DNA of 64,000 bases from IMG/VR virus record IMGVR_UViG_3300024346_008124, positions 15,098 through 79,097 of that record, one strand, 5' to 3'. Positions 1-64,000 of the stretch are shown piece by piece (the first letter of the stretch is position 1; every line of letters begins with the position of its first letter). The notes under the pieces were generated by a model. The model searched no databases. It was given only the letters and a program-made list of their open reading frames with translations, and had not been told where the DNA came from. The stretch comes from a virus. Made by a program: the position numbers and the translations under genes.

Positions 1-1306
1 TTTCAGAGACTTTTTTCATTGGTCGATTATGCCTACTGTGGACGCAGAGCCGCAGGCTGACCAGTGGATTAATACGTATTCTTCTGCGGATTCCGTGTTT
101 GCATATTCTGAATTTGGTAGAGACACTATGCTTAAACAATGCGATAGTATAAAGTTTGTTGACATAGCATCGCCAGCGGCTAGCAATAGCTTTACACCAG
201 CACCGAATAAGCGCGACCATAAAATTAATATGGGCATTTCTCCAGACTCTTTCATTGTAGGAACGGTCATGAGAAACCAAAGAAGAAAGCTGTATCCAGA
301 TTTAATGGAGTCGTTTAGAAGATTTCTAGACCAAACCCAAGATCCAAACGCTTTCCTTTATTGTCACACATACTACCCAGATGTTGGTTGGGATCTACCT
401 AATCTAATTTATGAAAATGGGTTGTCTGGTAGAGTCTTGATGACATACAAGTGTAAATCCTGTAAAAATATATCTGTTGATTTCTTCAAGGATGCCGTTA
501 GCGCCTGTGATAAATGTAAATCATTCTCCAATGCCATAGTGGGAATATCTAATCCCATAGACGAAAAAGAGCTTTCTGATATATACAATTGTTTTGATAT
601 TTACGTTCAGTATGCTAATAGCGAAGGGTTCGGTATGCCCCAGCTAGAGGCTGCCAACTGCGGGCTACCCGTTATTTCTACTCACTACTCAGCTATGGAG
701 TCTGTTGTTAAAAATATTGGTGGATATGGGGTTATACCTAAGCAATACTATGTAGAATGTGAAACAGGGTGCAAGAGGGCTATACCAGATAACGATTCGT
801 TCGTTGGTCTTTTGACTCAGCTTCATAGTGAAAAAGATAAGTTAAAACAGTTAGGGTCTCAAGTTAGAGACAGAGCGTTAGAAAACTATAGCTGGGACAA
901 GACCGCCGATGCTTGGGCTAAACATTTTAACGCAGTAGAAAAAAAAGACCCAGCGACTACGTGGTATTCTCCGCTAAATGCGCCAGAGCCAGAAATAAAC
1001 ATGTTACAAAATCCAGAATCTATGGCGCATTCTGTAAATCATATATTTACTAATGTGTTACATAAGCCAGAATGGATAGGTGGTTATTTATGGAAGAGGG
1101 TTTTGAGAGACGTAACCTTCGGCTATAGGTGCGAAAACATGGATAAACAGTTCTATTTTAACGAATCTCATAAAAAAACCAACACTTCAAATGCTCCGTT
1201 CTGCCTAGAGGACGCATATAAAGAAATGATAAACTTTAGAAAGCAATTAAATAACTGGGAACACTCCAGAGTGCAACGTAACCAACAGGAGATGGAAAAT
1301 AAATGA
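1..1306 (+). CDS. GT4-family glycosyltransferase (5'-truncated by window edge), with inserted CxxC...CxxC segment
   Basis: Frame is open from base 2 (FRDFFHWSI-MPTV...), so the true start lies upstream. GT-B C-terminal motifs: VMRNQRRK and DIYVQYANSEGFGMPQLEAANCGLPVI (EGFG...E signature). Confidence 0.85.
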   Translation, partial: FRDFFHWSIMPTVDAEPQADQWINTYSSADSVFAYSEFGRDTMLKQCDSIKFVDIASPAASNSFTPAPNKRDHKINMGISPDSFIVGTVMRNQRRKLYPDLMESFRRFLDQTQDPNAFLYCHTYYPDVGWDLPNLIYENGLSGRVLMTYKCKSCKNISVDFFKDAVSACDKCKSFSNAIVGISNPIDEKELSDIYNCFDIYVQYANSEGFGMPQLEAANCGLPVISTHYSAMESVVKNIGGYGVIPKQYYVECETGCKRAIPDNDSFVGLLTQLHSEKDKLKQLGSQVRDRALENYSWDKTADAWAKHFNAVEKKDPATTWYSPLNAPEPEINMLQNPESMAHSVNHIFTNVLHKPEWIGGYLWKRVLRDVTFGYRCENMDKQFYFNESHKKTNTSNAPFCLEDAYKEMINFRKQLNNWEHSRVQRNQQEMENK

Positions 1307-2397
1307 AAGTCTTATATATAGGAAATTATAAAGACGGCACAGGTTGGGCGAACGCTTGTATAAATAATATATTGGCTTTAGACGCTGCGGGAATAGAGGT
1401 TGTTCCTAGAGCCATAACTTTTAACAAAGCAGACGGAGAGTGTCCAAAAAGAGTTTTAGAACTAGAGGGAAATTCTGAATCTGGTTGCGACACATGTATT
1501 CAACATACGCTTCCCCATTTATACTCGTACAATTCTAAGTTTAAAAATATAGGATTTTTAGCTACAGAAACTAGTAACTTTATAGAAAGTTCTTGGCAGC
1601 ATCATGCGAATCTTATGGATGAGATATGGGTTCCTACCAAGTCTTGCAAGTCTGCCTGTGTTCATAGTGGTGTTAATAAACCTGTAAAAGTCGCGCCTCA
1701 CTCCCTAGACCTCACGCCCTACCAGTCTGAAAAATATAGGCAAGACGGTCCAAAAGTTGATAATCTTGTAAACACATTCAATTTCGCCTTTGTCGGTGAA
1801 TTTGTAGAAAGGAAAAACTTACAAGCAATAGCTAGAGCTTTTCATTCAGAATTTGATTACGACGAACCCGTAAATCTATATGTAAAAACTTCTGCGCAGT
1901 CGTTAGAATATGTTCAAAATTATTTCGAGCAAGTGAGAAATGGTTTAAAAATAAGAAAGAAATACAAAGAAGAAATTGTTATATGCGGAAGCTTACCAAA
2001 AGAAAACTACATATCAGTATTGTCTCAGTGCCACTCTTTTGTTATGCCTAGTCGCGGAGAGGGTTTTTGTATTCCAGCGCTAGAGGCGATGGCGATGGGC
2101 ATTCCTGTAATCTACACAAAGGGAACAGGCATGGACGACTTCTGCTCAGGTTCTGCGGTAAAATCTTCAGAGGTTCCGTGCTTTGGCGCTATGTCAACAC
2201 TAGATTATTTATACACCTCTAATGAAAAATGGAGAGAGGTAGATATTGAAGACTTGATGGTATGTATGCGAAATGCATTTATGAGGTGGAAAACAAAGTG
2301 GGCTACAGAAGATAGTCACCAAGCCTTAAAGGGTGCTGAAAAATTTTCTCATAAAGAGGTAGGATTAAAATTAAAGGAGATACTAAATGACCGCTAG
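1303..2397 (+). CDS. GT4-family glycosyltransferase
   Basis: FVGEFVERKN and FVMPSRGEGFCIPALEAMAMGIPVI motifs; ATGA overlap with upstream gene. Confidence 0.9.
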   Translation: MKVLYIGNYKDGTGWANACINNILALDAAGIEVVPRAITFNKADGECPKRVLELEGNSESGCDTCIQHTLPHLYSYNSKFKNIGFLATETSNFIESSWQHHANLMDEIWVPTKSCKSACVHSGVNKPVKVAPHSLDLTPYQSEKYRQDGPKVDNLVNTFNFAFVGEFVERKNLQAIARAFHSEFDYDEPVNLYVKTSAQSLEYVQNYFEQVRNGLKIRKKYKEEIVICGSLPKENYISVLSQCHSFVMPSRGEGFCIPALEAMAMGIPVIYTKGTGMDDFCSGSAVKSSEVPCFGAMSTLDYLYTSNEKWREVDIEDLMVCMRNAFMRWKTKWATEDSHQALKGAEKFSHKEVGLKLKEILNDR

Positions 2398-3412
2398 TGC
2401 AAGCCAGAGAGCCATAAGATCAATAATGCGTAAATGTGATCCTGAAAGAAAGCTAAACATATTAACATTCGCCACGCACGAAAGATATGAAGAAAATCTT
2501 TGTAAAACTGGTCATAACTTTTATTCATTAGCGATTGGCAAGACTTGGGATACAGACTATGCTCCGGTTCCAGACAACTATCATATCATCAATACTATAC
2601 CGGACTACGTTGATTTTGATCTAATCTTGACACATACTTCATGTGACAGAATGTTTCAGGCACATCAACACTTAACCGGTTTAGATATTTCTAGCGGCAA
2701 TAAAACAGGCATCCCCATTCTTAGGCATACCCATGTTCTTCCTGACGTTAGGTTTGACGTAGCTGCTCAGATTGCAGCGTTTCAACAGTATCCAAGAGAC
2801 AAAGACTCATTTATATCTGAATACAACATGGGCGCTTGGGGTATGGTTAGCGGAACTTCTACTGGGGTTGTAGAACATGGCGTAAACACAGACTTTTGGA
2901 ATGATGGAAGGTTAAAAAGGGATGCCGTCTGCCTTTCTGTTGTGAATGATTGGCCCAATAGAGATTGGTGTTGCGGATTTAACCTTTGGAAGCAGACAGT
3001 TCAGGGTCTGCCTGTAAAAGTCTATGGTAAAAGTCCGGGGTTTTCTGAGCCTGCAAACTCTACAGAACACTTGAGAGAAATTTATCAATCTTCAAGAATA
3101 TTCTATAATACCTCTTTACACTCCCCTGTTCCCAGTGTATTATTAGAAGCTATGGCTTGTGGTTGCGCTATTGTTTCTACCTCCAACTGCATGATACCAG
3201 AAATAATCGAGAACGGCAAGAATGGACTAATTTCAAATGACCCCAAAGAACTGCGCAGCTTCTTAGAGCTTCTTCTTAAAGATGAAAACTTAGCAAAAGA
3301 ACTAGGTGGCAACGCTAGAAAAACCATAGTTGAAAAATATAATCTCGAAAGATTTGTTGATAGCTGGAACAATCTACTACACTCTACAGTAAATGAATAC
3401 AGGAACATATAA
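2387..3412 (+). CDS. GT4-family glycosyltransferase
   Basis: IFYNTS..SPVPSVLLEAMACGCAIVST..IPEIIENGKNGL motif; AAGGAG RBS. Confidence 0.88.
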   Translation: MTASASQRAIRSIMRKCDPERKLNILTFATHERYEENLCKTGHNFYSLAIGKTWDTDYAPVPDNYHIINTIPDYVDFDLILTHTSCDRMFQAHQHLTGLDISSGNKTGIPILRHTHVLPDVRFDVAAQIAAFQQYPRDKDSFISEYNMGAWGMVSGTSTGVVEHGVNTDFWNDGRLKRDAVCLSVVNDWPNRDWCCGFNLWKQTVQGLPVKVYGKSPGFSEPANSTEHLREIYQSSRIFYNTSLHSPVPSVLLEAMACGCAIVSTSNCMIPEIIENGKNGLISNDPKELRSFLELLLKDENLAKELGGNARKTIVEKYNLERFVDSWNNLLHSTVNEYRNI

Positions 3413-3828
3413 TGAAAATTTATCTATCTACCAAACCGCCCTCAGACATGTCATTCAAACACTGCTCAAATCTAGCTGCGTTAGAGGGCATGGCTTTAGA
3501 TGGCGAAGTAACGAGTCTAACAATAGATTGTTTTCTTTCTTCGTTTTCTTTTCAGGAAGTCAAAGAAGCGGTGCAAGAAATACTAAAAAAATGTAGAATG
3601 AAGTGTGAGGTTAATATTATAGAAATGGATTCTAATGTAATATTTAGGCTTTACACAAGGGGAGAGATACAGCTAGACTATTTAAACAACTTGTTTTTTA
3701 ATAGTCCGAAAAAAAGCGTCCTTAATACAGACACTATACAGTCCTGCATTCCTGATAATTTTTCCATAGAAGAAAAGTCAATATCTAGCCAAGGATTTTC
3801 AAGCATTAAAATTAGGAGAGTAGTATGA
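3412..3828 (+). CDS. hypothetical protein (possible degenerate methyltransferase-like fragment)
   Basis: TAATG coupling to the previous gene and ATGA coupling to the next; no clear motif. Confidence 0.6.
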   Translation: MKIYLSTKPPSDMSFKHCSNLAALEGMALDGEVTSLTIDCFLSSFSFQEVKEAVQEILKKCRMKCEVNIIEMDSNVIFRLYTRGEIQLDYLNNLFFNSPKKSVLNTDTIQSCIPDNFSIEEKSISSQGFSSIKIRRVV

Positions 3829-4625
3829 AACCGGAAACACACTGTGAAGGATGCGTATTTGCCGTAGAAAGAGACGGTAAGCAATCAGGATGTCAATTAT
3901 ACAGATCTGAAAAACTGGGGATAAAAGATAACGATGAAGACTTCTATACGCTAGAAAGGTACTGCAACACCTTTCGCCCAGAAGAGTGGCTAACAACGCT
4001 ATCTTTAAAAGACCACAAGAATAGACATCAAGTAGTACTAAAAGAAATAGTCTCTAGGGTTGGATTTTTTGTTGTTTTAGATACATCTAAAGAAAACGCC
4101 ATACAAGACCTGCAAATAACCATAGAGGACATAAAAAACCAAACACTGCACAGGGCTAGGTACGTGGTGGTTGTAACAGATAAAACTGAATACAATGAAG
4201 AAATTCAAAAGATGCTCGTAGAGAATTTTGACCACGACAAAACACTGCATCACCTAATAAAAGTTTCTCACATACCAGAAAAAAAGATGCTTTTAATTGA
4301 TGAATGCTTTAAACACGCTAAAAACGGATGGGTTTATACCACAACTTCCGGGCAGCGGGTTGATCAAGAGTTGATAGAGAAAATAAACCAAAGAGTAAAT
4401 ATAGATATGAAAAGACTATCTATAGTAAAGCCATACGAAGGTTTTAATGGACTATTGTTTTCAACTCCGCTTTTTAAATTTTTAAACGGAAATAATAAAA
4501 CCGCTTATGAAACAGAAGATGGCGAACTTGGATTTGACGATAGACCCTTTTTAGAAAAGGTTGAAGACATGAAAGACGAAACTGGCGAAACTCTTATTAC
4601 TTGGGAGGAATTTAATGCTTCCTAA
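3825..4625 (+). CDS. hypothetical protein with N-terminal Cys cluster and possible degenerate GT-A-like body
   Basis: N-terminal CEGCVF...GCQL...YCNTFR; AGGAG RBS; operon-coupled. Confidence 0.6.
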   Translation: MKPETHCEGCVFAVERDGKQSGCQLYRSEKLGIKDNDEDFYTLERYCNTFRPEEWLTTLSLKDHKNRHQVVLKEIVSRVGFFVVLDTSKENAIQDLQITIEDIKNQTLHRARYVVVVTDKTEYNEEIQKMLVENFDHDKTLHHLIKVSHIPEKKMLLIDECFKHAKNGWVYTTTSGQRVDQELIEKINQRVNIDMKRLSIVKPYEGFNGLLFSTPLFKFLNGNNKTAYETEDGELGFDDRPFLEKVEDMKDETGETLITWEEFNAS

Positions 4626-5349
4626 AATTGCTATTATCTGTGCTAACTATAACTACGGACGGTTTATTATTGAAGGCATGGAAAGTATAAAAAAACAACA
4701 CTACAAAGGCGAGATAAGGCTTTACATTGTAGACGATGGGTCTTCTGACGATTCATGGGAAAAAATATCAGAATTTGCAGAGAAAGATCCTGACTTTGTT
4801 TTTGCTCAAAGAATACAAAACTCAGGCGCTAGTGTGGCCCGTAACACAGCGTTAGCTGCCGCTTGGGAATGGGCTGATATATTTGGCATCCTAGATGCTG
4901 ATGACTCCTATAAGCTGAACAAGGTTGAAAAACTAGTAGAAAAGCTAATGGAATACCCAGAAGTTGGCGTTGCTTATGGAGACTATGATATTCATAGAAA
5001 CTATAGCGATAAACACTATGTAAAATATGAAGCTAAAGACTCATATTGCAGACGAGGATTATCTCAAAGTTGCATGATCCATAGTAACGCGCTTATCAAA
5101 AAAGAGTATTTAGAAAAGGTTGTGCTTCCTAATGGAGAAATCTTTGATAGTAGATTACATGGTCCCGCTAGCCGGGGTTTTATAGGATGTACAGAAGACT
5201 ACGACCTATGGCTAAGGCTGTCTCATTACTGTGTGATCTGCCATGTGCCAGAGTCTCTTTCTATAGTAAACGAAAGTGGTCAAAATCAATCTATGAAAAT
5301 GACACCGGAAATCTTTCAACAACAAGCTCAGATCTTAGGTAGTAGATAG
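4615..5349 (+). CDS. GT2-family glycosyltransferase
   Basis: IICANYNYGRFI, IVDDGSSD, NSGASVARN, LDADD (DxD), EDYDLWLR motifs. Confidence 0.93.
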   Translation: MLPKIAIICANYNYGRFIIEGMESIKKQHYKGEIRLYIVDDGSSDDSWEKISEFAEKDPDFVFAQRIQNSGASVARNTALAAAWEWADIFGILDADDSYKLNKVEKLVEKLMEYPEVGVAYGDYDIHRNYSDKHYVKYEAKDSYCRRGLSQSCMIHSNALIKKEYLEKVVLPNGEIFDSRLHGPASRGFIGCTEDYDLWLRLSHYCVICHVPESLSIVNESGQNQSMKMTPEIFQQQAQILGSR

Positions 5350-6077
5350 TGGCAAGATTTACAAGAGAAATAACAACCAGAGTAAAAAGTAAAAATAACA
5401 AAGACGATATGGCTGTTATAATACTTTCTGCCGGTGTTGGAAGTAGGATAAAATCAAACGAGCCTAGAAGCTTAATAAAAATAGGCAGCAAAACCCTAAT
5501 AGAGCATCAGATAGATTTAATAAACAACAATTTAGTAAACCATGAAATTATTGGAGCATTTGGTTATGCTATAGAAAAAATTATAAAGAAGATACATGGA
5601 AAAATAAGGGTTGTAGAAAATCAAGTTTATGAAGATACAAATAACTCAGAAAGTCTTAGGCTTGCTGTAAACAATACTAATAAAAATAATATAATGTTTT
5701 TTCATGGGGACTTATATTTTAACGATTCTATATTTAAAAACATAGATTTTAAAAAATCTTTTTTAGTTATAGATAGAAAAGATATGATGAAATCTAAAGA
5801 GATAGGGGTCACTATACAAAACAATAAAGCCACAATATTGTCATATGGACTTCCTACAAAGTGGTGTCAAACAGCATTTATCACAGGTAGGGAGTTGAAG
5901 ATATTAAGGAGTATTTTATCAAAACTTCAAGGCAGTCAGAAAAAAATGCTGTCTTTTGAGATAATAAATAAAATGATTTCTATGGGAGCGAATTTTGAAT
6001 GTTATGAACCAAACGATATGTCTATAGTAGAAATAGACTGCATAAAGGACTTAAAGAATGAAAATTTTAATCTGTAG
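5349..6077 (+). CDS. NTP-transferase family protein (sugar/choline-phosphate nucleotidylyltransferase-like)
   Basis: IILSAGVGSRI...PRSLIKIG, N..Y..TNN.ESL, HGDL, EID..KDL; GTG start overlapping the upstream TAG. Confidence 0.8.
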   Translation: MARFTREITTRVKSKNNKDDMAVIILSAGVGSRIKSNEPRSLIKIGSKTLIEHQIDLINNNLVNHEIIGAFGYAIEKIIKKIHGKIRVVENQVYEDTNNSESLRLAVNNTNKNNIMFFHGDLYFNDSIFKNIDFKKSFLVIDRKDMMKSKEIGVTIQNNKATILSYGLPTKWCQTAFITGRELKILRSILSKLQGSQKKMLSFEIINKMISMGANFECYEPNDMSIVEIDCIKDLKNENFNL

Positions 6078-7110
6078 CGATGGTCGTCACGCACACTACT
6101 TCCAAAGAATGGCTTGGGCAAACGCTTTCGCCGCCGTGGGGTATCAAGTTATGCTGTGGGACTGCAAGACCGTCCCGGCTTTTGACATATTTGATCAGTT
6201 TGAACCCGATGTGTTTTTGGGGCAGGCTTATAACCTAGACGAAGCTTTAATAAAGTGTATATATGAAAGACCACACCTGAAGGTGGGTCTACGTGCTGGA
6301 GACTGGGGAGACCAAGAAAAAGAAGTAGACAAGTCTAGGTACAACATTTTGTTCTGCTCCAAGAAAGAAAAAGAACTACTTAAAAAACTCAAAGACGAAA
6401 CGGGAAAACCAGACTTTGTACATATTCATTATAATGATGCCGACATTAAAAGAACTCATAACTATTTTGAAACCATCGGAATCAAACCTGTGTCGTTGAT
6501 GATGTGTGCAGATACAGCGGTTTACGGAGACGCTCAGGTTGATCAAAGGCTAACATGTGATATAGGCTTTGTGGGTGGCTATTGGCCTTACAAGGGGCAA
6601 GTGATTGACCGCTATCTTACTCCACTATTACATCCTCTTGACCGTTACAAGGTAAAAATATTTGGAAACCAGCCTTGGGGGGTAAATCAATACTGCGGAC
6701 TCATAGACGATGGCGATGTCAAAAACCTTTTTAAGTCTGCGAAGATATGTCCAAATCTTAGCGAGCCTCACGCACAGGTATACGGCATAGATGTAAATGA
6801 AAGAATATTTAAGATTCTATATGCGGGCGGCTTCTGTATTAGCGATAATGTAGAAGCATACAAGATGTTTGGTGATGGTATTGTAATTGCAGATTCTCCA
6901 GATGACTTTAGAGATAAGATTGAATACTATGCAAGCACTGATAAAGGGACGATAGATAGATCTTTTATTATTAAAAATGGTCAGGATTTTGTTACCGAAA
7001 ACCATACTGGCTTTCATAGGATTTCAACAATCATGGAAGCTGTTGGATACAGCGATGTAGCTGGGGAGATTTTGAAAGCTTACAAGGATAAATTAAATGA
7101 GCAAAAGTAA
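6058..7110 (+). CDS. CgeB-like (Glyco_trans_1_2) glycosyltransferase
   Basis: DIGFVGG, VKIFG..W, SAKICPNL, NERIFKILYAGGFCISD, HTGFHRI motifs. Confidence 0.82.
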   Translation: MKILICSDGRHAHYFQRMAWANAFAAVGYQVMLWDCKTVPAFDIFDQFEPDVFLGQAYNLDEALIKCIYERPHLKVGLRAGDWGDQEKEVDKSRYNILFCSKKEKELLKKLKDETGKPDFVHIHYNDADIKRTHNYFETIGIKPVSLMMCADTAVYGDAQVDQRLTCDIGFVGGYWPYKGQVIDRYLTPLLHPLDRYKVKIFGNQPWGVNQYCGLIDDGDVKNLFKSAKICPNLSEPHAQVYGIDVNERIFKILYAGGFCISDNVEAYKMFGDGIVIADSPDDFRDKIEYYASTDKGTIDRSFIIKNGQDFVTENHTGFHRISTIMEAVGYSDVAGEILKAYKDKLNEQK

Positions 7111-8062
7111 AGTTATTATTACGGGCGGCAGTGGTTTTCTTGGTAAGGCTGTAAACAAAACACTAAAAGACAATTTGTTCTATGACGTTGTGTCTCTTGG
7201 TGGTAAAAGAGATTACGATCTAACAAACCAAAAACAGGTTGACTATCTATATAAAGAACATGAACCAGATATAATTGTTCATTTAGCGGCTAAGGTTGGG
7301 GGAATAGGTGCCAACAAAGGTAATCCGGGCCTTTTTCTTTATGAAAATCTGGTCATGGGTATGAATCTTATAGAAACCGCCAGAAAGTATGGAAAGCTTA
7401 AAAAGTTTGTAATGATTGGAACGGTTTGTGCGTATCCTAAATTTACACCTGTGCCTTTTAAAGAAGAAGATCTTTGGAACGGATATCCAGAAGAAACTAA
7501 CGCGCCATACGGAATCGCTAAAAAAACCCTAACGGAAATGCTAATTGCCTATAATGACCAGTACGGTCTTAACTGCACAAACTTAATTCCTGTCAATATG
7601 TACGGACCCAATGATCATTTTGACCCCGCGATCAGTCATGTTATTCCCGCTATTATCTTAAAAATAGATAAAGCTATTGATAAAAAAGAAGGCGCTGTTG
7701 AGCTATGGGGTACTGGAAAAGCCAGTAGAGAGTTTCTATACATAAACGACTGTGCGGAAGCTATTAAAAAAGCAGTAGAAATAGACACTACCCCACATCC
7801 AATAAACATAGGAACAGGCTCTGAGTGTACAATTAAAGACTTAGCCAATAAAATCGGAAGGATGATGAACTACGAAGGATACGTAGGATTTAATACAAAT
7901 AGCCTAGACGGACAACCTAGGAGGTGTTTAGATACGTCTAAAGCAAGTAAGGTATTGGGATTTGAAGCTAAAACAGATCTTGATAGAGGGTTGCATGATA
8001 CAATAAGTTGGTACTACAAAAATAAGGAAAAGTTTGTTGATTACTTCGATCATATTCAGTAA
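7097..8062 (+). CDS. fcl: GDP-L-fucose synthase / GDP-4-keto-6-deoxysugar epimerase-reductase (Fcl/WcaG/ColC type)
   Basis: ITGGSGFLG, HLAAKVGGIGAN, GTVCAYP, YGIAKK (YxxxK), SHVIPA, WGTGKASREF, DGQPRR. Confidence 0.93.
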   Translation: MSKSKVIITGGSGFLGKAVNKTLKDNLFYDVVSLGGKRDYDLTNQKQVDYLYKEHEPDIIVHLAAKVGGIGANKGNPGLFLYENLVMGMNLIETARKYGKLKKFVMIGTVCAYPKFTPVPFKEEDLWNGYPEETNAPYGIAKKTLTEMLIAYNDQYGLNCTNLIPVNMYGPNDHFDPAISHVIPAIILKIDKAIDKKEGAVELWGTGKASREFLYINDCAEAIKKAVEIDTTPHPINIGTGSECTIKDLANKIGRMMNYEGYVGFNTNSLDGQPRRCLDTSKASKVLGFEAKTDLDRGLHDTISWYYKNKEKFVDYFDHIQ

Positions 8063-8894
8063 AAATAGGCCACTTCAGCTTGACCTATGTTTAAAGAGCA
8101 TAAAAAAGAACTTCAAGCAATCTACTAAGAATATTGTTATTTGCAATAACGACGAAGAGTTTGATGAAGCTCATCACACTTTAAAAAGCGAGCATTCAGA
8201 TGTTATGTTTTGGAATCAGTCGGACTCTTTATTTCATGACATAAATAGAATGGTTAAACTCCCGCTCAATGATTATATTTGCTTTTTTGTGGACGACTGT
8301 ATCTGTTTTAACAAAGTGGATTTACCACAAGACATATTTAATATTCCAGAAATTTGTTGCTTTTCTTTGCGGTTGGGTAAAAATATTTCACAAAGGATGC
8401 ACGACAACAAGGCTTATCCAGATGAACCATATAGCCACGGGCTTGACTCAACCGAAAAATATATGTTTTGGAATAAAACCTCTTACTGCTACGGTTCGTA
8501 TTGGTCTTATTCTCACTCTGTTGACGGACATATATTTAAAAAGTCAGATATGCAAAAAATAACGTCTGAACTATGGGAGTTGTCTGAGTTTAAAAACTGG
8601 AAACAAACACCAAATGAATTTGAATCTGCTATACAGAGATTTTGGCCTTTAAGCCCGCCCGTAATGGTGTGTCCGGTAGAAAGTTGTGTAGTAAATAGCC
8701 CAAATAACAAAGTTCAAAAAAGTCACGACAATAGATCTGGAGATGTTTTTGACTACGATGAAAAAAAACTGCTTGAAAAATACAATAGTGGTCTTAGAAT
8801 AGACATAGAAGAAACCTGCGCTTATTTAAGACTACCATTTAATAAGATTAAATCCCCCCATACAGAAATTGATATTTTAAAAGGCTTAAAATGA
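8034..8894 (+). CDS. putative GT-A glycosyltransferase
   Basis: IIFSKNRPLQLDLCL, FFVDD, FSLRLG, SVDGHIF, PNEFE motifs seen in GT2-like proteins; TTG start. Confidence 0.65.
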   Translation: MLITSIIFSKNRPLQLDLCLKSIKKNFKQSTKNIVICNNDEEFDEAHHTLKSEHSDVMFWNQSDSLFHDINRMVKLPLNDYICFFVDDCICFNKVDLPQDIFNIPEICCFSLRLGKNISQRMHDNKAYPDEPYSHGLDSTEKYMFWNKTSYCYGSYWSYSHSVDGHIFKKSDMQKITSELWELSEFKNWKQTPNEFESAIQRFWPLSPPVMVCPVESCVVNSPNNKVQKSHDNRSGDVFDYDEKKLLEKYNSGLRIDIEETCAYLRLPFNKIKSPHTEIDILKGLK

Positions 8895-9637
8895 ATTACG
8901 ACTTAATTATACCGTGTCATCCTAAAGACTATTTTAAGTTAAAATATTGCATTAGTTCCTGTGTAGAATTTTTAAATCCCAAACCTCAAAACATTTACAT
9001 AGTTTCTCCAAATGAATTTTCTTTTACATCCCCGTCCATACCTATACACTCTATCCAAGACGAGTTTGCGATAAGAACTGATATAAATGATATTAATTTT
9101 CAAAGAAAAAACTGGATATATCAACAATTCATAAAACTAGGACAGGACTTTACTAAAAATGATATGTATCTATGTGTTGATAGCGATCTCTTCTTTAATA
9201 AGCCTATAGAATTATTCGATGAAGACAAGCCCAAGTTCTTTATAAGCGATAGAGAACAGCACCACCAGCCCTACTTTAACTTCATGAAAATATCTCATGA
9301 TTTAGATAGACAGGTAGATCATACTTTTATTAATGACTTTATGATGTTTGACAGAAGTGTTTGCCACGAAATTATTGGTAACGATCTAAGTAACTTGTCG
9401 CCACTCCTAGGATTCTGTAATAAAAATCTTTCAGACGACTGCCTCCTTTCTGAGTTTGAACTATATGGAAACTATGTTTCTAAGCACTATCCTGATTTGT
9501 ATGCAAAACAAAATACAAAAACAAAAATGTTCGGAAGACATGTAAATCAACCTTGGAACGAAAGCGAGATTGATCAATACGTAAAATATATGAAAGATAC
9601 TGACTACGACTTATTCACCATGCATACTTGGACATAA
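8891..9637 (+). CDS. putative GT-A glycosyltransferase (DUF6492-like)
   Basis: IPCHPKD, WIYQQFIKL, VDSD (DxD), LSEFELYGNY. Confidence 0.7.
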   Translation: MNYDLIIPCHPKDYFKLKYCISSCVEFLNPKPQNIYIVSPNEFSFTSPSIPIHSIQDEFAIRTDINDINFQRKNWIYQQFIKLGQDFTKNDMYLCVDSDLFFNKPIELFDEDKPKFFISDREQHHQPYFNFMKISHDLDRQVDHTFINDFMMFDRSVCHEIIGNDLSNLSPLLGFCNKNLSDDCLLSEFELYGNYVSKHYPDLYAKQNTKTKMFGRHVNQPWNESEIDQYVKYMKDTDYDLFTMHTWT

Positions 9638-9638
9638 T

Positions 9639-10490
9639 ATGAGAATTGTAAATACATTTATTTCTGAAACAAACGAAATACCTAAATATACAGAACACTC
9701 TCTTAGGCAAGCTAGGAAATTCAACCCTTCCATTCCTATAGATTTTATATCTCCGTCTCCCGCTGAATATTTTGAAGAATTAAACATTAACTGGATTAAC
9801 CAGTCAGGTATAAATAGCGAAGAGCTAAAAAGATTTAAAGAGGTTTCTTGGTTTGACAGACACGGAACACCCAATACAACACATCCTAGCCCGGAAGGGT
9901 TTTGGCAAAAAACAGCAGAAAGAATATTTTACCTTCAGGCTTATATAAAACAAAATAACCTAAATGAAATATTTCACTTTGAAAATGACGTTTTGTTGTA
10001 CGATAGTATAAATGAAATACAAACTACAGATAAATTAACCGTAACACCAATGTCTAGTAGTCATACCACTTTCGCTTTTACTTTTATACCTACGGCAGAA
10101 GAGATAACTAAACTTTGCTGCTTTTTTAATAACGCCCTTTCTTTCGGAGAGAACAATTTATTATCTTTAGGGTATGACCACATAAGCGAAATGTCTCTTT
10201 TAAATATGTCACTTAAAAATAACTTGGTTAGCGTGTTTCCCGTCGTACCCGCAGAAGATCAAAAATACGTATTTGATCCGGGGTCGTATGGTCAGCACTT
10301 AGGAGGCACAAACAATGGACATGCAGAGGGGTTTATAGATCCGTCTCACGTCATAGGGGCATATATAAAAACGGGTAAAATAGAAACTAAATTTGAAGAA
10401 TGTCCGTATGTAAAATTTAAATACTCAAAAGATTGGTGTAAGGTTTTTAATCTACATGTCCACAGTAAAAACTTAGAGAGGTTTGTATGA
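9639..10490 (+). CDS. putative glycosyltransferase
   Basis: ERIFYL, FHFENDVLLY, FDP..YGQ.LGG, FNLHVHSK motifs; operon context. Confidence 0.62.
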   Translation: MRIVNTFISETNEIPKYTEHSLRQARKFNPSIPIDFISPSPAEYFEELNINWINQSGINSEELKRFKEVSWFDRHGTPNTTHPSPEGFWQKTAERIFYLQAYIKQNNLNEIFHFENDVLLYDSINEIQTTDKLTVTPMSSSHTTFAFTFIPTAEEITKLCCFFNNALSFGENNLLSLGYDHISEMSLLNMSLKNNLVSVFPVVPAEDQKYVFDPGSYGQHLGGTNNGHAEGFIDPSHVIGAYIKTGKIETKFEECPYVKFKYSKDWCKVFNLHVHSKNLERFV

Positions 10491-11242
10491 TTGAAGACTT
10501 TATAAGCGGAGATAAGTTTAAACAATTTTGTGATTTTGATTTTAGAAATCCTAAATTTAGATCAGACAAAAAATCTTATGTTATATACTCCGATCTAGAC
10601 CGCTATGTAGACGCTATAAGCTTTGCCTCTCAGCATAGGGATAGGAATTTTGTTCTTGTTTCTCATAATGGAGACAAGACCGTAAATCATACGGGTCTAC
10701 CGTTAAATATAAAGGCTTGGTATACTCAAAACCTAAACTTTGCTCACGATAGAGTTTTCGCTCTGCCTATAGGATTAGAAAATCCCCAGTGGCACCCCGG
10801 TAAAATTCCTCAGATGCTACGTATGACAGAGTCTTCAAAGCGAGTGAGCAAGGGGTTTTGCCAATTTAATCCAGACACATATCCCAAAGAGAGAAAAGAC
10901 CTAGTACAAGACCTACAAAACAACCAGATAGAGGTAGATTCATACGAATGTATAAACGGTGAAAAATTCTTTCAATACTTATTTAATTTGAAGATTTATA
11001 AATACTGCTTTTGTCCGCGAGGAAACGGAATTGACACACATAGAATTTGGGAAGCTTTATATATGGGGTGTGTGCCAGTTGTAAAAAGACATATAACGCA
11101 TGAGTTTTATGGAGATAAACTTCCTATAATGTTTGTAGATGAATGGCAAGATTTTAAAGATGTTGAATTTAAAATAAGTAGTTTTCAAAACCCCATTTTA
11201 ACAATGAAATACTGGAAAAATAAAATATGTCAAAGCCTTTAA
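10487..11242 (+). CDS. exostosin/GT47-like glycosyltransferase
   Basis: SHNGD, LPIGLEN, YKYCFCPRGNGIDTHRIWEALYMGCVPVV (exostosin C-terminal motif). Confidence 0.8.
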   Translation: MIEDFISGDKFKQFCDFDFRNPKFRSDKKSYVIYSDLDRYVDAISFASQHRDRNFVLVSHNGDKTVNHTGLPLNIKAWYTQNLNFAHDRVFALPIGLENPQWHPGKIPQMLRMTESSKRVSKGFCQFNPDTYPKERKDLVQDLQNNQIEVDSYECINGEKFFQYLFNLKIYKYCFCPRGNGIDTHRIWEALYMGCVPVVKRHITHEFYGDKLPIMFVDEWQDFKDVEFKISSFQNPILTMKYWKNKICQSL

Positions 11243-12165
11243 CAATCGACTTCCGCAATATGTGGGGAGGATTCTTTAAGCACGACAACCTGATAACAAA
11301 TACCCTGTCGCTAGAATATGAAGTCTCTGTAGACGAGCAAAATCCAGACATAGTGGTTTGTCAGGTGTGTCCCAAGAGCCACGGCGCTCCCGATCCCCAA
11401 TCGCTTACCCAGTCGTTAAAAGGTAAGTCTAAAATAATCTATTGGCTAGTAGAGTCTATAGATAGAACGGGAGATCCCGACTATTCAAGCTGTGACTTTT
11501 CTTTTTCTTCCTGTCAACACCAAGATCAGAGAAACGTAAGGGTTCCGCTTTGGTCTATGTATGTTAACTGGTTTAAAGACAAGCAAGAAAGCTATATAGA
11601 GGAAAGAAATCAATCATTTCTAGTTTCGCCAACCAAGCTATTGCAGGCAAGAGATCATTCTCAGAAGAATAAGTTTTGTTGTATATTGACAAATAACGAC
11701 ATGGGCATGAGAAAAGAGGTTTATCCAGCATTTATAGGGCTTGGGATAGAGAACGGATTGCTAGTAGAAAGTAGGGGGCGATACTTAACAAATATGCCAG
11801 CTATATTAGATGGCGAAAAAGATAAGCTAGAATATATAGATGCATTTAAGTTTAACCTTTGCTACGATAACGGAGAGGCCGCCGGTTGGGTTACTGAAAA
11901 ACTAATTCACCCAATATATCAGGGATCTATACCTATCTACTGGGGATGTAGTAACGTTGCTTCAGAGTTTAATCAGGATAGATTTATCCACGCAAGAAAC
12001 TTTGACAATCTACAGTCTATGTGGGACAAAGTTATGGAAATAAACTATAATAGAGACTTATTCTTAGATATTCAGTCACAGCCCTGTTTTCCAAACAACA
12101 CAATTCCTGATTGCGCCAATCCAGAATTTTTGATAGAAGAATTTAAGAAAGTGGTGGAAGCATGA
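11227..12165 (+). CDS. GT10 alpha-1,3/4-fucosyltransferase-like protein
   Basis: K..YI..FKFNLCYDN...GWVTEKL.....GSIPIYWG....EFN...FI (GT10 GDP-Fuc-binding motif). Confidence 0.88.
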   Translation: MSKPLTIDFRNMWGGFFKHDNLITNTLSLEYEVSVDEQNPDIVVCQVCPKSHGAPDPQSLTQSLKGKSKIIYWLVESIDRTGDPDYSSCDFSFSSCQHQDQRNVRVPLWSMYVNWFKDKQESYIEERNQSFLVSPTKLLQARDHSQKNKFCCILTNNDMGMRKEVYPAFIGLGIENGLLVESRGRYLTNMPAILDGEKDKLEYIDAFKFNLCYDNGEAAGWVTEKLIHPIYQGSIPIYWGCSNVASEFNQDRFIHARNFDNLQSMWDKVMEINYNRDLFLDIQSQPCFPNNTIPDCANPEFLIEEFKKVVEA

Positions 12166-13322
12166 CAATAAAACTATGTTCTGACATAATAGACAAACAA
12201 GATATAAACAACTTGATATCTTGGCTAGAGACTATGCCGAGGCTGACAAAAGGCCAAAAAACGTTAGAGTTTGAACAGATGTTTTCTTCCTACGTTGGGT
12301 GTGAGCATTCTATTTTTTGCAACTCAGGGTCTTCTGCGAACCTACTCATCACTTCTGCTCTAATGCAAAGCGGCATGATGAAAAATGATAAAATTATAGT
12401 ACCTCAAGTATCTTGGTCTACAACCGTGTTTCCGGCTATGCAGCTAGGTCTGAAGCCGATAATGTGTGATTGTAACCTTTCAAACCTAGGTATTGATCTA
12501 GATCATTTTGAATGGCTGGTTAAAAACCATAAACCCGCCGCCGTTATATTGGTGCATGTCTTAGGGCTAGAATCAAATATAGAAAAGGTGACGCAAATAT
12601 GTGAGGATCATAATGTTATACTAGTGGAGGATACTTGCGAAAGCTTGGGTTCTTCTGTAGCCGGAAAGAAACTTGGAAATTTTGGGCTAGCTAGTTCTTT
12701 TTCTTTTTACTTTGGGCATCATATATCAACAATTGAAGGAGGTATGGTTTGCACAAATGATAAAGAGTTTGCAGATATTATTAAAATGATAAGAAGTCAT
12801 GGGTGGGATAGAGATTTAGATGAAGAGGCAAAACTTAAATACAAGAAACAGTACGGCGTTAAAGAGTTTGACTCTTTGTATAAGTTTTATTATCAGGGTT
12901 TTAATCTTAGGTCTACTGATTTGCAGGCGGTCATTGGTATAAATCAAATGTCTAAAATAGACAACATATCAAACGTAAGACAAAGAAACTATAATCATTA
13001 CCTAAAGTCTATAAAAAGTGAACTATGGAAACCTCACTCACGACAGGAGGTGGTTTCTAATATGGGATATCCATTAATTGTTGGAAATAGAGAGGATTTA
13101 TCTAGCGCTTTAGACGATAATGGTGTAGAATGTAGACCACTAGTCTCTGGAAGCATGGGCGCTCAACCAGCTTGGAAAAAAGAGTACGGAGAACTGACTA
13201 TGCAGAACGCATCTGTAGTAAATAACAATGGTATGTATGTCCCCAATCATCAAGACTTAACAATTCAAGATATTGACAAAGTTTGCAAAATAATTAACGA
13301 CACAGGAAATCCGCATGTCTGA
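12162..13322 (+). CDS. colD: DegT/DnrJ-family PLP enzyme, ColD-type GDP-4-keto-6-deoxymannose 3-dehydratase
   Basis: NSGSSANLL, VSWSTT, EDTCESLG, SFYFGHHISTIEGG (His in place of the catalytic Lys), RSHGWDR, GFNLRST, ECRPLVSG. Confidence 0.75.
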   Translation: MTIKLCSDIIDKQDINNLISWLETMPRLTKGQKTLEFEQMFSSYVGCEHSIFCNSGSSANLLITSALMQSGMMKNDKIIVPQVSWSTTVFPAMQLGLKPIMCDCNLSNLGIDLDHFEWLVKNHKPAAVILVHVLGLESNIEKVTQICEDHNVILVEDTCESLGSSVAGKKLGNFGLASSFSFYFGHHISTIEGGMVCTNDKEFADIIKMIRSHGWDRDLDEEAKLKYKKQYGVKEFDSLYKFYYQGFNLRSTDLQAVIGINQMSKIDNISNVRQRNYNHYLKSIKSELWKPHSRQEVVSNMGYPLIVGNREDLSSALDDNGVECRPLVSGSMGAQPAWKKEYGELTMQNASVVNNNGMYVPNHQDLTIQDIDKVCKIINDTGNPHV

Positions 13323-14133
13323 AATAATCAATCTAATACCAAACAATCCAGATGTACACGTTTATTCTAGAGCCGTAGAGTTATTGTCTGAAAAGCTGGA
13401 AGAAGACTACTCTTTCATAATAAACGTCTGGGATCACGAAATGCCAAAAGATACTAAGTATCCTAAGATTCTTGTATCGACCTCTGATGAGGCTCATAAG
13501 ATGCCTAGCCAAGCCTATGATGGCAGCTATGTGCATGTGTTTAAGCAATATCAACCCATGATAAACACAGACGACCCCCTTTCTATAATAACTTCTGACA
13601 AAGTTACCGCCATACCCTTGTGCGAGCTAGATGGTATAGAAGATAAACAAATACCAATCTTGGAAAGAGAATACGACTGGTCTTGGATGGGGCAATTTGA
13701 CCCCTACAGAAGAGTAGAATTTAGGAATTCTATAACACAACTAGAAAAAAACGAAAAGTTAAAAAACAAAGTTTTGTGGTATGAGGGATGGAACAATGGA
13801 GAATCTACAGAATCTTACTGTGACGTTTTAAATCAGACAAAGATTATGCCCGTTCCTCGCGGTTCAGGCAGTCTAGAGTCATTTAGATTTTTTGAAGCTG
13901 CTAGATGTGGCTGTATACCCGTTTGCACTCAGCAGCCTCATGTAGATTTTTATAACGTTGCTCCTTATTTTTCAATTTCTTCTTGGTCTCACTTTGGAGA
14001 ATTTGTAGAAAACATGAAACAAAGACAAAGCGAGATGGAATACCTGTCTGAACAGGTTAAAAACTGGCACAAATACTTCTGCTCCCCTCAAGGGCTTGCC
14101 GACTTTATGTACAAGAGGATTAAAAATGTATAA
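13315..14133 (+). CDS. exostosin/GT47-like glycosyltransferase
   Basis: TSDE, REYDWSWMGQ, TKIMPVPRG...ESFRFFEAARCGCIPV. Confidence 0.75.
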   Translation: MSEIINLIPNNPDVHVYSRAVELLSEKLEEDYSFIINVWDHEMPKDTKYPKILVSTSDEAHKMPSQAYDGSYVHVFKQYQPMINTDDPLSIITSDKVTAIPLCELDGIEDKQIPILEREYDWSWMGQFDPYRRVEFRNSITQLEKNEKLKNKVLWYEGWNNGESTESYCDVLNQTKIMPVPRGSGSLESFRFFEAARCGCIPVCTQQPHVDFYNVAPYFSISSWSHFGEFVENMKQRQSEMEYLSEQVKNWHKYFCSPQGLADFMYKRIKNV

Positions 14134-14806
14134 AACATATGTCATGCACTATAAGCCACTACGAGACAGAAAGGAATTTATACTAAAGCAACTGTCTTCA
14201 AAGGGTATAGAAAATTTTGAATTTATAACGGATTTTGATAAAGATGTTTTGACAGAAAAAATCATAGAAGATTACTACCTAGAAGATGAAGAAAAACACT
14301 TCAAAGAGTGCCAAGTCTCTATGAGACAAGGAGAAAAATACCAATTCCAAAAAATGAAGTACGCCAGCATATCCCTTTGTATAAAGCATGTTGAGGCTTT
14401 TGAAAAAACAAAACAGCAAGAAGAAGATTTCGCACTATTTCTAGAAGATGATTGTAGATTTCATCAAGATTCTACATCTTTAGAAGAAATAATATCAAAA
14501 GCGCCACAAGACTGGGATGCCATAGTAATAGGTGGCCCATTTAAACATGATATATGCCAATACAACTTCATAGTCGGAGATGACAATTCAGCCTACTTAA
14601 AAGCTAAACATCCCGCGACTAATACGACTAGTAGTATACTCTACAGAAAGTCTACAGCAGAAAAAATAATGCCGTATGTGAAACCCTTTTCACTACCTAT
14701 TGATTGGCAGCTTAACTTTGCTTTCTGGAAAGCTAAATTAAACGTGTATCACATTTATCCATATATATCCACACAGGGAGACTTTAAGAGTACCGCAAAT
14801 GATTAA
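14126..14806 (+). CDS. GT25-family glycosyltransferase
   Basis: YVMHY..L.DRK, SLCIKH, LFLEDD, LPIDW motifs; start moved to ATG 14126 behind GAGGA. Confidence 0.85.
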   Translation: MYKTYVMHYKPLRDRKEFILKQLSSKGIENFEFITDFDKDVLTEKIIEDYYLEDEEKHFKECQVSMRQGEKYQFQKMKYASISLCIKHVEAFEKTKQQEEDFALFLEDDCRFHQDSTSLEEIISKAPQDWDAIVIGGPFKHDICQYNFIVGDDNSAYLKAKHPATNTTSSILYRKSTAEKIMPYVKPFSLPIDWQLNFAFWKAKLNVYHIYPYISTQGDFKSTAND

Positions 14807-15632
14807 TGTTAAATATGTAGGAAGGCTTGGAAACAACATGTTTCAGTATTCTCTAGGTAGGATACTAGCAGAGTCTATGGGTTTGAGACTTAATTCACCG
14901 CCCATTCCAGAGTTCTCCAGAACTTTTGAACTAGTAAACCCAGAGCGAATAGAACCCTATGAGCCAATTGTTTTTAATGACCACGTTTTAAGAATAAATG
15001 ATGAGCCTGTATCTGTAGAAGATATAGTTAATCTGAAAGATAAAGCCGTATACCTCGATGGATGGTTTCAAAGATACGAATATTACAAGCCCTATAAACA
15101 AAAAATTAGAGAATGGCTGGACATAGAAGATATAGACGTAGGACAGACGGATAACGATGCGATTGTTCACTTACGTATGGGCGATTGTATAACGGGAGAC
15201 TTAGCAAAAGACCCATATGTGATGCCTCATGGGTACTTTAACAAAGCTCTAGAGATTATGGATTTTGATAATCTTTTCATATGCTCAGATCCAGAGACTT
15301 TAAATCATCCACTATTTAAAAAATACATGGAGAATTTTAAAGAATACTGTCCCACACTACTATGTGGAGATAAAATAGAAGATTTTAGAGCCATAAAATC
15401 GTTTGATAAAATAGTCATGTCTCAAAGTACATTTTCTTGGTGGGGTGCATTCTTATCAAACGCTTCTCAAATATTTGTTCCGGTTCCAGAGCCGGGACCG
15501 CACACCAACGAATGGAGCCTAGAGAGCAGAAACGTTGCCGTTTTTGTAGATGACGAAGATAGATACAGCTACTTAAAGCAGTATGGGACAGAGTGGAAAC
15601 TAGTAAACCTTAAAGATATACCGGAGACATAA
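14799..15632 (+). CDS. GT11 alpha-1,2-fucosyl/colitosyltransferase-like protein
   Basis: GRLGNNMFQY, LDGWFQ, VHLRMGD, ICSD, SQSTFSWWGAFL are GT11 motifs. Confidence 0.9.
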   Translation: MINVKYVGRLGNNMFQYSLGRILAESMGLRLNSPPIPEFSRTFELVNPERIEPYEPIVFNDHVLRINDEPVSVEDIVNLKDKAVYLDGWFQRYEYYKPYKQKIREWLDIEDIDVGQTDNDAIVHLRMGDCITGDLAKDPYVMPHGYFNKALEIMDFDNLFICSDPETLNHPLFKKYMENFKEYCPTLLCGDKIEDFRAIKSFDKIVMSQSTFSWWGAFLSNASQIFVPVPEPGPHTNEWSLESRNVAVFVDDEDRYSYLKQYGTEWKLVNLKDIPET

Positions 15633-15633
15633 A

Positions 15634-16209
15634 ATGGAAAACAATTTTTATAACAAAGAGTATTGGTACGATAATTCACAAGAGCATTCAGACGTAGATA
15701 ACTATGGAGAAAATTACTACGCTTACAAAATATATAAAAACTTAATACTAAAACTTAAAGACATACCAGATACAGGATATATTGTTCTACTAGGAACAAA
15801 CAGATGTGTATCGTTTAATTTACTATGTGACCACTTCGGAAAAGATAGGTGTATCGGTTTTGATATTCACAATCCCACAAATCACCCGCGCGTTAAAATT
15901 AAAGACTGCACAAAATTATCAGAACTAGACAATATACCCATAGCATTTTGCCACAACGACTTGGGAAGTTTTCCAAAAACTCCAAAATTAAAAATACATG
16001 GGCAAAATTGGGCTGCCGCAAATATAATTAATGGAGGATATTTTTTAGGAAGGAATAATTTAAATGCTGCTAAATTTAAATCAGAAGAGTTTATGAAAGA
16101 CTTAGGATTTGAAAACAAGCAATTTAAGGATATTGTAAATGATTACGATATGACAGACTTTGAAGAATCTTGCATAGAGGGACACATGATCTCAAGGAGA
16201 ACCGTATGA
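15634..16209 (+). CDS. hypothetical protein, possible SAM-dependent methyltransferase-like
   Basis: IVLLGT, CIGFDI, AFCHND, INGGYF pattern resembles a Rossmann methyltransferase; weak. Confidence 0.45.
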   Translation: MENNFYNKEYWYDNSQEHSDVDNYGENYYAYKIYKNLILKLKDIPDTGYIVLLGTNRCVSFNLLCDHFGKDRCIGFDIHNPTNHPRVKIKDCTKLSELDNIPIAFCHNDLGSFPKTPKLKIHGQNWAAANIINGGYFLGRNNLNAAKFKSEEFMKDLGFENKQFKDIVNDYDMTDFEESCIEGHMISRRTV

Positions 16210-16868
16210 GCATAATAAAAGACTACAATCTAGATAAATACAACTTCTGTGAAGAGGTAAAGAATATTTTTTATGTTGATGAATTAAAAAATCTACACAT
16301 AGAAAGAAGCGATTTATTACCTCAAGATAAATTAAACTTTGACAATGAGACAAAAACAGACTTTCATTCCACCTTTTACGGGGGTTTAAAGTCTAAAAAA
16401 GGAAAGGCTATAAAAGATATTTACAATAGCTTCATTTCCGAGATTGTTGCACCTATGTTTAATAGAAGTTTCGTGTATCAGGCTTTTCCAAGCTTTAGGG
16501 TCCACATACCCAACGACCAAGCTGTGCATAAATGGCACTATGATTCTGACGAAAACCACAACCACCCCGATTGGGAGATAAACTTTCAGCTAGCGCTTAC
16601 TAATATGTACGAAAGTAACGCTATGTGGATAGAATCGGTTCCGGGGCTTAGAGACTTTAAACCTTTGGAAATGAATCTTGGGCAATTCGCAATTTTTTAT
16701 GGCAATCAGTGCGCTCATGGGAATAAGGAGAATACAACTGGTAACACAAGGGTTAGTATGGATTTTAGGGTTATCCCATATGAAAAATATGATGAATCTA
16801 AAGCAAAGAATTCCGCTACCGCAAATACAAAATTTGTTATTGGAGAATATTATAGGCTGTATAAATAA
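16206..16868 (+). CDS. StrG-like 2OG-Fe(II) oxygenase
   Basis: YQAFPSFRVH.P, WHYD (HxD), EINF..ALT, HGN..N.TG.TRVSMDFR; start moved to ATG 16206 (ATGA overlap). Confidence 0.8.
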   Translation: MSIIKDYNLDKYNFCEEVKNIFYVDELKNLHIERSDLLPQDKLNFDNETKTDFHSTFYGGLKSKKGKAIKDIYNSFISEIVAPMFNRSFVYQAFPSFRVHIPNDQAVHKWHYDSDENHNHPDWEINFQLALTNMYESNAMWIESVPGLRDFKPLEMNLGQFAIFYGNQCAHGNKENTTGNTRVSMDFRVIPYEKYDESKAKNSATANTKFVIGEYYRLYK

Positions 16869-17518
16869 TGTACACTAAAACACAAGATGTAATAGAACTA
16901 CTAGAGAAGCAAGGTTACAGTATAAGTGACCCTTGGGATATCGTGGAAGCTTTTGAAGACAAGGTCGCAAAATACGCAGGCAGTAAGTATGCGGTAGCTA
17001 CAGACAGTTGTACCAATAGTATATTTCTATGCTTAAAGTATCTGCAAGCAACCGGCAAAGTGGAAGTCCCGAAGAAGACATATTTATCTGTACCTCAAAG
17101 TGTTATCCACGCAGGATGTGAGGTTGAATTTACTGATCTTGAGTGGTCTGGAGCCTATAGACTAAACCCATATCCAATTGTAGACAGCGCCACGAAGTTT
17201 ACTAAAGGTATGTATATTGAAGATTCGTATCAATGTCTGTCTTTTCACATTAGAAAAATACTACCCATTGCTAAAGGTGGTATGATATTGACAAACGACA
17301 AGAGTGCTGTAGAGTGGCTTAAACTAGCAGAGTACGAAGGAAGAGATAGGCGTGTCCCTCACGACGAAATGCCGCCCCCAGCCATGCTGGGATGGAATAT
17401 GTACATGCCCCCTGAGCAGGCCGCTAGGGGCATAGAACTGTTTGAACAAGCTAAAGACTTTAACGAAGACTCTGGCGGTTCTTGGAAATATAAAGACATA
17501 TCACACTATAAATACTAA
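16868..17518 (+). CDS. short DegT/DnrJ/EryC1/StrS aminotransferase-like protein (C-terminal domain absent)
   Basis: FE...A.Y.G.KYAVATDSCT, DSA, CLSFHIRKILPIAKGGMIL (Lys retained), GWNMYM; only 216 aa. Confidence 0.78.
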   Translation: MYTKTQDVIELLEKQGYSISDPWDIVEAFEDKVAKYAGSKYAVATDSCTNSIFLCLKYLQATGKVEVPKKTYLSVPQSVIHAGCEVEFTDLEWSGAYRLNPYPIVDSATKFTKGMYIEDSYQCLSFHIRKILPIAKGGMILTNDKSAVEWLKLAEYEGRDRRVPHDEMPPPAMLGWNMYMPPEQAARGIELFEQAKDFNEDSGGSWKYKDISHYKY

Positions 17519-17529
17519 TAGGAATTTTA

Positions 17530-18000
17530 ATGATAAATGTATCAGCTTTAATAGGAGACTTAGGACCATCACAAAAGTCTTTTTATCTAATAAAAGCCTT
17601 TAACGAGCTTTCTAGAAATCCAAACCTATCCTGTACGGCTTTTGTTTTAAAGATATCGCCGCCATATACAAAACCTCTTTTTTCATGCTCCAGCGTTTCG
17701 TTTCTTTCTAACTATAACGGTGTATGTTTAGCCACTAACCTAGAAGAAGCTCAAATTCTTCTTAAATCAAACAACAATTCTAAAAAATATCTTTACCTGT
17801 GGGATATGGAATGGATTAAAAGACCAATGAACTACTCTCAGGTCTGCGATATACTGCTAGATGATAGACTAAGTATTATATCAAGAAGCGACTCGCACTC
17901 CTGCATGATAGAAAACTACTGTAATAAACCTCCAATAGCCACCATACAAGATTGGAACCCGTCCCAAATTTTAGAAATACTGGAAAAAACCCATGCCTAA
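17530..18000 (+). CDS. hypothetical protein (possible GT-B N-terminal half)
   Basis: AGGA RBS; KKYLYLWDMEW and IISRS motifs; operon-coupled. Confidence 0.6.
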   Translation: MINVSALIGDLGPSQKSFYLIKAFNELSRNPNLSCTAFVLKISPPYTKPLFSCSSVSFLSNYNGVCLATNLEEAQILLKSNNNSKKYLYLWDMEWIKRPMNYSQVCDILLDDRLSIISRSDSHSCMIENYCNKPPIATIQDWNPSQILEILEKTHA

Positions 18001-18772
18001 TATAGATGAATCTTACGTATTAAAAAAGTATCAAGATAATAGTAGCACATACTCCATAGCAAAAGAACTGAACACATATCCAAAAAAGATAGAAAGGATA
18101 TTGAAAAAGAATGGAGTAACAATGAGAACCCGATCCGAGGCTCAGGCTAATGCTATAAAAACAGGACGAAGCAAACACCCAACAAAAGGAGAAAAGCGAT
18201 CAGAAGAAGACAAGAACAAGATTAGCAGGGGTAAGGAATTAAGCTGGAAAAATACTTCTGACGAAGATAGAGAGAAGTTTTCAAAGCAAGCAAAGGACAG
18301 ATGGGAAAAGATTCCGGCAGATAAGAAAAGAGAAATGATGGAGAAGGCTGGTCGCGCCCTTAGAATTGCGGCTATAGAAGGCTCCAAGGCCGAGAAGTTC
18401 TTAGAAAGAAAGCTTAACGAGATGGGCTATGATGTAGTGCTTCACAAGAAAGATCTTATTGAGGGCAATTTTGAAATTGACTTGTTTTTGCCTCAGTTAA
18501 ACACTATAATAGAGATAGATGGGCCACAACACTTTCTCCCAGTGTTTGGAGAAAAGAAGCTACAGGAAGTTATTAAGTTTGATTCTATCAAGAATGGACT
18601 TCTGGTTTCTAAGGGGTTTTGTGTTGTGAGAGTTAAATATCTTTGTAAGAATATGTCTCGCGCCGTAGAGAGAAGATTGTGGGATTTGGTATCGGAACAG
18701 GTTGGAAAACTACAGGAAAAGTTTCCTCCTAAGAATAAACGTTTCATTGAATTGGAGATAGGACATGAGTGA
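17993..18772 (+). CDS. putative free-standing homing endonuclease (N-terminal HTH, NUMOD3-like helical repeats, Vsr/DUF559 nuclease domain)
   Basis: STYSIAKELNT..KIERILKK HTH; HPTKGEKRSEEDKNKIS repeats; SKAEK...FEIDLFLP...IIEIDGPQH...GFCVVRV. Confidence 0.8.
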   Translation: MPNIDESYVLKKYQDNSSTYSIAKELNTYPKKIERILKKNGVTMRTRSEAQANAIKTGRSKHPTKGEKRSEEDKNKISRGKELSWKNTSDEDREKFSKQAKDRWEKIPADKKREMMEKAGRALRIAAIEGSKAEKFLERKLNEMGYDVVLHKKDLIEGNFEIDLFLPQLNTIIEIDGPQHFLPVFGEKKLQEVIKFDSIKNGLLVSKGFCVVRVKYLCKNMSRAVERRLWDLVSEQVGKLQEKFPPKNKRFIELEIGHE

Positions 18773-19538
18773 TAATTTAAGTACAGATCTATTTGACAAA
18801 GAAGCACTTGAGAAAGAAAAGGACGCAGAAGCAACAGGCCCGGATATGACCATGCCCGCATATGGATGTGACGAGTGGCACGACTATGTCATGAGTAAGT
18901 TTCACAAGTCGGAGATGTACAATGGAAACCCTCTCACCACCGGCCTGCGCAGAGTCGCAGAGGAACTACTGGGAGACATACTGGTGAGTAGACCAGTTCA
19001 AGTAATAGCGTCTGACGATCCCAACGGTCCCGGTAGGGCTACTGTTGTGTTTGAGGTCGTTATTGACTGGATGGGTTCAGGGCAGCTTAGAACTTATGGA
19101 GATGCGGCTGACTGCTGGCATGGTAACTCAGATGACCTATTTTGCGCTCATCCCGCTGCCACGGCTAGCACCAAGGCAGAGGGAAGATGTTTGAGAAAGG
19201 CTCTTAAAGTACGCTGTGTGGCGGCAGAAGAGATCCCAAGAAACAAAGACGTTGTAGCTATCGTGCGGCAGTCTATCGCATCTAAGCCAACTACAGGAGA
19301 GTGGAACGAAGAAGATCCTATTAGCGTTCCTCAAGTTAATTTTATTGATGGGAAGTGTAAACAATTAGACATCGACGTTGTTGAATTTATCAACTCTGGA
19401 GAAGGAAGTTACAAGAACATAGGAGAAGTAAGTAAGAAAACAGCATCTAAGATGCTAGCGATATTGAACGACTATCAGAACAAAGCTAAACCTACCCCTG
19501 CTAAAATTGTAGGGTATAACTCAAACTGGAGAGAATGA
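18765..19538 (+). CDS. Rad52/Sak-like single-strand annealing protein
   Basis: GLRRVAE, ATVVFEV, TYGDAAD, ATASTKAEGRCLRKAL..AEE; C-terminal ISVPQVNFI...SKKTASKML motif typical of phage Sak proteins. Confidence 0.65.
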   Translation: MSDNLSTDLFDKEALEKEKDAEATGPDMTMPAYGCDEWHDYVMSKFHKSEMYNGNPLTTGLRRVAEELLGDILVSRPVQVIASDDPNGPGRATVVFEVVIDWMGSGQLRTYGDAADCWHGNSDDLFCAHPAATASTKAEGRCLRKALKVRCVAAEEIPRNKDVVAIVRQSIASKPTTGEWNEEDPISVPQVNFIDGKCKQLDIDVVEFINSGEGSYKNIGEVSKKTASKMLAILNDYQNKAKPTPAKIVGYNSNWRE

Positions 19539-19867
19539 TGAAGTTAAATTACAAGTTAGGAAACCTTAGCGTAGAATTTGAATGCGATACCCCTAAAGAG
19601 GTGTTTAATCAACTTTCTATTTTCCAAGAGGTTTTTGGAGAAACTAAATGCGGCAAATGCGGATCTGAAAATCTTAGATTTGTAGTTAGAGTCGTAGACG
19701 ATAACCCGTATTACGAAATTAGGTGCATGGACTGCGGCGCAAAACTAGCGTTTGGGGCCAATAAGAAAGGTGGCGGCCTGTTTCCAAGGAGAAAAGACGC
19801 TGAAGGAAACTGGCTTCCAGACAAAGGTTGGACTAAATGGAACGCTAAAACCAAGCAGGTAGAATAA
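19535..19867 (+). CDS. zinc-ribbon protein
   Basis: CGKCGS...YYEIRCMDCGA (two CxxC); ATGA coupling. Confidence 0.75.
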   Translation: MMKLNYKLGNLSVEFECDTPKEVFNQLSIFQEVFGETKCGKCGSENLRFVVRVVDDNPYYEIRCMDCGAKLAFGANKKGGGLFPRRKDAEGNWLPDKGWTKWNAKTKQVE

Positions 19868-19921
19868 TTTAGGATTCACTTTATCGTTATGACTAGATCA
19901 TAATTCACAGTATAGTCCTAT

Positions 19922-19954
19922 AAAAAAACCCCGCCGTGATTGGCGGGGTTTTTT
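19922..19954. terminator. bidirectional Rho-independent terminator
   Basis: AAAAAAACCCCGCC-GTGATT-GGCGGGGTTTTTT: GC stem with A-tract and T-tract, lying between convergent operons. Confidence 0.93.
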
Positions 19955-19978
19955 GTCTCTAGGTACAAGTGACAAACC

Positions 19979-20971
19979 CTACAGATACTCTAAAGCTACA
20001 TAAAGACCAAATTGCTCCTTGGAGCCAATCGCAAGAGGACTAGCCGAAAGCGCAACACACCAAGTGTGGTGAGTATGAACCCCCGTGCCGCCAAATGTAT
20101 ACTTTTTACCATTTGTAGAATCTCCGTCCATCGTTCCGATTCCGGGATGGTAGATTGAGTTTTGCTTAGTGGAGTCTATGTATTGGGACCACTTAGGCCA
20201 AACCAAACCGTAGTTAGTTCCGTCTGGAGTTCCCGCAGGCGAACCCGCGATTTCTTGAAGACCCTTTTGACCACTTCCGGGAGAGTCTAGCAAAGGAACA
20301 ATAATTCCCGTTCCACCGGCAGTTTCGTCGTCACCAACAGCAACTCCATTTCCAACTCTACTGTCGCCATTTACGACAGCGGCGGTATCTAGACCGTTGT
20401 AGAACTTCGTACCAAGACTATTCTCATAGAAATTTTGAGCAGAAACTAATTGAGCGGGCCAAGGCTCTCCCCACCAAAAAGCGTCCCCACTTCCACAGTG
20501 ATTTGAAGCCACTCCGTCAGCCCCTTGAGAAACCGGATTTGCTCCATTCCAGTTCACAACTTCCGCCACCTTTGTGTTCACGCCGCTGGCCGGGCTATTG
20601 ATATTAGTTCTATCGTAAATTCTTAGCTGGCAATTTTGGGTTTTTACAGGGGTCGTGTGACCAAACCTAATACCAAGAGTTGTTTGATAGCTCACTACAC
20701 CACTCAGGCCAACGTTGAAAGTTGAAGCGCCAGCACTGCCTACAACACACTGACCACTAGGAAATACAGAACTTCTGTATTTAACGTTGTTTGTCTGCCC
20801 CTTGGTTTCGCTACCGTCACCATTTGAAACAAACGTACCGTCTTGATATGCACCAATCTGCACAGAAGATCCAGCCGTTGCTCCAAAAAATCCGAGTCCA
20901 GAACCCGATAAGGTTTCTGTATCTGGAACCATTTGGTTGCTGTAATTTACCTGAAAGTCTATAATCGCCAT
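19979..20971 (-). CDS. putative virion structural protein (Gly/Ser-rich, beta-rich)
   Basis: 330 aa, AAGGAG RBS, own GTGTAT-N6-TAG motif upstream, last gene of the tail module. Confidence 0.6.
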   Translation of the reverse strand: MAIIDFQVNYSNQMVPDTETLSGSGLGFFGATAGSSVQIGAYQDGTFVSNGDGSETKGQTNNVKYRSSVFPSGQCVVGSAGASTFNVGLSGVVSYQTTLGIRFGHTTPVKTQNCQLRIYDRTNINSPASGVNTKVAEVVNWNGANPVSQGADGVASNHCGSGDAFWWGEPWPAQLVSAQNFYENSLGTKFYNGLDTAAVVNGDSRVGNGVAVGDDETAGGTGIIVPLLDSPGSGQKGLQEIAGSPAGTPDGTNYGLVWPKWSQYIDSTKQNSIYHPGIGTMDGDSTNGKKYTFGGTGVHTHHTWCVALSASPLAIGSKEQFGLYVALEYL

Positions 20972-20998
20972 TTGAAATTCTCCTTGATTAAGGTTTGT

Positions 20999-21013
20999 CT
21001 ATATAAGATACAC
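20999..21013 (-). promoter_or_regulatory. putative phage late promoter GTGTAT-N6-TAG
   Basis: Minus strand GTGTATCTTATATAG; same spacing at 51456-51470 and 54979-54993. Confidence 0.65.
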
Positions 21014-21027
21014 AATTATTAGTAAAA

Positions 21028-21333
21028 TTAGGTTTTTTTCTTTCCGCAAGATTTGCATCCTCCAGATTGATTTTGGTTTAAAGCGCCCCATTTTCCGATA
21101 GGGCAAGACTCTGATGCCCAGCTAGTCTTTATACTAAGAAAACAGCCGCACTGACCACAAGAAGGATTATCTTGTGGAGGTAGTAAAAAATCACATCCAG
21201 CACACATTCTCATTCTATGCTGCTTGACATTTTCGGAAACATGCTCAAATCCTGAAGCGACGTGTTTAATAGATGCTCTTGTGAAATTTTCTGCTTTTTT
21301 AATAAAGTTTGGAGGTTTGTTGTTTTCGTTCAT
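21028..21333 (-). CDS. small Cys-rich protein (DUF6171-like)
   Basis: R...CAGC...CGQCGCFL..K......CPIGKW, plus C-terminal GCKSCG. Confidence 0.7.
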   Translation of the reverse strand: MNENNKPPNFIKKAENFTRASIKHVASGFEHVSENVKQHRMRMCAGCDFLLPPQDNPSCGQCGCFLSIKTSWASESCPIGKWGALNQNQSGGCKSCGKKKT

Positions 21334-21343
21334 TTTATATATC

Positions 21344-24300
21344 CTAGTATGTATCTGTTATGTCGCCTATTATAAAGAAGTATTCATTCAATGGAACGGT
21401 TTTAATTGTTTTTATATATCCAAGCTGGGGAAATCTTACAGGACCGAATAACGATGCATCTCCCAAAGATCCCGAAAAACCTCTAGGTTCAAAAGATAGA
21501 ACTTCAGAATTTTCATTTATCTTTTTATAGTTATCGCTTGTGCCAAATCCGGGCATTTCACTGCCTTCCGTAATTACAAACGGGGATTTGTACCCAAAAG
21601 ACTTGTCGTTTTGATTTTCAGTAAAATCAAAAGACCCGACTTTAGGAAGCGTAGGAACAGAAGGTTTACCGTAACGGCGTTGCAAGGTGTAAATATCCAT
21701 CCCTAAGCTAGCCTGCAACACCGATACAACATCCTCAATAAGCACAGACCTTTCTGGAATAAAGTTGCCACCCGGAGGAATTGGTAGTCCCTGCGAATAT
21801 AATCCACAAGCGCTACCAGAAACCGCCCTCCTAAAATTCTCTTTAGTTACCGTAGTATATCCTGCGTTACCATTAATTCCATTTAGATGCTCATACAACA
21901 TATTTGAAATTGTATCAAACTGAAGCGAAAATCCAAACCGCTCTTCAAAGAATCTTACCACGGTTTTTATAGTTTCTCTAAGGTTTTCTAAAAATATACC
22001 GCCATTTTTATCTGCATAAAAACTTGAAACATACCCATCTTTCTGAACCCCATCAGGAGGATTACCCATCAAAGTGGGCCTAGCCTTATCTAACCCGGCA
22101 GGCCAATTAAAATATACAAGCCCTTCAATCTTGCTAACCAAAGTTAAAATGGAGGTATAGGTATTATCTGATTCTGGTATGGTATCTAAAATACTACCTA
22201 TATCAGAAATATCCTTGTCAGATAAAAATATACTATTGTGCCTGTTTCTCCACCCATCAAAACTATTTCCCTTCAAAATATCTCTACTATCAAGGCCAAA
22301 TCTGAAAGGCTTGTACTCAAGAGATGTCGTTATGTGCGCCACAGGAGAGGCTTCATTATTAGCCAATTCCCAACCGCTTAGTAAGTTACAATAATCAAAA
22401 AACAGACGAGGAAGTTTTTTACATTTGTCTATTTTAGACTTTTCAACTATTTTCCTATAGTAAAGTCTTGGTGTTGCTTGGTTGGTTTCTGTGACAATAC
22501 CGAAGTATGTAATAACAGATCCGCAAGAACCTCTAGCGATATCTTCTAAAAAATATTCTCCACTAAATCTATCAGAGTCATTGGTCGTATATGTAGCATG
22601 ATAAGCAAACGGCCCTGCTGTGTCTCCTTCTGCGACTTCTATATCTTGAGGAGGATCACCACTTATTCTTCCGTGTCCAGTAACAGAAGAGCAAGCCGGT
22701 CTTGCAATTTCAAAACTCTGCTCACTACAGAGATCGCACGACGGCTGAACTATTAAGGGTCTGATGTCAAACTCGTTTACATCACGATCAAACCCACCTT
22801 TATCTTCAACAGATTCAAAATCAACATCAAAAGTTCTTACAATATTTGTAAAGGGCTGAGTAAAATAGCTAGCGTCATTTAATAAAACCTCAGCATCCAC
22901 CGTTACCAATGACGCATCCGCGAATGTGTCATCGACTATTAAGCTAACTATCTTCGTAAGCTCAGTAAATCTTGGAATAAGAGCATCAGAAAATAAGCTA
23001 GATGCAGGAGTTGTTGTTTGGTTGCAAGTCGTAGCAATTCCAAAATCCCATGTATTAACAAGACCTAGCCATTCATCTTTATTTTGAGCAGAAACTGCAC
23101 CCTCTACCGTGTATCCGTTTTCACCCCCGTTATACCAAAAAAATGGATCATTTGGACCCGCTCTTTCAATTCTGTCAGACGTATATGTAGAAGAATATAA
23201 GCCCCCATCCAAGAATAATTTAACACCATCTCTTATCTCATACTCTCCGGTAGATTTCTTAAAAGTGAACCCCTGAGCAGATTCAAGTGGGCCAATGTTT
23301 TCTCCTTTTTGATTGATATAGAAATAAGAACCTTCTTCATATGTGACCGTAGAGACAATGCCCGCTAAGACCTGCCCTTCTTCAGCCTCTTCTCCTTCGC
23401 TAACATACAACTGTTCAATCTGCCCCTTTACAGGAGATACAATGTTTTCAATAATGTCAACAGTTGCCAGCTTCTGGTTTTTAGAAAGTTCTTCGCCTAT
23501 CGTTATATTTAGAGTAATTCTTCCGCTCACTTCAGAAACAACCTCCCTTGTGGTGCTTCCAACTTCACCAATCATAACAACATCGCCAGCCTTAACGATG
23601 TCCCCATTGTTAACTTTTATTTCTGTTATACTTCCTGCAAAAAAGTCCCATTTAATTTCTTCTACATCGGTAATTATTTCAAAAAGGTTGTCACCAGCAT
23701 CTACTAACTGACCTACAAAATTATCTTTGTTGTATATTTTTGAAACTGTTGCATCTTTGGGGGCAACAACAGACGTAAAAGAATGCCCTTCTTCTTCAGG
23801 GTCCAAAGGAACAGTTACATCAACTCCAATCTTGTACCAATATTTATCAACATCTGTATCTTTTATCAATGAAACTATTTGTTCTACATAGGGATGGTTC
23901 AGCTTGGTTTTATTTAAGAGCATGTTAACAACTGGTATATACTGTTGATATAGCAAGGTCGCATATTTATTTTGAATAGCCCACGTAGCTTGCGACATAT
24001 CAAACTTAGTAAAACCAAGATTATTAGATCTATCAGGAGATGTGTTATCGTCGAAATATCGCCTATAGAAAAGCATATCGTTTTCAAACTTTCCAGAGCA
24101 GCCGTCTTCTCCATCGCTAGCGTTTGCTCTGAATCTAAGGCCAGCACCAGCACTATAAAAAGGCAGGAAAGACGAATCTTCTCCCTGAACGGTCATTGAA
24201 TACTCGCTTTCGCCAGATGTTATTTCAGTCAAGAAAGCATTTATGATTTGAGAAGCTTTTCTTCCGTATCCTAAATCTAGACCACCATATGCTGCTCCAA

Positions 24301-27300
24301 CAATAAAATCTTTATGATTTTCTATATTGAAAGAATACGGATATGAAGCTCCCGTGCTTTTATCAACTTCAGAAAAAACATCTCCAGCTTCAGACCAGCT
24401 AACCTCAGAAAGTGATATTTGGTGATTTTCTCCATATTTATTCTCAACGGAGTTGGCAGAAGTACCTATGATATCAAGAACCCTATTTTGACTTTCGCTA
24501 AAAAGACCGCCCGCATCAACATGATAAGTATCGCTACCCATTGAAAATATTCTTCTAGTTTCCTCAAGGGGTTTTTCAACACTAAGCGGGTTTTCAGGAG
24601 TTTTTTTACGAGTGACAATCTGCCACGTACTGTTGTATCCATCCTGAACACCCACAGCTTCATAAACCTTGATACTGGGATTTTCATTAGTTGGCCCTAT
24701 TGTAATCGAGTTTGAGCCAATCCGGGTTGTGTGACCAAGCGGATTATTACCAGCATAGTCAACAGCGATATGAGGAATCCCAATTCTACCAGCGTCACAA
24801 AGAATGATACTGCGGTCAATAGATATAACACCATCTTCGGGCAAGTCAAAATACTTATTTTCAACAGCGGGATATCTTGGTAATGTCGAAAAACATGCCG
24901 CATATACAATCTGTTGTTCGGGAATATAGGTCGCTAGAACAATATCCACACAACTTTCAAACTGAAAAGACCCTCCCCACTCCGCCGCTTCTCTTTCGTG
25001 ATTTAAAATAGTAACGCATCCATAATCAGCGCGAGATAGCTTAGAACGATCTCCAACGTCCCAGTCGCTTTCTAAAAGCTTCCATTCAAAATTATGTTCC
25101 ATAGCAAGACACTCTTTAGGACAGCTATCGTTTATGTCTTCTCTTGCAAGCTTTAAAGGATAAAATTCGTGTTGTCTTAGCTTAAATCTAAACTTGGCAG
25201 CACTAAATTTTCCATAATGAGGAACGGCGTCGTATGCATGTATTTCATTAGGAGAAAATAACTCTAGATCCGAATCTACATCTACTAGAGCGCTCCCGGA
25301 CTCTATGGCGCAACCCCTAATATAAAGACTAGTTAAATAATTGTTTCTAGAAAAACCTCCTCCGGGAGAAATTGACCCAAATCGGTCCACGGGCAGGATG
25401 GGCGGTCTGTATTTTTTATCCACGTTCATAACTGATTTATTAAAAACATATCCCCCTACAGCGCTAGACACAAGCTTTTTAGGGTCACATGTAACACCTT
25501 GGAGCGTACCTTGCCGAAGTCCGCTACTGGTGTTAAAAACCGGAAAACTGGTTCTTATGCAATATTGATCGTCTATGTCAGTAATCCAACAGCTATGATC
25601 CCCAAAACAATCAGGAGATTTGTATTGACCGAATGATGTTTGATTGTGGGGAAGTCCCGCAAGGGGATAATCAAATCCAAAACTTGGACGATTAGAAGCT
25701 GCTAAAAACTCTCTTACAATATAGTCCTTACCCATAAACGTAGAAGAGCCTTCAAGCACTCTGTATTTCAATCTGTAAATATACTTTGCTTGGTCAGACG
25801 TAGGCTTAAAAGTATAACTCCAATGTGTTCTTTCGGAGTGGCCGTTTCCCTCATTTAAAACAAAGTCTCTGGGGCTGGTTAAGAGTTTACTTTTAGAGTT
25901 TGAAACTAAGCCTGTAGCGTAAGATCCCAACTTTTCATCTGGCAATATGTCAACACCTATTGGACCTATATCAACAAGAGGTAGCCCAACCACTTTAGGA
26001 TCTATAACATCAAGATTAACCACATCTCCAAAGTCGCCAGCGGTGGCCCTTCCTGTTGGGGGCGAGTTGTATTGTTGCATCAGGGCTATATGGTGGATGT
26101 TAGTAAAATTCTCGTAATTTGCAACAAGTTCTAGATCTCTATCGTAAGAAAGTTCATAAAGAACCTGCAAATAAGTTTCAGCAACTCCTGATTTTAAATT
26201 GCTTGTTTTGGGTTTAAATAATTCAAGCTCTATTTTTCCACCAGAAACAAAATAGTTTGGCCCAGATAAAAATGAATCAAAATCAAATCTAGTGTCCATA
26301 AATGATTTTTTAGAAACATATTCCCCATCTTCTGTTCTGGTATAAAGAGTCCTCCATTCTTCAAAATTAGAGGAATTTAGTAAAAAATTAGGACGTAAAA
26401 TCTCGTTACAGGCAGTGTCTTCAGAACGCGGAGTTGTTTCAAGATCAAAAGAAATGTATTCTGCTTCAAGCCTGCTGTCACCTCCCATAAAACGATTAAA
26501 AGTTTGAGTTTTTGGAGGCGGTTCTTTGGCAGCAGATCTCACTTTTGATTCGCACCCAGACAGTGTTATCTGTTCTTCTATTCTTTCTGTTTTATATTCT
26601 CCACCGTTCATTGGATTTTCTGGATCGGTAGGAATAAATGTTGTTTTTGTTTCTTTAAAAAACTGAGGAGCATTATATAAATCCGCACCACTTATTCTTC
26701 TAAGCTCAATAAGAGCCTGATTGCAAATAAAATCGCCCGTCCCGACGTTTGGACAATCTATCAATAGAACATAAGAACCATTAGAATCAATTTTGCCGTA
26801 AGGTATTTGTACATCTTTTCCATAACCGTCATTATTAACATTGGCCGTGCTTCCCGAACTAATTGCTGAAACTTGCATTGAGTTATATGCTGTATATGGA
26901 AATGTTTTTAAAGATCTAAAAGCACCACCTTCAAACTGATCCTCATGATCATCTCTTAAATTTACATCCTGTTCTCTATATTCTATTTTCGCAATTCCGT
27001 CTATAGTAGAAAACCCCGTATATACACGATCAATATCTGGATCATCAATTTTTTCAGATATTTCTGCTCCATTAAACACTTTATCAATAACAGTTGTTTC
27101 ATATTCAAACATACCATTGCCAAACACTGCGTCAAACTCTTCTACACTGTTTGGCATTGACTCATCTTCTGCCAGCTTATAAATATCAACCCCTATTCCA
27201 TCTGTTTCTAAATTTTCAGACCTTTCTTCAAAACTACTTGGAAGAAAAGAGGCGGGAACAATACGGCTAAAGTCTACTTCTGACAAATCTTCAATATCTT

Positions 27301-27766
27301 CAGAACAAGATTTTATAATCTCACCAAATTCAAAAATATCTCCGCTCGGATCATACGAGTAATCGAAAGCCTCTGGCCTAAAGTATATACTGTCTATAAA
27401 ATTATGACCAAAAGAATTTACCTTGCCCCAGTCGTAAACGTCATCTATTTCAAAACGAAGCGCAACTTTTCTTTTTGTAGTATACTCAATTCTATATATG
27501 TACCGCCTACTACCCTTTTGGAAAAAGTATGAATCTTCACCTTTAAGGTTGTAAAATTTTCCAGTATCATCCTGAAAAGAAAAAGTTTCTTCTTTTATAA
27601 GTTTTTCTGGCTCTCTTTGGCTTGGTCTCCAGCTATTAACGGACCTATGCACCTTGGCCTCGACTTCTACAAAGCTTTTCATTTCTGAATTAATATAGCG
27701 ATCCACATCAAAAAACACGGTTTCTTGATCACAGTTAAGCTTACCACAACAACAATTAGTTCCCAT
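21344..27766 (-). CDS. giant tail-associated protein (2140 aa) with N-terminal CCC and internal biotinyl/lipoyl-like (barrel-sandwich hybrid) domains
   Basis: Long ORF in the tail operon; MGTNCCCG start; AGSITEIKVNNGDIVKAGDVV...VSEVSGRI and IVSPVKGQIEQLYVSEGEEAEEGQVLA. Confidence 0.7.
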   Translation of the reverse strand: MGTNCCCGKLNCDQETVFFDVDRYINSEMKSFVEVEAKVHRSVNSWRPSQREPEKLIKEETFSFQDDTGKFYNLKGEDSYFFQKGSRRYIYRIEYTTKRKVALRFEIDDVYDWGKVNSFGHNFIDSIYFRPEAFDYSYDPSGDIFEFGEIIKSCSEDIEDLSEVDFSRIVPASFLPSSFEERSENLETDGIGVDIYKLAEDESMPNSVEEFDAVFGNGMFEYETTVIDKVFNGAEISEKIDDPDIDRVYTGFSTIDGIAKIEYREQDVNLRDDHEDQFEGGAFRSLKTFPYTAYNSMQVSAISSGSTANVNNDGYGKDVQIPYGKIDSNGSYVLLIDCPNVGTGDFICNQALIELRRISGADLYNAPQFFKETKTTFIPTDPENPMNGGEYKTERIEEQITLSGCESKVRSAAKEPPPKTQTFNRFMGGDSRLEAEYISFDLETTPRSEDTACNEILRPNFLLNSSNFEEWRTLYTRTEDGEYVSKKSFMDTRFDFDSFLSGPNYFVSGGKIELELFKPKTSNLKSGVAETYLQVLYELSYDRDLELVANYENFTNIHHIALMQQYNSPPTGRATAGDFGDVVNLDVIDPKVVGLPLVDIGPIGVDILPDEKLGSYATGLVSNSKSKLLTSPRDFVLNEGNGHSERTHWSYTFKPTSDQAKYIYRLKYRVLEGSSTFMGKDYIVREFLAASNRPSFGFDYPLAGLPHNQTSFGQYKSPDCFGDHSCWITDIDDQYCIRTSFPVFNTSSGLRQGTLQGVTCDPKKLVSSAVGGYVFNKSVMNVDKKYRPPILPVDRFGSISPGGGFSRNNYLTSLYIRGCAIESGSALVDVDSDLELFSPNEIHAYDAVPHYGKFSAAKFRFKLRQHEFYPLKLAREDINDSCPKECLAMEHNFEWKLLESDWDVGDRSKLSRADYGCVTILNHEREAAEWGGSFQFESCVDIVLATYIPEQQIVYAACFSTLPRYPAVENKYFDLPEDGVISIDRSIILCDAGRIGIPHIAVDYAGNNPLGHTTRIGSNSITIGPTNENPSIKVYEAVGVQDGYNSTWQIVTRKKTPENPLSVEKPLEETRRIFSMGSDTYHVDAGGLFSESQNRVLDIIGTSANSVENKYGENHQISLSEVSWSEAGDVFSEVDKSTGASYPYSFNIENHKDFIVGAAYGGLDLGYGRKASQIINAFLTEITSGESEYSMTVQGEDSSFLPFYSAGAGLRFRANASDGEDGCSGKFENDMLFYRRYFDDNTSPDRSNNLGFTKFDMSQATWAIQNKYATLLYQQYIPVVNMLLNKTKLNHPYVEQIVSLIKDTDVDKYWYKIGVDVTVPLDPEEEGHSFTSVVAPKDATVSKIYNKDNFVGQLVDAGDNLFEIITDVEEIKWDFFAGSITEIKVNNGDIVKAGDVVMIGEVGSTTREVVSEVSGRITLNITIGEELSKNQKLATVDIIENIVSPVKGQIEQLYVSEGEEAEEGQVLAGIVSTVTYEEGSYFYINQKGENIGPLESAQGFTFKKSTGEYEIRDGVKLFLDGGLYSSTYTSDRIERAGPNDPFFWYNGGENGYTVEGAVSAQNKDEWLGLVNTWDFGIATTCNQTTTPASSLFSDALIPRFTELTKIVSLIVDDTFADASLVTVDAEVLLNDASYFTQPFTNIVRTFDVDFESVEDKGGFDRDVNEFDIRPLIVQPSCDLCSEQSFEIARPACSSVTGHGRISGDPPQDIEVAEGDTAGPFAYHATYTTNDSDRFSGEYFLEDIARGSCGSVITYFGIVTETNQATPRLYYRKIVEKSKIDKCKKLPRLFFDYCNLLSGWELANNEASPVAHITTSLEYKPFRFGLDSRDILKGNSFDGWRNRHNSIFLSDKDISDIGSILDTIPESDNTYTSILTLVSKIEGLVYFNWPAGLDKARPTLMGNPPDGVQKDGYVSSFYADKNGGIFLENLRETIKTVVRFFEERFGFSLQFDTISNMLYEHLNGINGNAGYTTVTKENFRRAVSGSACGLYSQGLPIPPGGNFIPERSVLIEDVVSVLQASLGMDIYTLQRRYGKPSVPTLPKVGSFDFTENQNDKSFGYKSPFVITEGSEMPGFGTSDNYKKINENSEVLSFEPRGFSGSLGDASLFGPVRFPQLGYIKTIKTVPLNEYFFIIGDITDTY

Positions 27767-27769
27767 TTA

Positions 27770-30700
27770 TTACTCCGTACAGCTAACCCAAAGTGGTGTC
27801 CATTCATAATTTAATCTAGCGACTACAATAAATACATTTGCCCCAGCCGTTGCGGTCAAGTTAACATCTCTATTGTAACAGGTTATAATTTCTCCTAAGT
27901 CTTCAAGCGCTCCTTCGCCCTTCTCTTCTCCTGTTTTTCTTAACACGTTGACAGTGAAATTACTTGGCGACAGCACAGAAGGCGCGGCAGTTATGTCTGT
28001 AGCAAGAGTTCCGCATAATATTTCTGGGCCGCCTGACCAAACCTTTCTTTCTTTATCCCACAAAAATCTTATAGGGCCACTTTTCATAAGCTTAGGATTT
28101 GTTTGAAAGTTTGGATCATGACTTCTAAGATCTCCATCAATATTAGGAACAGGATTATATGCTATATCCCATCCCCAACCTTGACCAGTCATAGGTAACT
28201 TATAAGCCATATACCTTACTCTATTAACTGACTTTCTTTCTGACTCTTCCATCTTTTCAGGATTAAGATCCGACGTAGGATCGTCATCAATAGCAGAAAC
28301 AATAGCGCTGTCATGATTGTTATTCATCATTTCACTGCCGTCATCTCCATGCACCGCTGTTGAAAATACAGGATCTGCTTCTTCCCCAGAAGGCAAAACG
28401 CCACCAACAGGCTCATCTGTAACTTCTACTTTTTCTAAAGATGACATTTCTTCATTTTCTGAATCTTTATTTTTTCTTGTTTCAACCGGAACCATTTTGG
28501 CGTCTTCTGAATTTCCCGCCATTCTGTTAAATTTCTCAGGATTATTCGCGGCCTGAGCAGCAGCGTCACTAATATTTATACTAGATACTTCTGACGTTCC
28601 AGCGAAATTTCCTCCGGGTGGAAATATTTGAGCGAGACTAAAACCCATGTTAGGACGATTTTGCCTTTTAGCCAACTGCTCCATTCTAGACTCCTGCTTT
28701 ATAGGAAGGAATGGTCTTTTTGTTATCTTGTCTCGCTCTCTTTTTGCAAGCTCTAGGCTGGCTTTGTTGATTCTTGAAATTCTATCAACATTATATTTAG
28801 CTAGCTTACCAAACTGAGGGGTCCAAGTGTTAAATTTATAAGTAGTTTTAAAGCCGCTAGTGTCAATTGTAAACGACATATCTGTAACATAAGGGCCGCC
28901 TCCCGCAAATCTTTCTGCTATATTGTAAGCAGGAAACTCTGCTAATTCTACATATCCAGTTTCTGAAGCCGCCAATGCCGCAGTGCCAACTTGAGCAAGA
29001 GATTCGCCAGCCTCGTTCATACCAGCTACAGAACCAAAGGTTTCTGGCACAAGACTTTCTTCAGATATCACCTCGGACTTACCAGCCAAGCTTCCGCCAC
29101 GCCACGGACCCCAAACATATCTATTACTTTGTTGAGAAACACCAAAAGAAAAAGGAGGAACCACCTTGGGGGGAATTGCTATTTGGGTATTAGGCTTTCC
29201 GGGTCCAATATAATTTTCTGGCGGAATATCAATGTCAAAAAATCGCTTGGCTAACACCGTCAAACCAAAATCTGGTGTAGTGATATCATCATATTCTTTT
29301 ATTTGTTGCCCAGCGTTCATAACGACAAAAGGCTTATCTCCTGCCCCAAAATTAAAAAAGTAAGCGCTTTTTTCTATACTACATCCCGCACTAGCCACCC
29401 CTTGCCCAATGTTGTCAAGCCTGTCAAAATTCTGAGTAAACATATTTCCAGTATAGCCAGCATACTGACTACCCAAAACACTAAAGTCTCTGTTACCGCT
29501 ATAACTCCACTCTACATAAGTCTTAGTCCTTCCTGAGCTATCAAAGAAAGCAACATCACTAAACCTATTAGCGGGATCAAAAGAAGAATCCAGAGCCTCC
29601 CAAGAGGTTTCGTATTTTTGATCTTCTGTTATAAATCTAAGATTATTGTCAATACCCCCCGGTTCTTCCGGCATACGTAAAGCAAACATTTTTCCATAAA
29701 AGCTGCTTGCAACGTTCTGTACAGCCGCCCAAATTTTCTCAGTGTAATCTTTAGCCTCTCTTGCATAACTGTTAGCGAAGTCTGTATCGTACCCCTTTTT
29801 AGCGGTGGTCAAAGATGTAGACGCTAAACTCATAGCGCCCCTGTTACCAGCGGCCAAAGCCCGCAAAGTTCCTTCATCAATATCTATATCAACACACCAA
29901 GGGTCGTCTTCGTATTTCCCATTTGCAACAGACTCAAAAACTTTAAACGTTTGCCAAGAGTCTCTACCTCCGGTAGCCATCCTTAATTCAAAAACCGTAG
30001 CCTCGTAGCTAGAAAAATAACTAAAAGGATCTACCCATACAGGGATCTTGTTATCGTCTAAATAGCTCAATCCAGTAGGGTTCATTTGAAAATCAAACAT
30101 ATATTTACTATCTTGCTTTTTTGCCCAGATAGGATAGCTGTTTGTATCAGTACGTCTTGTCACAAGCCTGCTTGCAGGGCCGCCCAAAACTATTTTTTGA
30201 GTAGTGTCGTCTGTCAATTCTTCACCAATAGAAGAACTCATAAGAACGCCCCCGGACTTAAAGCTCTCAACTAATGAACGAACGACTCCGCCCGTGGGAG
30301 GTTGCCCCTTATCTATGCTTTTAACCTTTATTATAGGGTCTATTAGTTCAAAACCTCCCTGAACAGGATTACCGTCTTCGTCTACTATAGTTTCAGGATC
30401 TTTTGCGACGACTGTGATAAAATAGTCATGCTGAACCAAGTCGCCAACGTCAGATATAAGGCTGTTTATACTTTGAGAAACGCCAGAAAACCTATAGTAT
30501 TCTGGAGCTATTGCGGATATTTCACTTAAATCTATCTTATAATATTCTTGAGGACCAAAAGCGCATTTATGGGCAAAGCTAGCGCCTTCATTTTCGTCAG
30601 GACACGATAACTTTTCTAAAGTTCTCAATAGCTTGTTGGCCGGAAATCCTACGCTATTTGAGTCCGAGCCTCCAAAATTTCCACGAACACCGTCTTCTCT

Positions 30701-32029
30701 GGTAAAGCTATAATTTTCAAAATGCCCCAGAGCATTATAAACATTGTTAACTTCTGTTGTTATATTGGGGTTTACGCTAGAGGGTCTAAACCTATTGTAT
30801 TTTTCTCCAAAGTCAAAATTATATTCTGTGCCTTCAAAACTATCCATTATAACATGAACGCCGTCTAACAATTTAGCGGGAGACTCTAGCAGCACCTTGT
30901 AGGTCTTCCCTCCCGTGGTGTTTGAATAAGTCCACCTAGTGAAGATTCCTCCGAAATAAAATCCGGCATACTGAAAAAAGCAAGCAGTCCCCACCGGAGG
31001 CGGTTTCCAAGTAAGATCATTATTAGGATCTTCCACTAAAACCAAATCGCAAGTACTACTATTTCCACCCCACCCCACAGAAGAACTAACGCTTTGAACA
31101 GAGCATCCAAACATTTCAGGAGCTTTAAGTGGACCGCTAATCCTTTCATGCACAGGATAAACAACGATTTTGACAAGTGTTTCTGGATTCCAGTTATTTA
31201 TATCGTCAGGAACGAAAGTAATGGTAACATTTTCTGATTTTTTAAGCTCTGTGCCTTCCGGGGGATTAAATTGAAAAGAACCCACTATCTCCTGACCTCC
31301 GTTCTTCGCTTTAACCCCAACTCCCCCCGTAGCCTCGTCAAAATCTAATTTTTGAGGAAACTCTTCAAAACGTCCTTTTGGAAGAAGTATTTTTTCGTAA
31401 AGACCGTTTTTAAAAATAGGACATTCAATTACAGCATCGCCCTTTAAGACTTTAAATTCGACCTCTAGTAGAACTTCTTCTTGCGTTATATTTCCGTCTG
31501 CATCTCTCACTTCGGAAAGGGGAAGACTTTTATAGTTATCTTCATCACTGGGAGTAAAAGTAGCCGTGACCTTTTGAGAAACGTCTGCCGCATTTAATTC
31601 CGTATCTAAAGCGGGCGTATAAACAAAAGTTCCCTCAGTGCTGGCTATTGCGTTAAGCTGTTCAGTAGACAGTGTCGGACCATCCCCCTCGCTATCCAAT
31701 CCATAAGTTATATCGGGGGGATTGTTCCAAACTACTAGGGGCGTAGCTTTTTCTACAGTCAAAGAAGCTGTCCCGGCTATATCAGATCCCAAAGCGCTAT
31801 CTTCTGGGTCAAACGTAGCAGTTAAAGTATAGCTTCCAGCGCCTAGCTTTAACCCAGTCGTCAGGCTGCCACTAGCCGTGCCAGAGTATGTATAAACATA
31901 TGTTCCGTCAGGAGAATAATCGTCACCATCAGCATCTTGATATATAGCGCGAGCAGAAAATATTGACTCCTCAATAGTTTCTCCATAGACTATGATACCG
32001 ACATTTGATTCCCATTTTATTTCAGGCAC
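27770..32029 (-). CDS. putative tail tip/baseplate hub protein with N-terminal Ig-like repeats
   Basis: Follows the putative distal tail protein; MFGCSVQSVSSSVGWGGNSSTCDLVLVED hub-like start of the core; N-terminal KATPLVVW..P.DITYG...QLNA.AS..GTFVYTP repeats. Confidence 0.6.
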   Translation of the reverse strand: MPEIKWESNVGIIVYGETIEESIFSARAIYQDADGDDYSPDGTYVYTYSGTASGSLTTGLKLGAGSYTLTATFDPEDSALGSDIAGTASLTVEKATPLVVWNNPPDITYGLDSEGDGPTLSTEQLNAIASTEGTFVYTPALDTELNAADVSQKVTATFTPSDEDNYKSLPLSEVRDADGNITQEEVLLEVEFKVLKGDAVIECPIFKNGLYEKILLPKGRFEEFPQKLDFDEATGGVGVKAKNGGQEIVGSFQFNPPEGTELKKSENVTITFVPDDINNWNPETLVKIVVYPVHERISGPLKAPEMFGCSVQSVSSSVGWGGNSSTCDLVLVEDPNNDLTWKPPPVGTACFFQYAGFYFGGIFTRWTYSNTTGGKTYKVLLESPAKLLDGVHVIMDSFEGTEYNFDFGEKYNRFRPSSVNPNITTEVNNVYNALGHFENYSFTREDGVRGNFGGSDSNSVGFPANKLLRTLEKLSCPDENEGASFAHKCAFGPQEYYKIDLSEISAIAPEYYRFSGVSQSINSLISDVGDLVQHDYFITVVAKDPETIVDEDGNPVQGGFELIDPIIKVKSIDKGQPPTGGVVRSLVESFKSGGVLMSSSIGEELTDDTTQKIVLGGPASRLVTRRTDTNSYPIWAKKQDSKYMFDFQMNPTGLSYLDDNKIPVWVDPFSYFSSYEATVFELRMATGGRDSWQTFKVFESVANGKYEDDPWCVDIDIDEGTLRALAAGNRGAMSLASTSLTTAKKGYDTDFANSYAREAKDYTEKIWAAVQNVASSFYGKMFALRMPEEPGGIDNNLRFITEDQKYETSWEALDSSFDPANRFSDVAFFDSSGRTKTYVEWSYSGNRDFSVLGSQYAGYTGNMFTQNFDRLDNIGQGVASAGCSIEKSAYFFNFGAGDKPFVVMNAGQQIKEYDDITTPDFGLTVLAKRFFDIDIPPENYIGPGKPNTQIAIPPKVVPPFSFGVSQQSNRYVWGPWRGGSLAGKSEVISEESLVPETFGSVAGMNEAGESLAQVGTAALAASETGYVELAEFPAYNIAERFAGGGPYVTDMSFTIDTSGFKTTYKFNTWTPQFGKLAKYNVDRISRINKASLELAKRERDKITKRPFLPIKQESRMEQLAKRQNRPNMGFSLAQIFPPGGNFAGTSEVSSINISDAAAQAANNPEKFNRMAGNSEDAKMVPVETRKNKDSENEEMSSLEKVEVTDEPVGGVLPSGEEADPVFSTAVHGDDGSEMMNNNHDSAIVSAIDDDPTSDLNPEKMEESERKSVNRVRYMAYKLPMTGQGWGWDIAYNPVPNIDGDLRSHDPNFQTNPKLMKSGPIRFLWDKERKVWSGGPEILCGTLATDITAAPSVLSPSNFTVNVLRKTGEEKGEGALEDLGEIITCYNRDVNLTATAGANVFIVVARLNYEWTPLWVSCTE

Positions 32030-33642
32030 TATACATCTCCATTAAATTCCCAAGTTTCTGATTTATTGTACGATCTTGTCTGCGGGTTCCAAGACTCTGT
32101 AGAAGAAGTTAGGAAAGCATTTCCAATAGGTCTATAGGGGGCTATAGCCACTGAGCCATCCGGTTTACCCAACCCTCTTTCCATAACTGCATCAACAGTA
32201 ATTGTTCTATTACTAACTTGCGTAGTTCCTATATCTTGAATTATTGGGCCAGCCGCTCTTCCTATGACCTGTAGAGAAGCTATTAATTTTTGCTCGCCCC
32301 TGTCGTTGCCGTAGTTTATCGAGACCCCTTCTGTGACGGCACCCGGAATTTTAGGCAGGTCGAAGTCATTAAAAGACACGCTATATGTTATAGTGCCTGA
32401 AACCTTATTATGACCTATACTTTCGCTAAGTTTACGGCTTGTATTAAGATTAAATTTCCCTCCAGAATCTTTATAAACTTCATCAGCTAAATTCGGCAAT
32501 AACATCCTAACTGCATTAAAGCCTGACGCAGCACCCGCATACTTATCTATTTTTGTGTTAGAAGATTCTAGAGTATTTAACCCTTGAAACGTAGCGCTTA
32601 CCGAAACAGTCGCACCCTGTCCATCGGGAGTATTTTCAAAATTAAAATCTAAGCTGTGAGTAGACCTAAATTCATCTTGAGACAACACCCAAGTGTCTGT
32701 TACGCTATAGCTCCCCACATTCTGATCAGAAGAAACGGACCTAACATGATTATACCCTCTGTATTTTATATCTCCGCTCTTCAAATTAAAACCAAGCTCA
32801 TCCGGCTTTCCGGGCATATTCATTTCTATAGGAAGAAACTTACTACTAAAGAAAGTTTCATCACCCATTAAATCTTCTGCTATTTCCACTCTAGGATCTA
32901 CGGCAAGATCAAGCCTACTCTTGACCCATAAAACAGCCTGCCTAAAAGCCTCGCCGTCTGTGGCGATAGATCCAGATTGATACTTCTTTAAACCCGTAGC
33001 AGAAACAGTGTGGCTAAGAGTGTATGTTTTATGAAGATTGTCATTTGTGGAATTGGGGCTATCCGCCTTATAAAAAAATCCGTCTGCCTCGGCAAGTTCC
33101 CAACTTTCATCCACAGAAGATAATTTATAGCTAGGCTTAACTGGTCTACCTGTAGAGCCGGTATTAGTATTATTAGAATCATCTTCATAAGCCTCAAAAA
33201 CAAACGAATATTCTAGAGTTTGAACACCAGCACTTTCTTCACTTTGCTCCGGTAAGTCAACGCTCATAAGTTTAGCGTCATCAAAAACCATAACGTTAGA
33301 AAGACCGCCATAAGGACTTATTTCAAGTTTACCAGTACCCTGATTAGGAAAACTCTCTCTTAATAGCTGCATAGAAGTTAAAGCTTCGCCCATCACACGG
33401 CTTTGCCTTTGACCTTTTACAGTTATATCCTGAGCGCTATCTGTAGACTGTATAATAGCCGTTCCCGTTACACTTATAGAGAATTTAGTACCCATATATG
33501 TGCCGTCACCAGTAGAAAGATTTTCCCTAGCGATAGAATACCTAGGCATTGGACCTATAAGGCCACCCGCACCTGCTGGCATCCCAGAAACGCCACCGAT
33601 AACAATCTCTCTTGAATCTTGATTAGATGTATAAAGTATCAT
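32029..33642 (-). CDS. putative distal tail/baseplate protein
   Basis: Beta-rich alternating pattern with repeated (D/E)SW.L/ETW strands; position downstream of the TMP region. Confidence 0.5.
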   Translation of the reverse strand: MILYTSNQDSREIVIGGVSGMPAGAGGLIGPMPRYSIARENLSTGDGTYMGTKFSISVTGTAIIQSTDSAQDITVKGQRQSRVMGEALTSMQLLRESFPNQGTGKLEISPYGGLSNVMVFDDAKLMSVDLPEQSEESAGVQTLEYSFVFEAYEDDSNNTNTGSTGRPVKPSYKLSSVDESWELAEADGFFYKADSPNSTNDNLHKTYTLSHTVSATGLKKYQSGSIATDGEAFRQAVLWVKSRLDLAVDPRVEIAEDLMGDETFFSSKFLPIEMNMPGKPDELGFNLKSGDIKYRGYNHVRSVSSDQNVGSYSVTDTWVLSQDEFRSTHSLDFNFENTPDGQGATVSVSATFQGLNTLESSNTKIDKYAGAASGFNAVRMLLPNLADEVYKDSGGKFNLNTSRKLSESIGHNKVSGTITYSVSFNDFDLPKIPGAVTEGVSINYGNDRGEQKLIASLQVIGRAAGPIIQDIGTTQVSNRTITVDAVMERGLGKPDGSVAIAPYRPIGNAFLTSSTESWNPQTRSYNKSETWEFNGDV

Positions 33643-36600
33643 TCCGAAAATCCTCTTGTAAAGATATTTAAATTATTACTTTCTGGGGTCTTTGTTACAA
33701 GGTTCATCCCGCTATTATGAATATTAGCACCGTCAACATAAAGATCTTGAACCCCAGAAGATATTCTGCTATCTATGAATAAGCTAGCAGCGTTTGCAAC
33801 CGGCCTCTGTATAAATATAGGAACTACACCACTTTGTATAGTATTACTAGAGATGGTTAGAGAAACTTCTTGATTAACCTTAGTAAACACATTCCCTGTA
33901 TTATTCCCATTCATCACCATAGTTATAGAGCCACTCTCTATAAACGACCCATTATCGCTAACGACAGGAACAAGGGTTTTAACTACCATAGAAACAGCGT
34001 TGACTCCACTGGCGCTATCTGGAGCATTTAGATAAAAGCCTACATCGCTAGCAAAGGTGTTCTCAAACATGCCGGATATAGATAAAGACGCCTCGTTCTG
34101 ATACAATAAAGATCCGGGCGTATAGTTAGACCCTTCCGGTATTGTCTGTAGGAATAGGGGCGATAGGCTATCCGAGTTAATCTCTTTACCAACAAACAAA
34201 GTGGTATTATTTATATCTGAAACATTTATAGAACCTTGAACAAAAGTTGAAACATTTCCGATATTAGATGCGGCGCTAGGTATAGTTATCAGTGATGCAT
34301 TATTGTTAAGCTCTCGATTCCTAACAAACAGATTAGCCTGACCATCAAAATTACTAACGATACCGTCAATATTGAGAGTAAAATAAGGATTGTCAACCGT
34401 TTCTGTACTTAAACTCATGGTTTTAAAGAAAGATAAATTATTGACAAACAACGGAGACAGCCCGCTGTTAGGAACTCTTGGAGAAAGCATGGTAAGCGGA
34501 GCTAAACCGCTTGGCCCAAAGCCTAAATTATAAAGCGAAGTAGAGCCACTACTAGAAAACGGACCCTTTATAAACAAAGTCCCATTAGGAGATCTATCCA
34601 AGTTGACAACTGAAATCTTCTGCACCCTTATGGACTTATTAGCAACGTCAGAAGCAGATCCTGAATTTAGCTTTAAGGAAAACTCTCTAACAACCAAAAG
34701 CTTGTCTTGTGATCTAGCCTTGAATTTTTTTATAGAAACTATTCTAGACCAGCGATAAATATTATCTTCAGAAAAACCGCTTAATCCACCAGCATCGTAA
34801 GGGTTTATTTCAGACTTAATAGAGCTAGGGACAAAACTCAAAATACCATCAGAATTTTCATAACTAAGACCAAACACAGAATTATTTCTAAGATTATAAA
34901 TAGTACTGTCGTTTTGATATTTACTAAATCCTAAGTCTATATCCTGAGATAGTGTAGCATCAGACCAAGACAAAACATCTTCTTTTCCTAGTATCACAAC
35001 ATTAGAACCAAAACTGTCGCCAGAAGATATATTAGACCCGTCAGGAAGCGATACATCGGAAGCAGAATAACTCTTAACCAAACTAGGAGTGGAAGATATA
35101 TCAAACGAATACACTTTGCCCGCATTAACAATCTCCGCTCCGTCTCCTCCCGGCTCAGAAACAACCAGAACACCTTCACTGTAATCAAAATCATAACCGA
35201 AGAGAGCAGACTGCCCAGTGGAAAGTTGACCACCCCTGTATGAAGACAGATTGGAAAGAATGTTATCAGACGTAAAGCCCTTTGAGTATACAGCGCCATG
35301 ATAAGCCCAAGACTGGCTTGCAGCAGACCTCTTGTATATATATACAGCGCCCATAGCATTAGGCGTATGAGAATCTTCTAAAGTATTAAACATGTATGGG
35401 TCAAATAACGTTGCGCCAACAAGCATAATCTTATTACTTGTATTATGCTCATCAAAGATCTTTACAGGATAACCAAATCCTGTTTTTCTCTGTTCTTGAA
35501 CCACATAAGCGGCATTAGTAGCATAATATGAGGAATCTGAAAGATCAGAAAACTTAACAACTCTCTCAGAAGTAGAGTAATCATCGCTAGCTAAAGATCT
35601 CCATACCTCACCACCAGAACCTTGAGAAATGCCCCTTCTGTCAAAGTAAAGATCCTGATAATCAAAAGCCACATTATAACCAGAGTTTTGCTTGTCTGTA
35701 TCTTCTCCCGTTTCCTGAAAAATTAAGAAGCTATAGTCTTTACTACTGCTAAACCCGGTTTCAAGGTCTTGATATCCGGTAATTCTAAAAATAGTTATTA
35801 CATTGAAAGTGGTAGAATAAACGGTTAGATCTTTTCTGTAGTCAACCCTAATCCTGAAAGATATGGCGCATTTATTGTTTAAAGACAATTTAAGATCGTT
35901 TACAGAGATTTGACTATTTTCTAATACAATATCAGACTTAGCAAACTCTTTGTCGTGAATGCTTTTTACTTGCTCGTAAAGATCGTTCCTTAATTCATAA
36001 AATGCATCTAATACACCACCGGTGGGTTCATTGGCTTGGGCAGCAGAGTCCGCAGGATAAAATCTTATAATTCCATTTTTATTTTTTTCTCCCTGTTGGC
36101 TAACGCTTCCGTCTTCATTGACGGTATACATATCCAACTGAATACTTTTACCAATTATACAAGCCTTTGCCAAGTAATCATCATTTAAATCATAGGCTTC
36201 ATTTTTAATAGTAGAGTTGCCCGCTCCTACCGCGTCCTGCCTGTTGTTATCTTCGTAAAATGGCTTGATTAAATTTTGCCCACCCAAGGTAGAGTTTACC
36301 AAAGCCGGATCTCTAGACTCTAACCCATCTACAATCACAGGAGATCTAAGGGCGGCAGACATAAACCAAAGACCGTCTTTAGAGGAACGATCATACCGCA
36401 TTCTGTTTTTAGTATAAAGACCTTGATTGATAGGGTTGCACACTACGGAGTTTGATTCATATGTTCTACCAGATAAAGTTTTTGATATAACATCCTCTTT
36501 ACCTTCTCCAAAAATACCACCCCTGTCAAACAACTCACTAGAAAGTGAAGCTGCAACCGTAGTATTCGTGTCTCTATTAGAATTAGCAGTATCTAATAAC

Positions 36601-39600
36601 CCTTCATTGTAAAGAGTCGCTTGACCCGAAGCGAATTGCTGCGACTTTATGAAAAGATCAGAAAAATTTTCATGTACATCAAATTGATCGCCAGTAAACA
36701 AGTTAAACCCTTGAACTCCAGAAGCTTTAGAAGCTATGCTTAGGTTCATAACGCCAGTTGCTTCAGGATGTTTTACAATAAACAGCGGCATTGCACCACT
36801 ATTTATAGGATTCATGGTCAAAGTTGTAAATTTATTCTCTGGAACAGAAGCTACCGTATAAAGATTGGAGAAACCATCATCAAAGAACATACCAGACGAA
36901 CTTAGAGTAGCGCCCTTACTAATGTTTGCGTGAGACTGAATGTTTAATGGGATCGTTCCTGTATTTAAAATAGGACCAACCGTAAACAAGTTGCCAGAAG
37001 CCGTAACGGGAGGGGCGATGGTCAGAGTGATATCGCCAGTTACATCTGGAGCGTCAGTAAACAGAGTGGCAACCGCAGAGGGAGCGATTTCAAAAGTAAA
37101 AAGCGACATATCCTTGTTATCTAACAAAGCCCTCAAGAAAAGATCCTTGCCTCTTTTGAACCCATGCACACCCGTCCAAAGTGACGCAGCATTATTAAGC
37201 TCAGTAAAACCCGTCACCACAAGATCTACATCGCCATTATCAATCTCATGAACCTTTGGAATAGCAAGGTCAATATAGCCTTTTTCTGTAGGATTAGAAT
37301 TTATAAAAAGACTTAAATATTCTGGAGACTGAAAATCAAATCCACCAAACAAAGTATTTGAATCATAAAAACTTTCTCCTATCACATAACCAGTAGGAGG
37401 GCTTACGTATTCTAAGTTACCAGTGTCAGAATCTAAATATATATTTGAGCTTGTACCTCTGTAAGAATTAAACACACTCTCAGTATTCACAACCTGTAAA
37501 GACTTAGAAAATGAACCATCTTTAACGCTAGAAGAATCTGAAGAAGCAAAAGATTCACCAATAGCAATTATAGGGTTAAACTTTTTAAGACTCGTACTTC
37601 CAAATCTTTTGTCGTTAAACCCATAAGCAAGTTCTTTACCTTCAAATCTATCCCTGTTAGCTTCTGGCACAGGAACTAATTTATTAGCGCCAAACTGAGA
37701 ATAAATTTTAACCTCGCCACCATCTACATATACTTCTCTAACACTGTCTCTTTCTTCTTCGTCGTATCTGAAAACGGCTATCTTGTGGAAAGCGTTTCTA
37801 TATCTTCTGCTAACAAGTCTTTTCTTAGAAATTGAAGCATCTAAATTTCTAACCTTAGCCCTAAGCTCATAATTGAGTTGATTTAACCCCAGATCTGTAT
37901 ACTCTACCTCTGCACCATTCGCCGTTTCTTTATAAAAGTTTACATCAAAAGCATATGGGTATCTGGCATCTGGAAAGTTTCTTCCATTTGCATCTGCCGC
38001 ATGTATATATCTAATTGGCCCAACATCAAAATTTAAAGAAGGCTCTTCATGTTGAGTTTGACCCGTAGTAATATCAAAACTTTCAACGTTTGTCAATACA
38101 AACCCTACTGCCAAAGTGTAAGTTATATTTTCAGCACCTTCGTAAATATTAGCCGTATCATTAAAGCTTCCAGCTACAGTAGTGGGCCTGTCATTTGCGG
38201 CATCTTTTACCAAGCCACCCTTTATTACAAAATCCCTAATATCTTGAGCAGATAATGTAACAGAGTATCCAGTTGAGTTAGCTTCCGGTAAGAATATTTT
38301 AGCGTATGGCAAAACGTGTTTTCTTTCTTGCGCAGAAAGATGCTGATATACATCAGGAGCTATCCAAGCGGGATCACCAGCATCACCGCCGCCTCTTGAT
38401 CCAGCGGTAAGATCATAATATTCTCCAAGGTTTATATTTCCACCGTAAAGATATCCAAGCGTTTGCCTTTCTGGAAACTCCATAGTTCCTGTTTTGATGA
38501 ACGAACCCGGAAGTCTACCGTAGAAAAACAAATCCTGAGCGCCACCTCTGTAATAACCGGGATACATGTCTGAATAGTATTCGTTATCTGGACCAGCGTC
38601 CCATCTCGGCCTACTCCAAAGTCCGTTTTCGTATCTAGGATAAGTTGTTGATCCGCTTCCATTTGTGGCTGGACCGTTTTCTATAACTGTAGACCTAGGG
38701 TCTTTACTATACAAAACCAATCTCGGAATTATATTGTTGGTGTCCTCACTATTTGAGTTGGTTTCAAAGGCGCTGAATATATCTTCTTCCAATATATCAA
38801 AATTAATTGTTACATCTTCAACCATATCCAAACTATCCAGAGGCAGATTAAAGAAAAGCAATGGAGTTTTATTAGTTCTAAACTCAGATACGTCCCCACC
38901 AGAATTTGCACAGTCATATTCTGTGGTGGATTGAGGAATATAGTTGTAGCTAAGTGAGGTAGTAGATTTTAACTTCTTAATAGACGTATCTTCACTAACT
39001 CCTAGATAAATAGGAACCCTAGCGCTGTATGGCTCTGAGATAGAAAGTGAATCATTTTGAGAATAATCTCTATCAAAAACCGAATACTCTAAAACATCTT
39101 TAAGTATTATCTTTTTGCCCGCTAAGTCGTACCTATTAGTAAGATCAATATCCCACGCAGAAGTTGACAACGAGTTGTTGTCGTGATTAAAACCATTCTT
39201 AATAGGTATTAAGTAAGGTAATAAATATTGTGCGCTTTTGAAATACTCAGAATAATAATCTTCCCTAGAGTCATCTATAGCTGGAAGAATTTTTTGAGAT
39301 TCCTCAAAAGTAGAAACATTTCTCAACATTTCATAAACAAAGAGTTGATCTATAAAATGTCCATCTAAACCAGAAACTCCAGCTATTAAATTACCACCTT
39401 CGTCTGTTTGACTTAACGCATTACTTACAAACAACTTATCTTGATATTTAAAATCTAAACCAAAACCTTCTCCTACGTAAGTGGCGCTAGATACAGTTTC
39501 ATCTAATTTTTCTAAATCAAACGGTTTTGATATTGACTTTGAGGGCTTGAACTTTCCATCAAAAGTAAACAAATGAATGATAGAGTTACCTTCTGCAAGA

Positions 39601-42600
39601 TTTTGCTCACTCCAAACTATATAGTCATCATTCCAAATAATTTTACTACAAGACAACTCAGAAGAAGTTATAACTTCTGCCATCCCCGTCCCGCCAGCGG
39701 TTCCGGGCATGAGCTTACTGTACTCTATTTCAAAGTCAGTTCCGGGCTTAGAGTTTTTAAATATCGCCTCGCCAGTAGCAAACCTTCCGCCCCTAGAACC
39801 GCCAGAGTTAAATGGCATGTAATCAACATTACGATAAACGTTAGAGCTATCTTTGTATAAAAAGTGAGCAGTAATTTGTCCTAGTTCGCTAGTAGTTTCT
39901 TCGACTGTTAAATTAGCGTTTGACGCAAGCACTGGCTGTTCAGCCGCATTAGTCATATCTACTTGAGATTTACTTCTTGAGGCAGAAAGAATAACTGTCT
40001 TGGGGCTTGCTGCTGGGTAGGTAGTTGGATCTAAATCGCCCAAGTCTAGAGAGATATCATTTTTTATTGCTACAGACTTACCAAAACTATCAACCCAAGG
40101 AAATACTGCCCAGTATTGAATTACAGATGGATCTCCAAACAAGTCATCGTTTGGATCTCCAAATCGGTCAATCATTTTTAAACCAGAACCTTCTCCAAAT
40201 CTTGTTAAAACACTTTCTCCAAAAAAAGAAGTAGAAGGAATGGTTTTTCTATCAGTCACTAGGTTTCTGTCTAAGACATTATTAAAATTAGAACCGCCCG
40301 CACTTTCTTGTCTAGAATATCTATTGGCTATATTTTGACCATCCCAATGAACAAGCAGGCTTCTCAACCAGTATCTAGAAGAAAGCCTCTTAGTGCCACC
40401 GGAATTTCTTGCTAAAGTTCCTAAAGTTTCATTAAAATCAGAAATATTAGCGAAGCTCACAGCTACAGAATTTCCCTCGTCACTTATACCCATAGCCGGA
40501 TCTTGATAAAATCTGTAATTACGCACTCTATACAAAGATTCAAAAGTACTCCAAGGATTATATTCTATGCCAACAGTATCATTCTTTCCGTAGTTGGATA
40601 TAGAGTTACCGCCACCAAACACAGTATCTTCATGTGCTATATCACTAATCTTACCATATTGATCTATTGTGATTGATATTAAGTGAGTTCTGCCGTATGG
40701 TAGATAGTAAGGTAGTACCTTTGGCTTAAACGTTTGTTGTAACTCTGAGCCATTCCATCGCATAGAAGGTTTTTCAAAAAGCTGCTCTTGAGGTATTTGC
40801 CCAAACAAATCCACAGAAACATCAGAGCCTCTTTCTCCTACTGCCAAGGTATAAACCTTACTAGTGCCAGAATTATGAGAAAATTTTAAATCCATACTAG
40901 AACCAAATCTCATTCCGGGGTATGGAGATCGTATGTCTTCACCCTCTTTGGAAGCGTCTGGTAAAACAAAATGAGACAAATCATCTTGACAATTGTATGG
41001 AAAAAAGTCCTGCATACCCCTTTTGGGATCGTCTATAGGTGTTGTATAGCTTTCAGAAAAAACAACAGGGATATTATCTTCTAAGTCTTTACCTAAATTA
41101 GTATTGACCCAACTTCCAAGCGGGCCGATTCCCGCGCGGGCAAATTGAGAATCACCAAGACCATCCGAGCCGTAATTGGAAAATTTTCCCATTTCTAAAT
41201 TTATAGTTTTAGAAGTCTCTTTGCCAGTATAATTATTTTTCCTAGATAGTGTACCTTCACTAGAAGCCGGGCTAGAGCTTTCAAAAAACGATTTTATTCT
41301 TTTGCTAGTAAAGAACGAGTCTTTTGGAGCTAAGAAGTTAGTAGAAAGTCTGTCGGTATGAGAATAGCCATTTCTTCCCGTAGGAGAAAACATCGTGCCA
41401 TAATAATCCCAAGACTGTCCCAGCGAACCAAAATTGTTGGATATACAGGTCCAAACAACACCATCTGTTGTTTTTAAGTTGAGTGTAGAAGTAGGCTCTC
41501 GAAAAAACTGATCATCATAAATTTCAAAGGTGTTGTCATCCACTCTTTTAATAAACTTATTACCATTTAAAGGATGTATGTCAGCAACGCCGTTTTGACC
41601 ACCATCAAATACAGCAGAGGAAATTTTAATAACATCGTTTGTGTTTAGATTATGACCCGTAGAGCTTGCAGAGTTATCAACTAAGGAAGATATTATACCC
41701 CTTTTCCTAGCGTAGATATCAACCTTTCCACACTTGCGGACTGGCTGAAACTTCATAATTTTTACTTCATGTACTTCAAGACTTTTTGATCTAACACCAT
41801 TTTCCGCTCCGTCTGTAGTGTTTTTAAAAGTCTCAAAATCATCAAAAATTCCGTCAAAGGTTTCGTTCTGCCCCCAGTTGTCTTGTATAGAAAACTGAAT
41901 ACCAACTTTTACAGATTCTTTTATTAGTCTTTTACCGTTTATAGTCCTGATATTCTCAGGTTGACCAATCACTAAATAATAGTAACCAACAATTCTATCG
42001 TTTAGAAATTTTAAATCTTGATCGCCTTCAAATTGCTCATTTATAGCACGATTGAAGCCGGTAACTTCAGGATAGCCAGCCTGCTTCCAATCTCTAAAGT
42101 TTTTTAATTTACAATTAGTGATTCTGGGACTAGGATTAGTTTGACCGATCTTTCTTACTGGATCATAAAATTCAATATCTTTAGAATTTAAATAATCCCT
42201 TTTTATTGTTTCTGTTTGCCCGCTTGAGTTTTTAGCAGTAAATTCAGCACCACCTTCTACAGCACCACCAAACATAAAGTACATATTTTTAGGTAGCTTA
42301 CTTTCTCCAGTGCCGTTTTTCGCAAGTGTTACCTTTACTATTGCGCTTGAGTATGAATCGAAATCGGAAGTAAAGTTATGTGCATCCGGCTCATCGGTAA
42401 AAGATTCCGAATCCGTACTGTAAACTTTATCAAAATCAAAATGCAGGGCTTGGGTTTCAAAACCTAAAGTTCCAACCCTTCTAATTGAGGTTATAACGGC
42501 ATCATCACCGGCCTCAGTACCACTGCCCCCGCCGCCGCTCGGTACATAACCGTTGTAAGTCTCACTACTCACATTTAGGAAACCTATAGAGCAGCCGCCG

Positions 42601-43520
42601 CTAGCCATGTAGGAATCTGAAGCGTAAGACAACAATATAGCATCTGTACAATCTTTTCCAGCAGAGCTAGAAGGGGTAAGATCAAAAACGAAAAAACCGC
42701 TGTAAGTTTCACTACCTCCCCCGGAAAAACAATAATGAGTTCCCGTTACAGGAATACTGACCTGCGTGTTTGCACAACCTCCACCAGTACAAGAACAAGC
42801 GTTCTGAACCTTGGTTCCAGTTATAGTACCTCCCCAGCCGCCATCGTTTGGTACAACTGCGTTTAGCGTCCAAGTCGAGGTTGAGGGGGTGTATGTTACT
42901 GTGATGTCTCCAGTAGGACTAGATCCTTCAAAGTTTGAGGCCCACGATCCGCTTGATGTCCAACTAGCAGTCCCCGTTCCGTCATCAGTACCAGTCCCCG
43001 GATCTTTTCCGCCCGCTCCGGGGGCAAACTGCTCTACGTTAAAAAATTGCCTCAAAGCCTGTGGGCGATCTCTTCGTCCGTCTGTAGATGGTCCAGCAAG
43101 CACTATATCTTTTCTGTGGATGTCTGTATATTCATCCTGAGCAACAAACGCTATATCATCTAGAATTTTAATATCGTTAGGAGTCCAAGTATCAGTAAAC
43201 TCTACTTTTCTTCTACCGCCCGCTATGTCTGTAGCAAACCCTAGCGAATCATCTGCATTAACTCTCGATCTTGAGGGAATCTGCTCCATAGTGCTAAATT
43301 TTAAAGATGTAGGCTGGGAGTCATCAAACCTAGCAAAGTTTTTAGCTTCTATAGAATTGGCAATACTTTCCCAATTGGTAAAGTGTTCTATGCCTTGGGC
43401 GGTAGTTTTAATCCCTAAAGGCATAGCTTTATTCTGACCATCTTTAACTCCATCCGAATCGGACTTCATAAATAAAGATGTTCCTTGCTGATTTTTATTT
43501 GATTTAAAATAATCTTGCAT
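33639..43520 (-). CDS. giant tail/adhesin protein (3293 aa) with FG-GAP-like propeller repeats and short beta-repeat arrays
   Basis: RFGSSMDL, SFGKSVAI, GFGYPVKIF..LVGA..GAVYIY, LFGYDFD..LVVSEPG..AGKVY, SFGSNVV; arrays of ~15-17 aa units ending L(F/Y)x; directly downstream of the TMP. Confidence 0.7.
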   Translation of the reverse strand: MQDYFKSNKNQQGTSLFMKSDSDGVKDGQNKAMPLGIKTTAQGIEHFTNWESIANSIEAKNFARFDDSQPTSLKFSTMEQIPSRSRVNADDSLGFATDIAGGRRKVEFTDTWTPNDIKILDDIAFVAQDEYTDIHRKDIVLAGPSTDGRRDRPQALRQFFNVEQFAPGAGGKDPGTGTDDGTGTASWTSSGSWASNFEGSSPTGDITVTYTPSTSTWTLNAVVPNDGGWGGTITGTKVQNACSCTGGGCANTQVSIPVTGTHYCFSGGGSETYSGFFVFDLTPSSSAGKDCTDAILLSYASDSYMASGGCSIGFLNVSSETYNGYVPSGGGGSGTEAGDDAVITSIRRVGTLGFETQALHFDFDKVYSTDSESFTDEPDAHNFTSDFDSYSSAIVKVTLAKNGTGESKLPKNMYFMFGGAVEGGAEFTAKNSSGQTETIKRDYLNSKDIEFYDPVRKIGQTNPSPRITNCKLKNFRDWKQAGYPEVTGFNRAINEQFEGDQDLKFLNDRIVGYYYLVIGQPENIRTINGKRLIKESVKVGIQFSIQDNWGQNETFDGIFDDFETFKNTTDGAENGVRSKSLEVHEVKIMKFQPVRKCGKVDIYARKRGIISSLVDNSASSTGHNLNTNDVIKISSAVFDGGQNGVADIHPLNGNKFIKRVDDNTFEIYDDQFFREPTSTLNLKTTDGVVWTCISNNFGSLGQSWDYYGTMFSPTGRNGYSHTDRLSTNFLAPKDSFFTSKRIKSFFESSSPASSEGTLSRKNNYTGKETSKTINLEMGKFSNYGSDGLGDSQFARAGIGPLGSWVNTNLGKDLEDNIPVVFSESYTTPIDDPKRGMQDFFPYNCQDDLSHFVLPDASKEGEDIRSPYPGMRFGSSMDLKFSHNSGTSKVYTLAVGERGSDVSVDLFGQIPQEQLFEKPSMRWNGSELQQTFKPKVLPYYLPYGRTHLISITIDQYGKISDIAHEDTVFGGGNSISNYGKNDTVGIEYNPWSTFESLYRVRNYRFYQDPAMGISDEGNSVAVSFANISDFNETLGTLARNSGGTKRLSSRYWLRSLLVHWDGQNIANRYSRQESAGGSNFNNVLDRNLVTDRKTIPSTSFFGESVLTRFGEGSGLKMIDRFGDPNDDLFGDPSVIQYWAVFPWVDSFGKSVAIKNDISLDLGDLDPTTYPAASPKTVILSASRSKSQVDMTNAAEQPVLASNANLTVEETTSELGQITAHFLYKDSSNVYRNVDYMPFNSGGSRGGRFATGEAIFKNSKPGTDFEIEYSKLMPGTAGGTGMAEVITSSELSCSKIIWNDDYIVWSEQNLAEGNSIIHLFTFDGKFKPSKSISKPFDLEKLDETVSSATYVGEGFGLDFKYQDKLFVSNALSQTDEGGNLIAGVSGLDGHFIDQLFVYEMLRNVSTFEESQKILPAIDDSREDYYSEYFKSAQYLLPYLIPIKNGFNHDNNSLSTSAWDIDLTNRYDLAGKKIILKDVLEYSVFDRDYSQNDSLSISEPYSARVPIYLGVSEDTSIKKLKSTTSLSYNYIPQSTTEYDCANSGGDVSEFRTNKTPLLFFNLPLDSLDMVEDVTINFDILEEDIFSAFETNSNSEDTNNIIPRLVLYSKDPRSTVIENGPATNGSGSTTYPRYENGLWSRPRWDAGPDNEYYSDMYPGYYRGGAQDLFFYGRLPGSFIKTGTMEFPERQTLGYLYGGNINLGEYYDLTAGSRGGGDAGDPAWIAPDVYQHLSAQERKHVLPYAKIFLPEANSTGYSVTLSAQDIRDFVIKGGLVKDAANDRPTTVAGSFNDTANIYEGAENITYTLAVGFVLTNVESFDITTGQTQHEEPSLNFDVGPIRYIHAADANGRNFPDARYPYAFDVNFYKETANGAEVEYTDLGLNQLNYELRAKVRNLDASISKKRLVSRRYRNAFHKIAVFRYDEEERDSVREVYVDGGEVKIYSQFGANKLVPVPEANRDRFEGKELAYGFNDKRFGSTSLKKFNPIIAIGESFASSDSSSVKDGSFSKSLQVVNTESVFNSYRGTSSNIYLDSDTGNLEYVSPPTGYVIGESFYDSNTLFGGFDFQSPEYLSLFINSNPTEKGYIDLAIPKVHEIDNGDVDLVVTGFTELNNAASLWTGVHGFKRGKDLFLRALLDNKDMSLFTFEIAPSAVATLFTDAPDVTGDITLTIAPPVTASGNLFTVGPILNTGTIPLNIQSHANISKGATLSSSGMFFDDGFSNLYTVASVPENKFTTLTMNPINSGAMPLFIVKHPEATGVMNLSIASKASGVQGFNLFTGDQFDVHENFSDLFIKSQQFASGQATLYNEGLLDTANSNRDTNTTVAASLSSELFDRGGIFGEGKEDVISKTLSGRTYESNSVVCNPINQGLYTKNRMRYDRSSKDGLWFMSAALRSPVIVDGLESRDPALVNSTLGGQNLIKPFYEDNNRQDAVGAGNSTIKNEAYDLNDDYLAKACIIGKSIQLDMYTVNEDGSVSQQGEKNKNGIIRFYPADSAAQANEPTGGVLDAFYELRNDLYEQVKSIHDKEFAKSDIVLENSQISVNDLKLSLNNKCAISFRIRVDYRKDLTVYSTTFNVITIFRITGYQDLETGFSSSKDYSFLIFQETGEDTDKQNSGYNVAFDYQDLYFDRRGISQGSGGEVWRSLASDDYSTSERVVKFSDLSDSSYYATNAAYVVQEQRKTGFGYPVKIFDEHNTSNKIMLVGATLFDPYMFNTLEDSHTPNAMGAVYIYKRSAASQSWAYHGAVYSKGFTSDNILSNLSSYRGGQLSTGQSALFGYDFDYSEGVLVVSEPGGDGAEIVNAGKVYSFDISSTPSLVKSYSASDVSLPDGSNISSGDSFGSNVVILGKEDVLSWSDATLSQDIDLGFSKYQNDSTIYNLRNNSVFGLSYENSDGILSFVPSSIKSEINPYDAGGLSGFSEDNIYRWSRIVSIKKFKARSQDKLLVVREFSLKLNSGSASDVANKSIRVQKISVVNLDRSPNGTLFIKGPFSSSGSTSLYNLGFGPSGLAPLTMLSPRVPNSGLSPLFVNNLSFFKTMSLSTETVDNPYFTLNIDGIVSNFDGQANLFVRNRELNNNASLITIPSAASNIGNVSTFVQGSINVSDINNTTLFVGKEINSDSLSPLFLQTIPEGSNYTPGSLLYQNEASLSISGMFENTFASDVGFYLNAPDSASGVNAVSMVVKTLVPVVSDNGSFIESGSITMVMNGNNTGNVFTKVNQEVSLTISSNTIQSGVVPIFIQRPVANAASLFIDSRISSGVQDLYVDGANIHNSGMNLVTKTPESNNLNIFTRGFSE

Positions 43521-43531
43521 TTTATATCCTA

Positions 43532-46500
43532 TTAAGGTCTAGCCTCTGGGTTATCTAAAGCTTTCTTTACTTCATCTGCTACTAGTCCACCAATACTATC
43601 GGTTATTTGTTGAGCTATTGCACCACCATCTACGCCGGGAAGATTAATTTGACCATCAACTGTGACAGTATGCTGCATTTCAAAAAATCCAAATCTTTCA
43701 TTTAAACTTTCTAAGTTGGTAGAAAGCTTTGTTATGGATGCTGTAATTTTGTCAAAGGTTTGAGAAATTTGTGTTAAATCTATTCCCCCTGTGGCACTTC
43801 CTCCATCTTGAAGATACTGAGTACCTCCAACCATACCCCCTTTATTAAATCCTTTAACCTGACCGCGATTTAACGCCTTCATAGTGCCTACGCCGTGCTG
43901 TCTTACGGCTCCCGCACTCATTACAAACTCGCCCGGAGTTAACATAGCAGGAACTGTATCGCCGCCAGAAATACCTCCACCAGCAGCCCTAAACCTTGCC
44001 CCACCTCTGAATTGTTGCTGTTGTTGGTACTTCATGAATTTTTGATACTGCTGGAACTGCTGGAACTGCTGCATGGCTTGTGGAGAACCCATCATATTGG
44101 GGTTGTTTTTAAATGCCTGCGTTATACCTCTTCCCGTTCCAGCGCCCGCGCCGCCCGATGGCGTAAAGTTTTGAGACTTTGCGAATCTTTGCGCTGCTGC
44201 TGGGCCATTTGTTCTTAAAATTCTTTCGTATCTTGCTTGATTAGCTTGTTGGTCTGTTGTGCCGGATAATCCAGATTTTACTCCAGAAAGCCTTGCTGTT
44301 TTTCTACTGGCCGCCGTACTTGTATTTCTTTTTGCATCTTTTCTGGCTTTAAAAGCGTCTCTGTTTGTTTTTAATCTAGCGTTTTTAGCTGCCGCAACAG
44401 CATCGTCTAATGCGGAAGCGCCGCCTAAAGCGTCCGTATATGGATTAATATCGTCAGAACCATAAATAGTGGTAGCAGCCGTGGCAGCCGTGCTTTGAAA
44501 AGGGTCTTTAGGTTTTGGAGCGGCTTGCGCGTAAGTCGTTCCATATTTTGTCATCCGCTCGCGTTCTCTATACTGCTCGTAAGTTTCGTTTTTATTGATA
44601 AGACCAGCGTTTTTAGCAGCCCTAAAGTGCTTAGGAGAAAGAGCGCCAGTTCCTTCGTCCTTGGGCAAGGCTCCTAAAGCGTCTGTGCTTTGTCTAGTAG
44701 CCATTGGAGAAACTCTAAACTGATTAGAAACATTAGGCATATTAGCTGCCGCTGAAAATCTATCAAAAACCGGATCGCTTGGTTGGTTTAGTATTTTCTT
44801 ACGGTTTGGATCTATGGCGCCGGAACCCAATTTGCTATAGGTTTCAAATTCGCTACTAGAATCCGGCCTAGATACACCACCACGAAATTCGTCTCCAGCC
44901 TTTGCAGCTTTCACGAAAGACCCTCCATCTTTCAGAATTTGTTGGTTGTAAGCATCTGCCGCTTCCCGTCCTTCATTACCTAGAATTTCAAAGTATTTAA
45001 TTTGCTCTTTAGTCAAACCCTCACGATCTGCTTCTGATACCTTACGCCTACTTCCATCACTAAGATAACTAACCCCACTATTTATAGCAGCTAAAGTATC
45101 AGTACCTATCGCATCAACAGCCGACTTTCTAATAACAAACTCGCCCGGAGTCAACATGGCCGGAACTGTATCTGTTCCTTTTGGTTGGAATATGCTGCCG
45201 CCATTAGCTCTGTAAATCAAACCGCCTCTAGCTCTACCTTGAGGCTCAACAAGGGCTGGAGCAACATTTGCAGGATCAAGCCCCTGTTGGGCAGCCTGCA
45301 TCACTCCGCTGAGTTTATTAATTTCAAACGCTAAAAGCTCATTAGAATCAATAAGTTGTTGTTCTTTTGTCGTGGCAGTGGCGAGTTGTTCTGCTATTCT
45401 AGGATCAAGACCCATTTGAATAGCATCTCTAAACACCAATTCTTGTTTTATTTCTTTACCAGTAAATCCGCCCAAAAGCTCAACATCTCCAAGCTTGTCA
45501 AGGAAGCCTACAGTAGCAGACCTTTGCTCTTCTGTTTGGTTTTGTAGTGTACCGCTAGCAAAAGCTTTTCTTACACCAGTAGCCGCTTCCACAAGCGCTT
45601 TTCTTGTATCTTGACCACCAACAACAAACTCTTCTACAACAGCAGTAACAGCTTCTCTTTTTGCTCTTTCTTTTTCTATAGCCTCTGCGTTGCGCTCCAT
45701 TTCGGCAAACATATCATCTACTCTGCCGCTTTGGTCTGCAAGTCTTTCTAGTTCTTTATTTACAGCAGCAAGTTGTTTCAAAGTTTCAGACTGTTCTTTG
45801 GCGAGACCGGTTCTTAGTTTATCGTCTGTAGTTCCTCGTATTTTTGTTCCTTGCTGTTGAGATAAAGCGGATAGCCTTTGTCTTTCTCCTGTCAAGCCAC
45901 CAATATCACCAGCAGCCACCCCTACGCCAGCAGCAGTCAAATTGCCCTGAGCTTGTTGAACTCTTCTTGCTTCTTTAGCACTTCTATCTTGAACAGCAGC
46001 GTCACGACCAAGAGATTGATTAATAATATTTCTAGCTCTTATCTCTCTGTCAATAGCCTGTTCTTGTTGTTGGAATACAGCGTTTCTAAATTTAATTTCT
46101 TCTCCATACTGTCTTTTTACTTCATTTAAGTAAGACGTATATGCATTAAGATATTCTTGGTTACCTTTTGTTATTTCATCCGTTATTTTTTTGTTGGCTT
46201 CTGCTGATGCTTGTATTGGTTTTAATATATTATCTAATTCTTGTTGAGTTATTCCGCCCGCAGAAGCTTTTGCTATACCCCTTATTATATCCTCTTGCAC
46301 CTTTTCTGGTAGGAAGCTTAGATCGGGCAGCGCGCTTCCAAACTGATCTTCCATAATATCCATAAGGCTATCAATATCTGTGCCAGCGGCGCGAGACACA
46401 TCTACACTAGACCTGTTTAAAAGCCCAGTATCGGGAGCTTCAAAAACCTTTAAAGCTTCCGCAACTTGAATTTGTGTATCTATAGCCTTTTGCGCCTGAT

Positions 46501-49500
46501 CGCGCTCACCGGGATCTGAAATTCCAGAAATTGCCCCCTGAGCATCAGCGCTAAACTGGTTAAGATCAGTGGTCGCAGTAACAGCCTGCAATTTAGTAGC
46601 AGTCAATTTACTACCCTTTCCTTGAGCTATACCTGCTTGATCTTCAATACCTAGCCTGTCATCTATGAAGCCTTTCGTTCTGTCTGAAAAAGCCTGTAAA
46701 GCTTCGGCAGCTTCAAATAATCGCGTTCTTAAAGCTTCGGCAGCTTGAGCGGCAGCAATGTCTGCATCTCTTCTTTTTATAGCACTATTAACAGCCTCTT
46801 TTTCGCCATTTTCAATATTTCCTATTAATTTATTTCTTCCCTCTATTTCTCTATCTATAGCTTCTTGTAATTGATCCCGATCTTTCTGATCAGTAGATTC
46901 GTTCAGCTGCGATTTTAACTTAGCTTCTCTTAATATAGACTCATTTCGTATAGCAGATGTAGAAGCCTCTATCGCCTTTAAATAATCTTGATTAACCTTG
47001 AGGCCAGAACTACTAAGATCATCAAAGCTAGTTACACTAGTGTCACTAACATCTATGTTTTGCCGAGCTTCACCGAGCGTTTTAATAGACTCTGCTGTAT
47101 TTTTTGCCGCTGATTCCAGTGCTAAATTTAAATTTTTTAGCGAGGTTTGCAAAGCTAGTCTAAGCGTAGGCGGAATCAGTTCTAAATCTGAATCGTTTAG
47201 ATTCATAAGACGTTCTATATCTAGAATGGGATTTCCTTTACTATCCGTACTCCTATCTCCGGAAGCCTTGAGAAAAGATGGATCTATGTCCCTATTGAGA
47301 AGATTACCCTGAGCTTCCTTTGACGCCTTTAAGATATTGCTAAATAAATCATCAAACTGTTCTTGACCGCCGGGACTTCTGTTTGTAAAATCTTTTTGAG
47401 CTTGCAGTCTTTGAGAAACCCTTTCTTCTGGAGTTAAAGATTCCGCTAAGTCAATATCATTAAGACTACTTTCAAAACTCTTTAAAGACATAACCAAACT
47501 TTGTTGCGCTAAAAGTTGATAATTTAAAGCTTCGGTATTTTTTACTACCTGTGCTTCAAACGCCGCTGCAACTTCTGGATCATTTTGATAATCTGCAACA
47601 GCCTGTGCTACAAAATATGCATCTAAAGCAGGAGCAAAGGTTTTAAGCATGAAACTGCTACCGTCTTTGGCCGCCTGCTTTTCTCCCCGTGTTGCACCAG
47701 TCATATCCATAGCGGACGAAGCAAAACTACCGGGAAGCATACTAGCAAACGGAAGCGCCATTCCTGACATAAATTGTCTAGATTCTTCTTCTTTTCGTTC
47801 CTGATTAGCAATATTTTTAAGTATAGCAGATAAGCCTTCTCCAGTTTCTTGAAATGTTTCTATAAATTTTTGAGCAGCTTTTCCAAAATTATCTGCTTCT
47901 GCCTTCGCTCTAGCTGAAAAATAATACATAGCAATAGCAAAAGTGGCAGCTATGGCAACCACAGCCAAAAGACCAGCCGCAAGAGCGGCAGCCGCAATAG
48001 CAAGCGGACCCATCGCGGCAGTGACGAGAGAACTAGCACCAGCCTCTGCTGTATCTGCACCAGCGCTTAAAATAGAAGCCCCCGATTCAGTAATCGCGCT
48101 ACCTATTTGACTTACAAGAGCCGCCCCCATAAACACAAAACTAGCACCCACATCAACTAAAGTTCCAGTAATACCACCCACAACAGCGACCATAGTGGTG
48201 GTTTGAGTGATAGCCGTTTTTGTAGCCTCGTTCAGCCCAGACATTTGAGAAGTAACGCTGCCTACCATAGCGCCTAGAAAGAGCAAGCTTTGCGCTGATC
48301 CGGCAGCACTCTGAACAGCAGAAGCTCCTCTACTCACCCTTTGAGCGCCCCCTTGTAATGCTCCACCCACCCTTTGGCCGCGAGTCATAGCTGAACGATT
48401 TATCGCTGCTTGTTCTTTATCTCTAGCGGCATTGGATTCTCTTATTTCTTGAGCTTCTTTATCTAGCTGAATAGCGACATCTTTTATGTCCACATCCATT
48501 TTTTTCAGATCGCCATCTGTTCTTTTGACTGTTGTATCGGCTTTTTTAAACGTAGCTTCAAGCTGTTTAGCAATCTGATTTAATTTGGCTAATATTTTTT
48601 CAAAAACGCCCATTTGCTTTGTGGCAGCCTGTAGGCTTTTTGAGTCGATCATACCAGATCCGGCCAAGGCTTGTGTTGGAGAATATCTAGCCCCACCCGC
48701 GAGAGGTCCGTTGCCATAAAAATCTCTACCGGTAGTAACAACACCACCGGCGGCATAACCTTTTACGCCTTGCTCATTCATTCTTTTTAGATTGCCGTAG
48801 CCAATACTTTTTGATGCGCTTTTATTAAATACAAACTCGCCGGGAGTTAACATGGCAGGAACAGTATCAGAACCAGAGATACCGCCACCTTTATTCAAAC
48901 CTGCCATTTTTCTAACTTGTTGATTTGCACCCCTTGTGGCTACAGTACTGGACCCCGGACCCGATACTATGGAACGACTGTCCGCAGCGGTCATGCCAGA
49001 TATCTCTCTCTTTATAGCTCCAAGGATAGGGTCCAGAGCCTTATTAGCTTCTGCTATGGATTTTTTAGTTTCAAGATTTTTAACTTTCTTAATAAAGGTT
49101 TTTACATTGTCAGAAGTGAAAGAAGACTTAGCGTCAGTAGGTCTTGTTGCGACATCTTCAAGGTCAAAGTAGGAAGCTAACTTGCCACCAAGACCAGTAA
49201 GATAGTCCCAGTCAGAATTAGAGTCTTTGCCCGCCATAGGATCTTTATCTCCTACGCTTGTTAAAATCGCTTCAAATATATTACCTGTAACATTATCAAT
49301 ATTTGCACTTTTTAATATTTTTGCCACGTCACCAGAGCTAGCTCCAGACATTCTATTTGTTAAAGTTGAGCCTATATTATTAGCGCCTTTTAAAACGGTG
49401 TCTTCTACACCCCCCAGTATAATATCTTCTAAGCCTTCTGCTTTACTTTTTTCTAAAGATCCAGCCCTCAAAACAAAACCGGCCTGTGCAGTTTGACTCT

Positions 49501-51394
49501 TGCCCTCAATGCTTTTTAATTGCGCTTCCAGCTTTGCTTTGATTTTACCAGCCCCACCTTTTACCTTAGCACCAAAAGACAAAACTTGTTTAAAATCGGG
49601 ATCATTTCTAATCCCGGCGCCAATAGCTTTTTTATCAACAAATCCCTGTAATTTCTGTTTTCTAGCGATAGGTCTTAAAAACGCGCCCCCATATGTACCA
49701 AGTTCTGAATCTAAAGCTTTTCCAGCAACATCATCTATCAATTGTATACTGCCGGGAACTGCTTCGCCCCCCAGTTTTTTATTAGAAAGCTGAGGTCTAC
49801 CTTCTTTAAACTTCTCTCTCAGCGCTGTGCCACCAACATTAAATCTATTGTTGTTCATTTGAGCAAGTGTATCGGTGCCTAAACTCTTTACGCTACTTTT
49901 CTTTATAACGAACTCTCCCGGAGTTAGCATGGCTGGAACAGTATCACGATTGCCCTGACCGGGAACCATTCCACCTCTAGCAAATCTACTAAATCCACGA
50001 CCACCACCACCACCACCTCTGGCGATACCCGCCATACTAGCTATTCCCGGAGCTAAACTTCTTCCAAGCTTCAATGCGAACATACTTGTCAACAACGGTA
50101 AAAGAGGTTCTACAGCTTCCGCCACTTTAATCATAGCACTAGCAATTTCCAGCGCACCCTTTGCCACACTTTTAAACGTACTACTGTCTGAAAACTGTCT
50201 TATTAAAGCATTAAACTCTTCTTTAACCTTCTGTATCTGTACCCCCAGCCCGGCCTGAGCCTTTAACGCATCTCTTGCCGAAGAACCGCCCGCTCCTTGC
50301 GCTACAGCAAGAGCCTTTTGCGCGGTAGCAAACTGTTGAATCAAAGGAATAACTTTACCTATCTGCCTAAATCCACCAAGATCTTCGACTATTTGACTGA
50401 ACACAGCGCTTCTAGGATCTAGTGTGTTAAGACCTTGAGAAAGCCTTTTAACAGCCTCAAAAGCTCCAACAAAATTACCCTGAGCATCCTGCAACTCAAT
50501 ACCAAGCTCTCTTAACTGGTTTATGGTTTCTGGTCTTTGTATCCTTGTAAAAATTGTACGAAGACCCGTAGCGATAGTTTCGGCACTTTCTCTGGTGGTA
50601 GAACGAACACTAGTGAACAGTGCAATCAATTCATTTACTTCTCCGCCTGCGGCAGAAAATACACCACCAACCCTACGTATAACAGTAATGAGGTCGTCAG
50701 ACTCAACCGCAAACCTTTTAGAGACAGCATTAATAGCATCTAAGGATTGCTCAAGAAACTTAATGTCTCCACCAGCCTTTCGAGCCTCATTTCCAAACTG
50801 TCTAAGGAGCGCAATAGCGCCCTCAGTAGTATCTTGAATACTGGTAAACGTAGCACCTAAACTTGTTTTTGCTAGAATGTCAAGCGCTTTACGAGTTTTT
50901 TCTGCCGAAAATCCAGCCTGAGACAAAGTCCGAGAAACATTTAACAAATCAGAAGAAGATACGCCTAAGCTAGTAGAAAGTTTTGTAACCTCCCTTGTTA
51001 GCCCTTGTAACTGCTGGACACTTTTGCCTGTAACTTGAGATATTTTTATAAGCTCTCTCTCAAACTCAATAGCGGCTTTTGTGGCGTTTTTAAAACCCGT
51101 AACAAAAGAAAGAAGCGTACCAGTTGCCAACGTGATAACACTAAATCTTCTGGTAGCTTCTTGAAGGCTTCTGTTAAGAGTATTTATATCCTTAGAAGCA
51201 GACTTAGAATTTCTACTAATATTTTGAAGTTGTTTATTAGTTTGAGCCATAGATCTAGGGTCGGCTTTTACTTTTATATTTACAGTATTTAACCCGCTAC
51301 CCTTTAGCTGTCTCTGTATATCAGAAACGACCCTTCCAACATTCTTTGGTGACTGCAAGTTGATCTGTGCAGTTAAATTAAATTGCTGTGCCAT
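43532..51394 (-). CDS. tail tape measure protein (TP901-type core), 2620 aa
   Basis: AIEFERELIKISQVTG...LSQAGFS...AINAVSKRFAVESDDL...ESAETIATGLRTIF core; Ala-rich coiled coils, hydrophobic segments, DTVPAMLTPGEFV motifs; downstream of tube and chaperones. Confidence 0.93.
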   Translation of the reverse strand: MAQQFNLTAQINLQSPKNVGRVVSDIQRQLKGSGLNTVNIKVKADPRSMAQTNKQLQNISRNSKSASKDINTLNRSLQEATRRFSVITLATGTLLSFVTGFKNATKAAIEFERELIKISQVTGKSVQQLQGLTREVTKLSTSLGVSSSDLLNVSRTLSQAGFSAEKTRKALDILAKTSLGATFTSIQDTTEGAIALLRQFGNEARKAGGDIKFLEQSLDAINAVSKRFAVESDDLITVIRRVGGVFSAAGGEVNELIALFTSVRSTTRESAETIATGLRTIFTRIQRPETINQLRELGIELQDAQGNFVGAFEAVKRLSQGLNTLDPRSAVFSQIVEDLGGFRQIGKVIPLIQQFATAQKALAVAQGAGGSSARDALKAQAGLGVQIQKVKEEFNALIRQFSDSSTFKSVAKGALEIASAMIKVAEAVEPLLPLLTSMFALKLGRSLAPGIASMAGIARGGGGGGRGFSRFARGGMVPGQGNRDTVPAMLTPGEFVIKKSSVKSLGTDTLAQMNNNRFNVGGTALREKFKEGRPQLSNKKLGGEAVPGSIQLIDDVAGKALDSELGTYGGAFLRPIARKQKLQGFVDKKAIGAGIRNDPDFKQVLSFGAKVKGGAGKIKAKLEAQLKSIEGKSQTAQAGFVLRAGSLEKSKAEGLEDIILGGVEDTVLKGANNIGSTLTNRMSGASSGDVAKILKSANIDNVTGNIFEAILTSVGDKDPMAGKDSNSDWDYLTGLGGKLASYFDLEDVATRPTDAKSSFTSDNVKTFIKKVKNLETKKSIAEANKALDPILGAIKREISGMTAADSRSIVSGPGSSTVATRGANQQVRKMAGLNKGGGISGSDTVPAMLTPGEFVFNKSASKSIGYGNLKRMNEQGVKGYAAGGVVTTGRDFYGNGPLAGGARYSPTQALAGSGMIDSKSLQAATKQMGVFEKILAKLNQIAKQLEATFKKADTTVKRTDGDLKKMDVDIKDVAIQLDKEAQEIRESNAARDKEQAAINRSAMTRGQRVGGALQGGAQRVSRGASAVQSAAGSAQSLLFLGAMVGSVTSQMSGLNEATKTAITQTTTMVAVVGGITGTLVDVGASFVFMGAALVSQIGSAITESGASILSAGADTAEAGASSLVTAAMGPLAIAAAALAAGLLAVVAIAATFAIAMYYFSARAKAEADNFGKAAQKFIETFQETGEGLSAILKNIANQERKEEESRQFMSGMALPFASMLPGSFASSAMDMTGATRGEKQAAKDGSSFMLKTFAPALDAYFVAQAVADYQNDPEVAAAFEAQVVKNTEALNYQLLAQQSLVMSLKSFESSLNDIDLAESLTPEERVSQRLQAQKDFTNRSPGGQEQFDDLFSNILKASKEAQGNLLNRDIDPSFLKASGDRSTDSKGNPILDIERLMNLNDSDLELIPPTLRLALQTSLKNLNLALESAAKNTAESIKTLGEARQNIDVSDTSVTSFDDLSSSGLKVNQDYLKAIEASTSAIRNESILREAKLKSQLNESTDQKDRDQLQEAIDREIEGRNKLIGNIENGEKEAVNSAIKRRDADIAAAQAAEALRTRLFEAAEALQAFSDRTKGFIDDRLGIEDQAGIAQGKGSKLTATKLQAVTATTDLNQFSADAQGAISGISDPGERDQAQKAIDTQIQVAEALKVFEAPDTGLLNRSSVDVSRAAGTDIDSLMDIMEDQFGSALPDLSFLPEKVQEDIIRGIAKASAGGITQQELDNILKPIQASAEANKKITDEITKGNQEYLNAYTSYLNEVKRQYGEEIKFRNAVFQQQEQAIDREIRARNIINQSLGRDAAVQDRSAKEARRVQQAQGNLTAAGVGVAAGDIGGLTGERQRLSALSQQQGTKIRGTTDDKLRTGLAKEQSETLKQLAAVNKELERLADQSGRVDDMFAEMERNAEAIEKERAKREAVTAVVEEFVVGGQDTRKALVEAATGVRKAFASGTLQNQTEEQRSATVGFLDKLGDVELLGGFTGKEIKQELVFRDAIQMGLDPRIAEQLATATTKEQQLIDSNELLAFEINKLSGVMQAAQQGLDPANVAPALVEPQGRARGGLIYRANGGSIFQPKGTDTVPAMLTPGEFVIRKSAVDAIGTDTLAAINSGVSYLSDGSRRKVSEADREGLTKEQIKYFEILGNEGREAADAYNQQILKDGGSFVKAAKAGDEFRGGVSRPDSSSEFETYSKLGSGAIDPNRKKILNQPSDPVFDRFSAAANMPNVSNQFRVSPMATRQSTDALGALPKDEGTGALSPKHFRAAKNAGLINKNETYEQYRERERMTKYGTTYAQAAPKPKDPFQSTAATAATTIYGSDDINPYTDALGGASALDDAVAAAKNARLKTNRDAFKARKDAKRNTSTAASRKTARLSGVKSGLSGTTDQQANQARYERILRTNGPAAAQRFAKSQNFTPSGGAGAGTGRGITQAFKNNPNMMGSPQAMQQFQQFQQYQKFMKYQQQQQFRGGARFRAAGGGISGGDTVPAMLTPGEFVMSAGAVRQHGVGTMKALNRGQVKGFNKGGMVGGTQYLQDGGSATGGIDLTQISQTFDKITASITKLSTNLESLNERFGFFEMQHTVTVDGQINLPGVDGGAIAQQITDSIGGLVADEVKKALDNPEARP
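43922..43960 (-). repeat. DTVPAMLTPGEFV module, copy 4
   Basis: Identical 13-aa peptide, near-identical DNA with synonymous changes. Confidence 0.95.
45134..45172 (-). repeat. DTVPAMLTPGEFV module, copy 3
   Basis: Identical 13-aa peptide. Confidence 0.95.
48830..48868 (-). repeat. DTVPAMLTPGEFV module, copy 2
   Basis: Identical 13-aa peptide. Confidence 0.95.
49907..49945 (-). repeat. DTVPAMLTPGEFV module, copy 1
   Basis: Identical 13-aa peptide. Confidence 0.95.
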
Positions 51395-51410
51395 CTTTTC
51401 TCCGCTATAT

Positions 51411-51442
51411 AAAAGACGGAGGAATCCGTAAAGATTCCTCCG
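51411..51442 (-). terminator. terminator-like hairpin upstream of the TMP gene
   Basis: Minus strand CGGAGGAATC-TTTACG-GATTCCTCCG-TCTTTT: 10-bp perfect stem followed by a short U-tract. Confidence 0.7.
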
Positions 51443-51455
51443 CTAGAAGCATTCC

Positions 51456-51470
51456 CTAATACCTATACAC
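51456..51470 (-). promoter_or_regulatory. putative phage late promoter GTGTAT-N6-TAG
   Basis: Minus strand GTGTATAGGTATTAG upstream of the TMP gene. Confidence 0.65.
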
Positions 51471-51472
51471 AC

Positions 51473-52417
51473 TTATGTCGATTTTGCATCGGTTTTTTTA
51501 GCAGTCGTTTTACGTCTGGTCTTGGGTTTTGTTTTTTCCTCGATCTTCGCCCCGATAGGATTATCATCCTCATCCAAAAATGGCTGCCTTTCCTTCAGCG
51601 ATAACCTAACCCAGTCTTCTTCGCCGTTACTTTTTATAACCTTGACAACCTCTTCACCGTCTCTGTTTACAAAATAAAGCTCGTCAGGATTTTTATCGTC
51701 CTTACCCTTTTCTGTACGGTAGGCTATAAATCTTCCTTCGTCGTTAATGAGTCGTCCTTCAACATCTGTAAGATGACCCTCATCATTAATTAAACGAAGT
51801 TCTTCATCTACAAAATTAAACTCTTGTAAAAATTTATTTTCTTCAAGATTTTTATCGTAGTCTGGATCAATATTATATAGCATATTAGCTAGTTCGCCAG
51901 CGGCCTCAACCGCCCAAGGCTGATCCGCCTGAGCCTCATAAGCTTGGATGTCAGCAAACTTTCTATTGTTACCAGAACTATCAAAAACGCACCTAGACAC
52001 CAAGGCGACAAACCTTGAATTGTCAGCCTGCCCTTCGGCAGAATTTGTATCCATAGCATTTTTTTCTGATATTAAATTTCTAAATTCCAAACGCTTTTGT
52101 TTAAGCTTTAAAGCAATCTCCTTAGCCGCAGAGAGTTTAATACCACCACCCTTTAGACCATCTTCCATACCTCCTATTTCTGAAACAAGTCTATCGTACT
52201 GCTCTTCTTTTTTATCATCCCAAATCCCCTGCTCTTTCATATAGTCATTTAATTTCTGTCTAAGCAGTGCGCCCGAATCGAGAGCCTCTCTAAAAGACGT
52301 ATTATAAGATATCTGAGACTTATTGTAATCCTGAGCGGTAGGCTTTTTAACAACAACTACCACCTCATTACCTTCGTGATCTTCGCTAGTCAGAGTTCTT
52401 TGTGTATCATTTCCCAT
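51473..52417 (-). CDS. putative tail assembly chaperone
   Basis: Immediately upstream of the TMP; start moved to ATG 52417 (MGNDTQ) behind AAGGAG; VVKKPTAQD motif; C-terminal L(I/V)(N/D)xxG hairpin repeats. Confidence 0.6.
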   Translation of the reverse strand: MGNDTQRTLTSEDHEGNEVVVVVKKPTAQDYNKSQISYNTSFREALDSGALLRQKLNDYMKEQGIWDDKKEEQYDRLVSEIGGMEDGLKGGGIKLSAAKEIALKLKQKRLEFRNLISEKNAMDTNSAEGQADNSRFVALVSRCVFDSSGNNRKFADIQAYEAQADQPWAVEAAGELANMLYNIDPDYDKNLEENKFLQEFNFVDEELRLINDEGHLTDVEGRLINDEGRFIAYRTEKGKDDKNPDELYFVNRDGEEVVKVIKSNGEEDWVRLSLKERQPFLDEDDNPIGAKIEEKTKPKTRRKTTAKKTDAKST

Positions 52418-52784
52418 CTTCTTCTCCTTTAGATTTTGCCATTGGCAGGTTGATAAAGTACTTCTTTTTACTGATTTCATAATTCACAAATTCAGATTCA
52501 AGGCTTCTTATTTGAGTATTTCCGCGATCAAGAATTTTAGCACGGACATCTTCAAATATTGCTTTGATATGCTTTTGTTCTGGTGTAAGTTGTTCTTCCG
52601 GTATTTCAAACCCCCACAGAAAACCGAAATGCTCTTCTACGGTAGAAAGCGCCCCTATCATGGTTGTTTGAACTTTCTTTTTGGAGGCTTTAAAAAGAGC
52701 ATCCTTAGAGACCTCTTTGTATCGGTCCTCTCTTGATTTTTTATAATCAATAGAATCCTTTAGAAACTTATTGTAGTCTTCCAT
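52407..52784 (-). CDS. hypothetical protein (tail region)
   Basis: Coupled to both neighbours; helical. Confidence 0.65.
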   Translation of the reverse strand: MEDYNKFLKDSIDYKKSREDRYKEVSKDALFKASKKKVQTTMIGALSTVEEHFGFLWGFEIPEEQLTPEQKHIKAIFEDVRAKILDRGNTQIRSLESEFVNYEISKKKYFINLPMAKSKGEEDGK

Positions 52785-53833
52785 TATCTCATTCCTTTAA
52801 TTTTACTTTTGGCCGCTTGCATACCCTGTATTGCTATGTCTTGCTTAACATCATTAAATTCTGTAAATTTAATTTGATGATCAGCACTTTTAATAGTTTG
52901 CTGTCTATCTTTTATAATCCCTCTAACGGAAGGATGGTTAATATCAAATATTTTATTAGCTTCTTCTTGATCATTAGCCATTAAGAATATTTCTTGAGAA
53001 TTTGCTATCTTAGGATTCTTGATCATATCATCAGTTGTCTTCTGTTTCTTTTTCTTTTCGTACTCTTTGCGCTGATGTATAAACCATCCGTCTAAACAAT
53101 CATCGTCCTCTATAACCCTTTCGTCAGGAGATTCTTGACTTTCGTATACGTTATCATACATGGAAGAATAACTACATAAAGCAATTTGATCTTTAGTTAG
53201 TTGCGACGAAGGCTTTTCAAAAACACTAGATTGTTTTTTACCAACATTCCACATAGATCTCCAAGGGTCGTTTCTGGCTATGTGCCTAAACTGCTCGCTA
53301 GAAATCTTGTTAGAATTATAAAATTCCATAATAGAAGACGTTGAATGATTAGACCAGTCATAAAGAGTTTTATCTGAATTGTAAACGGTTTTTGAGATTA
53401 TCCAACTAGACCTAGCAAAATCAGCAACACCTTCGCAAGAAACGTGGTCTAAGACATGTTTCTTATTTTTGTATTTAATTAATTCTTTTTCTAGATGTCT
53501 TAAAACCATTTTTATACTTTCCAAATCTCTAATCTTATAGAAAAACTCAAAAGCTTTAAGCTTGTATTCTTCTATTTTTTTCTCAATCTTTTCAGCCTCT
53601 CTGTCGTCAAAAGGACTCCAAAGATTATTTCCAACCAAAACCTCTACAAGCTCACTTTTTAAATAAGCCCCTTTAAAATAAGATTCATTATAGCATTCGT
53701 CGTAAACCTCGAAAGACTCTTCTAGTATCTCGCTAGTAGGTTCGTATATGTATAAAGCAGGCCCGCCTGACGAATAACGTAGACGACCCTGCAATATACG
53801 ACATAAAATTTTCTCATTTTGTATAATATCCAT
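52784..53833 (-). CDS. hypothetical protein, possible tail assembly chaperone
   Basis: Between tube and TMP; helical; ARNDPWRSMW and IEDDDCLDGWFI motifs. Confidence 0.6.
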   Translation of the reverse strand: MDIIQNEKILCRILQGRLRYSSGGPALYIYEPTSEILEESFEVYDECYNESYFKGAYLKSELVEVLVGNNLWSPFDDREAEKIEKKIEEYKLKAFEFFYKIRDLESIKMVLRHLEKELIKYKNKKHVLDHVSCEGVADFARSSWIISKTVYNSDKTLYDWSNHSTSSIMEFYNSNKISSEQFRHIARNDPWRSMWNVGKKQSSVFEKPSSQLTKDQIALCSYSSMYDNVYESQESPDERVIEDDDCLDGWFIHQRKEYEKKKKQKTTDDMIKNPKIANSQEIFLMANDQEEANKIFDINHPSVRGIIKDRQQTIKSADHQIKFTEFNDVKQDIAIQGMQAAKSKIKGMR

Positions 53834-53889
53834 CCTAATTCCTATTATCTACTTGCCCAAAATTTATCCTGAAGTTAGGCTATCGCAGA

Positions 53890-54939
53890 TTATGATCCAC
53901 CCTGAACAGTCAAAACATTAAAGTTACTGAATGAATAACTAACAGTAGAGTTTCCTCCACCAGTATCTCCGCCAGAATAACTAACGCTAGAAAGCTTGTT
54001 TTTAGTGCCGAGATTAATAACAGTACCGGCAGTATCTTTAACGACAAGCTCATGGTCGCTAAGGTTTGGAGCCGCTCCAGAAACGTTAATCAACCCACCC
54101 GAAGTTGCAATAACTTCAAAATCGCAAGTTACCTCTACTGGGAAGGTAGCGTATCTATGGTAAGGACCAAATCTACCAAGCTCTTGAATATTCTCTTGAC
54201 CAAAGTCTGTGCTAACAGAAATACTTTGAATATGAGCATTAGAGCTAATTCCAGCCTCAGTAGAGCTATCATCACCGCCCTGTCTCTTCAAAAGATCAGG
54301 AAGGGTAGAACCGGCGATATCGACATCAACCCTACGAACAACACCAGAAACAGGAGCGTCTGATCCGTCCAGTTGGTAAGTGATGCCAGAAGCTCCGCCT
54401 ACTTCATTTTCAAACTCTCGCCATCCAGAGTAAGGAACGGTTTCACCACCAAGAACTCCGCCTCCGTCTTCATTCCAGAACCTATCGTTACCAACAAGGG
54501 TAACAGATTCTGTAGCGCTTCCGTCAATGCTATAGCTGTAAGAAACAGAACTAATAAACATTCCAGAATTCATACAAACGTTTCTCGGAACACCAGTGGC
54601 GTGAGAAAGTCCGTCATCAAATACCGCCAAGTAAACATCAGATCTAGCCTTGGTAGCAGACACAACGTCTGTCTTGCAAGCTCCGTTAGATGCCAAATCA
54701 TAGATTAGTTTTTCACCATCAATAACCTTTTCTAAGGTTACTTCAATATCTGCCACTTCTTCTATGTTTTCATAAATTTCAATCTGCCCCATCTCAAAAA
54801 CTTGATCTAGGGTAAACGTGCTACTCATACCAACGCTTTGCAAACCCTTAACGATGTTAGCAGCGTGTAGTTCGCCGCCACGTCCGGTAATTGCTACAGC
54901 CTGACAAGCGTAGAATATTCTTTGATTGCGACCAGCCAT
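53890..54939 (-). CDS. major tail tube protein
   Basis: GLQSVGMSSTFTLDQVFEMGQIEIYENIE and second repeat HIQSISVSTDFGQENIQELG (tube-protein pattern); GGGAG RBS; own promoter motif. Confidence 0.75.
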   Translation of the reverse strand: MAGRNQRIFYACQAVAITGRGGELHAANIVKGLQSVGMSSTFTLDQVFEMGQIEIYENIEEVADIEVTLEKVIDGEKLIYDLASNGACKTDVVSATKARSDVYLAVFDDGLSHATGVPRNVCMNSGMFISSVSYSYSIDGSATESVTLVGNDRFWNEDGGGVLGGETVPYSGWREFENEVGGASGITYQLDGSDAPVSGVVRRVDVDIAGSTLPDLLKRQGGDDSSTEAGISSNAHIQSISVSTDFGQENIQELGRFGPYHRYATFPVEVTCDFEVIATSGGLINVSGAAPNLSDHELVVKDTAGTVINLGTKNKLSSVSYSGGDTGGGNSTVSYSFSNFNVLTVQGGS

Positions 54940-54978
54940 GATAATCTCCCTTAAATAGTTATAGTCCTCTGGTAAAGG

Positions 54979-54993
54979 CTATTGTATATACAC
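54979..54993 (-). promoter_or_regulatory. putative phage late promoter GTGTAT-N6-TAG
   Basis: Minus strand GTGTATATACAATAG upstream of the tube gene. Confidence 0.65.
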
Positions 54994-55004
54994 AAAATAT
55001 TGAA

Positions 55005-55964
55005 TTATATAGCTTTTACCTGCGTTTTACAGCGAGTTGTTCCAATGTAAAGATCGGGAGTTATCTGAGTAACACCCTGAGTTCTTGATCCGTCTATCCA
55101 GCATCTTCTATAAAAGAAATTATCAATAAGATTTGGATATAGCCCACTAGGTAAAGCGTTTTCGTTTAGCTCATTCCTATAGTTATAAGGATAAGCCCCA
55201 GAAATACCTACGGTAGTAGGATTAAATAAATGTATAGTTCTATCGTTTTGATAAAGGGTAGCGTCCATAATATTATTACACTCCCAGTGGTTTTCTGATA
55301 TAACATGAAATATAATATCATTATTAACCCATTGACCACCGCCTAACTGAAAGCCCTCTAAGCTTGAAGCCGGAATAACTTCTATAGCCAAAGCAGGAAG
55401 CTGAACCCTAGTTTCCCCAAGCTGCGCCCACCCGCCAGAAGAAGAAACCTGAAATCCTTCTTCGTTCCTAAAAGACCTTTGTTGTATCTGACGAAACCAA
55501 GAAACCCCCTCAGCAGGAATAACCTGCACCCACTTATGACTATACTCTAACTTAACTTCACTAGAAGTACTTAAAGCAGAATCAAAGACAACCCTACCAT
55601 TTGGATAATCTATATAAAATGGCTTGCTAATATTTCCAGTAGCGTAGAAAGTACTATCAACAAATACGCCCGATATTCTTGTGGGCTGTTCTGTAGTTCC
55701 ATCTATACCGCTTTCCCAAACCCAGTTCTGACGATAACCCTCCCAAACCTGACCATCTGTATAATTAGGGTCGTCAGCACTTCTTAATTTATGCCTATCT
55801 CCGCCGTGAATTCCAGACTGGGGAATTTTTATATTATAAAAAGAACCACGGTCTAGAAATCCCCAGTCGTAAAAGGCTATAAAGTTATCTAAAAGTATAT
55901 TAGAAACCGTCGCGTCTTGAGCGTTTGAAAGATTTGAAAGTTTTGTATGAGGACCACCTACCAT
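55005..55964 (-). CDS. putative tail terminator/neck protein
   Basis: Directly upstream of the tube; IDYPNGRVVFD insert; VQLPALAIE..FQLGG..DIIFHVISE terminator-like pattern. Confidence 0.55.
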   Translation of the reverse strand: MVGGPHTKLSNLSNAQDATVSNILLDNFIAFYDWGFLDRGSFYNIKIPQSGIHGGDRHKLRSADDPNYTDGQVWEGYRQNWVWESGIDGTTEQPTRISGVFVDSTFYATGNISKPFYIDYPNGRVVFDSALSTSSEVKLEYSHKWVQVIPAEGVSWFRQIQQRSFRNEEGFQVSSSGGWAQLGETRVQLPALAIEVIPASSLEGFQLGGGQWVNNDIIFHVISENHWECNNIMDATLYQNDRTIHLFNPTTVGISGAYPYNYRNELNENALPSGLYPNLIDNFFYRRCWIDGSRTQGVTQITPDLYIGTTRCKTQVKAI

Positions 55965-56575
55965 TATGAAAGCTCCTGTCTTACTATTCTAGAAATTTCT
56001 CTCATAGAAGGACCAATAGCTCTGGTTATAAAATTGTTATCAATGTCACCAGAGTACGTGGGGTTAACTTTAAAGGGTCTTTTTTCTGCGCTCATAGTAG
56101 CACCGCCGGTTCTACCAGTACCCATTTCGTAATCAACACCAAAATCACCAATGATTACCGTGTCTCCCGCCGTTAGTAACCAACTGAGCCAAGGTATAGA
56201 TCCGCCGCTTTCTAGATCCTGCCTTGAAACAGACAAAGAAAGAAGGTTGGAGAAAGTCGAGGGCTGTACATACACCTTAACACCACCCCTAAAGCTTCCG
56301 CCTCTTGAGCTTATTTTTGAAACAGAAACCCTTGTAGAATTTGCCACAGAATTAATTATGGCATCAGAGGGGTCTTCTGTTAGTCCAAAATCTAATCGCA
56401 GAGTACCGCTAGAAAGCTCTTGAATTTCTGGACACTTAGAGATAGCCGTTCTAACGACCTCTTTTACTCTTTTTCTTATACCAGAAGCCGCAGTTTTTAG
56501 TACTTTCTCGCCCTCTTTTGCCAGCGCTTTATTTATCAACGAGCGTATTCTTGCGTTGCTTGTAACTATTTTCAC
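55964..56575 (-). CDS. putative tail completion/neck (Ne1-like) protein
   Basis: Synteny; IPWLSWLL, GRTG, NNFITRAI C-terminal motif. Confidence 0.5.
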   Translation of the reverse strand: MKIVTSNARIRSLINKALAKEGEKVLKTAASGIRKRVKEVVRTAISKCPEIQELSSGTLRLDFGLTEDPSDAIINSVANSTRVSVSKISSRGGSFRGGVKVYVQPSTFSNLLSLSVSRQDLESGGSIPWLSWLLTAGDTVIIGDFGVDYEMGTGRTGGATMSAEKRPFKVNPTYSGDIDNNFITRAIGPSMREISRIVRQELS

Positions 56576-57084
56576 GTACTACTCCTAGTCCAAAATGTAA
56601 CAACATACTTTGTGTCATTCTGCTTAAAGCCCTGCGGATAAGAAGAGCCTGTCCTTTGGTATCTACTCTGATCGTATTTTTCTATCCCGTCATATTTTGG
56701 AATCAGGTATTTAGCTTTATTTATTTTTTCTAAATCTGCCATGTAAGATATGGTTTGTATAGAGCCGTCTGGAATATCTATAGGTATACCTATGTCAACC
56801 CAAAACTTTCTATTCCAATAAATTCTAAGTGTTATATCTTCCGAAGTCTCTATAGCCTTATAGCCTTTTCCGCCACAATAAGGGCATGGCATCCCTCTTT
56901 CAAAAGGGTAGGGACCGCCAGCCTTGTATTTACTTATAGATCTATTTCTACTACCCATAGTGTCCATAAAACAGTTAGGACACTGCTCTCTTTTCTCTGG
57001 ATACACTAGAGTTCCAGTCCTAGTAAAAAGTAGAACTGCCTCATTGTATGTATTAAAAACACTAGCCGGTATATTTATAGCCAT
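56572..57084 (-). CDS. putative head-closure protein with Zn-finger insert
   Basis: CPNC...CPYCGGKG; synteny between adaptor and neck genes. Confidence 0.5.
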   Translation of the reverse strand: MAINIPASVFNTYNEAVLLFTRTGTLVYPEKREQCPNCFMDTMGSRNRSISKYKAGGPYPFERGMPCPYCGGKGYKAIETSEDITLRIYWNRKFWVDIGIPIDIPDGSIQTISYMADLEKINKAKYLIPKYDGIEKYDQSRYQRTGSSYPQGFKQNDTKYVVTFWTRSST

Positions 57085-57599
57085 TAAACAAGCCTATATG
57101 AAAGATGCCCACCCAAAACACCAGAAGAAGTACTAACCTGAAGAGACTCTCCAGCACTAGTAGCCATAACGCCCTCATTGCTACTTACGGAAGCGCCACC
57201 ATTAGCAGCAAAGTGTACCCCGCTTACGATAGGGGTGGAATTAGAAAGAAAATCTACAGTAGTTTGTTTTTCTGCTACTATAGTGTAGTCCACAACCTCG
57301 ATAGATCTTCCGGTAATAGCGCTAACCACAACCCCAGTTGCGTTTTCAGCACCTGTGGTGTTAAGCCCGATGGGGGCAAATCTAACTTCGTCAGAGTTAA
57401 ACCTATAGTTAAAAGTATCGTTTGTTACAGAGTTTGGAGAATCTATTTGCGTAGGTTGCAATGGAGGAAATGAATTTAGCGTATTGTTAGCACCTATTTT
57501 ATCAGATGCAGATAGCCCTCTCGCACCAGCGATACTAACGATCCCCTCTCCACCTTGGGGTTGATCATTGCCATCAATTATTTTTTTAGTAACCGACAT
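57084..57599 (-). CDS. putative virion accessory protein
   Basis: Beta-rich C-terminal domain (VVSAITGRSIEVVDY..., GESLQV..GGHLSY); AGGAG RBS. Confidence 0.55.
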   Translation of the reverse strand: MSVTKKIIDGNDQPQGGEGIVSIAGARGLSASDKIGANNTLNSFPPLQPTQIDSPNSVTNDTFNYRFNSDEVRFAPIGLNTTGAENATGVVVSAITGRSIEVVDYTIVAEKQTTVDFLSNSTPIVSGVHFAANGGASVSSNEGVMATSAGESLQVSTSSGVLGGHLSYRLV

Positions 57600-57608
57600 T
57601 TTTTTCTC

Positions 57609-58109
57609 CTAGTCAAATATGTTGCCACGATAATCAAACTCATTAGATCTTAAAATCATACTGCCGGGACTGTATGGACCCATGATAGCTTGACCAACAA
57701 GAGTGTTATTGTATTGATAAGTTTTTAGTAATTCGTCGTATTTTTTACATATATCTTGATATATGATGTTTAAATTTTGAGTAACGCCCCTAAGATCAAT
57801 AGCCGAAGGGCCATCTTTAATAGAGATAGCATTAGCGGATTCTGTCTTAACTTCGCTACCTATTAAAATACAGGCAGCCTTGTAAACGCTAAGAATAGAA
57901 AAGTCGGTGTCTTTTTGAGATATTGGATCAGGAGATATAGACAGAGAGGAAACACTTACGGAGTATTCATTCTGAAAATCTGCATCATTTATAACATTAT
58001 AAGCACCCACAACTATTACCTGCTTCAATCTTTCGTCTGTATACTTTGCATGGTCTAGGTCTCCAATAAGAGATCTAAGCATTACAACTAAATCTACTTT
58101 CCAAGACAT
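57609..58109 (-). CDS. putative head-tail adaptor
   Basis: LRSLIGD....YTDERL and ISIKDGPSAID motifs typical of connector/adaptor proteins. Confidence 0.6.
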   Translation of the reverse strand: MSWKVDLVVMLRSLIGDLDHAKYTDERLKQVIVVGAYNVINDADFQNEYSVSVSSLSISPDPISQKDTDFSILSVYKAACILIGSEVKTESANAISIKDGPSAIDLRGVTQNLNIIYQDICKKYDELLKTYQYNNTLVGQAIMGPYSPGSMILRSNEFDYRGNIFD

Positions 58110-58116
58110 AAATCAC

Positions 58117-58443
58117 CTATAAATTTTCGTTGACTTTAAAATAACCCACGCTAGTGTTCCAAGTTCCATCTGGAGTGGCAACGTAAGCTTGTAAATGCCA
58201 AGTTCCGGGACCACCAAGATCTCCGTTTACTGTAACATATTGTATTTGACCATCGGAACCATCACTAGTGAAAACTGCAACCCTTTCAAAAGTGCTTCCG
58301 TCTGGTTTTTTGAATATAAACTTTTTAGTTGATGCGCTACTGATATTTGCAACAGTAGTGCCTCCGGTAGAAGTTGTATCATATACCGTGACCCTAAATA
58401 CCGTACCTATATCATTAACGTGAGCTTCTTCTACAAATGCCAT
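58117..58443 (-). CDS. small Ig-like (BppU N-terminal-like) virion protein
   Basis: DIGTVFRVTV...FKKPDGS...DGQIQYVT..GDL..PGTW.LQAYV...F.V.ENL. Confidence 0.65.
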   Translation of the reverse strand: MAFVEEAHVNDIGTVFRVTVYDTTSTGGTTVANISSASTKKFIFKKPDGSTFERVAVFTSDGSDGQIQYVTVNGDLGGPGTWHLQAYVATPDGTWNTSVGYFKVNENL

Positions 58444-58453
58444 AATGTACCTC

Positions 58454-58486
58454 CATATATTTATACACAGTATTAACTAAATACAC
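58454..58486 (-). promoter_or_regulatory. tandem GTGTAT motifs (putative late promoter variants)
   Basis: Minus strand GTGTATTTAGTTAAT and GTGTATAAATATATG, then GGAGG RBS. Confidence 0.5.
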
Positions 58487-58537
58487 ATTAAAAATAATAT
58501 TTTAATCTACAAACATTAAAAAGGGGGTAAGAAACTC

Positions 58538-58867
58538 TCACTTACTAACTTGAACTGTTCCATCTTCGTTGTAAGTAATATCTCCAACGTGCGAAAGCCC
58601 TTGAGCTACAGATTCTGGATTAATACCAGCAAGAAAAGTGCCAAGCTGCGCATGAAGCTCAAAAACCTCTTTAGCGTCTACGCCAAGAATATCGGCAATT
58701 TCTTGTGGCGTAGCTCCTTGATGATTGTTCCAAAACTGCTGCGACCCTTGATTGAAGGCATTAGCCATCATCTCAAAAGTGCGTTTTGTAGTTATAAGTA
58801 ACTCGTTTGCAGTTCGCTGTGCTGCTGGCGGCATTACGTCCTGAAAATCTCTGTCTAGTACACTCAC
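58538..58867 (-). CDS. hypothetical protein
   Basis: AGGAG RBS, GTG start; ends ..TYNEDGTVQV. Confidence 0.6.
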   Translation of the reverse strand: MSVLDRDFQDVMPPAAQRTANELLITTKRTFEMMANAFNQGSQQFWNNHQGATPQEIADILGVDAKEVFELHAQLGTFLAGINPESVAQGLSHVGDITYNEDGTVQVSK

Positions 58868-58876
58868 TTTAATCTC

Positions 58877-59689
58877 CTAGTAATTAAAAGTTTCATAAAA
58901 CCATGAATAGTTCTGCTTAATCCAATTGGATGTATTTACACCAAGAATGTCTCTATAGTCTGGATTTTTTGATGTTACTTTGTTTTGTATCTTGTGATCT
59001 CCGAACACGCCGTAAACTTCATCATCTTCTTTTGTAGTTTGTCTCACGTTATCAAAATCATGTTCGCAATTATCAATCTCTAAATAATTATACACCTTTT
59101 GTATCTCTTTGGTAGGATTCTTTGTTAACTCTTCGTATTTAATAAATAAGATATGTTTGCTCTTCTTTTCTTTAATAACTTGGCTTAGTCTGTCAAAGGC
59201 AAGACCAACTGGTTGACTACTAACCCATGTGTCAATTCTTTGTTCTGTTGTAATATTTGTCATATCTACATCAGATGTCATATTGGCTTTATCTGGATTT
59301 TTTCTAAAGTTCTTTTCCATAGATGAAAATATTGACCTTGGATCTCTAATCATGCAAATAATTTTAGGATTTGGGTAAAAGAAATCTAAGAAATCTCTAT
59401 AGTATCCCCATCCCCTACTTTTGTCCATAACGTATGGTCTATCCGTTAAACTATTGTAAAATCCAAAAACCCCATCTTTACAAAAAGACTTAAATGCCAG
59501 TCTCATTTCCTCTGCGTCTTGAGCCTTGAACTCTGGCGAACCTGTGTAGTTTGCGCGCGCACCAAAAACCAACTCTAAAACGCCCGAAGTAGGAGTAACA
59601 TAAAACTTCTGATTCTGCGCAATAATGTTCTGCAATAGCGTACTGCCCGACCTAGGAAGAGAACTATTAAAAAATATCTTTTCTATCAT
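58877..59689 (-). CDS. PAPS-dependent sulfotransferase
   Basis: 5'-PSB loop SLPRSGSTLL, DKSRGW, 3'-PB motif MIRDPRSIFSS, KYEELTKNP..IQKVYNYL. Confidence 0.9.
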   Translation of the reverse strand: MIEKIFFNSSLPRSGSTLLQNIIAQNQKFYVTPTSGVLELVFGARANYTGSPEFKAQDAEEMRLAFKSFCKDGVFGFYNSLTDRPYVMDKSRGWGYYRDFLDFFYPNPKIICMIRDPRSIFSSMEKNFRKNPDKANMTSDVDMTNITTEQRIDTWVSSQPVGLAFDRLSQVIKEKKSKHILFIKYEELTKNPTKEIQKVYNYLEIDNCEHDFDNVRQTTKEDDEVYGVFGDHKIQNKVTSKNPDYRDILGVNTSNWIKQNYSWFYETFNY

Positions 59690-59692
59690 TGT

Positions 59693-60589
59693 TTAAATTC
59701 CTTGCTGTTTTATAGAACTAATAATAGTGTCTACATTAAAAATCTCTGACTCATCCTTATACGGACATTCATGTGTAATGCCATCAAAACTATACTCAAA
59801 CAAATAACTGTCTGGAAGTTTAAATCCTTCAATTTGATCTGCTACAATATTGTCATGAATATCATAGCCAAACACCTTTGGGTTTGTGCCAATCCAAGCA
59901 ACCGTTGAGGGTAGGTCTAGTGCGGCTGCCGCATGTTGCATCATAGAATCTATGAAAATACGCCTTTCACTACGAAGCAAAAGTGTCGCAAGCTCCATAA
60001 CACTATGAGGCGAGCTAACATCTACAACACCCTGTCCAACTGGAGCGCCCACTCTCGTTACTTGAAAAATATTGTAAGTCTTGTTAAACTCTTCAACAAT
60101 TGCGTTCATTGTTTGAATAGGCATGTCGCGAGTCCATTTATAGGCGTAAGCGCCACCTTGTTCATAAGGTCCGCCACTGGTTTGCATAACCATGATAGGT
60201 TTGTCGCTATTCCAAAGTTTGTTCGCTAGTTGCTTTTCGCGCAAATTAAATACAATTTCAGGCTTCTCCCCATTATACCCTAACCCATATAACTCACACC
60301 AATTTTCAATTAATGATTTATTACCATGAATATGGTCTGTTGTAAAGTATGGCTCATGTTTAAATAATAATGAATCCTTACCCGAAACATAATCTTGATA
60401 AAAATATGGAGTCATTCCTTCTTTGTAAACACGGTCTACAAAATCTAAATTAATAAATGGAGAGGGCCAAGCGCAAACTACAATCAGCTCTCTGTCTGGA
60501 TAGTTATTTTTAATACATTTTGCCACAGCGGTTGCCGCAATATGCTTTCCAATCCCACCCTGCACATTAAAAATCGCGTATTTCTTCAT
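59693..60589 (-). CDS. GT9-like (ADP-heptose:LPS heptosyltransferase fold) glycosyltransferase
   Basis: GGIGKHIAATAV N-terminal motif; IFIDSMMQHAAAALDLPSTVAWIGT..FGY..H.NI. Confidence 0.75.
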   Translation of the reverse strand: MKKYAIFNVQGGIGKHIAATAVAKCIKNNYPDRELIVVCAWPSPFINLDFVDRVYKEGMTPYFYQDYVSGKDSLLFKHEPYFTTDHIHGNKSLIENWCELYGLGYNGEKPEIVFNLREKQLANKLWNSDKPIMVMQTSGGPYEQGGAYAYKWTRDMPIQTMNAIVEEFNKTYNIFQVTRVGAPVGQGVVDVSSPHSVMELATLLLRSERRIFIDSMMQHAAAALDLPSTVAWIGTNPKVFGYDIHDNIVADQIEGFKLPDSYLFEYSFDGITHECPYKDESEIFNVDTIISSIKQQGI

Positions 60590-60606
60590 ATTTCTTCCTT
60601 TCCTAA

Positions 60607-60633
60607 AAAGTCTCTATACACTATATTATACCC
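60607..60633 (-). promoter_or_regulatory. GGGTAT/GTGTAT promoter-like motifs upstream of the GT9-like gene
   Basis: Minus strand GGGTATAATATAGTGTATAGAG (also contains TATAAT). Confidence 0.45.
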
Positions 60634-60659
60634 CTAAACCAAGTAAAATACAAGAATTA

Positions 60660-63296
60660 TTATGGAGTTCCCCAACTTACTTGTGAAATATCTACAACGG
60701 CAACCCAGCGAATGTTCTTGCCAGCAACGCCCGTGACTCTGATTTCAAGCGCTTCGTTGGTATCGTCCGCAACAACACTTGCCGATGCTGCTGACAGGCT
60801 AGTATCAGCATAAGAGTCATGTACTACACTACCAATTATGGAAGTGTTTCCTGCTCCGTCTCGGACTATACCTCCACGGAAATTCCACCAAGCACCCTCG
60901 CCGTCTGTATCATTGTGTGCTGCTAATTTAACTGTAAACATCCATGTAGTTTCTGCTGGGATGTCTAATCTTTGATTGGCATCTAATAACACTTCTTGGT
61001 TTGCTGTGGCGTCTGTTGTTGAACGTCTTGCTACTAATAGTGTGTGTTGGGCAGAACCTTTGACGGAGCTAAAACCACCAGCAGCGTGGGACACTTCTCC
61101 AACCCTTGAGGCTACTCCTAATGCCCCTCCAAGGACCGTTGACTTTTGACCACAAGCAATATTGCTAGCACCACCACTAACAGTAGAACAATAGGCACTC
61201 GCGACATTGTTATAACCACCACCAACGGTTGAGCTATAACTAGAAGCAGTATTGCTCTTACCGCCGCCAACAGTAGATAACTCACCGCTGGAAGTATTGC
61301 TATAACCACCGCTAACGGTAGATACAAAACCAGAAGCAGTATTATTATAACCACCACCAACAGTAGCAACCGAGTTGGATGCCGTGTTAAGCCAACCGCC
61401 AGCCACAGTAGAACACTGAGTGGACGCGCAATTATTCCTACCACCACCAACAGTAGAATAAGAGGCAGATGCGGTATTGGAGCAACCGCCACTAACGGTA
61501 GAAAAACTACCAGAAGAAGTGTTATTGTATCCACCATTTAAAGTAGAAACGAAACCAGAAGAGGTGTTTGCTTCACCGCCACCAACAGTAGAGTAAGTGT
61601 TAGAGGCAGTGTTGCCCACCATTCCACCACCGCCAGCAATAACAGTCGAAGAAGCTGAAGCGGTATTGGAGCAACCGCCAGAGACAACAGACGCCGTGCC
61701 AGAAGCGGTATTGTTTTTACCACCACCTATAACAGAATGGAGGCCATTAGCAACCTGTGTAGAAGCATTTCTTACTGTTTGCAAGTCAACCGAATTTTCA
61801 CCGCGAGCGTTTCCTGTCGTCGCGCCTTCGTTTGTGGGTTGAATATCGTAAGTTCCGTCTGTACCCTGAACCGTACCGCCACCAACCGCAGAACCATTGA
61901 ATTTGAGCGCGCCGCCATCGTTATAAAGAGTATTAGTAGTCGTTGCCGGAACATAGTCCGAAAGTATAACACCCTTTTGAAGCTGCCCAGAGGAAGAAAC
62001 ATCAAAGCCGTAAAGAGGAACACCAGTTCCAATCCCAACGTATCTTCCAAATTGACCTATTTTAACATCACCACTAGCGTCAGCAGATATTAAAGGAAGA
62101 CCAGTAATATCGTTTACAGTAAAAATATTACCACTAGAAAGATTATCTGTAATACCAAACAACTGACCTTGTGTGCCTTCAAAAGAAAGAGCAGTGCCAG
62201 AAGTATTAACAGATGCATGACTAGATAGAACTTTAAGAGTTACTGGAGTATCCTGAACCCCAGAACCAGTGAAGATCATTTTTGGAGTAAAAATATTATC
62301 AGAAGTAAGCTGTATTTCTTGAAGATTTCCAGTACCTCCATATATATTTATCTTGTCAGCACCATCTACTACGATACCACTAGCAGCCGTCAAACTAGAA
62401 CCTCCACCAGCAGCTTCCCAGTTAGGAACATTTCCATCCATAGTTAACACTGTATCATTACTGCCTTTTGCAAGCCTAATAAAGCTTGTGCCATTATGAT
62501 ACAGAATATCACCCTCCGCATTTGAGCCAAAGGCTATATTAGCCGTATTGCCAGAAGCGTATGTCGCAAGACCTTCGTTTTCAATCGCCTGACCACTAGC
62601 GTAGGCGGCAACACCAGAAGTGTAAACCGCGATTCCAGAAACGTAGCCAATATCGGTTTCGTTTTCAATCGCCTGACCGCTGGCGTATGTCGCGAGACCT
62701 TCGTTTTCGATAGCCTGACCGCTAGCATAGGTTGCTATGCCAGAACTAGCAACTAATGAAGTAGCTACACCAGAAGCCGTGTTCAATGCCGTGATATTAG
62801 ACTGATTAGATATGGCCTGACCAGAAGCATACTGAGACTCCGCACTAGCACCACCAACAGAAGAACCGTTGAATTTTAACGTTCCACCTTCATTATAAAG
62901 CGCGTTGGTAGTCGTGGCGGGAACATAATTTGAAAGTATTACACCTTTACGTAGTATTCCCGAAGAAAAGACATCAAGCCCATAGGCAGGAACGCCCATT
63001 CCTATTCCAACATACCTTCCGTATTCACCCAGCTTAACATCACCACTTGCATCTGCCTCAATAATTGGCAGGCCAGTAATATCTGCAACACTAAATATTG
63101 TGCCACTAGATAGATTGTCTGTAATTCCAAAGAGTTGTCCCTCTGTACCTTCAAACAAAAGGGCGGTTCCTGAGCCGGTCCCACTTTGATAGCTAGATAG
63201 AACGTTAAGCTCTACAGCAGTGTCTATTGCGCCGCTACCACGAAAAAGTATTTGTGGCTCGCCGCTTCCCGGTGTTATTAGAATGTCTTGTGCCAT
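60660..63296 (-). CDS. tail fibre/adhesin with internal duplication and YadA-like head repeats
   Basis: Duplicated ~135-aa block; YASGQAIENE repeats; 14-aa STVxGGxxNxAS array; NARGENSVDLQ motif; C-terminal beta domain ending IRWVAVV. Confidence 0.8.
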   Translation of the reverse strand: MAQDILITPGSGEPQILFRGSGAIDTAVELNVLSSYQSGTGSGTALLFEGTEGQLFGITDNLSSGTIFSVADITGLPIIEADASGDVKLGEYGRYVGIGMGVPAYGLDVFSSGILRKGVILSNYVPATTTNALYNEGGTLKFNGSSVGGASAESQYASGQAISNQSNITALNTASGVATSLVASSGIATYASGQAIENEGLATYASGQAIENETDIGYVSGIAVYTSGVAAYASGQAIENEGLATYASGNTANIAFGSNAEGDILYHNGTSFIRLAKGSNDTVLTMDGNVPNWEAAGGGSSLTAASGIVVDGADKINIYGGTGNLQEIQLTSDNIFTPKMIFTGSGVQDTPVTLKVLSSHASVNTSGTALSFEGTQGQLFGITDNLSSGNIFTVNDITGLPLISADASGDVKIGQFGRYVGIGTGVPLYGFDVSSSGQLQKGVILSDYVPATTTNTLYNDGGALKFNGSAVGGGTVQGTDGTYDIQPTNEGATTGNARGENSVDLQTVRNASTQVANGLHSVIGGGKNNTASGTASVVSGGCSNTASASSTVIAGGGGMVGNTASNTYSTVGGGEANTSSGFVSTLNGGYNNTSSGSFSTVSGGCSNTASASYSTVGGGRNNCASTQCSTVAGGWLNTASNSVATVGGGYNNTASGFVSTVSGGYSNTSSGELSTVGGGKSNTASSYSSTVGGGYNNVASAYCSTVSGGASNIACGQKSTVLGGALGVASRVGEVSHAAGGFSSVKGSAQHTLLVARRSTTDATANQEVLLDANQRLDIPAETTWMFTVKLAAHNDTDGEGAWWNFRGGIVRDGAGNTSIIGSVVHDSYADTSLSAASASVVADDTNEALEIRVTGVAGKNIRWVAVVDISQVSWGTP
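61100..61740 (-). repeat. 42-nt (14-aa) degenerate tandem coding repeats, YadA/Hep_Hag-like
   Basis: Recurrent STV(G/S)GG(Y/C)(N/S)NT(A/S)S units. Confidence 0.85.
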
Positions 63297-63298
63297 TT

Positions 63299-63979
63299 TT
63301 ATACTCCAAACCTATGCCGTGTGACGTTGTAATTTTGTAAAACTTCTGTGGCTGTTAGTGCGCGGTTGTAAATTCTAACATACCCAAGGGATATGTTTGC
63401 GTAATAACTCCCAGTTATGGCTCTTCCTATGTTAAGATTAGAACTACCAAATGAATATGTCGTTGACTTAGACGCGACCATAGAACTGTCTACGTAAATC
63501 TTGGTAGTAGATCCGTCGTGAGTAGCTACTAAAGAGTGCCATTCATTGGAAGTAACAGAAGAAGCGCTAACCCCAGTGTCGTTTGAGTGTTGAAGAGCGC
63601 CCAGTGTTCCGTTATAAATACCAAGCTGGTTTAATGAATTAGCACTAGCAGAACCGTATGAAACCCAGTTAGAATTATTATTGCTATATTTTTTAAAAAA
63701 AATGTCATAGGTATAAGAAGCGTTGCCAGTTAATATTTGCCAGTCAGTTGTCTGCATAAAATCGCTAGACCCATCAAACAAAAACTCACCACCTTTATTT
63801 TTGTAATGAGGTATAGTATTATAAATTCCTACATCTCTGTTAGAGCTACTTAAATCACGCCACGTAGTCCCCCCACTATAAGAAGCATCAACCGCCGCAT
63901 CCAAATTCAAAACCAGCCCGTTCTGAACAATCCCGCGCTTCGCTTGATGATATGTTGTTTCTCCTGATTTAATAGCCAT
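63299..63979 (-). CDS. LamG/concanavalin A-like lectin domain virion protein
   Basis: GLVLNLDA..SY..GTTWRDLS, FLFDGS.D, WHSLVATHDG...KIYVD, VRIYNRALTATEVLQNYN. Confidence 0.88.
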   Translation of the reverse strand: MAIKSGETTYHQAKRGIVQNGLVLNLDAAVDASYSGGTTWRDLSSSNRDVGIYNTIPHYKNKGGEFLFDGSSDFMQTTDWQILTGNASYTYDIFFKKYSNNNSNWVSYGSASANSLNQLGIYNGTLGALQHSNDTGVSASSVTSNEWHSLVATHDGSTTKIYVDSSMVASKSTTYSFGSSNLNIGRAITGSYYANISLGYVRIYNRALTATEVLQNYNVTRHRFGV

Positions 63980-64000
63980 TATGCAAACCTCTCCTTCGTC
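63979..64000 (-). CDS. 3' end of upstream gene (possibly another LamG protein)
   Basis: Minus-strand frame ...TKERFA-TAA overlapping the ATG (TAATG); resembles the 'TRHRFGV' end of the neighbouring LamG protein. Confidence 0.35.

Follow-up and report, generated by a model that had tools for sequence, protein, structure and literature searches.

Why would a tailed phage carry a long run of glycosyltransferase (GT) genes, and what would their products decorate? The window, a stretch of 64,000 nucleotides from a 79-kb viral contig, opens inside such a run. An initial annotation had described a coupled glycan array facing the virion module, and this proved correct. The array consists of 21 co-directional genes spanning 17.9 kb, from contig position 14757 (window -340) to window position 17518. 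All junctions between its genes are overlaps or gaps of 11 nt or less, and near 19.9 kb it and the tail operon converge. Its first gene, a GT4, starts upstream of the window and encodes 548 aa at full length. The cluster shares its strand with the replication genes and is not part of the structural operon; DnaE, an exonuclease, and a T4 gp1-type dNMP kinase precede it, and a third GT47-like gene lies upstream, within the replication module.

Counting Pfam matches at E<1e-3, we found 10 glycosyltransferases: three GT4s (548, 364, and 341 aa), a GT2 (244 aa), a CgeB-like Glyco_trans_1_2 protein (350 aa), two GT47/RXYLT1-like proteins (251 and 272 aa), a GT10 (312 aa), a GT25 (236 aa), and a GT11 (277 aa). 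Both GT47-like matches and the GT25 match score below the Pfam gathering scores. The three GT-A-like proteins named earlier are weak assignments. Beyond the ten, the array has up to four less certain GT-like ORFs, and the GT-A-like candidates have 266 aa (GT2 at E 0.044 and an Atlas lead), 286 aa (an Atlas lead only), 248 aa (DUF6492, E 0.002), and 283 aa (no match). Sugar supply is represented by an NTP_transf_3 nucleotidyltransferase, an Fcl-like GDP-fucose synthase, a full-length DegT-family protein of the ColD 3-dehydratase type, and a 216-aa DegT fragment.

A conserved core and a variable hot-spot

Phages with this array form an abundant, uncultured clade of marine tailed phages of about 150 to 170 kb. 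The structural protein that was searched had no match in cultured phages, and our search for a cultured member of the clade was negative. Gene order is kept in two complete relatives with terminal repeats (circularly permuted or DTR; 148 and 169 kb) and in several large contigs. It runs from the replication module through a glycan core of 8 to 10 genes and a variable hot-spot to anchor genes and the convergent tail operon. The core comprises three GT4s, two of them universal, a GT2, a CgeB-like GT-B enzyme, a nucleotidyltransferase, and two small ORFs, with Fcl and a 286-aa ORF in most members. It is syntenic in all five large relatives and in 22 loci, at identity levels like those of the replication genes. 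Across this very diverse clade, identity of the GT core falls to about 40%. The core genes are as follows.

1..1306 (L002:14757-16403; start 340 nt upstream of the window), + strand: universal GT4, 548 aa (Pfam)
1303..2397, + strand: second universal GT4, 364 aa (Pfam Glyco_trans_1_4, 2.6e-14; E-x7-E motif), kept throughout the relatives, the minimal G008 among them
2387..3412, + strand: third GT4, 341 aa (Pfam Glycos_transf_1, 6.6e-17), kept in G001-G006
3412..3828, + strand: 138-aa ORF, 26-37% identical in relatives, no match in a family search
3825..4625, + strand: 266-aa ORF, possibly GT-A/GT2-like, a lead only (Pfam GT2, E 0.044; in Atlas, virus-only clusters with GT2-like features, score 0.92)
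4615..5349, + strand: GT2, 244 aa (Pfam Glycos_transf_2, 1.2e-23)
5349..6077, + strand: sugar-phosphate nucleotidyltransferase, 242 aa (NTP_transf_3, 1.3e-7; NCBIfam matches generic only)
6058..7110, + strand: CgeB-like GT-B, Glyco_trans_1_2, 350 aa (Pfam 1.6e-16), 52-68% identical in relatives; final gene of the universal core
7097..8062, + strand: GDP-L-fucose synthase-like epimerase/reductase, Fcl (Epimerase, 6.6e-55), semi-core, missing in G001
8034..8894, + strand: 286-aa semi-core ORF, weak GT2-like lead from Atlas; no match in Pfam and PDB searches

Downstream of the core, the hot-spot spans 4.7 to 28.5 kb among relatives and encodes sugar chemistry in every case. Its repertoire over the relatives includes GT2, GMD-type enzymes, DegT, FdtA, methyltransferases, sulfotransferases, NeuB, and GT29. 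In our phage it is made of two parts and is bounded by the anchor genes.

8891..14806, + strand: island part 1, with a 248-aa ORF (DUF6492-like), a 283-aa ORF, a GT47-like protein, a GT10 fucosyltransferase, a ColD-type 3-dehydratase, a second GT47-like protein, and GT25 (Pfam)
14799..17518, + strand: island part 2, with a GT11 fucosyltransferase, a 191-aa ORF, a 232-aa ORF, and a truncated DegT-like ORF of 216 aa (Pfam)
17530..19867, + strand: anchor genes of 156 aa, 259 aa (DUF559-like), 257 aa, and 110 aa (Zn-ribbon), conserved in relatives

Among the five full-length relatives compared, part 1 is common only to G005, which has its seven genes at the same position; GT10 homologs with 67% identity occur in three further viral contigs. 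Part 2 was not found in any relative examined (G001-G006).

The ColD-type protein may point to one of the sugars. It matches ColD/WbdK of E. coli O55 (PDB 2GMS) at E 1.6e-62, and its HH aligns with the HH of ColD, exactly the site at which the H188N variant 3B8X differs. Like the enzyme of the GDP-colitose pathway, a PMP-dependent 3-dehydratase, it thus keeps the diagnostic His that replaces the aminotransferase Lys. A Fcl/ColC-like reductase is also present as in O55. The Fcl-like protein scores 272 bits against NCBIfam GDPFucSynFcl, under the 500-bit cut-off, and judging from its sequence it could also serve as ColC. Its gene is the sole candidate for the ColC reductase/epimerase and occurs also in relatives without ColD. 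An earlier suggestion to look for gmd elsewhere bore fruit: GMD-like genes lie outside the locus in G001, G002, G003, and G005. None was seen in our contig, which covers about half a genome.

Soluble enzymes and the search for export genes

The initial annotation had noted that export genes and membrane anchors were missing, and wider searches bore this out. We scanned all ORFs of the 79-kb contig with a 19-aa Kyte-Doolittle window, and none reached the threshold of 1.6 for a TM-like segment except the tape measure. Neither complete genome, G001 or G002, has an ORF with more than three TM segments. Searches of the 15 kb upstream, the rest of the contig, and the two complete relatives turned up no flippase, polymerase, ABC permease, or initiating phosphoglycosyl transferase. 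Chain-length regulator, ligase, and exporter were likewise not recognised in the contig or the complete relatives. PF02397 (WbaP/Bac_transf) and PF00953 (WecA/Glycos_transf_4) are missing in the contig, G001, G002, G003, and G005, with positive controls. The array resembles Wzx/Wzy or ABC O-antigen and capsule loci in its GT families, its sugar chemistry, and its clustering of GTs with nucleotide-sugar genes, but it has neither their initiator nor their polytopic flippase, polymerase, or permease, and also no chain-length regulator, ligase, or exporter. In ordinary polysaccharide synthesis, too, lipid-linked intermediates are substrates of soluble GT4 and GT2 enzymes, so that GTs free of TM segments are no diagnostic sign.

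What the glycan is built on

Our best reading, held tentatively, is virion glycosylation by soluble phage enzymes, with no export step. The locus would be a phage-autonomous, cytoplasmic assembly line for glycans. Its core of 8 to 10 genes, fixed clade-wide, would build a conserved inner glycan, and the recombination hot-spot directly downstream would supply strain-specific decorating enzymes: in this genome, the GT10 and GT11 fucosyltransferases, GT25, the GT47-like enzymes, and the ColD 3-dehydratase. ColD and Fcl, together with a GMD encoded elsewhere in relatives, may provide GDP-fucose and a colitose-type 3,6-dideoxyhexose. The locus provides neither an initiator nor a lipid-carrier enzyme, and no flippase, polymerase, or exporter either, so assembly most likely takes place straight on an acceptor within the infected cell. 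Foremost among the candidates are virion proteins exposed on the surface of the phage itself; we infer both the identity of the acceptor and the composition of the glycan.

The late operon carries a second, smaller set of modification genes beside a repeat protein.

58877..60589, - strand: GT9-fold glycosyltransferase (298 aa; AF2 pLDDT 88, Foldseek), then sulfotransferase (270 aa; Sulfotransfer_3, 1.5e-20)
60660..63296, - strand: 878-aa Ser/Thr/Gly-rich fibre with GG-x-x-NTAS-x-x-x-STV repeats (sequence)

The predicted structure of the 298-aa protein has a GT9-type GT-B fold, and Foldseek matched it to the GT9 enzymes 3TOV, WaaF, TibC, and WaaC at E 1e-9 to 1e-7, with the entries 3TOV, 1PSW, 4RB4, and 6DFE at E 7e-10 to 2e-8. 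The gene and its sulfotransferase occur together in 73 of 80 loci, and the pair is found in at least 300 viral contigs; sulfotransferase homologs are present in the cyanophages S-SKS1, S-SCSM1, and S-SRM01. The fibre matches UspA1_rep weakly; the match of its homolog L104 reaches 6e-15. Repeat fibres accompany 21 of 80 GT9-like loci and none of 69 control loci, all controls being drawn from a single clade. The arrangement recalls the TibC/AAH autotransporter heptosyltransferases, as TibC is among the best matches and the gene lies beside an adhesin-like Ser/Thr-rich repeat protein. However, the LPS heptosyltransferases WaaF and WaaC match equally well, identity is only about 12%, and TibC systems do not have the sulfotransferase. 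No ADP-heptose pathway genes were recognised in the contig. From its sequence the fibre is a candidate acceptor of this late-expressed module, which probably modifies the adjacent fibre or the fibre's glycan. The pair beside a repeat fibre in the late operon gives indirect support to a virion acceptor. The fibre is the only strongly Ser/Thr-rich virion protein. The proposed Ser-Gly sequon shows no general enrichment, with an observed/expected ratio of 1.22 in virion versus 1.16 in non-virion proteins, and a co-variation of island type with the giant tail protein was not sustained among the relatives compared.

The universal 548-aa GT4 gives a further hint. Present in all relatives, it combines an E-x7-E motif with a conserved 4-Cys insert and, by alignment, a C-terminal helical extension of about 115 aa. 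Its AF2 model (pLDDT 89) is most similar in Foldseek to B736L of chlorovirus NY-2A (3OY2; E 2e-22, 16% identity). A distant homolog in phage S-CBS4 lies in the head module, flanked by the portal and the head genes and accompanied by a second GT and a methyltransferase. The modelled similarity to B736L and the position of the S-CBS4 homolog both support virion glycosylation indirectly. Like the giant viruses that glycosylate their capsids (chloroviruses PBCV-1 and NY-2A) or fibrils (mimivirus), the phages have their own soluble GTs and GMD/GDP-fucose synthase enzymes, here an Fcl-like enzyme in the window and GMD in relatives, and no export or lipid-carrier machinery. Chlorovirus and mimivirus glycans have a conserved core with lineage-specific decoration. 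Unlike these viruses, ours are tailed phages of 150-170 kb with a prokaryotic host, and at 16% identity to B736L the array shows no sequence-level orthology beyond family membership. Mycobacteriophages offer another comparison: cytoplasmic O-glycosylation of their capsid and tail proteins by soluble phage GTs has been proposed or shown (Freeman et al. 2023, Cell Host Microbe, as cited in PMC12619734). The late-operon GT9-fold gene and the S-CBS4 homolog resemble them in placing a GT inside the virion module. In contrast, those systems have 1-4 GT genes beside capsid or tail-tube genes, while our main cluster has at least 21 genes on the replication strand and meets only the end of the oppositely oriented tail operon. 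It also encodes sugar-nucleotide enzymes of its own and contains a hypervariable island, and we do not assume orthology of the GTs.

The strongest competitor, less likely but still a serious alternative, is that the phage remodels the host envelope. Acting at the inner membrane face, its GTs would redecorate or extend undecaprenyl-linked or lipid A-core intermediates of the host, and host flippases or ABC exporters would bring them to the surface; this may block superinfection or stop progeny from re-adsorbing to debris. GT4, GT2, GT25, GT10/11, Fcl, and ColD are families of O-antigen/LOS loci, the island varies as O-antigens do, and the cluster is co-directional with early/replication genes. 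It is also the published interpretation of the "LPS gene" clusters of the lytic marine cyanophage P-SSM2, 24 sugar genes in two clusters (PMC1079782), which share with our array large blocks of epimerases, transferases, and synthases, although our phage, with a 2,620-aa tape measure and DnaE replication, belongs to another lineage. Given P-SSM2 and the roughly 32 genes that G006 has at the corresponding locus, the earlier description of the pathway as unusually elaborate for a tailed phage was an overstatement. That the phage could borrow the initiator and exporter of its host counts against virion glycosylation. Nevertheless, two complete genomes lack genes for an initiating transferase, a flippase, a polymerase, a ligase, and an exporter. 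No integrase was found in the relatives examined, and lysogenic conversion is therefore unlikely; a short lytic cycle would leave little time for surface turnover. A GT core at about 40% identity over so diverse a clade is a poor fit to host-specific lipid-linked acceptors.

Another intracellular acceptor is improbable. In this case the product would be an oligosaccharide that is free or linked to a small molecule, or the enzymes would glycosylate proteins of the host or non-structural proteins of the phage, for example to disarm defence or reprogramme metabolism. After B736L, the structural matches of the universal GT4 are GlgM, MshA, BshA, PimB', and sucrose-phosphate synthase, soluble GT4s that use small cytosolic acceptors, and the missing export genes also fit this reading. 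The hypervariable island for outer decoration, however, fits a surface-exposed structure under diversifying selection and not a metabolite, and no specific target is positively indicated.

We consider it very improbable that some of the GT-B enzymes after the polymerase genes, especially the Zn-ribbon-bearing 548-aa GT4 and the GT47-like protein of the replication module, glycosylate phage DNA against restriction. The GTs are indeed linked to replication and nucleotide-metabolism genes, as the cluster adjoins DnaE, the exonuclease, and the dNMP kinase, and the 4-Cys insert could bind nucleic acid. Plausibility is raised by the fact that phage GTs related to LPS/teichoic-acid enzymes put mono- to trisaccharides on 5hmC (bioRxiv 10.1101/2023.12.21.572611) and that phage DNA with poly-arabinosylated 5hoC exists (PMC13326640). 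Yet ten to thirty GTs, fucose/colitose chemistry, and methyl- and sulfotransferases go far beyond any known DNA glycan. To our knowledge, every known DNA-glycan route requires a ThyA homolog, or a C5-methyltransferase plus TET/JBP. Among G001, G002, G003, and G005, PF00303 (ThyA) was found only in G001 and PF00145 (C5-methyltransferase) in none, so that the complete genome G002 has no enzyme of either kind to provide a base hydroxyl; a search for TET (PF12851), with its control silent, found none.

An assembly chimera of a bacterial O-antigen locus and phage DNA is scarcely credible: GC is somewhat lower in parts of the array (0.33-0.34 versus about 0.39-0.42 elsewhere), but adjacent genes overlap or nearly touch at all junctions, G005 has seven island genes at the same position, and the locus is syntenic in independent assemblies, with identical order in two complete genomes and several contigs, which establishes its phage origin.

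Set against P-SSM2-type clusters, the organisation of a core plus a hot-spot is documented here over a whole clade. These phages most likely sugar-coat something within the infected cell, probably their own particle.

Gene content and layout of the glycan locus

The window opens on a genuine glycan gene array: 21 co-directional genes run to position 17518, and every junction between them is an overlap or a gap of at most 11 nt. The initial annotation had described a factory of about 20 genes without export functions and proposed it as a candidate virion glycosylation system; its observation is confirmed, with minor corrections. The first gene is a GT4, as stated, but its extent had to be revised: its product has 548 aa, and its start lies 340 nt before the window. 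Pfam backs three GT4 proteins, a GT2, a CgeB-like Glyco_trans_1_2 protein, and the GT10 and GT11 fucosyltransferases. Two GT47/RXYLT1-like proteins fall below the Pfam gathering score and a GT25 just below it. The label GT-A-like, given to three proteins, is weakly supported. Searching the PDB by sequence with the 266- and 286-aa ORFs, and with the 298-aa ORF of the late operon, gave nothing useful. No ORF on the contig apart from the tape measure has a 19-mer reaching 1.6 on the Kyte-Doolittle scale, so the reported lack of membrane anchors stands.

Features of the glycan locus
Core, in order, plus strand: GT4 (548 aa), GT4, GT4, 138-aa ORF, 266-aa ORF, GT2, nucleotidyltransferase (generic match), CgeB-like GT
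After the core: Fcl, then a 286-aa ORF, both present in every relative except G001 and the minimal G008
Product of that Fcl gene: epimerase/reductase, best match GDP-L-fucose synthase (272 bits)
Array: DegT-family protein, ColD-like (2GMS at E 1.6e-62), with His-His retained in place of the aminotransferase lysine
16868-17518, plus strand: DegT-like ORF, 216 aa, matching the aminotransferase profile over its N-terminal part only
After the array, up to 19867: four conserved small genes
These four (the anchor genes), in order: 156-aa gene, DUF559-like gene, 257-aa gene, Zn-ribbon gene

The 216-aa DegT-like ORF, at the edge of the island, is probably what is left of a truncated gene. The array runs head-on into a late operon on the minus strand, meeting it at the 3' end; the operon encodes a PhageMin_Tail tape measure (2,620 aa) and giant proteins of 3,293, 2,140, and 1,419 aa. 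The tape measure (43532-51394, minus strand) contains two strongly hydrophobic segments (aa 1069 to 1161), and its three giant neighbors are hypervariable between relatives.

Searches with the 548-aa GT4 and with a conserved tail protein pull up dozens of IMG/VR contigs apiece. Two of these relatives are complete, with direct terminal repeats (G002, 148,313 bp; G001, 168,799 bp), and the 548-aa GT4 is present in all five large relatives. Gene order is strictly syntenic: replication module, core, variable segment, anchor genes, and convergent tail operon. Measured from the first GT4 to the anchor on the downstream side, the locus is 18.3 kb long here, 18.4 kb in G003, 15.6 kb in G005, 14.2 kb in G004, 14.1 kb in G002, 7.9 kb in G001, 28.5 kb in G006, and 4.7 kb in G008. 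Our variable segment (8891-17518, 11 genes) is absent from G001 to G004, and G005 carries 7 of the 11 genes at the same position with 43 to 64% identity. A chimeric contig had been named as something that could overturn the proposed virion glycosylation; it is ruled out because these seven island genes recur in G005 at the same site. The 47 nonmatching hot-spot ORFs of G003, G004, G006, and G008 again encode sugar chemistry; among them are four GT2 proteins, three GMD-type dehydratases, three FkbM methyltransferases, two each of DegT, FdtA, and sulfotransferase proteins, NeuB, a GT29 sialyltransferase, CmcI- and C-methyltransferases, and a formyltransferase. The picture that results is of a conserved glycan core joined to a hypervariable decoration island. 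The hot-spot ORFs of G003, G004, and G006 (L095-L099), tallied together, include a match to the eukaryote-type GT29 sialyltransferase (3e-19), NeuB (1e-79), and a DHDPS/NanA-like gene, which suggests nonulosonic-acid decoration in some members of the clade.

The whole source contig is 79,097 bp, viral in IMG/VR; the window is its final 64 kb, and the 15 kb ahead of the window were fetched as locus L002. We disregarded its CheckV completeness of 13%, which conflicts with complete relatives of 148 to 169 kb; by their lengths, the contig is about half a genome.

Genes ahead of the window (L002)
Upstream part: PhoH, RecA-like protein, DnaB, Toprim primase, T4 gp1-type dNMP kinase, PD-(D/E)XK nuclease
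Next: GT47/RXYLT1-like gene, then DnaE in two ORFs that flank an RNase T-type exonuclease

The split DnaE (L002:10723-14734) has an N-terminal half with PHP and pol3 alpha regions (523 aa) and a C-terminal half with fingers, HHH, and OB regions (522 aa), separated by a 72-aa ORF and the exonuclease; both halves match a single 1,139-aa ORF in G001. The GT47/RXYLT1_C-like gene (L002:9834-10760) is part of the replication module and lies between the PD-(D/E)XK nuclease and DnaE. It is common only to G005, the relative with which the glycan island is shared as well; in G002 and G004, a distant paralog follows the RecA-like gene instead. The RecA-like protein has 360 aa here (L002:3106-4188), compared with 700 aa in G002 (87423-89525) and 677 aa in G001 (111497-113530), and only about 300 aa can be aligned. 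The extra length may be an insertion, a fusion, or an intein.

The universal GT4 and the late sulfotransferase module

An alignment (A2) of the 548-aa GT4 revealed an E-x7-E motif (EGFGMPQLE), a conserved C-x2-C...C-x2-C insert, and a conserved C-terminal extension of about 115 aa. The closest structure to its AF2 model (pLDDT 89) is the chlorovirus NY-2A glycosyltransferase B736L (E 2e-22, target TM 0.81), followed by GlgM, MshA, sucrose-phosphate synthase, PimB', and BshA. Grouped at 90% identity, the family forms 2,342 clusters; Tara Oceans is the source of many, and the contigs that carry them reach about 155 kb. Cultured phages have few homologs of it, all of them GTs from small siphoviruses; the one in S-CBS4 lies between the portal and the head protease/major head genes, together with a methyltransferase and another GT. 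The two universal GT4s are obvious candidates for the acceptor-recognizing step.

A second set of sugar genes lies inside the late, structural operon.

Features of the late module
58877-60589, minus strand: GT9-fold gene and sulfotransferase
60660..63296, minus strand: fibre, 878 aa
Order in the late operon: Laminin_G_3 protein, 878-aa fibre, 298-aa ORF, sulfotransferase

The 298-aa protein belongs to no Pfam family. Its AF2 model (pLDDT 88) has a GT9-type GT-B fold and matches 3TOV, WaaF, TibC, and WaaC at E values of 1e-9 to 1e-7. The family has 2,230 clusters and occurs on at least 300 viral contigs of 5 to 385 kb. A sulfotransferase stands beside the GT9-fold gene in 73 of 80 loci (L101-L180), directly downstream in 65; the pair forms a mobile two-gene module, carried by contigs of many sizes. 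Its recurrent neighbors are APS kinase, a small ATP-sulfurylase/cytidylyltransferase-like protein, DUF2061, and GT8, GT2-methyltransferase, and GT25 genes. That an APS kinase and an ATP-sulfurylase-like gene often come with the pair implies that the phages make their own PAPS and that glycans are sulfated. UspA1-repeat fibres near the pair share the unit of our fibre, GG-x-x-NTAS-x-x-x-STV. Repeat fibres were found in 21 of 80 pair loci (1.0 Mb), compared with 0 of 69 control loci, all from this clade (1.0 Mb), and there are none in G001 and G002, both of which lack the module. The case that at least this pair acts on a virion fibre or its glycan is circumstantial but specific.

Candidate acceptors of the glycan

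Greedy ORF sets of the complete genomes G001 and G002 contain no polytopic protein with more than three TM-like segments. Bac_transf and Glycos_transf_4 profiles, for which controls were positive, had no match in five records (our contig, G001, G002, G003, and G005). No tyrosine integrase was found in the relatives examined. As for gmd, which the initial annotation suggested might lie elsewhere in the genome, GMD-like genes do occur in G001, G002, G003, and G005, so the clade supplies its own GDP-4-keto-6-deoxymannose; our contig probably lacks the gene merely because it is partial. In G003 (C1:8085-9224), the gmd model matches in three separate pieces within one 398-aa frame, which suggests insertions relative to canonical GMD. 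The confirmed and extended description is of a clade-wide, export-less, phage-autonomous system with a conserved core, a swappable island, and a separate late GT9/sulfotransferase module.

We infer, tentatively, that the glycan ends on the virion, which is the best-supported reading. A more specific version is possible, if somewhat doubtful: an LPS-like virion coat, in which the core makes a clade-wide inner glycan and a fast-exchanged outer decoration is swapped at the hot-spot as "serotypes." That decoration would be of the fucose/colitose type here, possibly sulfated, and elsewhere in the clade it would contain nonulosonic acid, methyl, or formyl groups.

Alternatively, the phage sugar enzymes may remodel the host envelope, which we consider a less probable but serious rival. 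Soluble GTs normally work on lipid-linked intermediates, and envelope remodeling has been suggested in print for the 24 sugar genes of P-SSM2 (PMC1079782). However, host initiators and exporters would be required, and neither the strictly lytic gene set nor the retention of the GT core in very divergent phages sits well with the idea. Some other acceptor inside the cell is a less probable reading still. DNA hypermodification, suggested by the position of the array after DnaE and by the dNMP kinase, is very improbable, since every known route needs either a ThyA homolog or both a methyltransferase and TET, and none of the three was found in complete genome G002; the TET/JBP part of that search is uninformative, as its control genomes were silent too.

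Several analyses of the virion as target and of expression timing yielded no usable signal. A general Ser-Gly sequon was rejected: for SG, minus-strand virion proteins have an observed/expected ratio of 1.22 and plus-strand proteins one of 1.16 (GS controls, 0.99 and 1.07), and only the 878-aa fibre stands out, with a repeat-driven 1.76. G005, the only relative sharing our island, has the 3,293-aa tail protein in common with us as well; two contigs whose GT10 is 67% identical to ours encode proteins of about 3,100 aa that match ours over only about 135 residues. A complex prediction for the GT9-fold enzyme with fibre residues 490 to 740, run without controls, scored 0.00, which counts neither for nor against an interaction. 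Scans of window 1-20000 for sigma-70 promoters and terminators gave the same counts as shuffled sequence and thus carry no word on expression timing.

Distribution and significance

The conserved tail protein had no match to a cultured phage among 50,697 phage records (tblastn), and DnaE matches are distant only. Homologs of the universal GT4 sit on contigs whose MAG bins span at least 10 unrelated phyla, archaea included. These bins (L204-L218) include Flavobacteriales, SAR202, Verrucomicrobiales, Paceibacteria, Promethearchaeota, and Thermoplasmatales, among others, and one such contig, in a "SAR202" MAG, is 152,655 bp long. The contigs are probably mis-binned phage genomes, and with such a spread we make no host call.

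If the host envelope were the target, this would be a rare strictly lytic phage spending more than 10% of its genome on host surface glycans. If the virion is the acceptor, complex self-made glycan coats would extend beyond giant eukaryotic viruses and a few actinophages, and would be standard and diversifying in a very abundant group of ocean phages (about 2,300 universal-GT4 clusters). The annotation of "auxiliary metabolic" GT genes would change, and phage surface chemistry would be seen anew with respect to adsorption, aggregation with marine polysaccharides, and antigenic diversity. An LPS-like coat, if real, would influence adsorption, sticking to marine gels, grazing, or recognition. 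The core-plus-hot-spot layout provides a concrete handle on the system.

Follow-up and report, generated by a model that had tools for sequence, protein, structure and literature searches.

Tape measure proteins (TMPs) act as the "ruler" of the phage tail, the length of the protein setting the length of the tail. The locus analysed here raises the question of how such a ruler is built, and what its parts may do, when one short module recurs along it four times. Within the window (the whole stretch of DNA analysed, 64,000 nucleotides), a single ORF encodes a protein of 2620 aa, hereafter P0001. PF10145 (TP901/PhageMin_Tail type) was matched at aa 135-335 with 92.6 bits, against the Pfam gathering score of 33.2 used as cutoff, and tape-measure families of PHROG also matched P0001, down to an E-value of 8e-32. 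The gene is flanked upstream by small overlapping ORFs (51473-52784) and downstream by ORFs of 3293, 537, 1419 and 2140 aa; no informative family matches were obtained for these neighbours, and the order of the ORFs fits a tail module (chaperone-like genes, TMP, distal tail genes). As judged from its sequence, the ORF is the TMP gene of an uncultured marine siphophage with a contig of at least 79 kb.

As listed in Table 1, P0001 is divided by four copies of a module, termed here the joint, into five parts: a PF10145 core, a folded domain (s1), a hydrophobic body, a low-complexity slot 3 and a C-terminus of 98 aa. The same division had been made in the original prediction, whose four copies (at 49907, 48830, 45134 and 43922) were found exactly where it had placed them, with no others in the contig. 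Each joint measures about 65 aa and is made up of an aromatic-x-x-Gly-Gly arm, the core DTVPAMLTPGEFV (beginning at aa 484, 843, 2075 and 2479), a short helix running to L..(M/I)N and, last, another x-x-Gly-Gly arm, with Gly-Gly arms flanking all four; a hydrophobic stretch rich in Gly also lies before joint 1. Scored with a profile built from 141 module instances, the four copies reached 73-88 bits, and because the next best match in the six frames of the 79,097-nt contig stayed below 3 bits, the number of copies is exactly four, many more than chance would give.

Table 1. Features of the tape measure gene (nucleotide positions of the window; aa, residues of P0001).
Feature	Position	Strand	Basis
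TMP gene	43532..51394	(-)	single ORF; PF10145; PHROG tape-measure families
Segment s0, conserved N-terminal core	aa 1-461, 50012..51394	(-)	PF10145 at 50390-50992
Joint 1	aa 462-524, 49823..50011; core 49907-49945	(-)	core match and joint profile
Segment s1, folded domain	aa 525-823, 48926..49822	(-)	AF2 model; conserved G704, E708, D730, D754-A-K756
Joint 2	aa 824-887, 48734..48925; core 48830-48868	(-)	core match and joint profile
Segment s2, long body	aa 888-2051, 45242..48733	(-)	hydropathy; colinear homology in relatives
Two hydrophobic, transmembrane-like stretches in s2	aa 1069-1097, 48104-48190; aa 1120-1161, 47912-48037	(-)	hydropathy
Joint 3	aa 2052-2115, 45050..45241; core 45134-45172	(-)	core match and joint profile
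Hypervariable cassette, low-complexity, no domain	aa 2116-2334, 44393..45049	(-)	replaced or divergent in relatives
Conserved tail of slot 3, basic, Gln-rich	aa 2335-2456, 44027..44392	(-)	52-93% identity in close relatives
Joint 4	aa 2457-2522, 43829..44026; core 43922-43960	(-)	core match and joint profile; homology to lambda gpH
Segment s4, C-terminal piece, 98 aa	aa 2523-2620, 43535..43828	(-)	conserved in 21 relatives

The 13-aa core was identical in protein and synonymously diverged in DNA, as had been noticed at the outset: pairwise, the four 39-nt copies had 3-7 differences, every one synonymous, and the longest DNA word common to any two of the 200-nt module regions measured 8-17 nt. 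The synonymous divergence of the cores would keep identical DNA tracts to 17 nt or less, and the gene should therefore be protected from deletions between its own repeats. Across the family, a core identical to DTVPAMLTPGEFV was carried by 486 of 876 joint instances. This sequence is the consensus of the family, and to have it in all four copies is nothing peculiar to P0001. Since the cores follow the consensus and their DNA has diverged, concerted evolution was ruled out; the identity is attributed to family-wide purifying selection and not to gene conversion, each joint copy being evidently under strong purifying selection.

Joint matches were found in 19,498 protein clusters at E<=1e-3 and in 971 at E<=1e-30, and the best 150 of these 971 carried 3-11 joints in proteins of 2100-7900 aa. 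The expectation that the motif is usually single is borne out by one joint in 26 of the 58 complete IMG/VR TMPs and also in lambda gpH. The number of joints followed TMP length, with r 0.82 in one comparison and r 0.92 in the 58 complete IMG/VR ORFs, and over thousands of phages longer TMPs evidently have more joints. Such a rise is what stepwise addition of units would give if the repeats were functionless remnants of internal duplication or of TMP gene fusion, but this origin is hardly credible, as the protein sequence of the core is the same in all four copies although synonymous change is saturated, the core is the best-conserved part of the TMP across the family, and the units of ~1000-1250 aa between joints in giant homologues showed no self-similarity. 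As these units are not paralogous, recent tandem duplication was likewise ruled out as the origin of the giants. In the literature, no paper was found that pairs 'tape measure protein' with PGEFV and, judging from titles and abstracts, none of those pairing it with 'polyprotein' describes a multi-joint architecture.

Among relatives, s0 was kept at 60-91% identity and at a length of 462 +/- 4 aa (22 four-joint relatives), s2 was colinear at 28-40% identity and mosaic inside, and slot 3 ranged from 191 to 779 aa across the 22 relatives (CV 0.41). No relative above 69% was found in IMG/VR. Breakpoints were mapped at protein level in five close relatives (P0154-P0158). Identity between P0154 and P0001 was 99% at aa 1043-2114 and 97% at aa 2335-2620, and P0154 carried an unrelated 302 aa in place of the cassette directly after joint 3. 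In P0155-P0158 the identity of the cassette, a low-complexity sequence in which no domain was found, was 12-35%, and the C-terminal edge of joint 3 was its left breakpoint in 5/5 close relatives. P0156 and P0157 shared s0 with P0001 at 90% and s1 at 22-26%, and P0155 shared s1 at 82%. Sharp identity breaks were found at both edges of joint 2 and, for joints 1, 3 and 4, at the end of the joint.

In total, 13 of 24 sharp identity changes, or 5 of 11 distinct positions, lay within 20 aa of a joint edge, in zones that make up 12% of the protein, whereas about half of the breakpoints lay away from joints (aa ~979, 1285-1548 and 2344-2380). In close relatives the stretch beside a joint, mostly just past its C-terminal edge, has been swapped for unrelated or very divergent sequence; with these breaks at joint edges, the segments are not an invariant helical tape free of domain swapping. 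The modules had been proposed to serve as recombination anchors, but because about half of the breakpoints lie off joints, the joints may be just conserved islands beside variable sequence, and not active recombination sites.

The segments between joints had been proposed to be exchangeable effector cargos, and s1 was modelled as a folded domain, with an AF2 pLDDT of 80.8 and a pTM of 0.74. In 28 sequences G704, E708 and D730 never varied and K756 hardly did, and D754 was nearly invariant in a 10-sequence subset. In the model, the E lies within helix H162-177, the D at a bridge and the DAK in strand 216-219, so that conserved E ... D ... (D/E)xK residues are placed on helix, strand and strand, the residue pattern of PD-(D/E)xK. 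The s1 profile matched in slot 1 only, in 35 of 209 proteins at E<=1e-3, and the motif was spotted by eye in six further divergent slot-1 segments; in every lineage relative examined, slot 1 is occupied by this domain family. Foldseek returned nothing at E<=0.001 in the PDB (searched with the larger m1-s1-m2 model only) or in BFVD, structural comparison with VIA-align wide gave helical proteins only, with a best Z of 5.6-6.5 in two runs, and no sequence match was found in Pfam, a PDB sequence profile search or the ESM Atlas. In these searches, by structure and by sequence, s1 with its E/D/DxK motif was not recognisable as a nuclease. Only two stand-alone homologues of s1 were found, both of them TMP fragments. 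On its model, s1 is a conserved folded domain without a known fold and with an active-site-like motif, and not an exchangeable effector. Of the cargo proposal, it is the swapping of segments beside joints that stands; slot 1 is conserved, and the cassette of slot 3 is low-complexity without a domain.

TMPs with embedded cell-wall hydrolase motifs are found in mycobacteriophage TM4 and its relatives. T5 pb2 is cut into pb2* and pb2C (cited in PMC12617516), and it gave no match to the joint profile in the PDB search. In these TMPs the ruler carries non-ruler domains, as it does in P0001, and can be processed, but they are described without a repeated delimiter, and no recognisable hydrolase was found in P0001 with Pfam. 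The closer parallel is lambda gpH, whose residues 732-784 are homologous to the joint (profile E-value 1.8e-3 with 4 sequences, 8e-6 with 141); joint 4 and gpH 729-785 share 39% identity over 61 aa (pairwise E-value 3e-5), and no similarity to P0001 beyond the joint was detected by BLAST. In gpH 732-784 the arm FATGG, the core PAGIVHRGEFV, the helix and the arm YATGG follow each other as in P0001, with a Gly-rich hydrophobic stretch before the joint and a short C-terminal piece after it. The two proteins differ in that gpH has one joint in 853 aa and P0001 four in 2620 aa, and in that only P0001 has a folded domain and a variable cassette between joints.

Moreover, cutting has been documented for gpH, whereas P0001 is known from sequence alone. 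The cut yields gpH* (about residues 1-710) and gpHC; how, by what and why gpH is cut is explicitly named as a question open since the 1970s (PMC12617516). The cut is placed among the Gly-rich residues that precede the joint, and the joint lies ~20-40 residues downstream of the cut. In the lambda structure (PDB 8IYK), residues 818-849 of gpHC alone were resolved, bound to gpI (PMC12617516), and s4 can be likened, by position only, to this tip-bound end. Mycobacteriophage Douge gp16 (PDB 8ZDO; 1699 aa) is the TMP of a solved phage and carries two joints, at 963-1028 and 1411-1461 (E-value 1.2e-12), with the divergent core DSMLARVSNGEFI. As only its residues 1658-1699 were resolved, the Douge structure is silent on the joint, and in both solved phages that have a joint its region lies outside the resolved residues (PMC12617516, PMC13033339).

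In its strongest form, the original prediction of an injected polyprotein makes every joint a cleavage site, with the TMP processed to about five pieces, either once assembled or during ejection, and s1 and the cassette released as effectors ahead of the DNA. The position of lambda's only joint next to its only TMP cut, the Gly-Gly arms at every joint, the E / D / (D/E)xK pattern kept in very divergent relatives of s1, and the SLT, NlpC/P60 or LysM domains found between joints in a few relatives would fit this reading. However, evidence of cleavage among joint-bearing TMPs is limited to the one-joint gpH, family searches of the TMP and of four large ORFs next to it detected no peptidase domain (a novel peptidase could escape them), the exchangeable cassette is not enzyme-like, and the fold of s1 matches no nuclease. 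When the domains between joints were catalogued, as had been suggested, the few SLT, NlpC/P60 and LysM domains were indeed found, but most of 68 short inter-joint segments had no Pfam match, seven families being represented by one segment each, and two giants with 7-8 joints had PF10145 as their only Pfam domain. Complete processing is thus rather unlikely. Just as doubtful is an extension of it by analogy, in which the joint would be a determinant of TMP maturation directing a cut, perhaps autocatalytic, in the Gly arm upstream of it. On this view lambda gpH would represent the single-joint form, and the giant TMPs of marine phages would be true polyproteins, delivering s1 together with basic peptides that are rapidly exchanged to the host before the DNA arrives.

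Polyvalent proteins (PMC5512222; Iyer et al. 2017), large virion-delivered chains of separately acting domains possibly released by proteolysis, share with this reading the idea of one delivered protein stringing together separate activities, and that paper mentions tape measure proteins 0 times. Their hallmark embedded peptidases and multiple enzyme domains were not found in P0001, in which the several enzymatic or effector domains of that class are replaced by PF10145 and s1 only, beside a low-complexity cassette. Overall, the original interpretation is partly supported: the architecture and the swapping were borne out, the modules are delimiters that purifying selection on each copy marks as functional, and the analogy with lambda gpH (PMC12617516) hints weakly at a polyprotein that is injected.

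A different reading is that the joint is never cut and acts as a flexible, non-helical hinge or docking peptide on a conserved surface of the tail interior (tube lumen, assembly chaperone or neighbouring TMP chains), keeping a long ruler in register, the mosaic edges only reflecting conservation. In the AF2 m1-s1-m2 model s1 folds while both joints have a pLDDT below 50, and the joint is, as modelled, not a self-folding domain, which would suit a peptide whose folding depends on a partner. Because of these low values, the folding together of joints 1 and 2 to loop out s1 was left without support; a homotrimer prediction (3 copies, 141-row alignment) scored 0.01 and carries no weight either way. 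The scaling of copy number with TMP length, the many breakpoints off joints and the continuous TMP density that fills the Douge tube, with no cleavage reported (PMC13033339), also agree with an uncut joint. Against this, the core is nearly invariant across lambda-like, mycobacterial, cyanobacterial and marine phages while their tube and chaperone sequences are not conserved, and inter-joint spacing is very irregular (50 to 2200 aa). An uncut hinge is a possibility to be kept in mind, at odds short of even.

The joint was carried by 339 mycobacteriophage records, and because the near-invariant core spans phages of very different hosts, a universal ligand could be suggested: after ejection, the joint might bind a host component such as peptidoglycan, and in this way anchor the TMP conduit across the wall or ratchet it through. 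The spacing G-[DE]-x-[VL] ... L...N is LysM-like by eye, and peptidoglycan-directed domains occupy some inter-joint slots. Nevertheless, the joint was aligned to LysM by hhalign with a probability of 1.3% (against a thin two-sequence LysM profile), a weak LysM-type Pfam match appeared in 1 of 141 joints (E-value 0.16) with nothing recurrent, and in the AF2 model the joint does not take the form of a folded domain. Envelope binding is therefore very improbable.

The reading that we favour, with a probability of about 60%, is that P0001 is a mosaic TMP of five segments and four joints of the lambda gpH type, the function of the joint being as in lambda; the descriptive part of this account is very likely to be right. 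The joint would serve in maturation or as a hinge, and would depend on a partner for its folding. Joint 4 and the C-terminal 98 aa would be the counterpart of gpHC and stay at the tail tip, and the internal joints would string the core, the enzyme-like s1, the membrane-spanning body and the variable linker on one ruler. That these internal joints are actually cut can be proposed, by analogy with lambda, only tentatively.

The locus itself adds a near-identical relative in which the cassette that follows joint 3 is cleanly replaced, and a slot-1 domain that is conserved, has no known fold and carries an active-site-like motif. More broadly, a near-invariant peptide that adjoins lambda's cut, and recurs in up to 11 copies in the giant rulers of thousands of uncultured phages, is a concrete element to mutate. 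Very long tape measures appear to be built from separately evolving pieces with preferred points of exchange, and this piecewise evolution of the TMP is relevant to the diversification of tail length, of envelope crossing and of whatever activities may be delivered.

Residues 135-335 of the tape measure protein (TMP) of this phage matched PF10145 (PhageMin_Tail; 92.6 bits), and the protein also matched several PHROG tape-measure families. The exact 13-mer DTVPAMLTPGEFV was found at aa 484, 843, 2075 and 2479, with cores at 49907, 48830, 45134 and 43922 in the window, and a scan of the whole 79,097-nt contig in six frames with a 141-sequence profile agreed, detecting exactly four copies (73-88 bits, compared to less than 3 bits elsewhere). 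The repeated modules of the original prediction were therefore confirmed, as was their divergence in DNA under an identical protein core: the four 39-nt cores differed from each other at 3-7 positions per pair, every one synonymous. The longest exact word common to any two 200-nt module regions was at most 17 nt, and repeats with such short identical tracts should be less prone to deletions between them. Each core sits inside a unit of about 65 aa (a joint). An aromatic-x-x-Gly-Gly arm opens the unit and is separated by a few residues from the core, which is followed by a short helix with L..(M/I)N at its end and by another x-x-Gly-Gly arm. These units cut the TMP into five parts, s0 to s4.

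Features of the TMP and its genomic surroundings (L126, contig bases before the window; aa, TMP residues)
Feature	Position	Strand	Description
TMP ORF	window 43532-51394	minus	single 2620-aa ORF
s0	aa 1-461		PF10145 core
s1	aa 525-823		
Slot-1 domain	window 48971-49753	minus	TMP aa 548-808
s2	aa 888-2051		hydrophobic stretches at aa 1069-1097 and 1120-1161
s3	aa 2116-2456		
s4	aa 2523-2620		
Glycan island	window 1-19867 (upstream of it, contig bases 1-15097, L126)	plus	~26 tightly packed ORFs
Pol III alpha, PHP + NTPase part	L126:10723-12294		separate ORF
Pol III alpha, finger + HhH + OB part	L126:13166-14734		separate ORF
ORF between Pol III alpha halves	L126:12511-13203		230 aa
Four very large ORFs downstream of TMP	window 21344-43520	minus	3293, 537, 1419 and 2140 aa
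Two ORFs just upstream of TMP	window 51473-52784	minus	125 aa and 335 aa, 74-nt overlap, different frames

The contig belongs to a phage, and its nearest sequences, from a TARA fragment and from single-cell viruses, are of marine origin. Genes for PhoH, a RecA-like protein, DnaB, primase, dNMP kinase, a PD-(D/E)xK nuclease and a split Pol III alpha precede the window, and these replication genes are followed by a ~20-kb island for glycan biosynthesis and then, on the minus strand, by a structural module that encodes very large tail proteins. Because of this placement between replication genes and structural module, the island seems to be phage-borne. Ten of its ORFs were scanned in the window, nine of them with a Pfam match, including GT4, GT10 and GT11 glycosyltransferases, an NAD epimerase and a DegT aminotransferase; a GT47-like ORF lies directly before the window. 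The four large ORFs downstream of the TMP had almost no family matches; biotin-lipoyl/HlyD_3-like matches were seen at aa 1333-1470 of the 2140-aa protein. The two ORFs upstream of the TMP, neither with a family match, occupy the place expected for tail assembly chaperones with a programmed frameshift, and the offset calculated from their coordinates is +1, not the usual -1.

When 1.84 billion representatives were searched with the module, 19,498 clusters were recovered at E≤1e-3, of which 971 reached E≤1e-30. The top 150 were proteins of 2100-7900 aa with 3-11 joints, in which joint 1 followed the PF10145 core (median aa 513) and copy number correlated with TMP length (r 0.82). The correlation was r 0.92 in 58 complete IMG/VR ORFs, whose median length rose from 632 aa with one joint to 3228 aa with four; in those with at least three joints, the last one ended about 70-370 aa (median 119-133) from the C-terminus. 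Cultured phages with the joint were chiefly mycobacteriophages (339 records), along with Gordonia and Streptomyces phages, cyanophages and Pelagibacter phages, and the multi-joint giants were essentially all uncultured. No published description of the multi-joint architecture was found in a literature search. The joint was also present in the cyanobacterial phages S-SM2 (7677-7817), P-TIM68 (7747-7893) and S-SCSM1 (164262-164393), T4-like myoviruses with genomes of 190-229 kb. The annotations of the proteins concerned are 'transmembrane protein', hypothetical or 'lysozyme/endolysin', so the joint is not restricted to siphophage rulers.

The core DTVPAMLTPGEFV is the family consensus, unchanged in 486 of 876 instances. 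All cores were identical in just 10 of the 170 proteins with at least three joints; therefore, this TMP is a conserved extreme. Recent gene conversion of the cores was ruled out by their DNA divergence. The cores are kept identical by purifying selection on every copy.

The profile matched two solved tape measure proteins, lambda gpH, with one joint at 732-784 (E 1.8e-3 for a 4-sequence profile and 8e-6 for the 141-sequence one), and mycobacteriophage Douge gp16, with the joint at two sites (E 1.2e-12). In a pairwise comparison, joint 4 of this TMP aligned to gpH across 61 aa with 39% identity (E 3e-5). Neither structure shows the module region, since only residues 818-849 of gpH, bound to gpI (PMC12617516), and residues 1658-1699 of gp16 (PMC13033339) were resolved. 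PMC12617516 states that the exact site and the protease of the gpH cut are unknown; from the placement of the cut given there, the lambda joint starts about 20-40 residues downstream of it. The joint would act here as it does in lambda, and s4 together with the last joint would be the counterpart of gpHC, the C-terminal piece of gpH that is formed on maturation and stays at the tail tip. In an AF2 model of joint1-s1-joint2 (28 sequences), s1 was confident and both joints had pLDDT <50; the joint looks like a peptide requiring a partner. Cleavage of the internal joints is less likely than not, and about as likely as the alternative that they stay uncut and serve as hinges or docking peptides.

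Slot 3 (the stretch after joint 3) led to five close relatives, in which exchange junctions were mapped at protein level. P0154 was 99.2% identical to this TMP at aa 1043-2114 and 97.2% at aa 2335-2620, with an unrelated 302 aa replacing aa 2115-2334, and identity stopped directly after '...LAAINSG', the end of joint 3. In P0155, s1 was kept at 82% and the replaced stretch (aa ~903-979) came directly after joint 2, whereas P0156 and P0157 kept s0 at 90% and s1 at 22-26%, identity returning within joint 2. A change-point scan of six relatives gave 24 sharp identity changes, 13 of them no more than 20 aa from a joint edge (zones covering 12% of the protein); as distinct positions, 5 of 11 were near edges, mostly C-terminal (518, ~840, 903, ~2110 and 2528), these statistics being uncorrected for shared ancestry. 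The proposal that joints anchor exchange is thus supported in part, the changes at aa 979, 1285-1548 and 2344-2380 lying away from joints. Slot lengths in 22 four-joint relatives gave the same picture, with s0 near-constant (462 ± 4 aa), s1 and s2 at CV 0.22 and 0.14, and s3 highly variable (CV 0.41, 191-779 aa).

Modelled alone, s1 folded with pLDDT 80.8 and pTM 0.74. It matched no known fold (best VIA-align Z 5.6-6.5, on helical proteins), and Foldseek returned nothing for the joint1-s1-joint2 model against the PDB and nothing in BFVD. G704, E708 and D730 were invariant and K756 nearly so in 28 sequences, as was D754 in a 10-sequence subset, and the G..FE / D / (D/E)xK pattern was kept in slot-1 segments too divergent for BLAST to align. 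This motif looks like a restriction-endonuclease-type active site, and the domain may be a new nuclease-like fold. By profile, s1-type domains were detected in 35 of 209 proteins, always in slot 1 and in no other slot, and the motif was in slot 1 in every further case inspected. Therefore, s1 is a lineage-wide component and not the swappable cargo that had been proposed.

Among 68 short segments lying between joints in viral contigs, LysM, SLT, NlpC/P60, HRDC, SAP and a glycine zipper were each matched once, most of the rest being without a Pfam match; in two giants with 7-8 joints, PF10145 alone was detected. Two clear LysM domains lie between the third and fourth TMP joints of one viral contig (L061:9077-9988, plus strand; Pfam E 3.7e-26), and single other contigs have SLT or NlpC/P60 between joints. 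Both versions of the slot-3 cassette, from this TMP and P0154, were low-complexity and basic or Pro-rich, and no domains were found in either. The domain content here thus lends no support to an injected polyprotein of effector cargos. The lambda-type joint is real, strongly selected and repeated; it delimits separately evolving segments of the TMP, and often marks the point where segments were exchanged.
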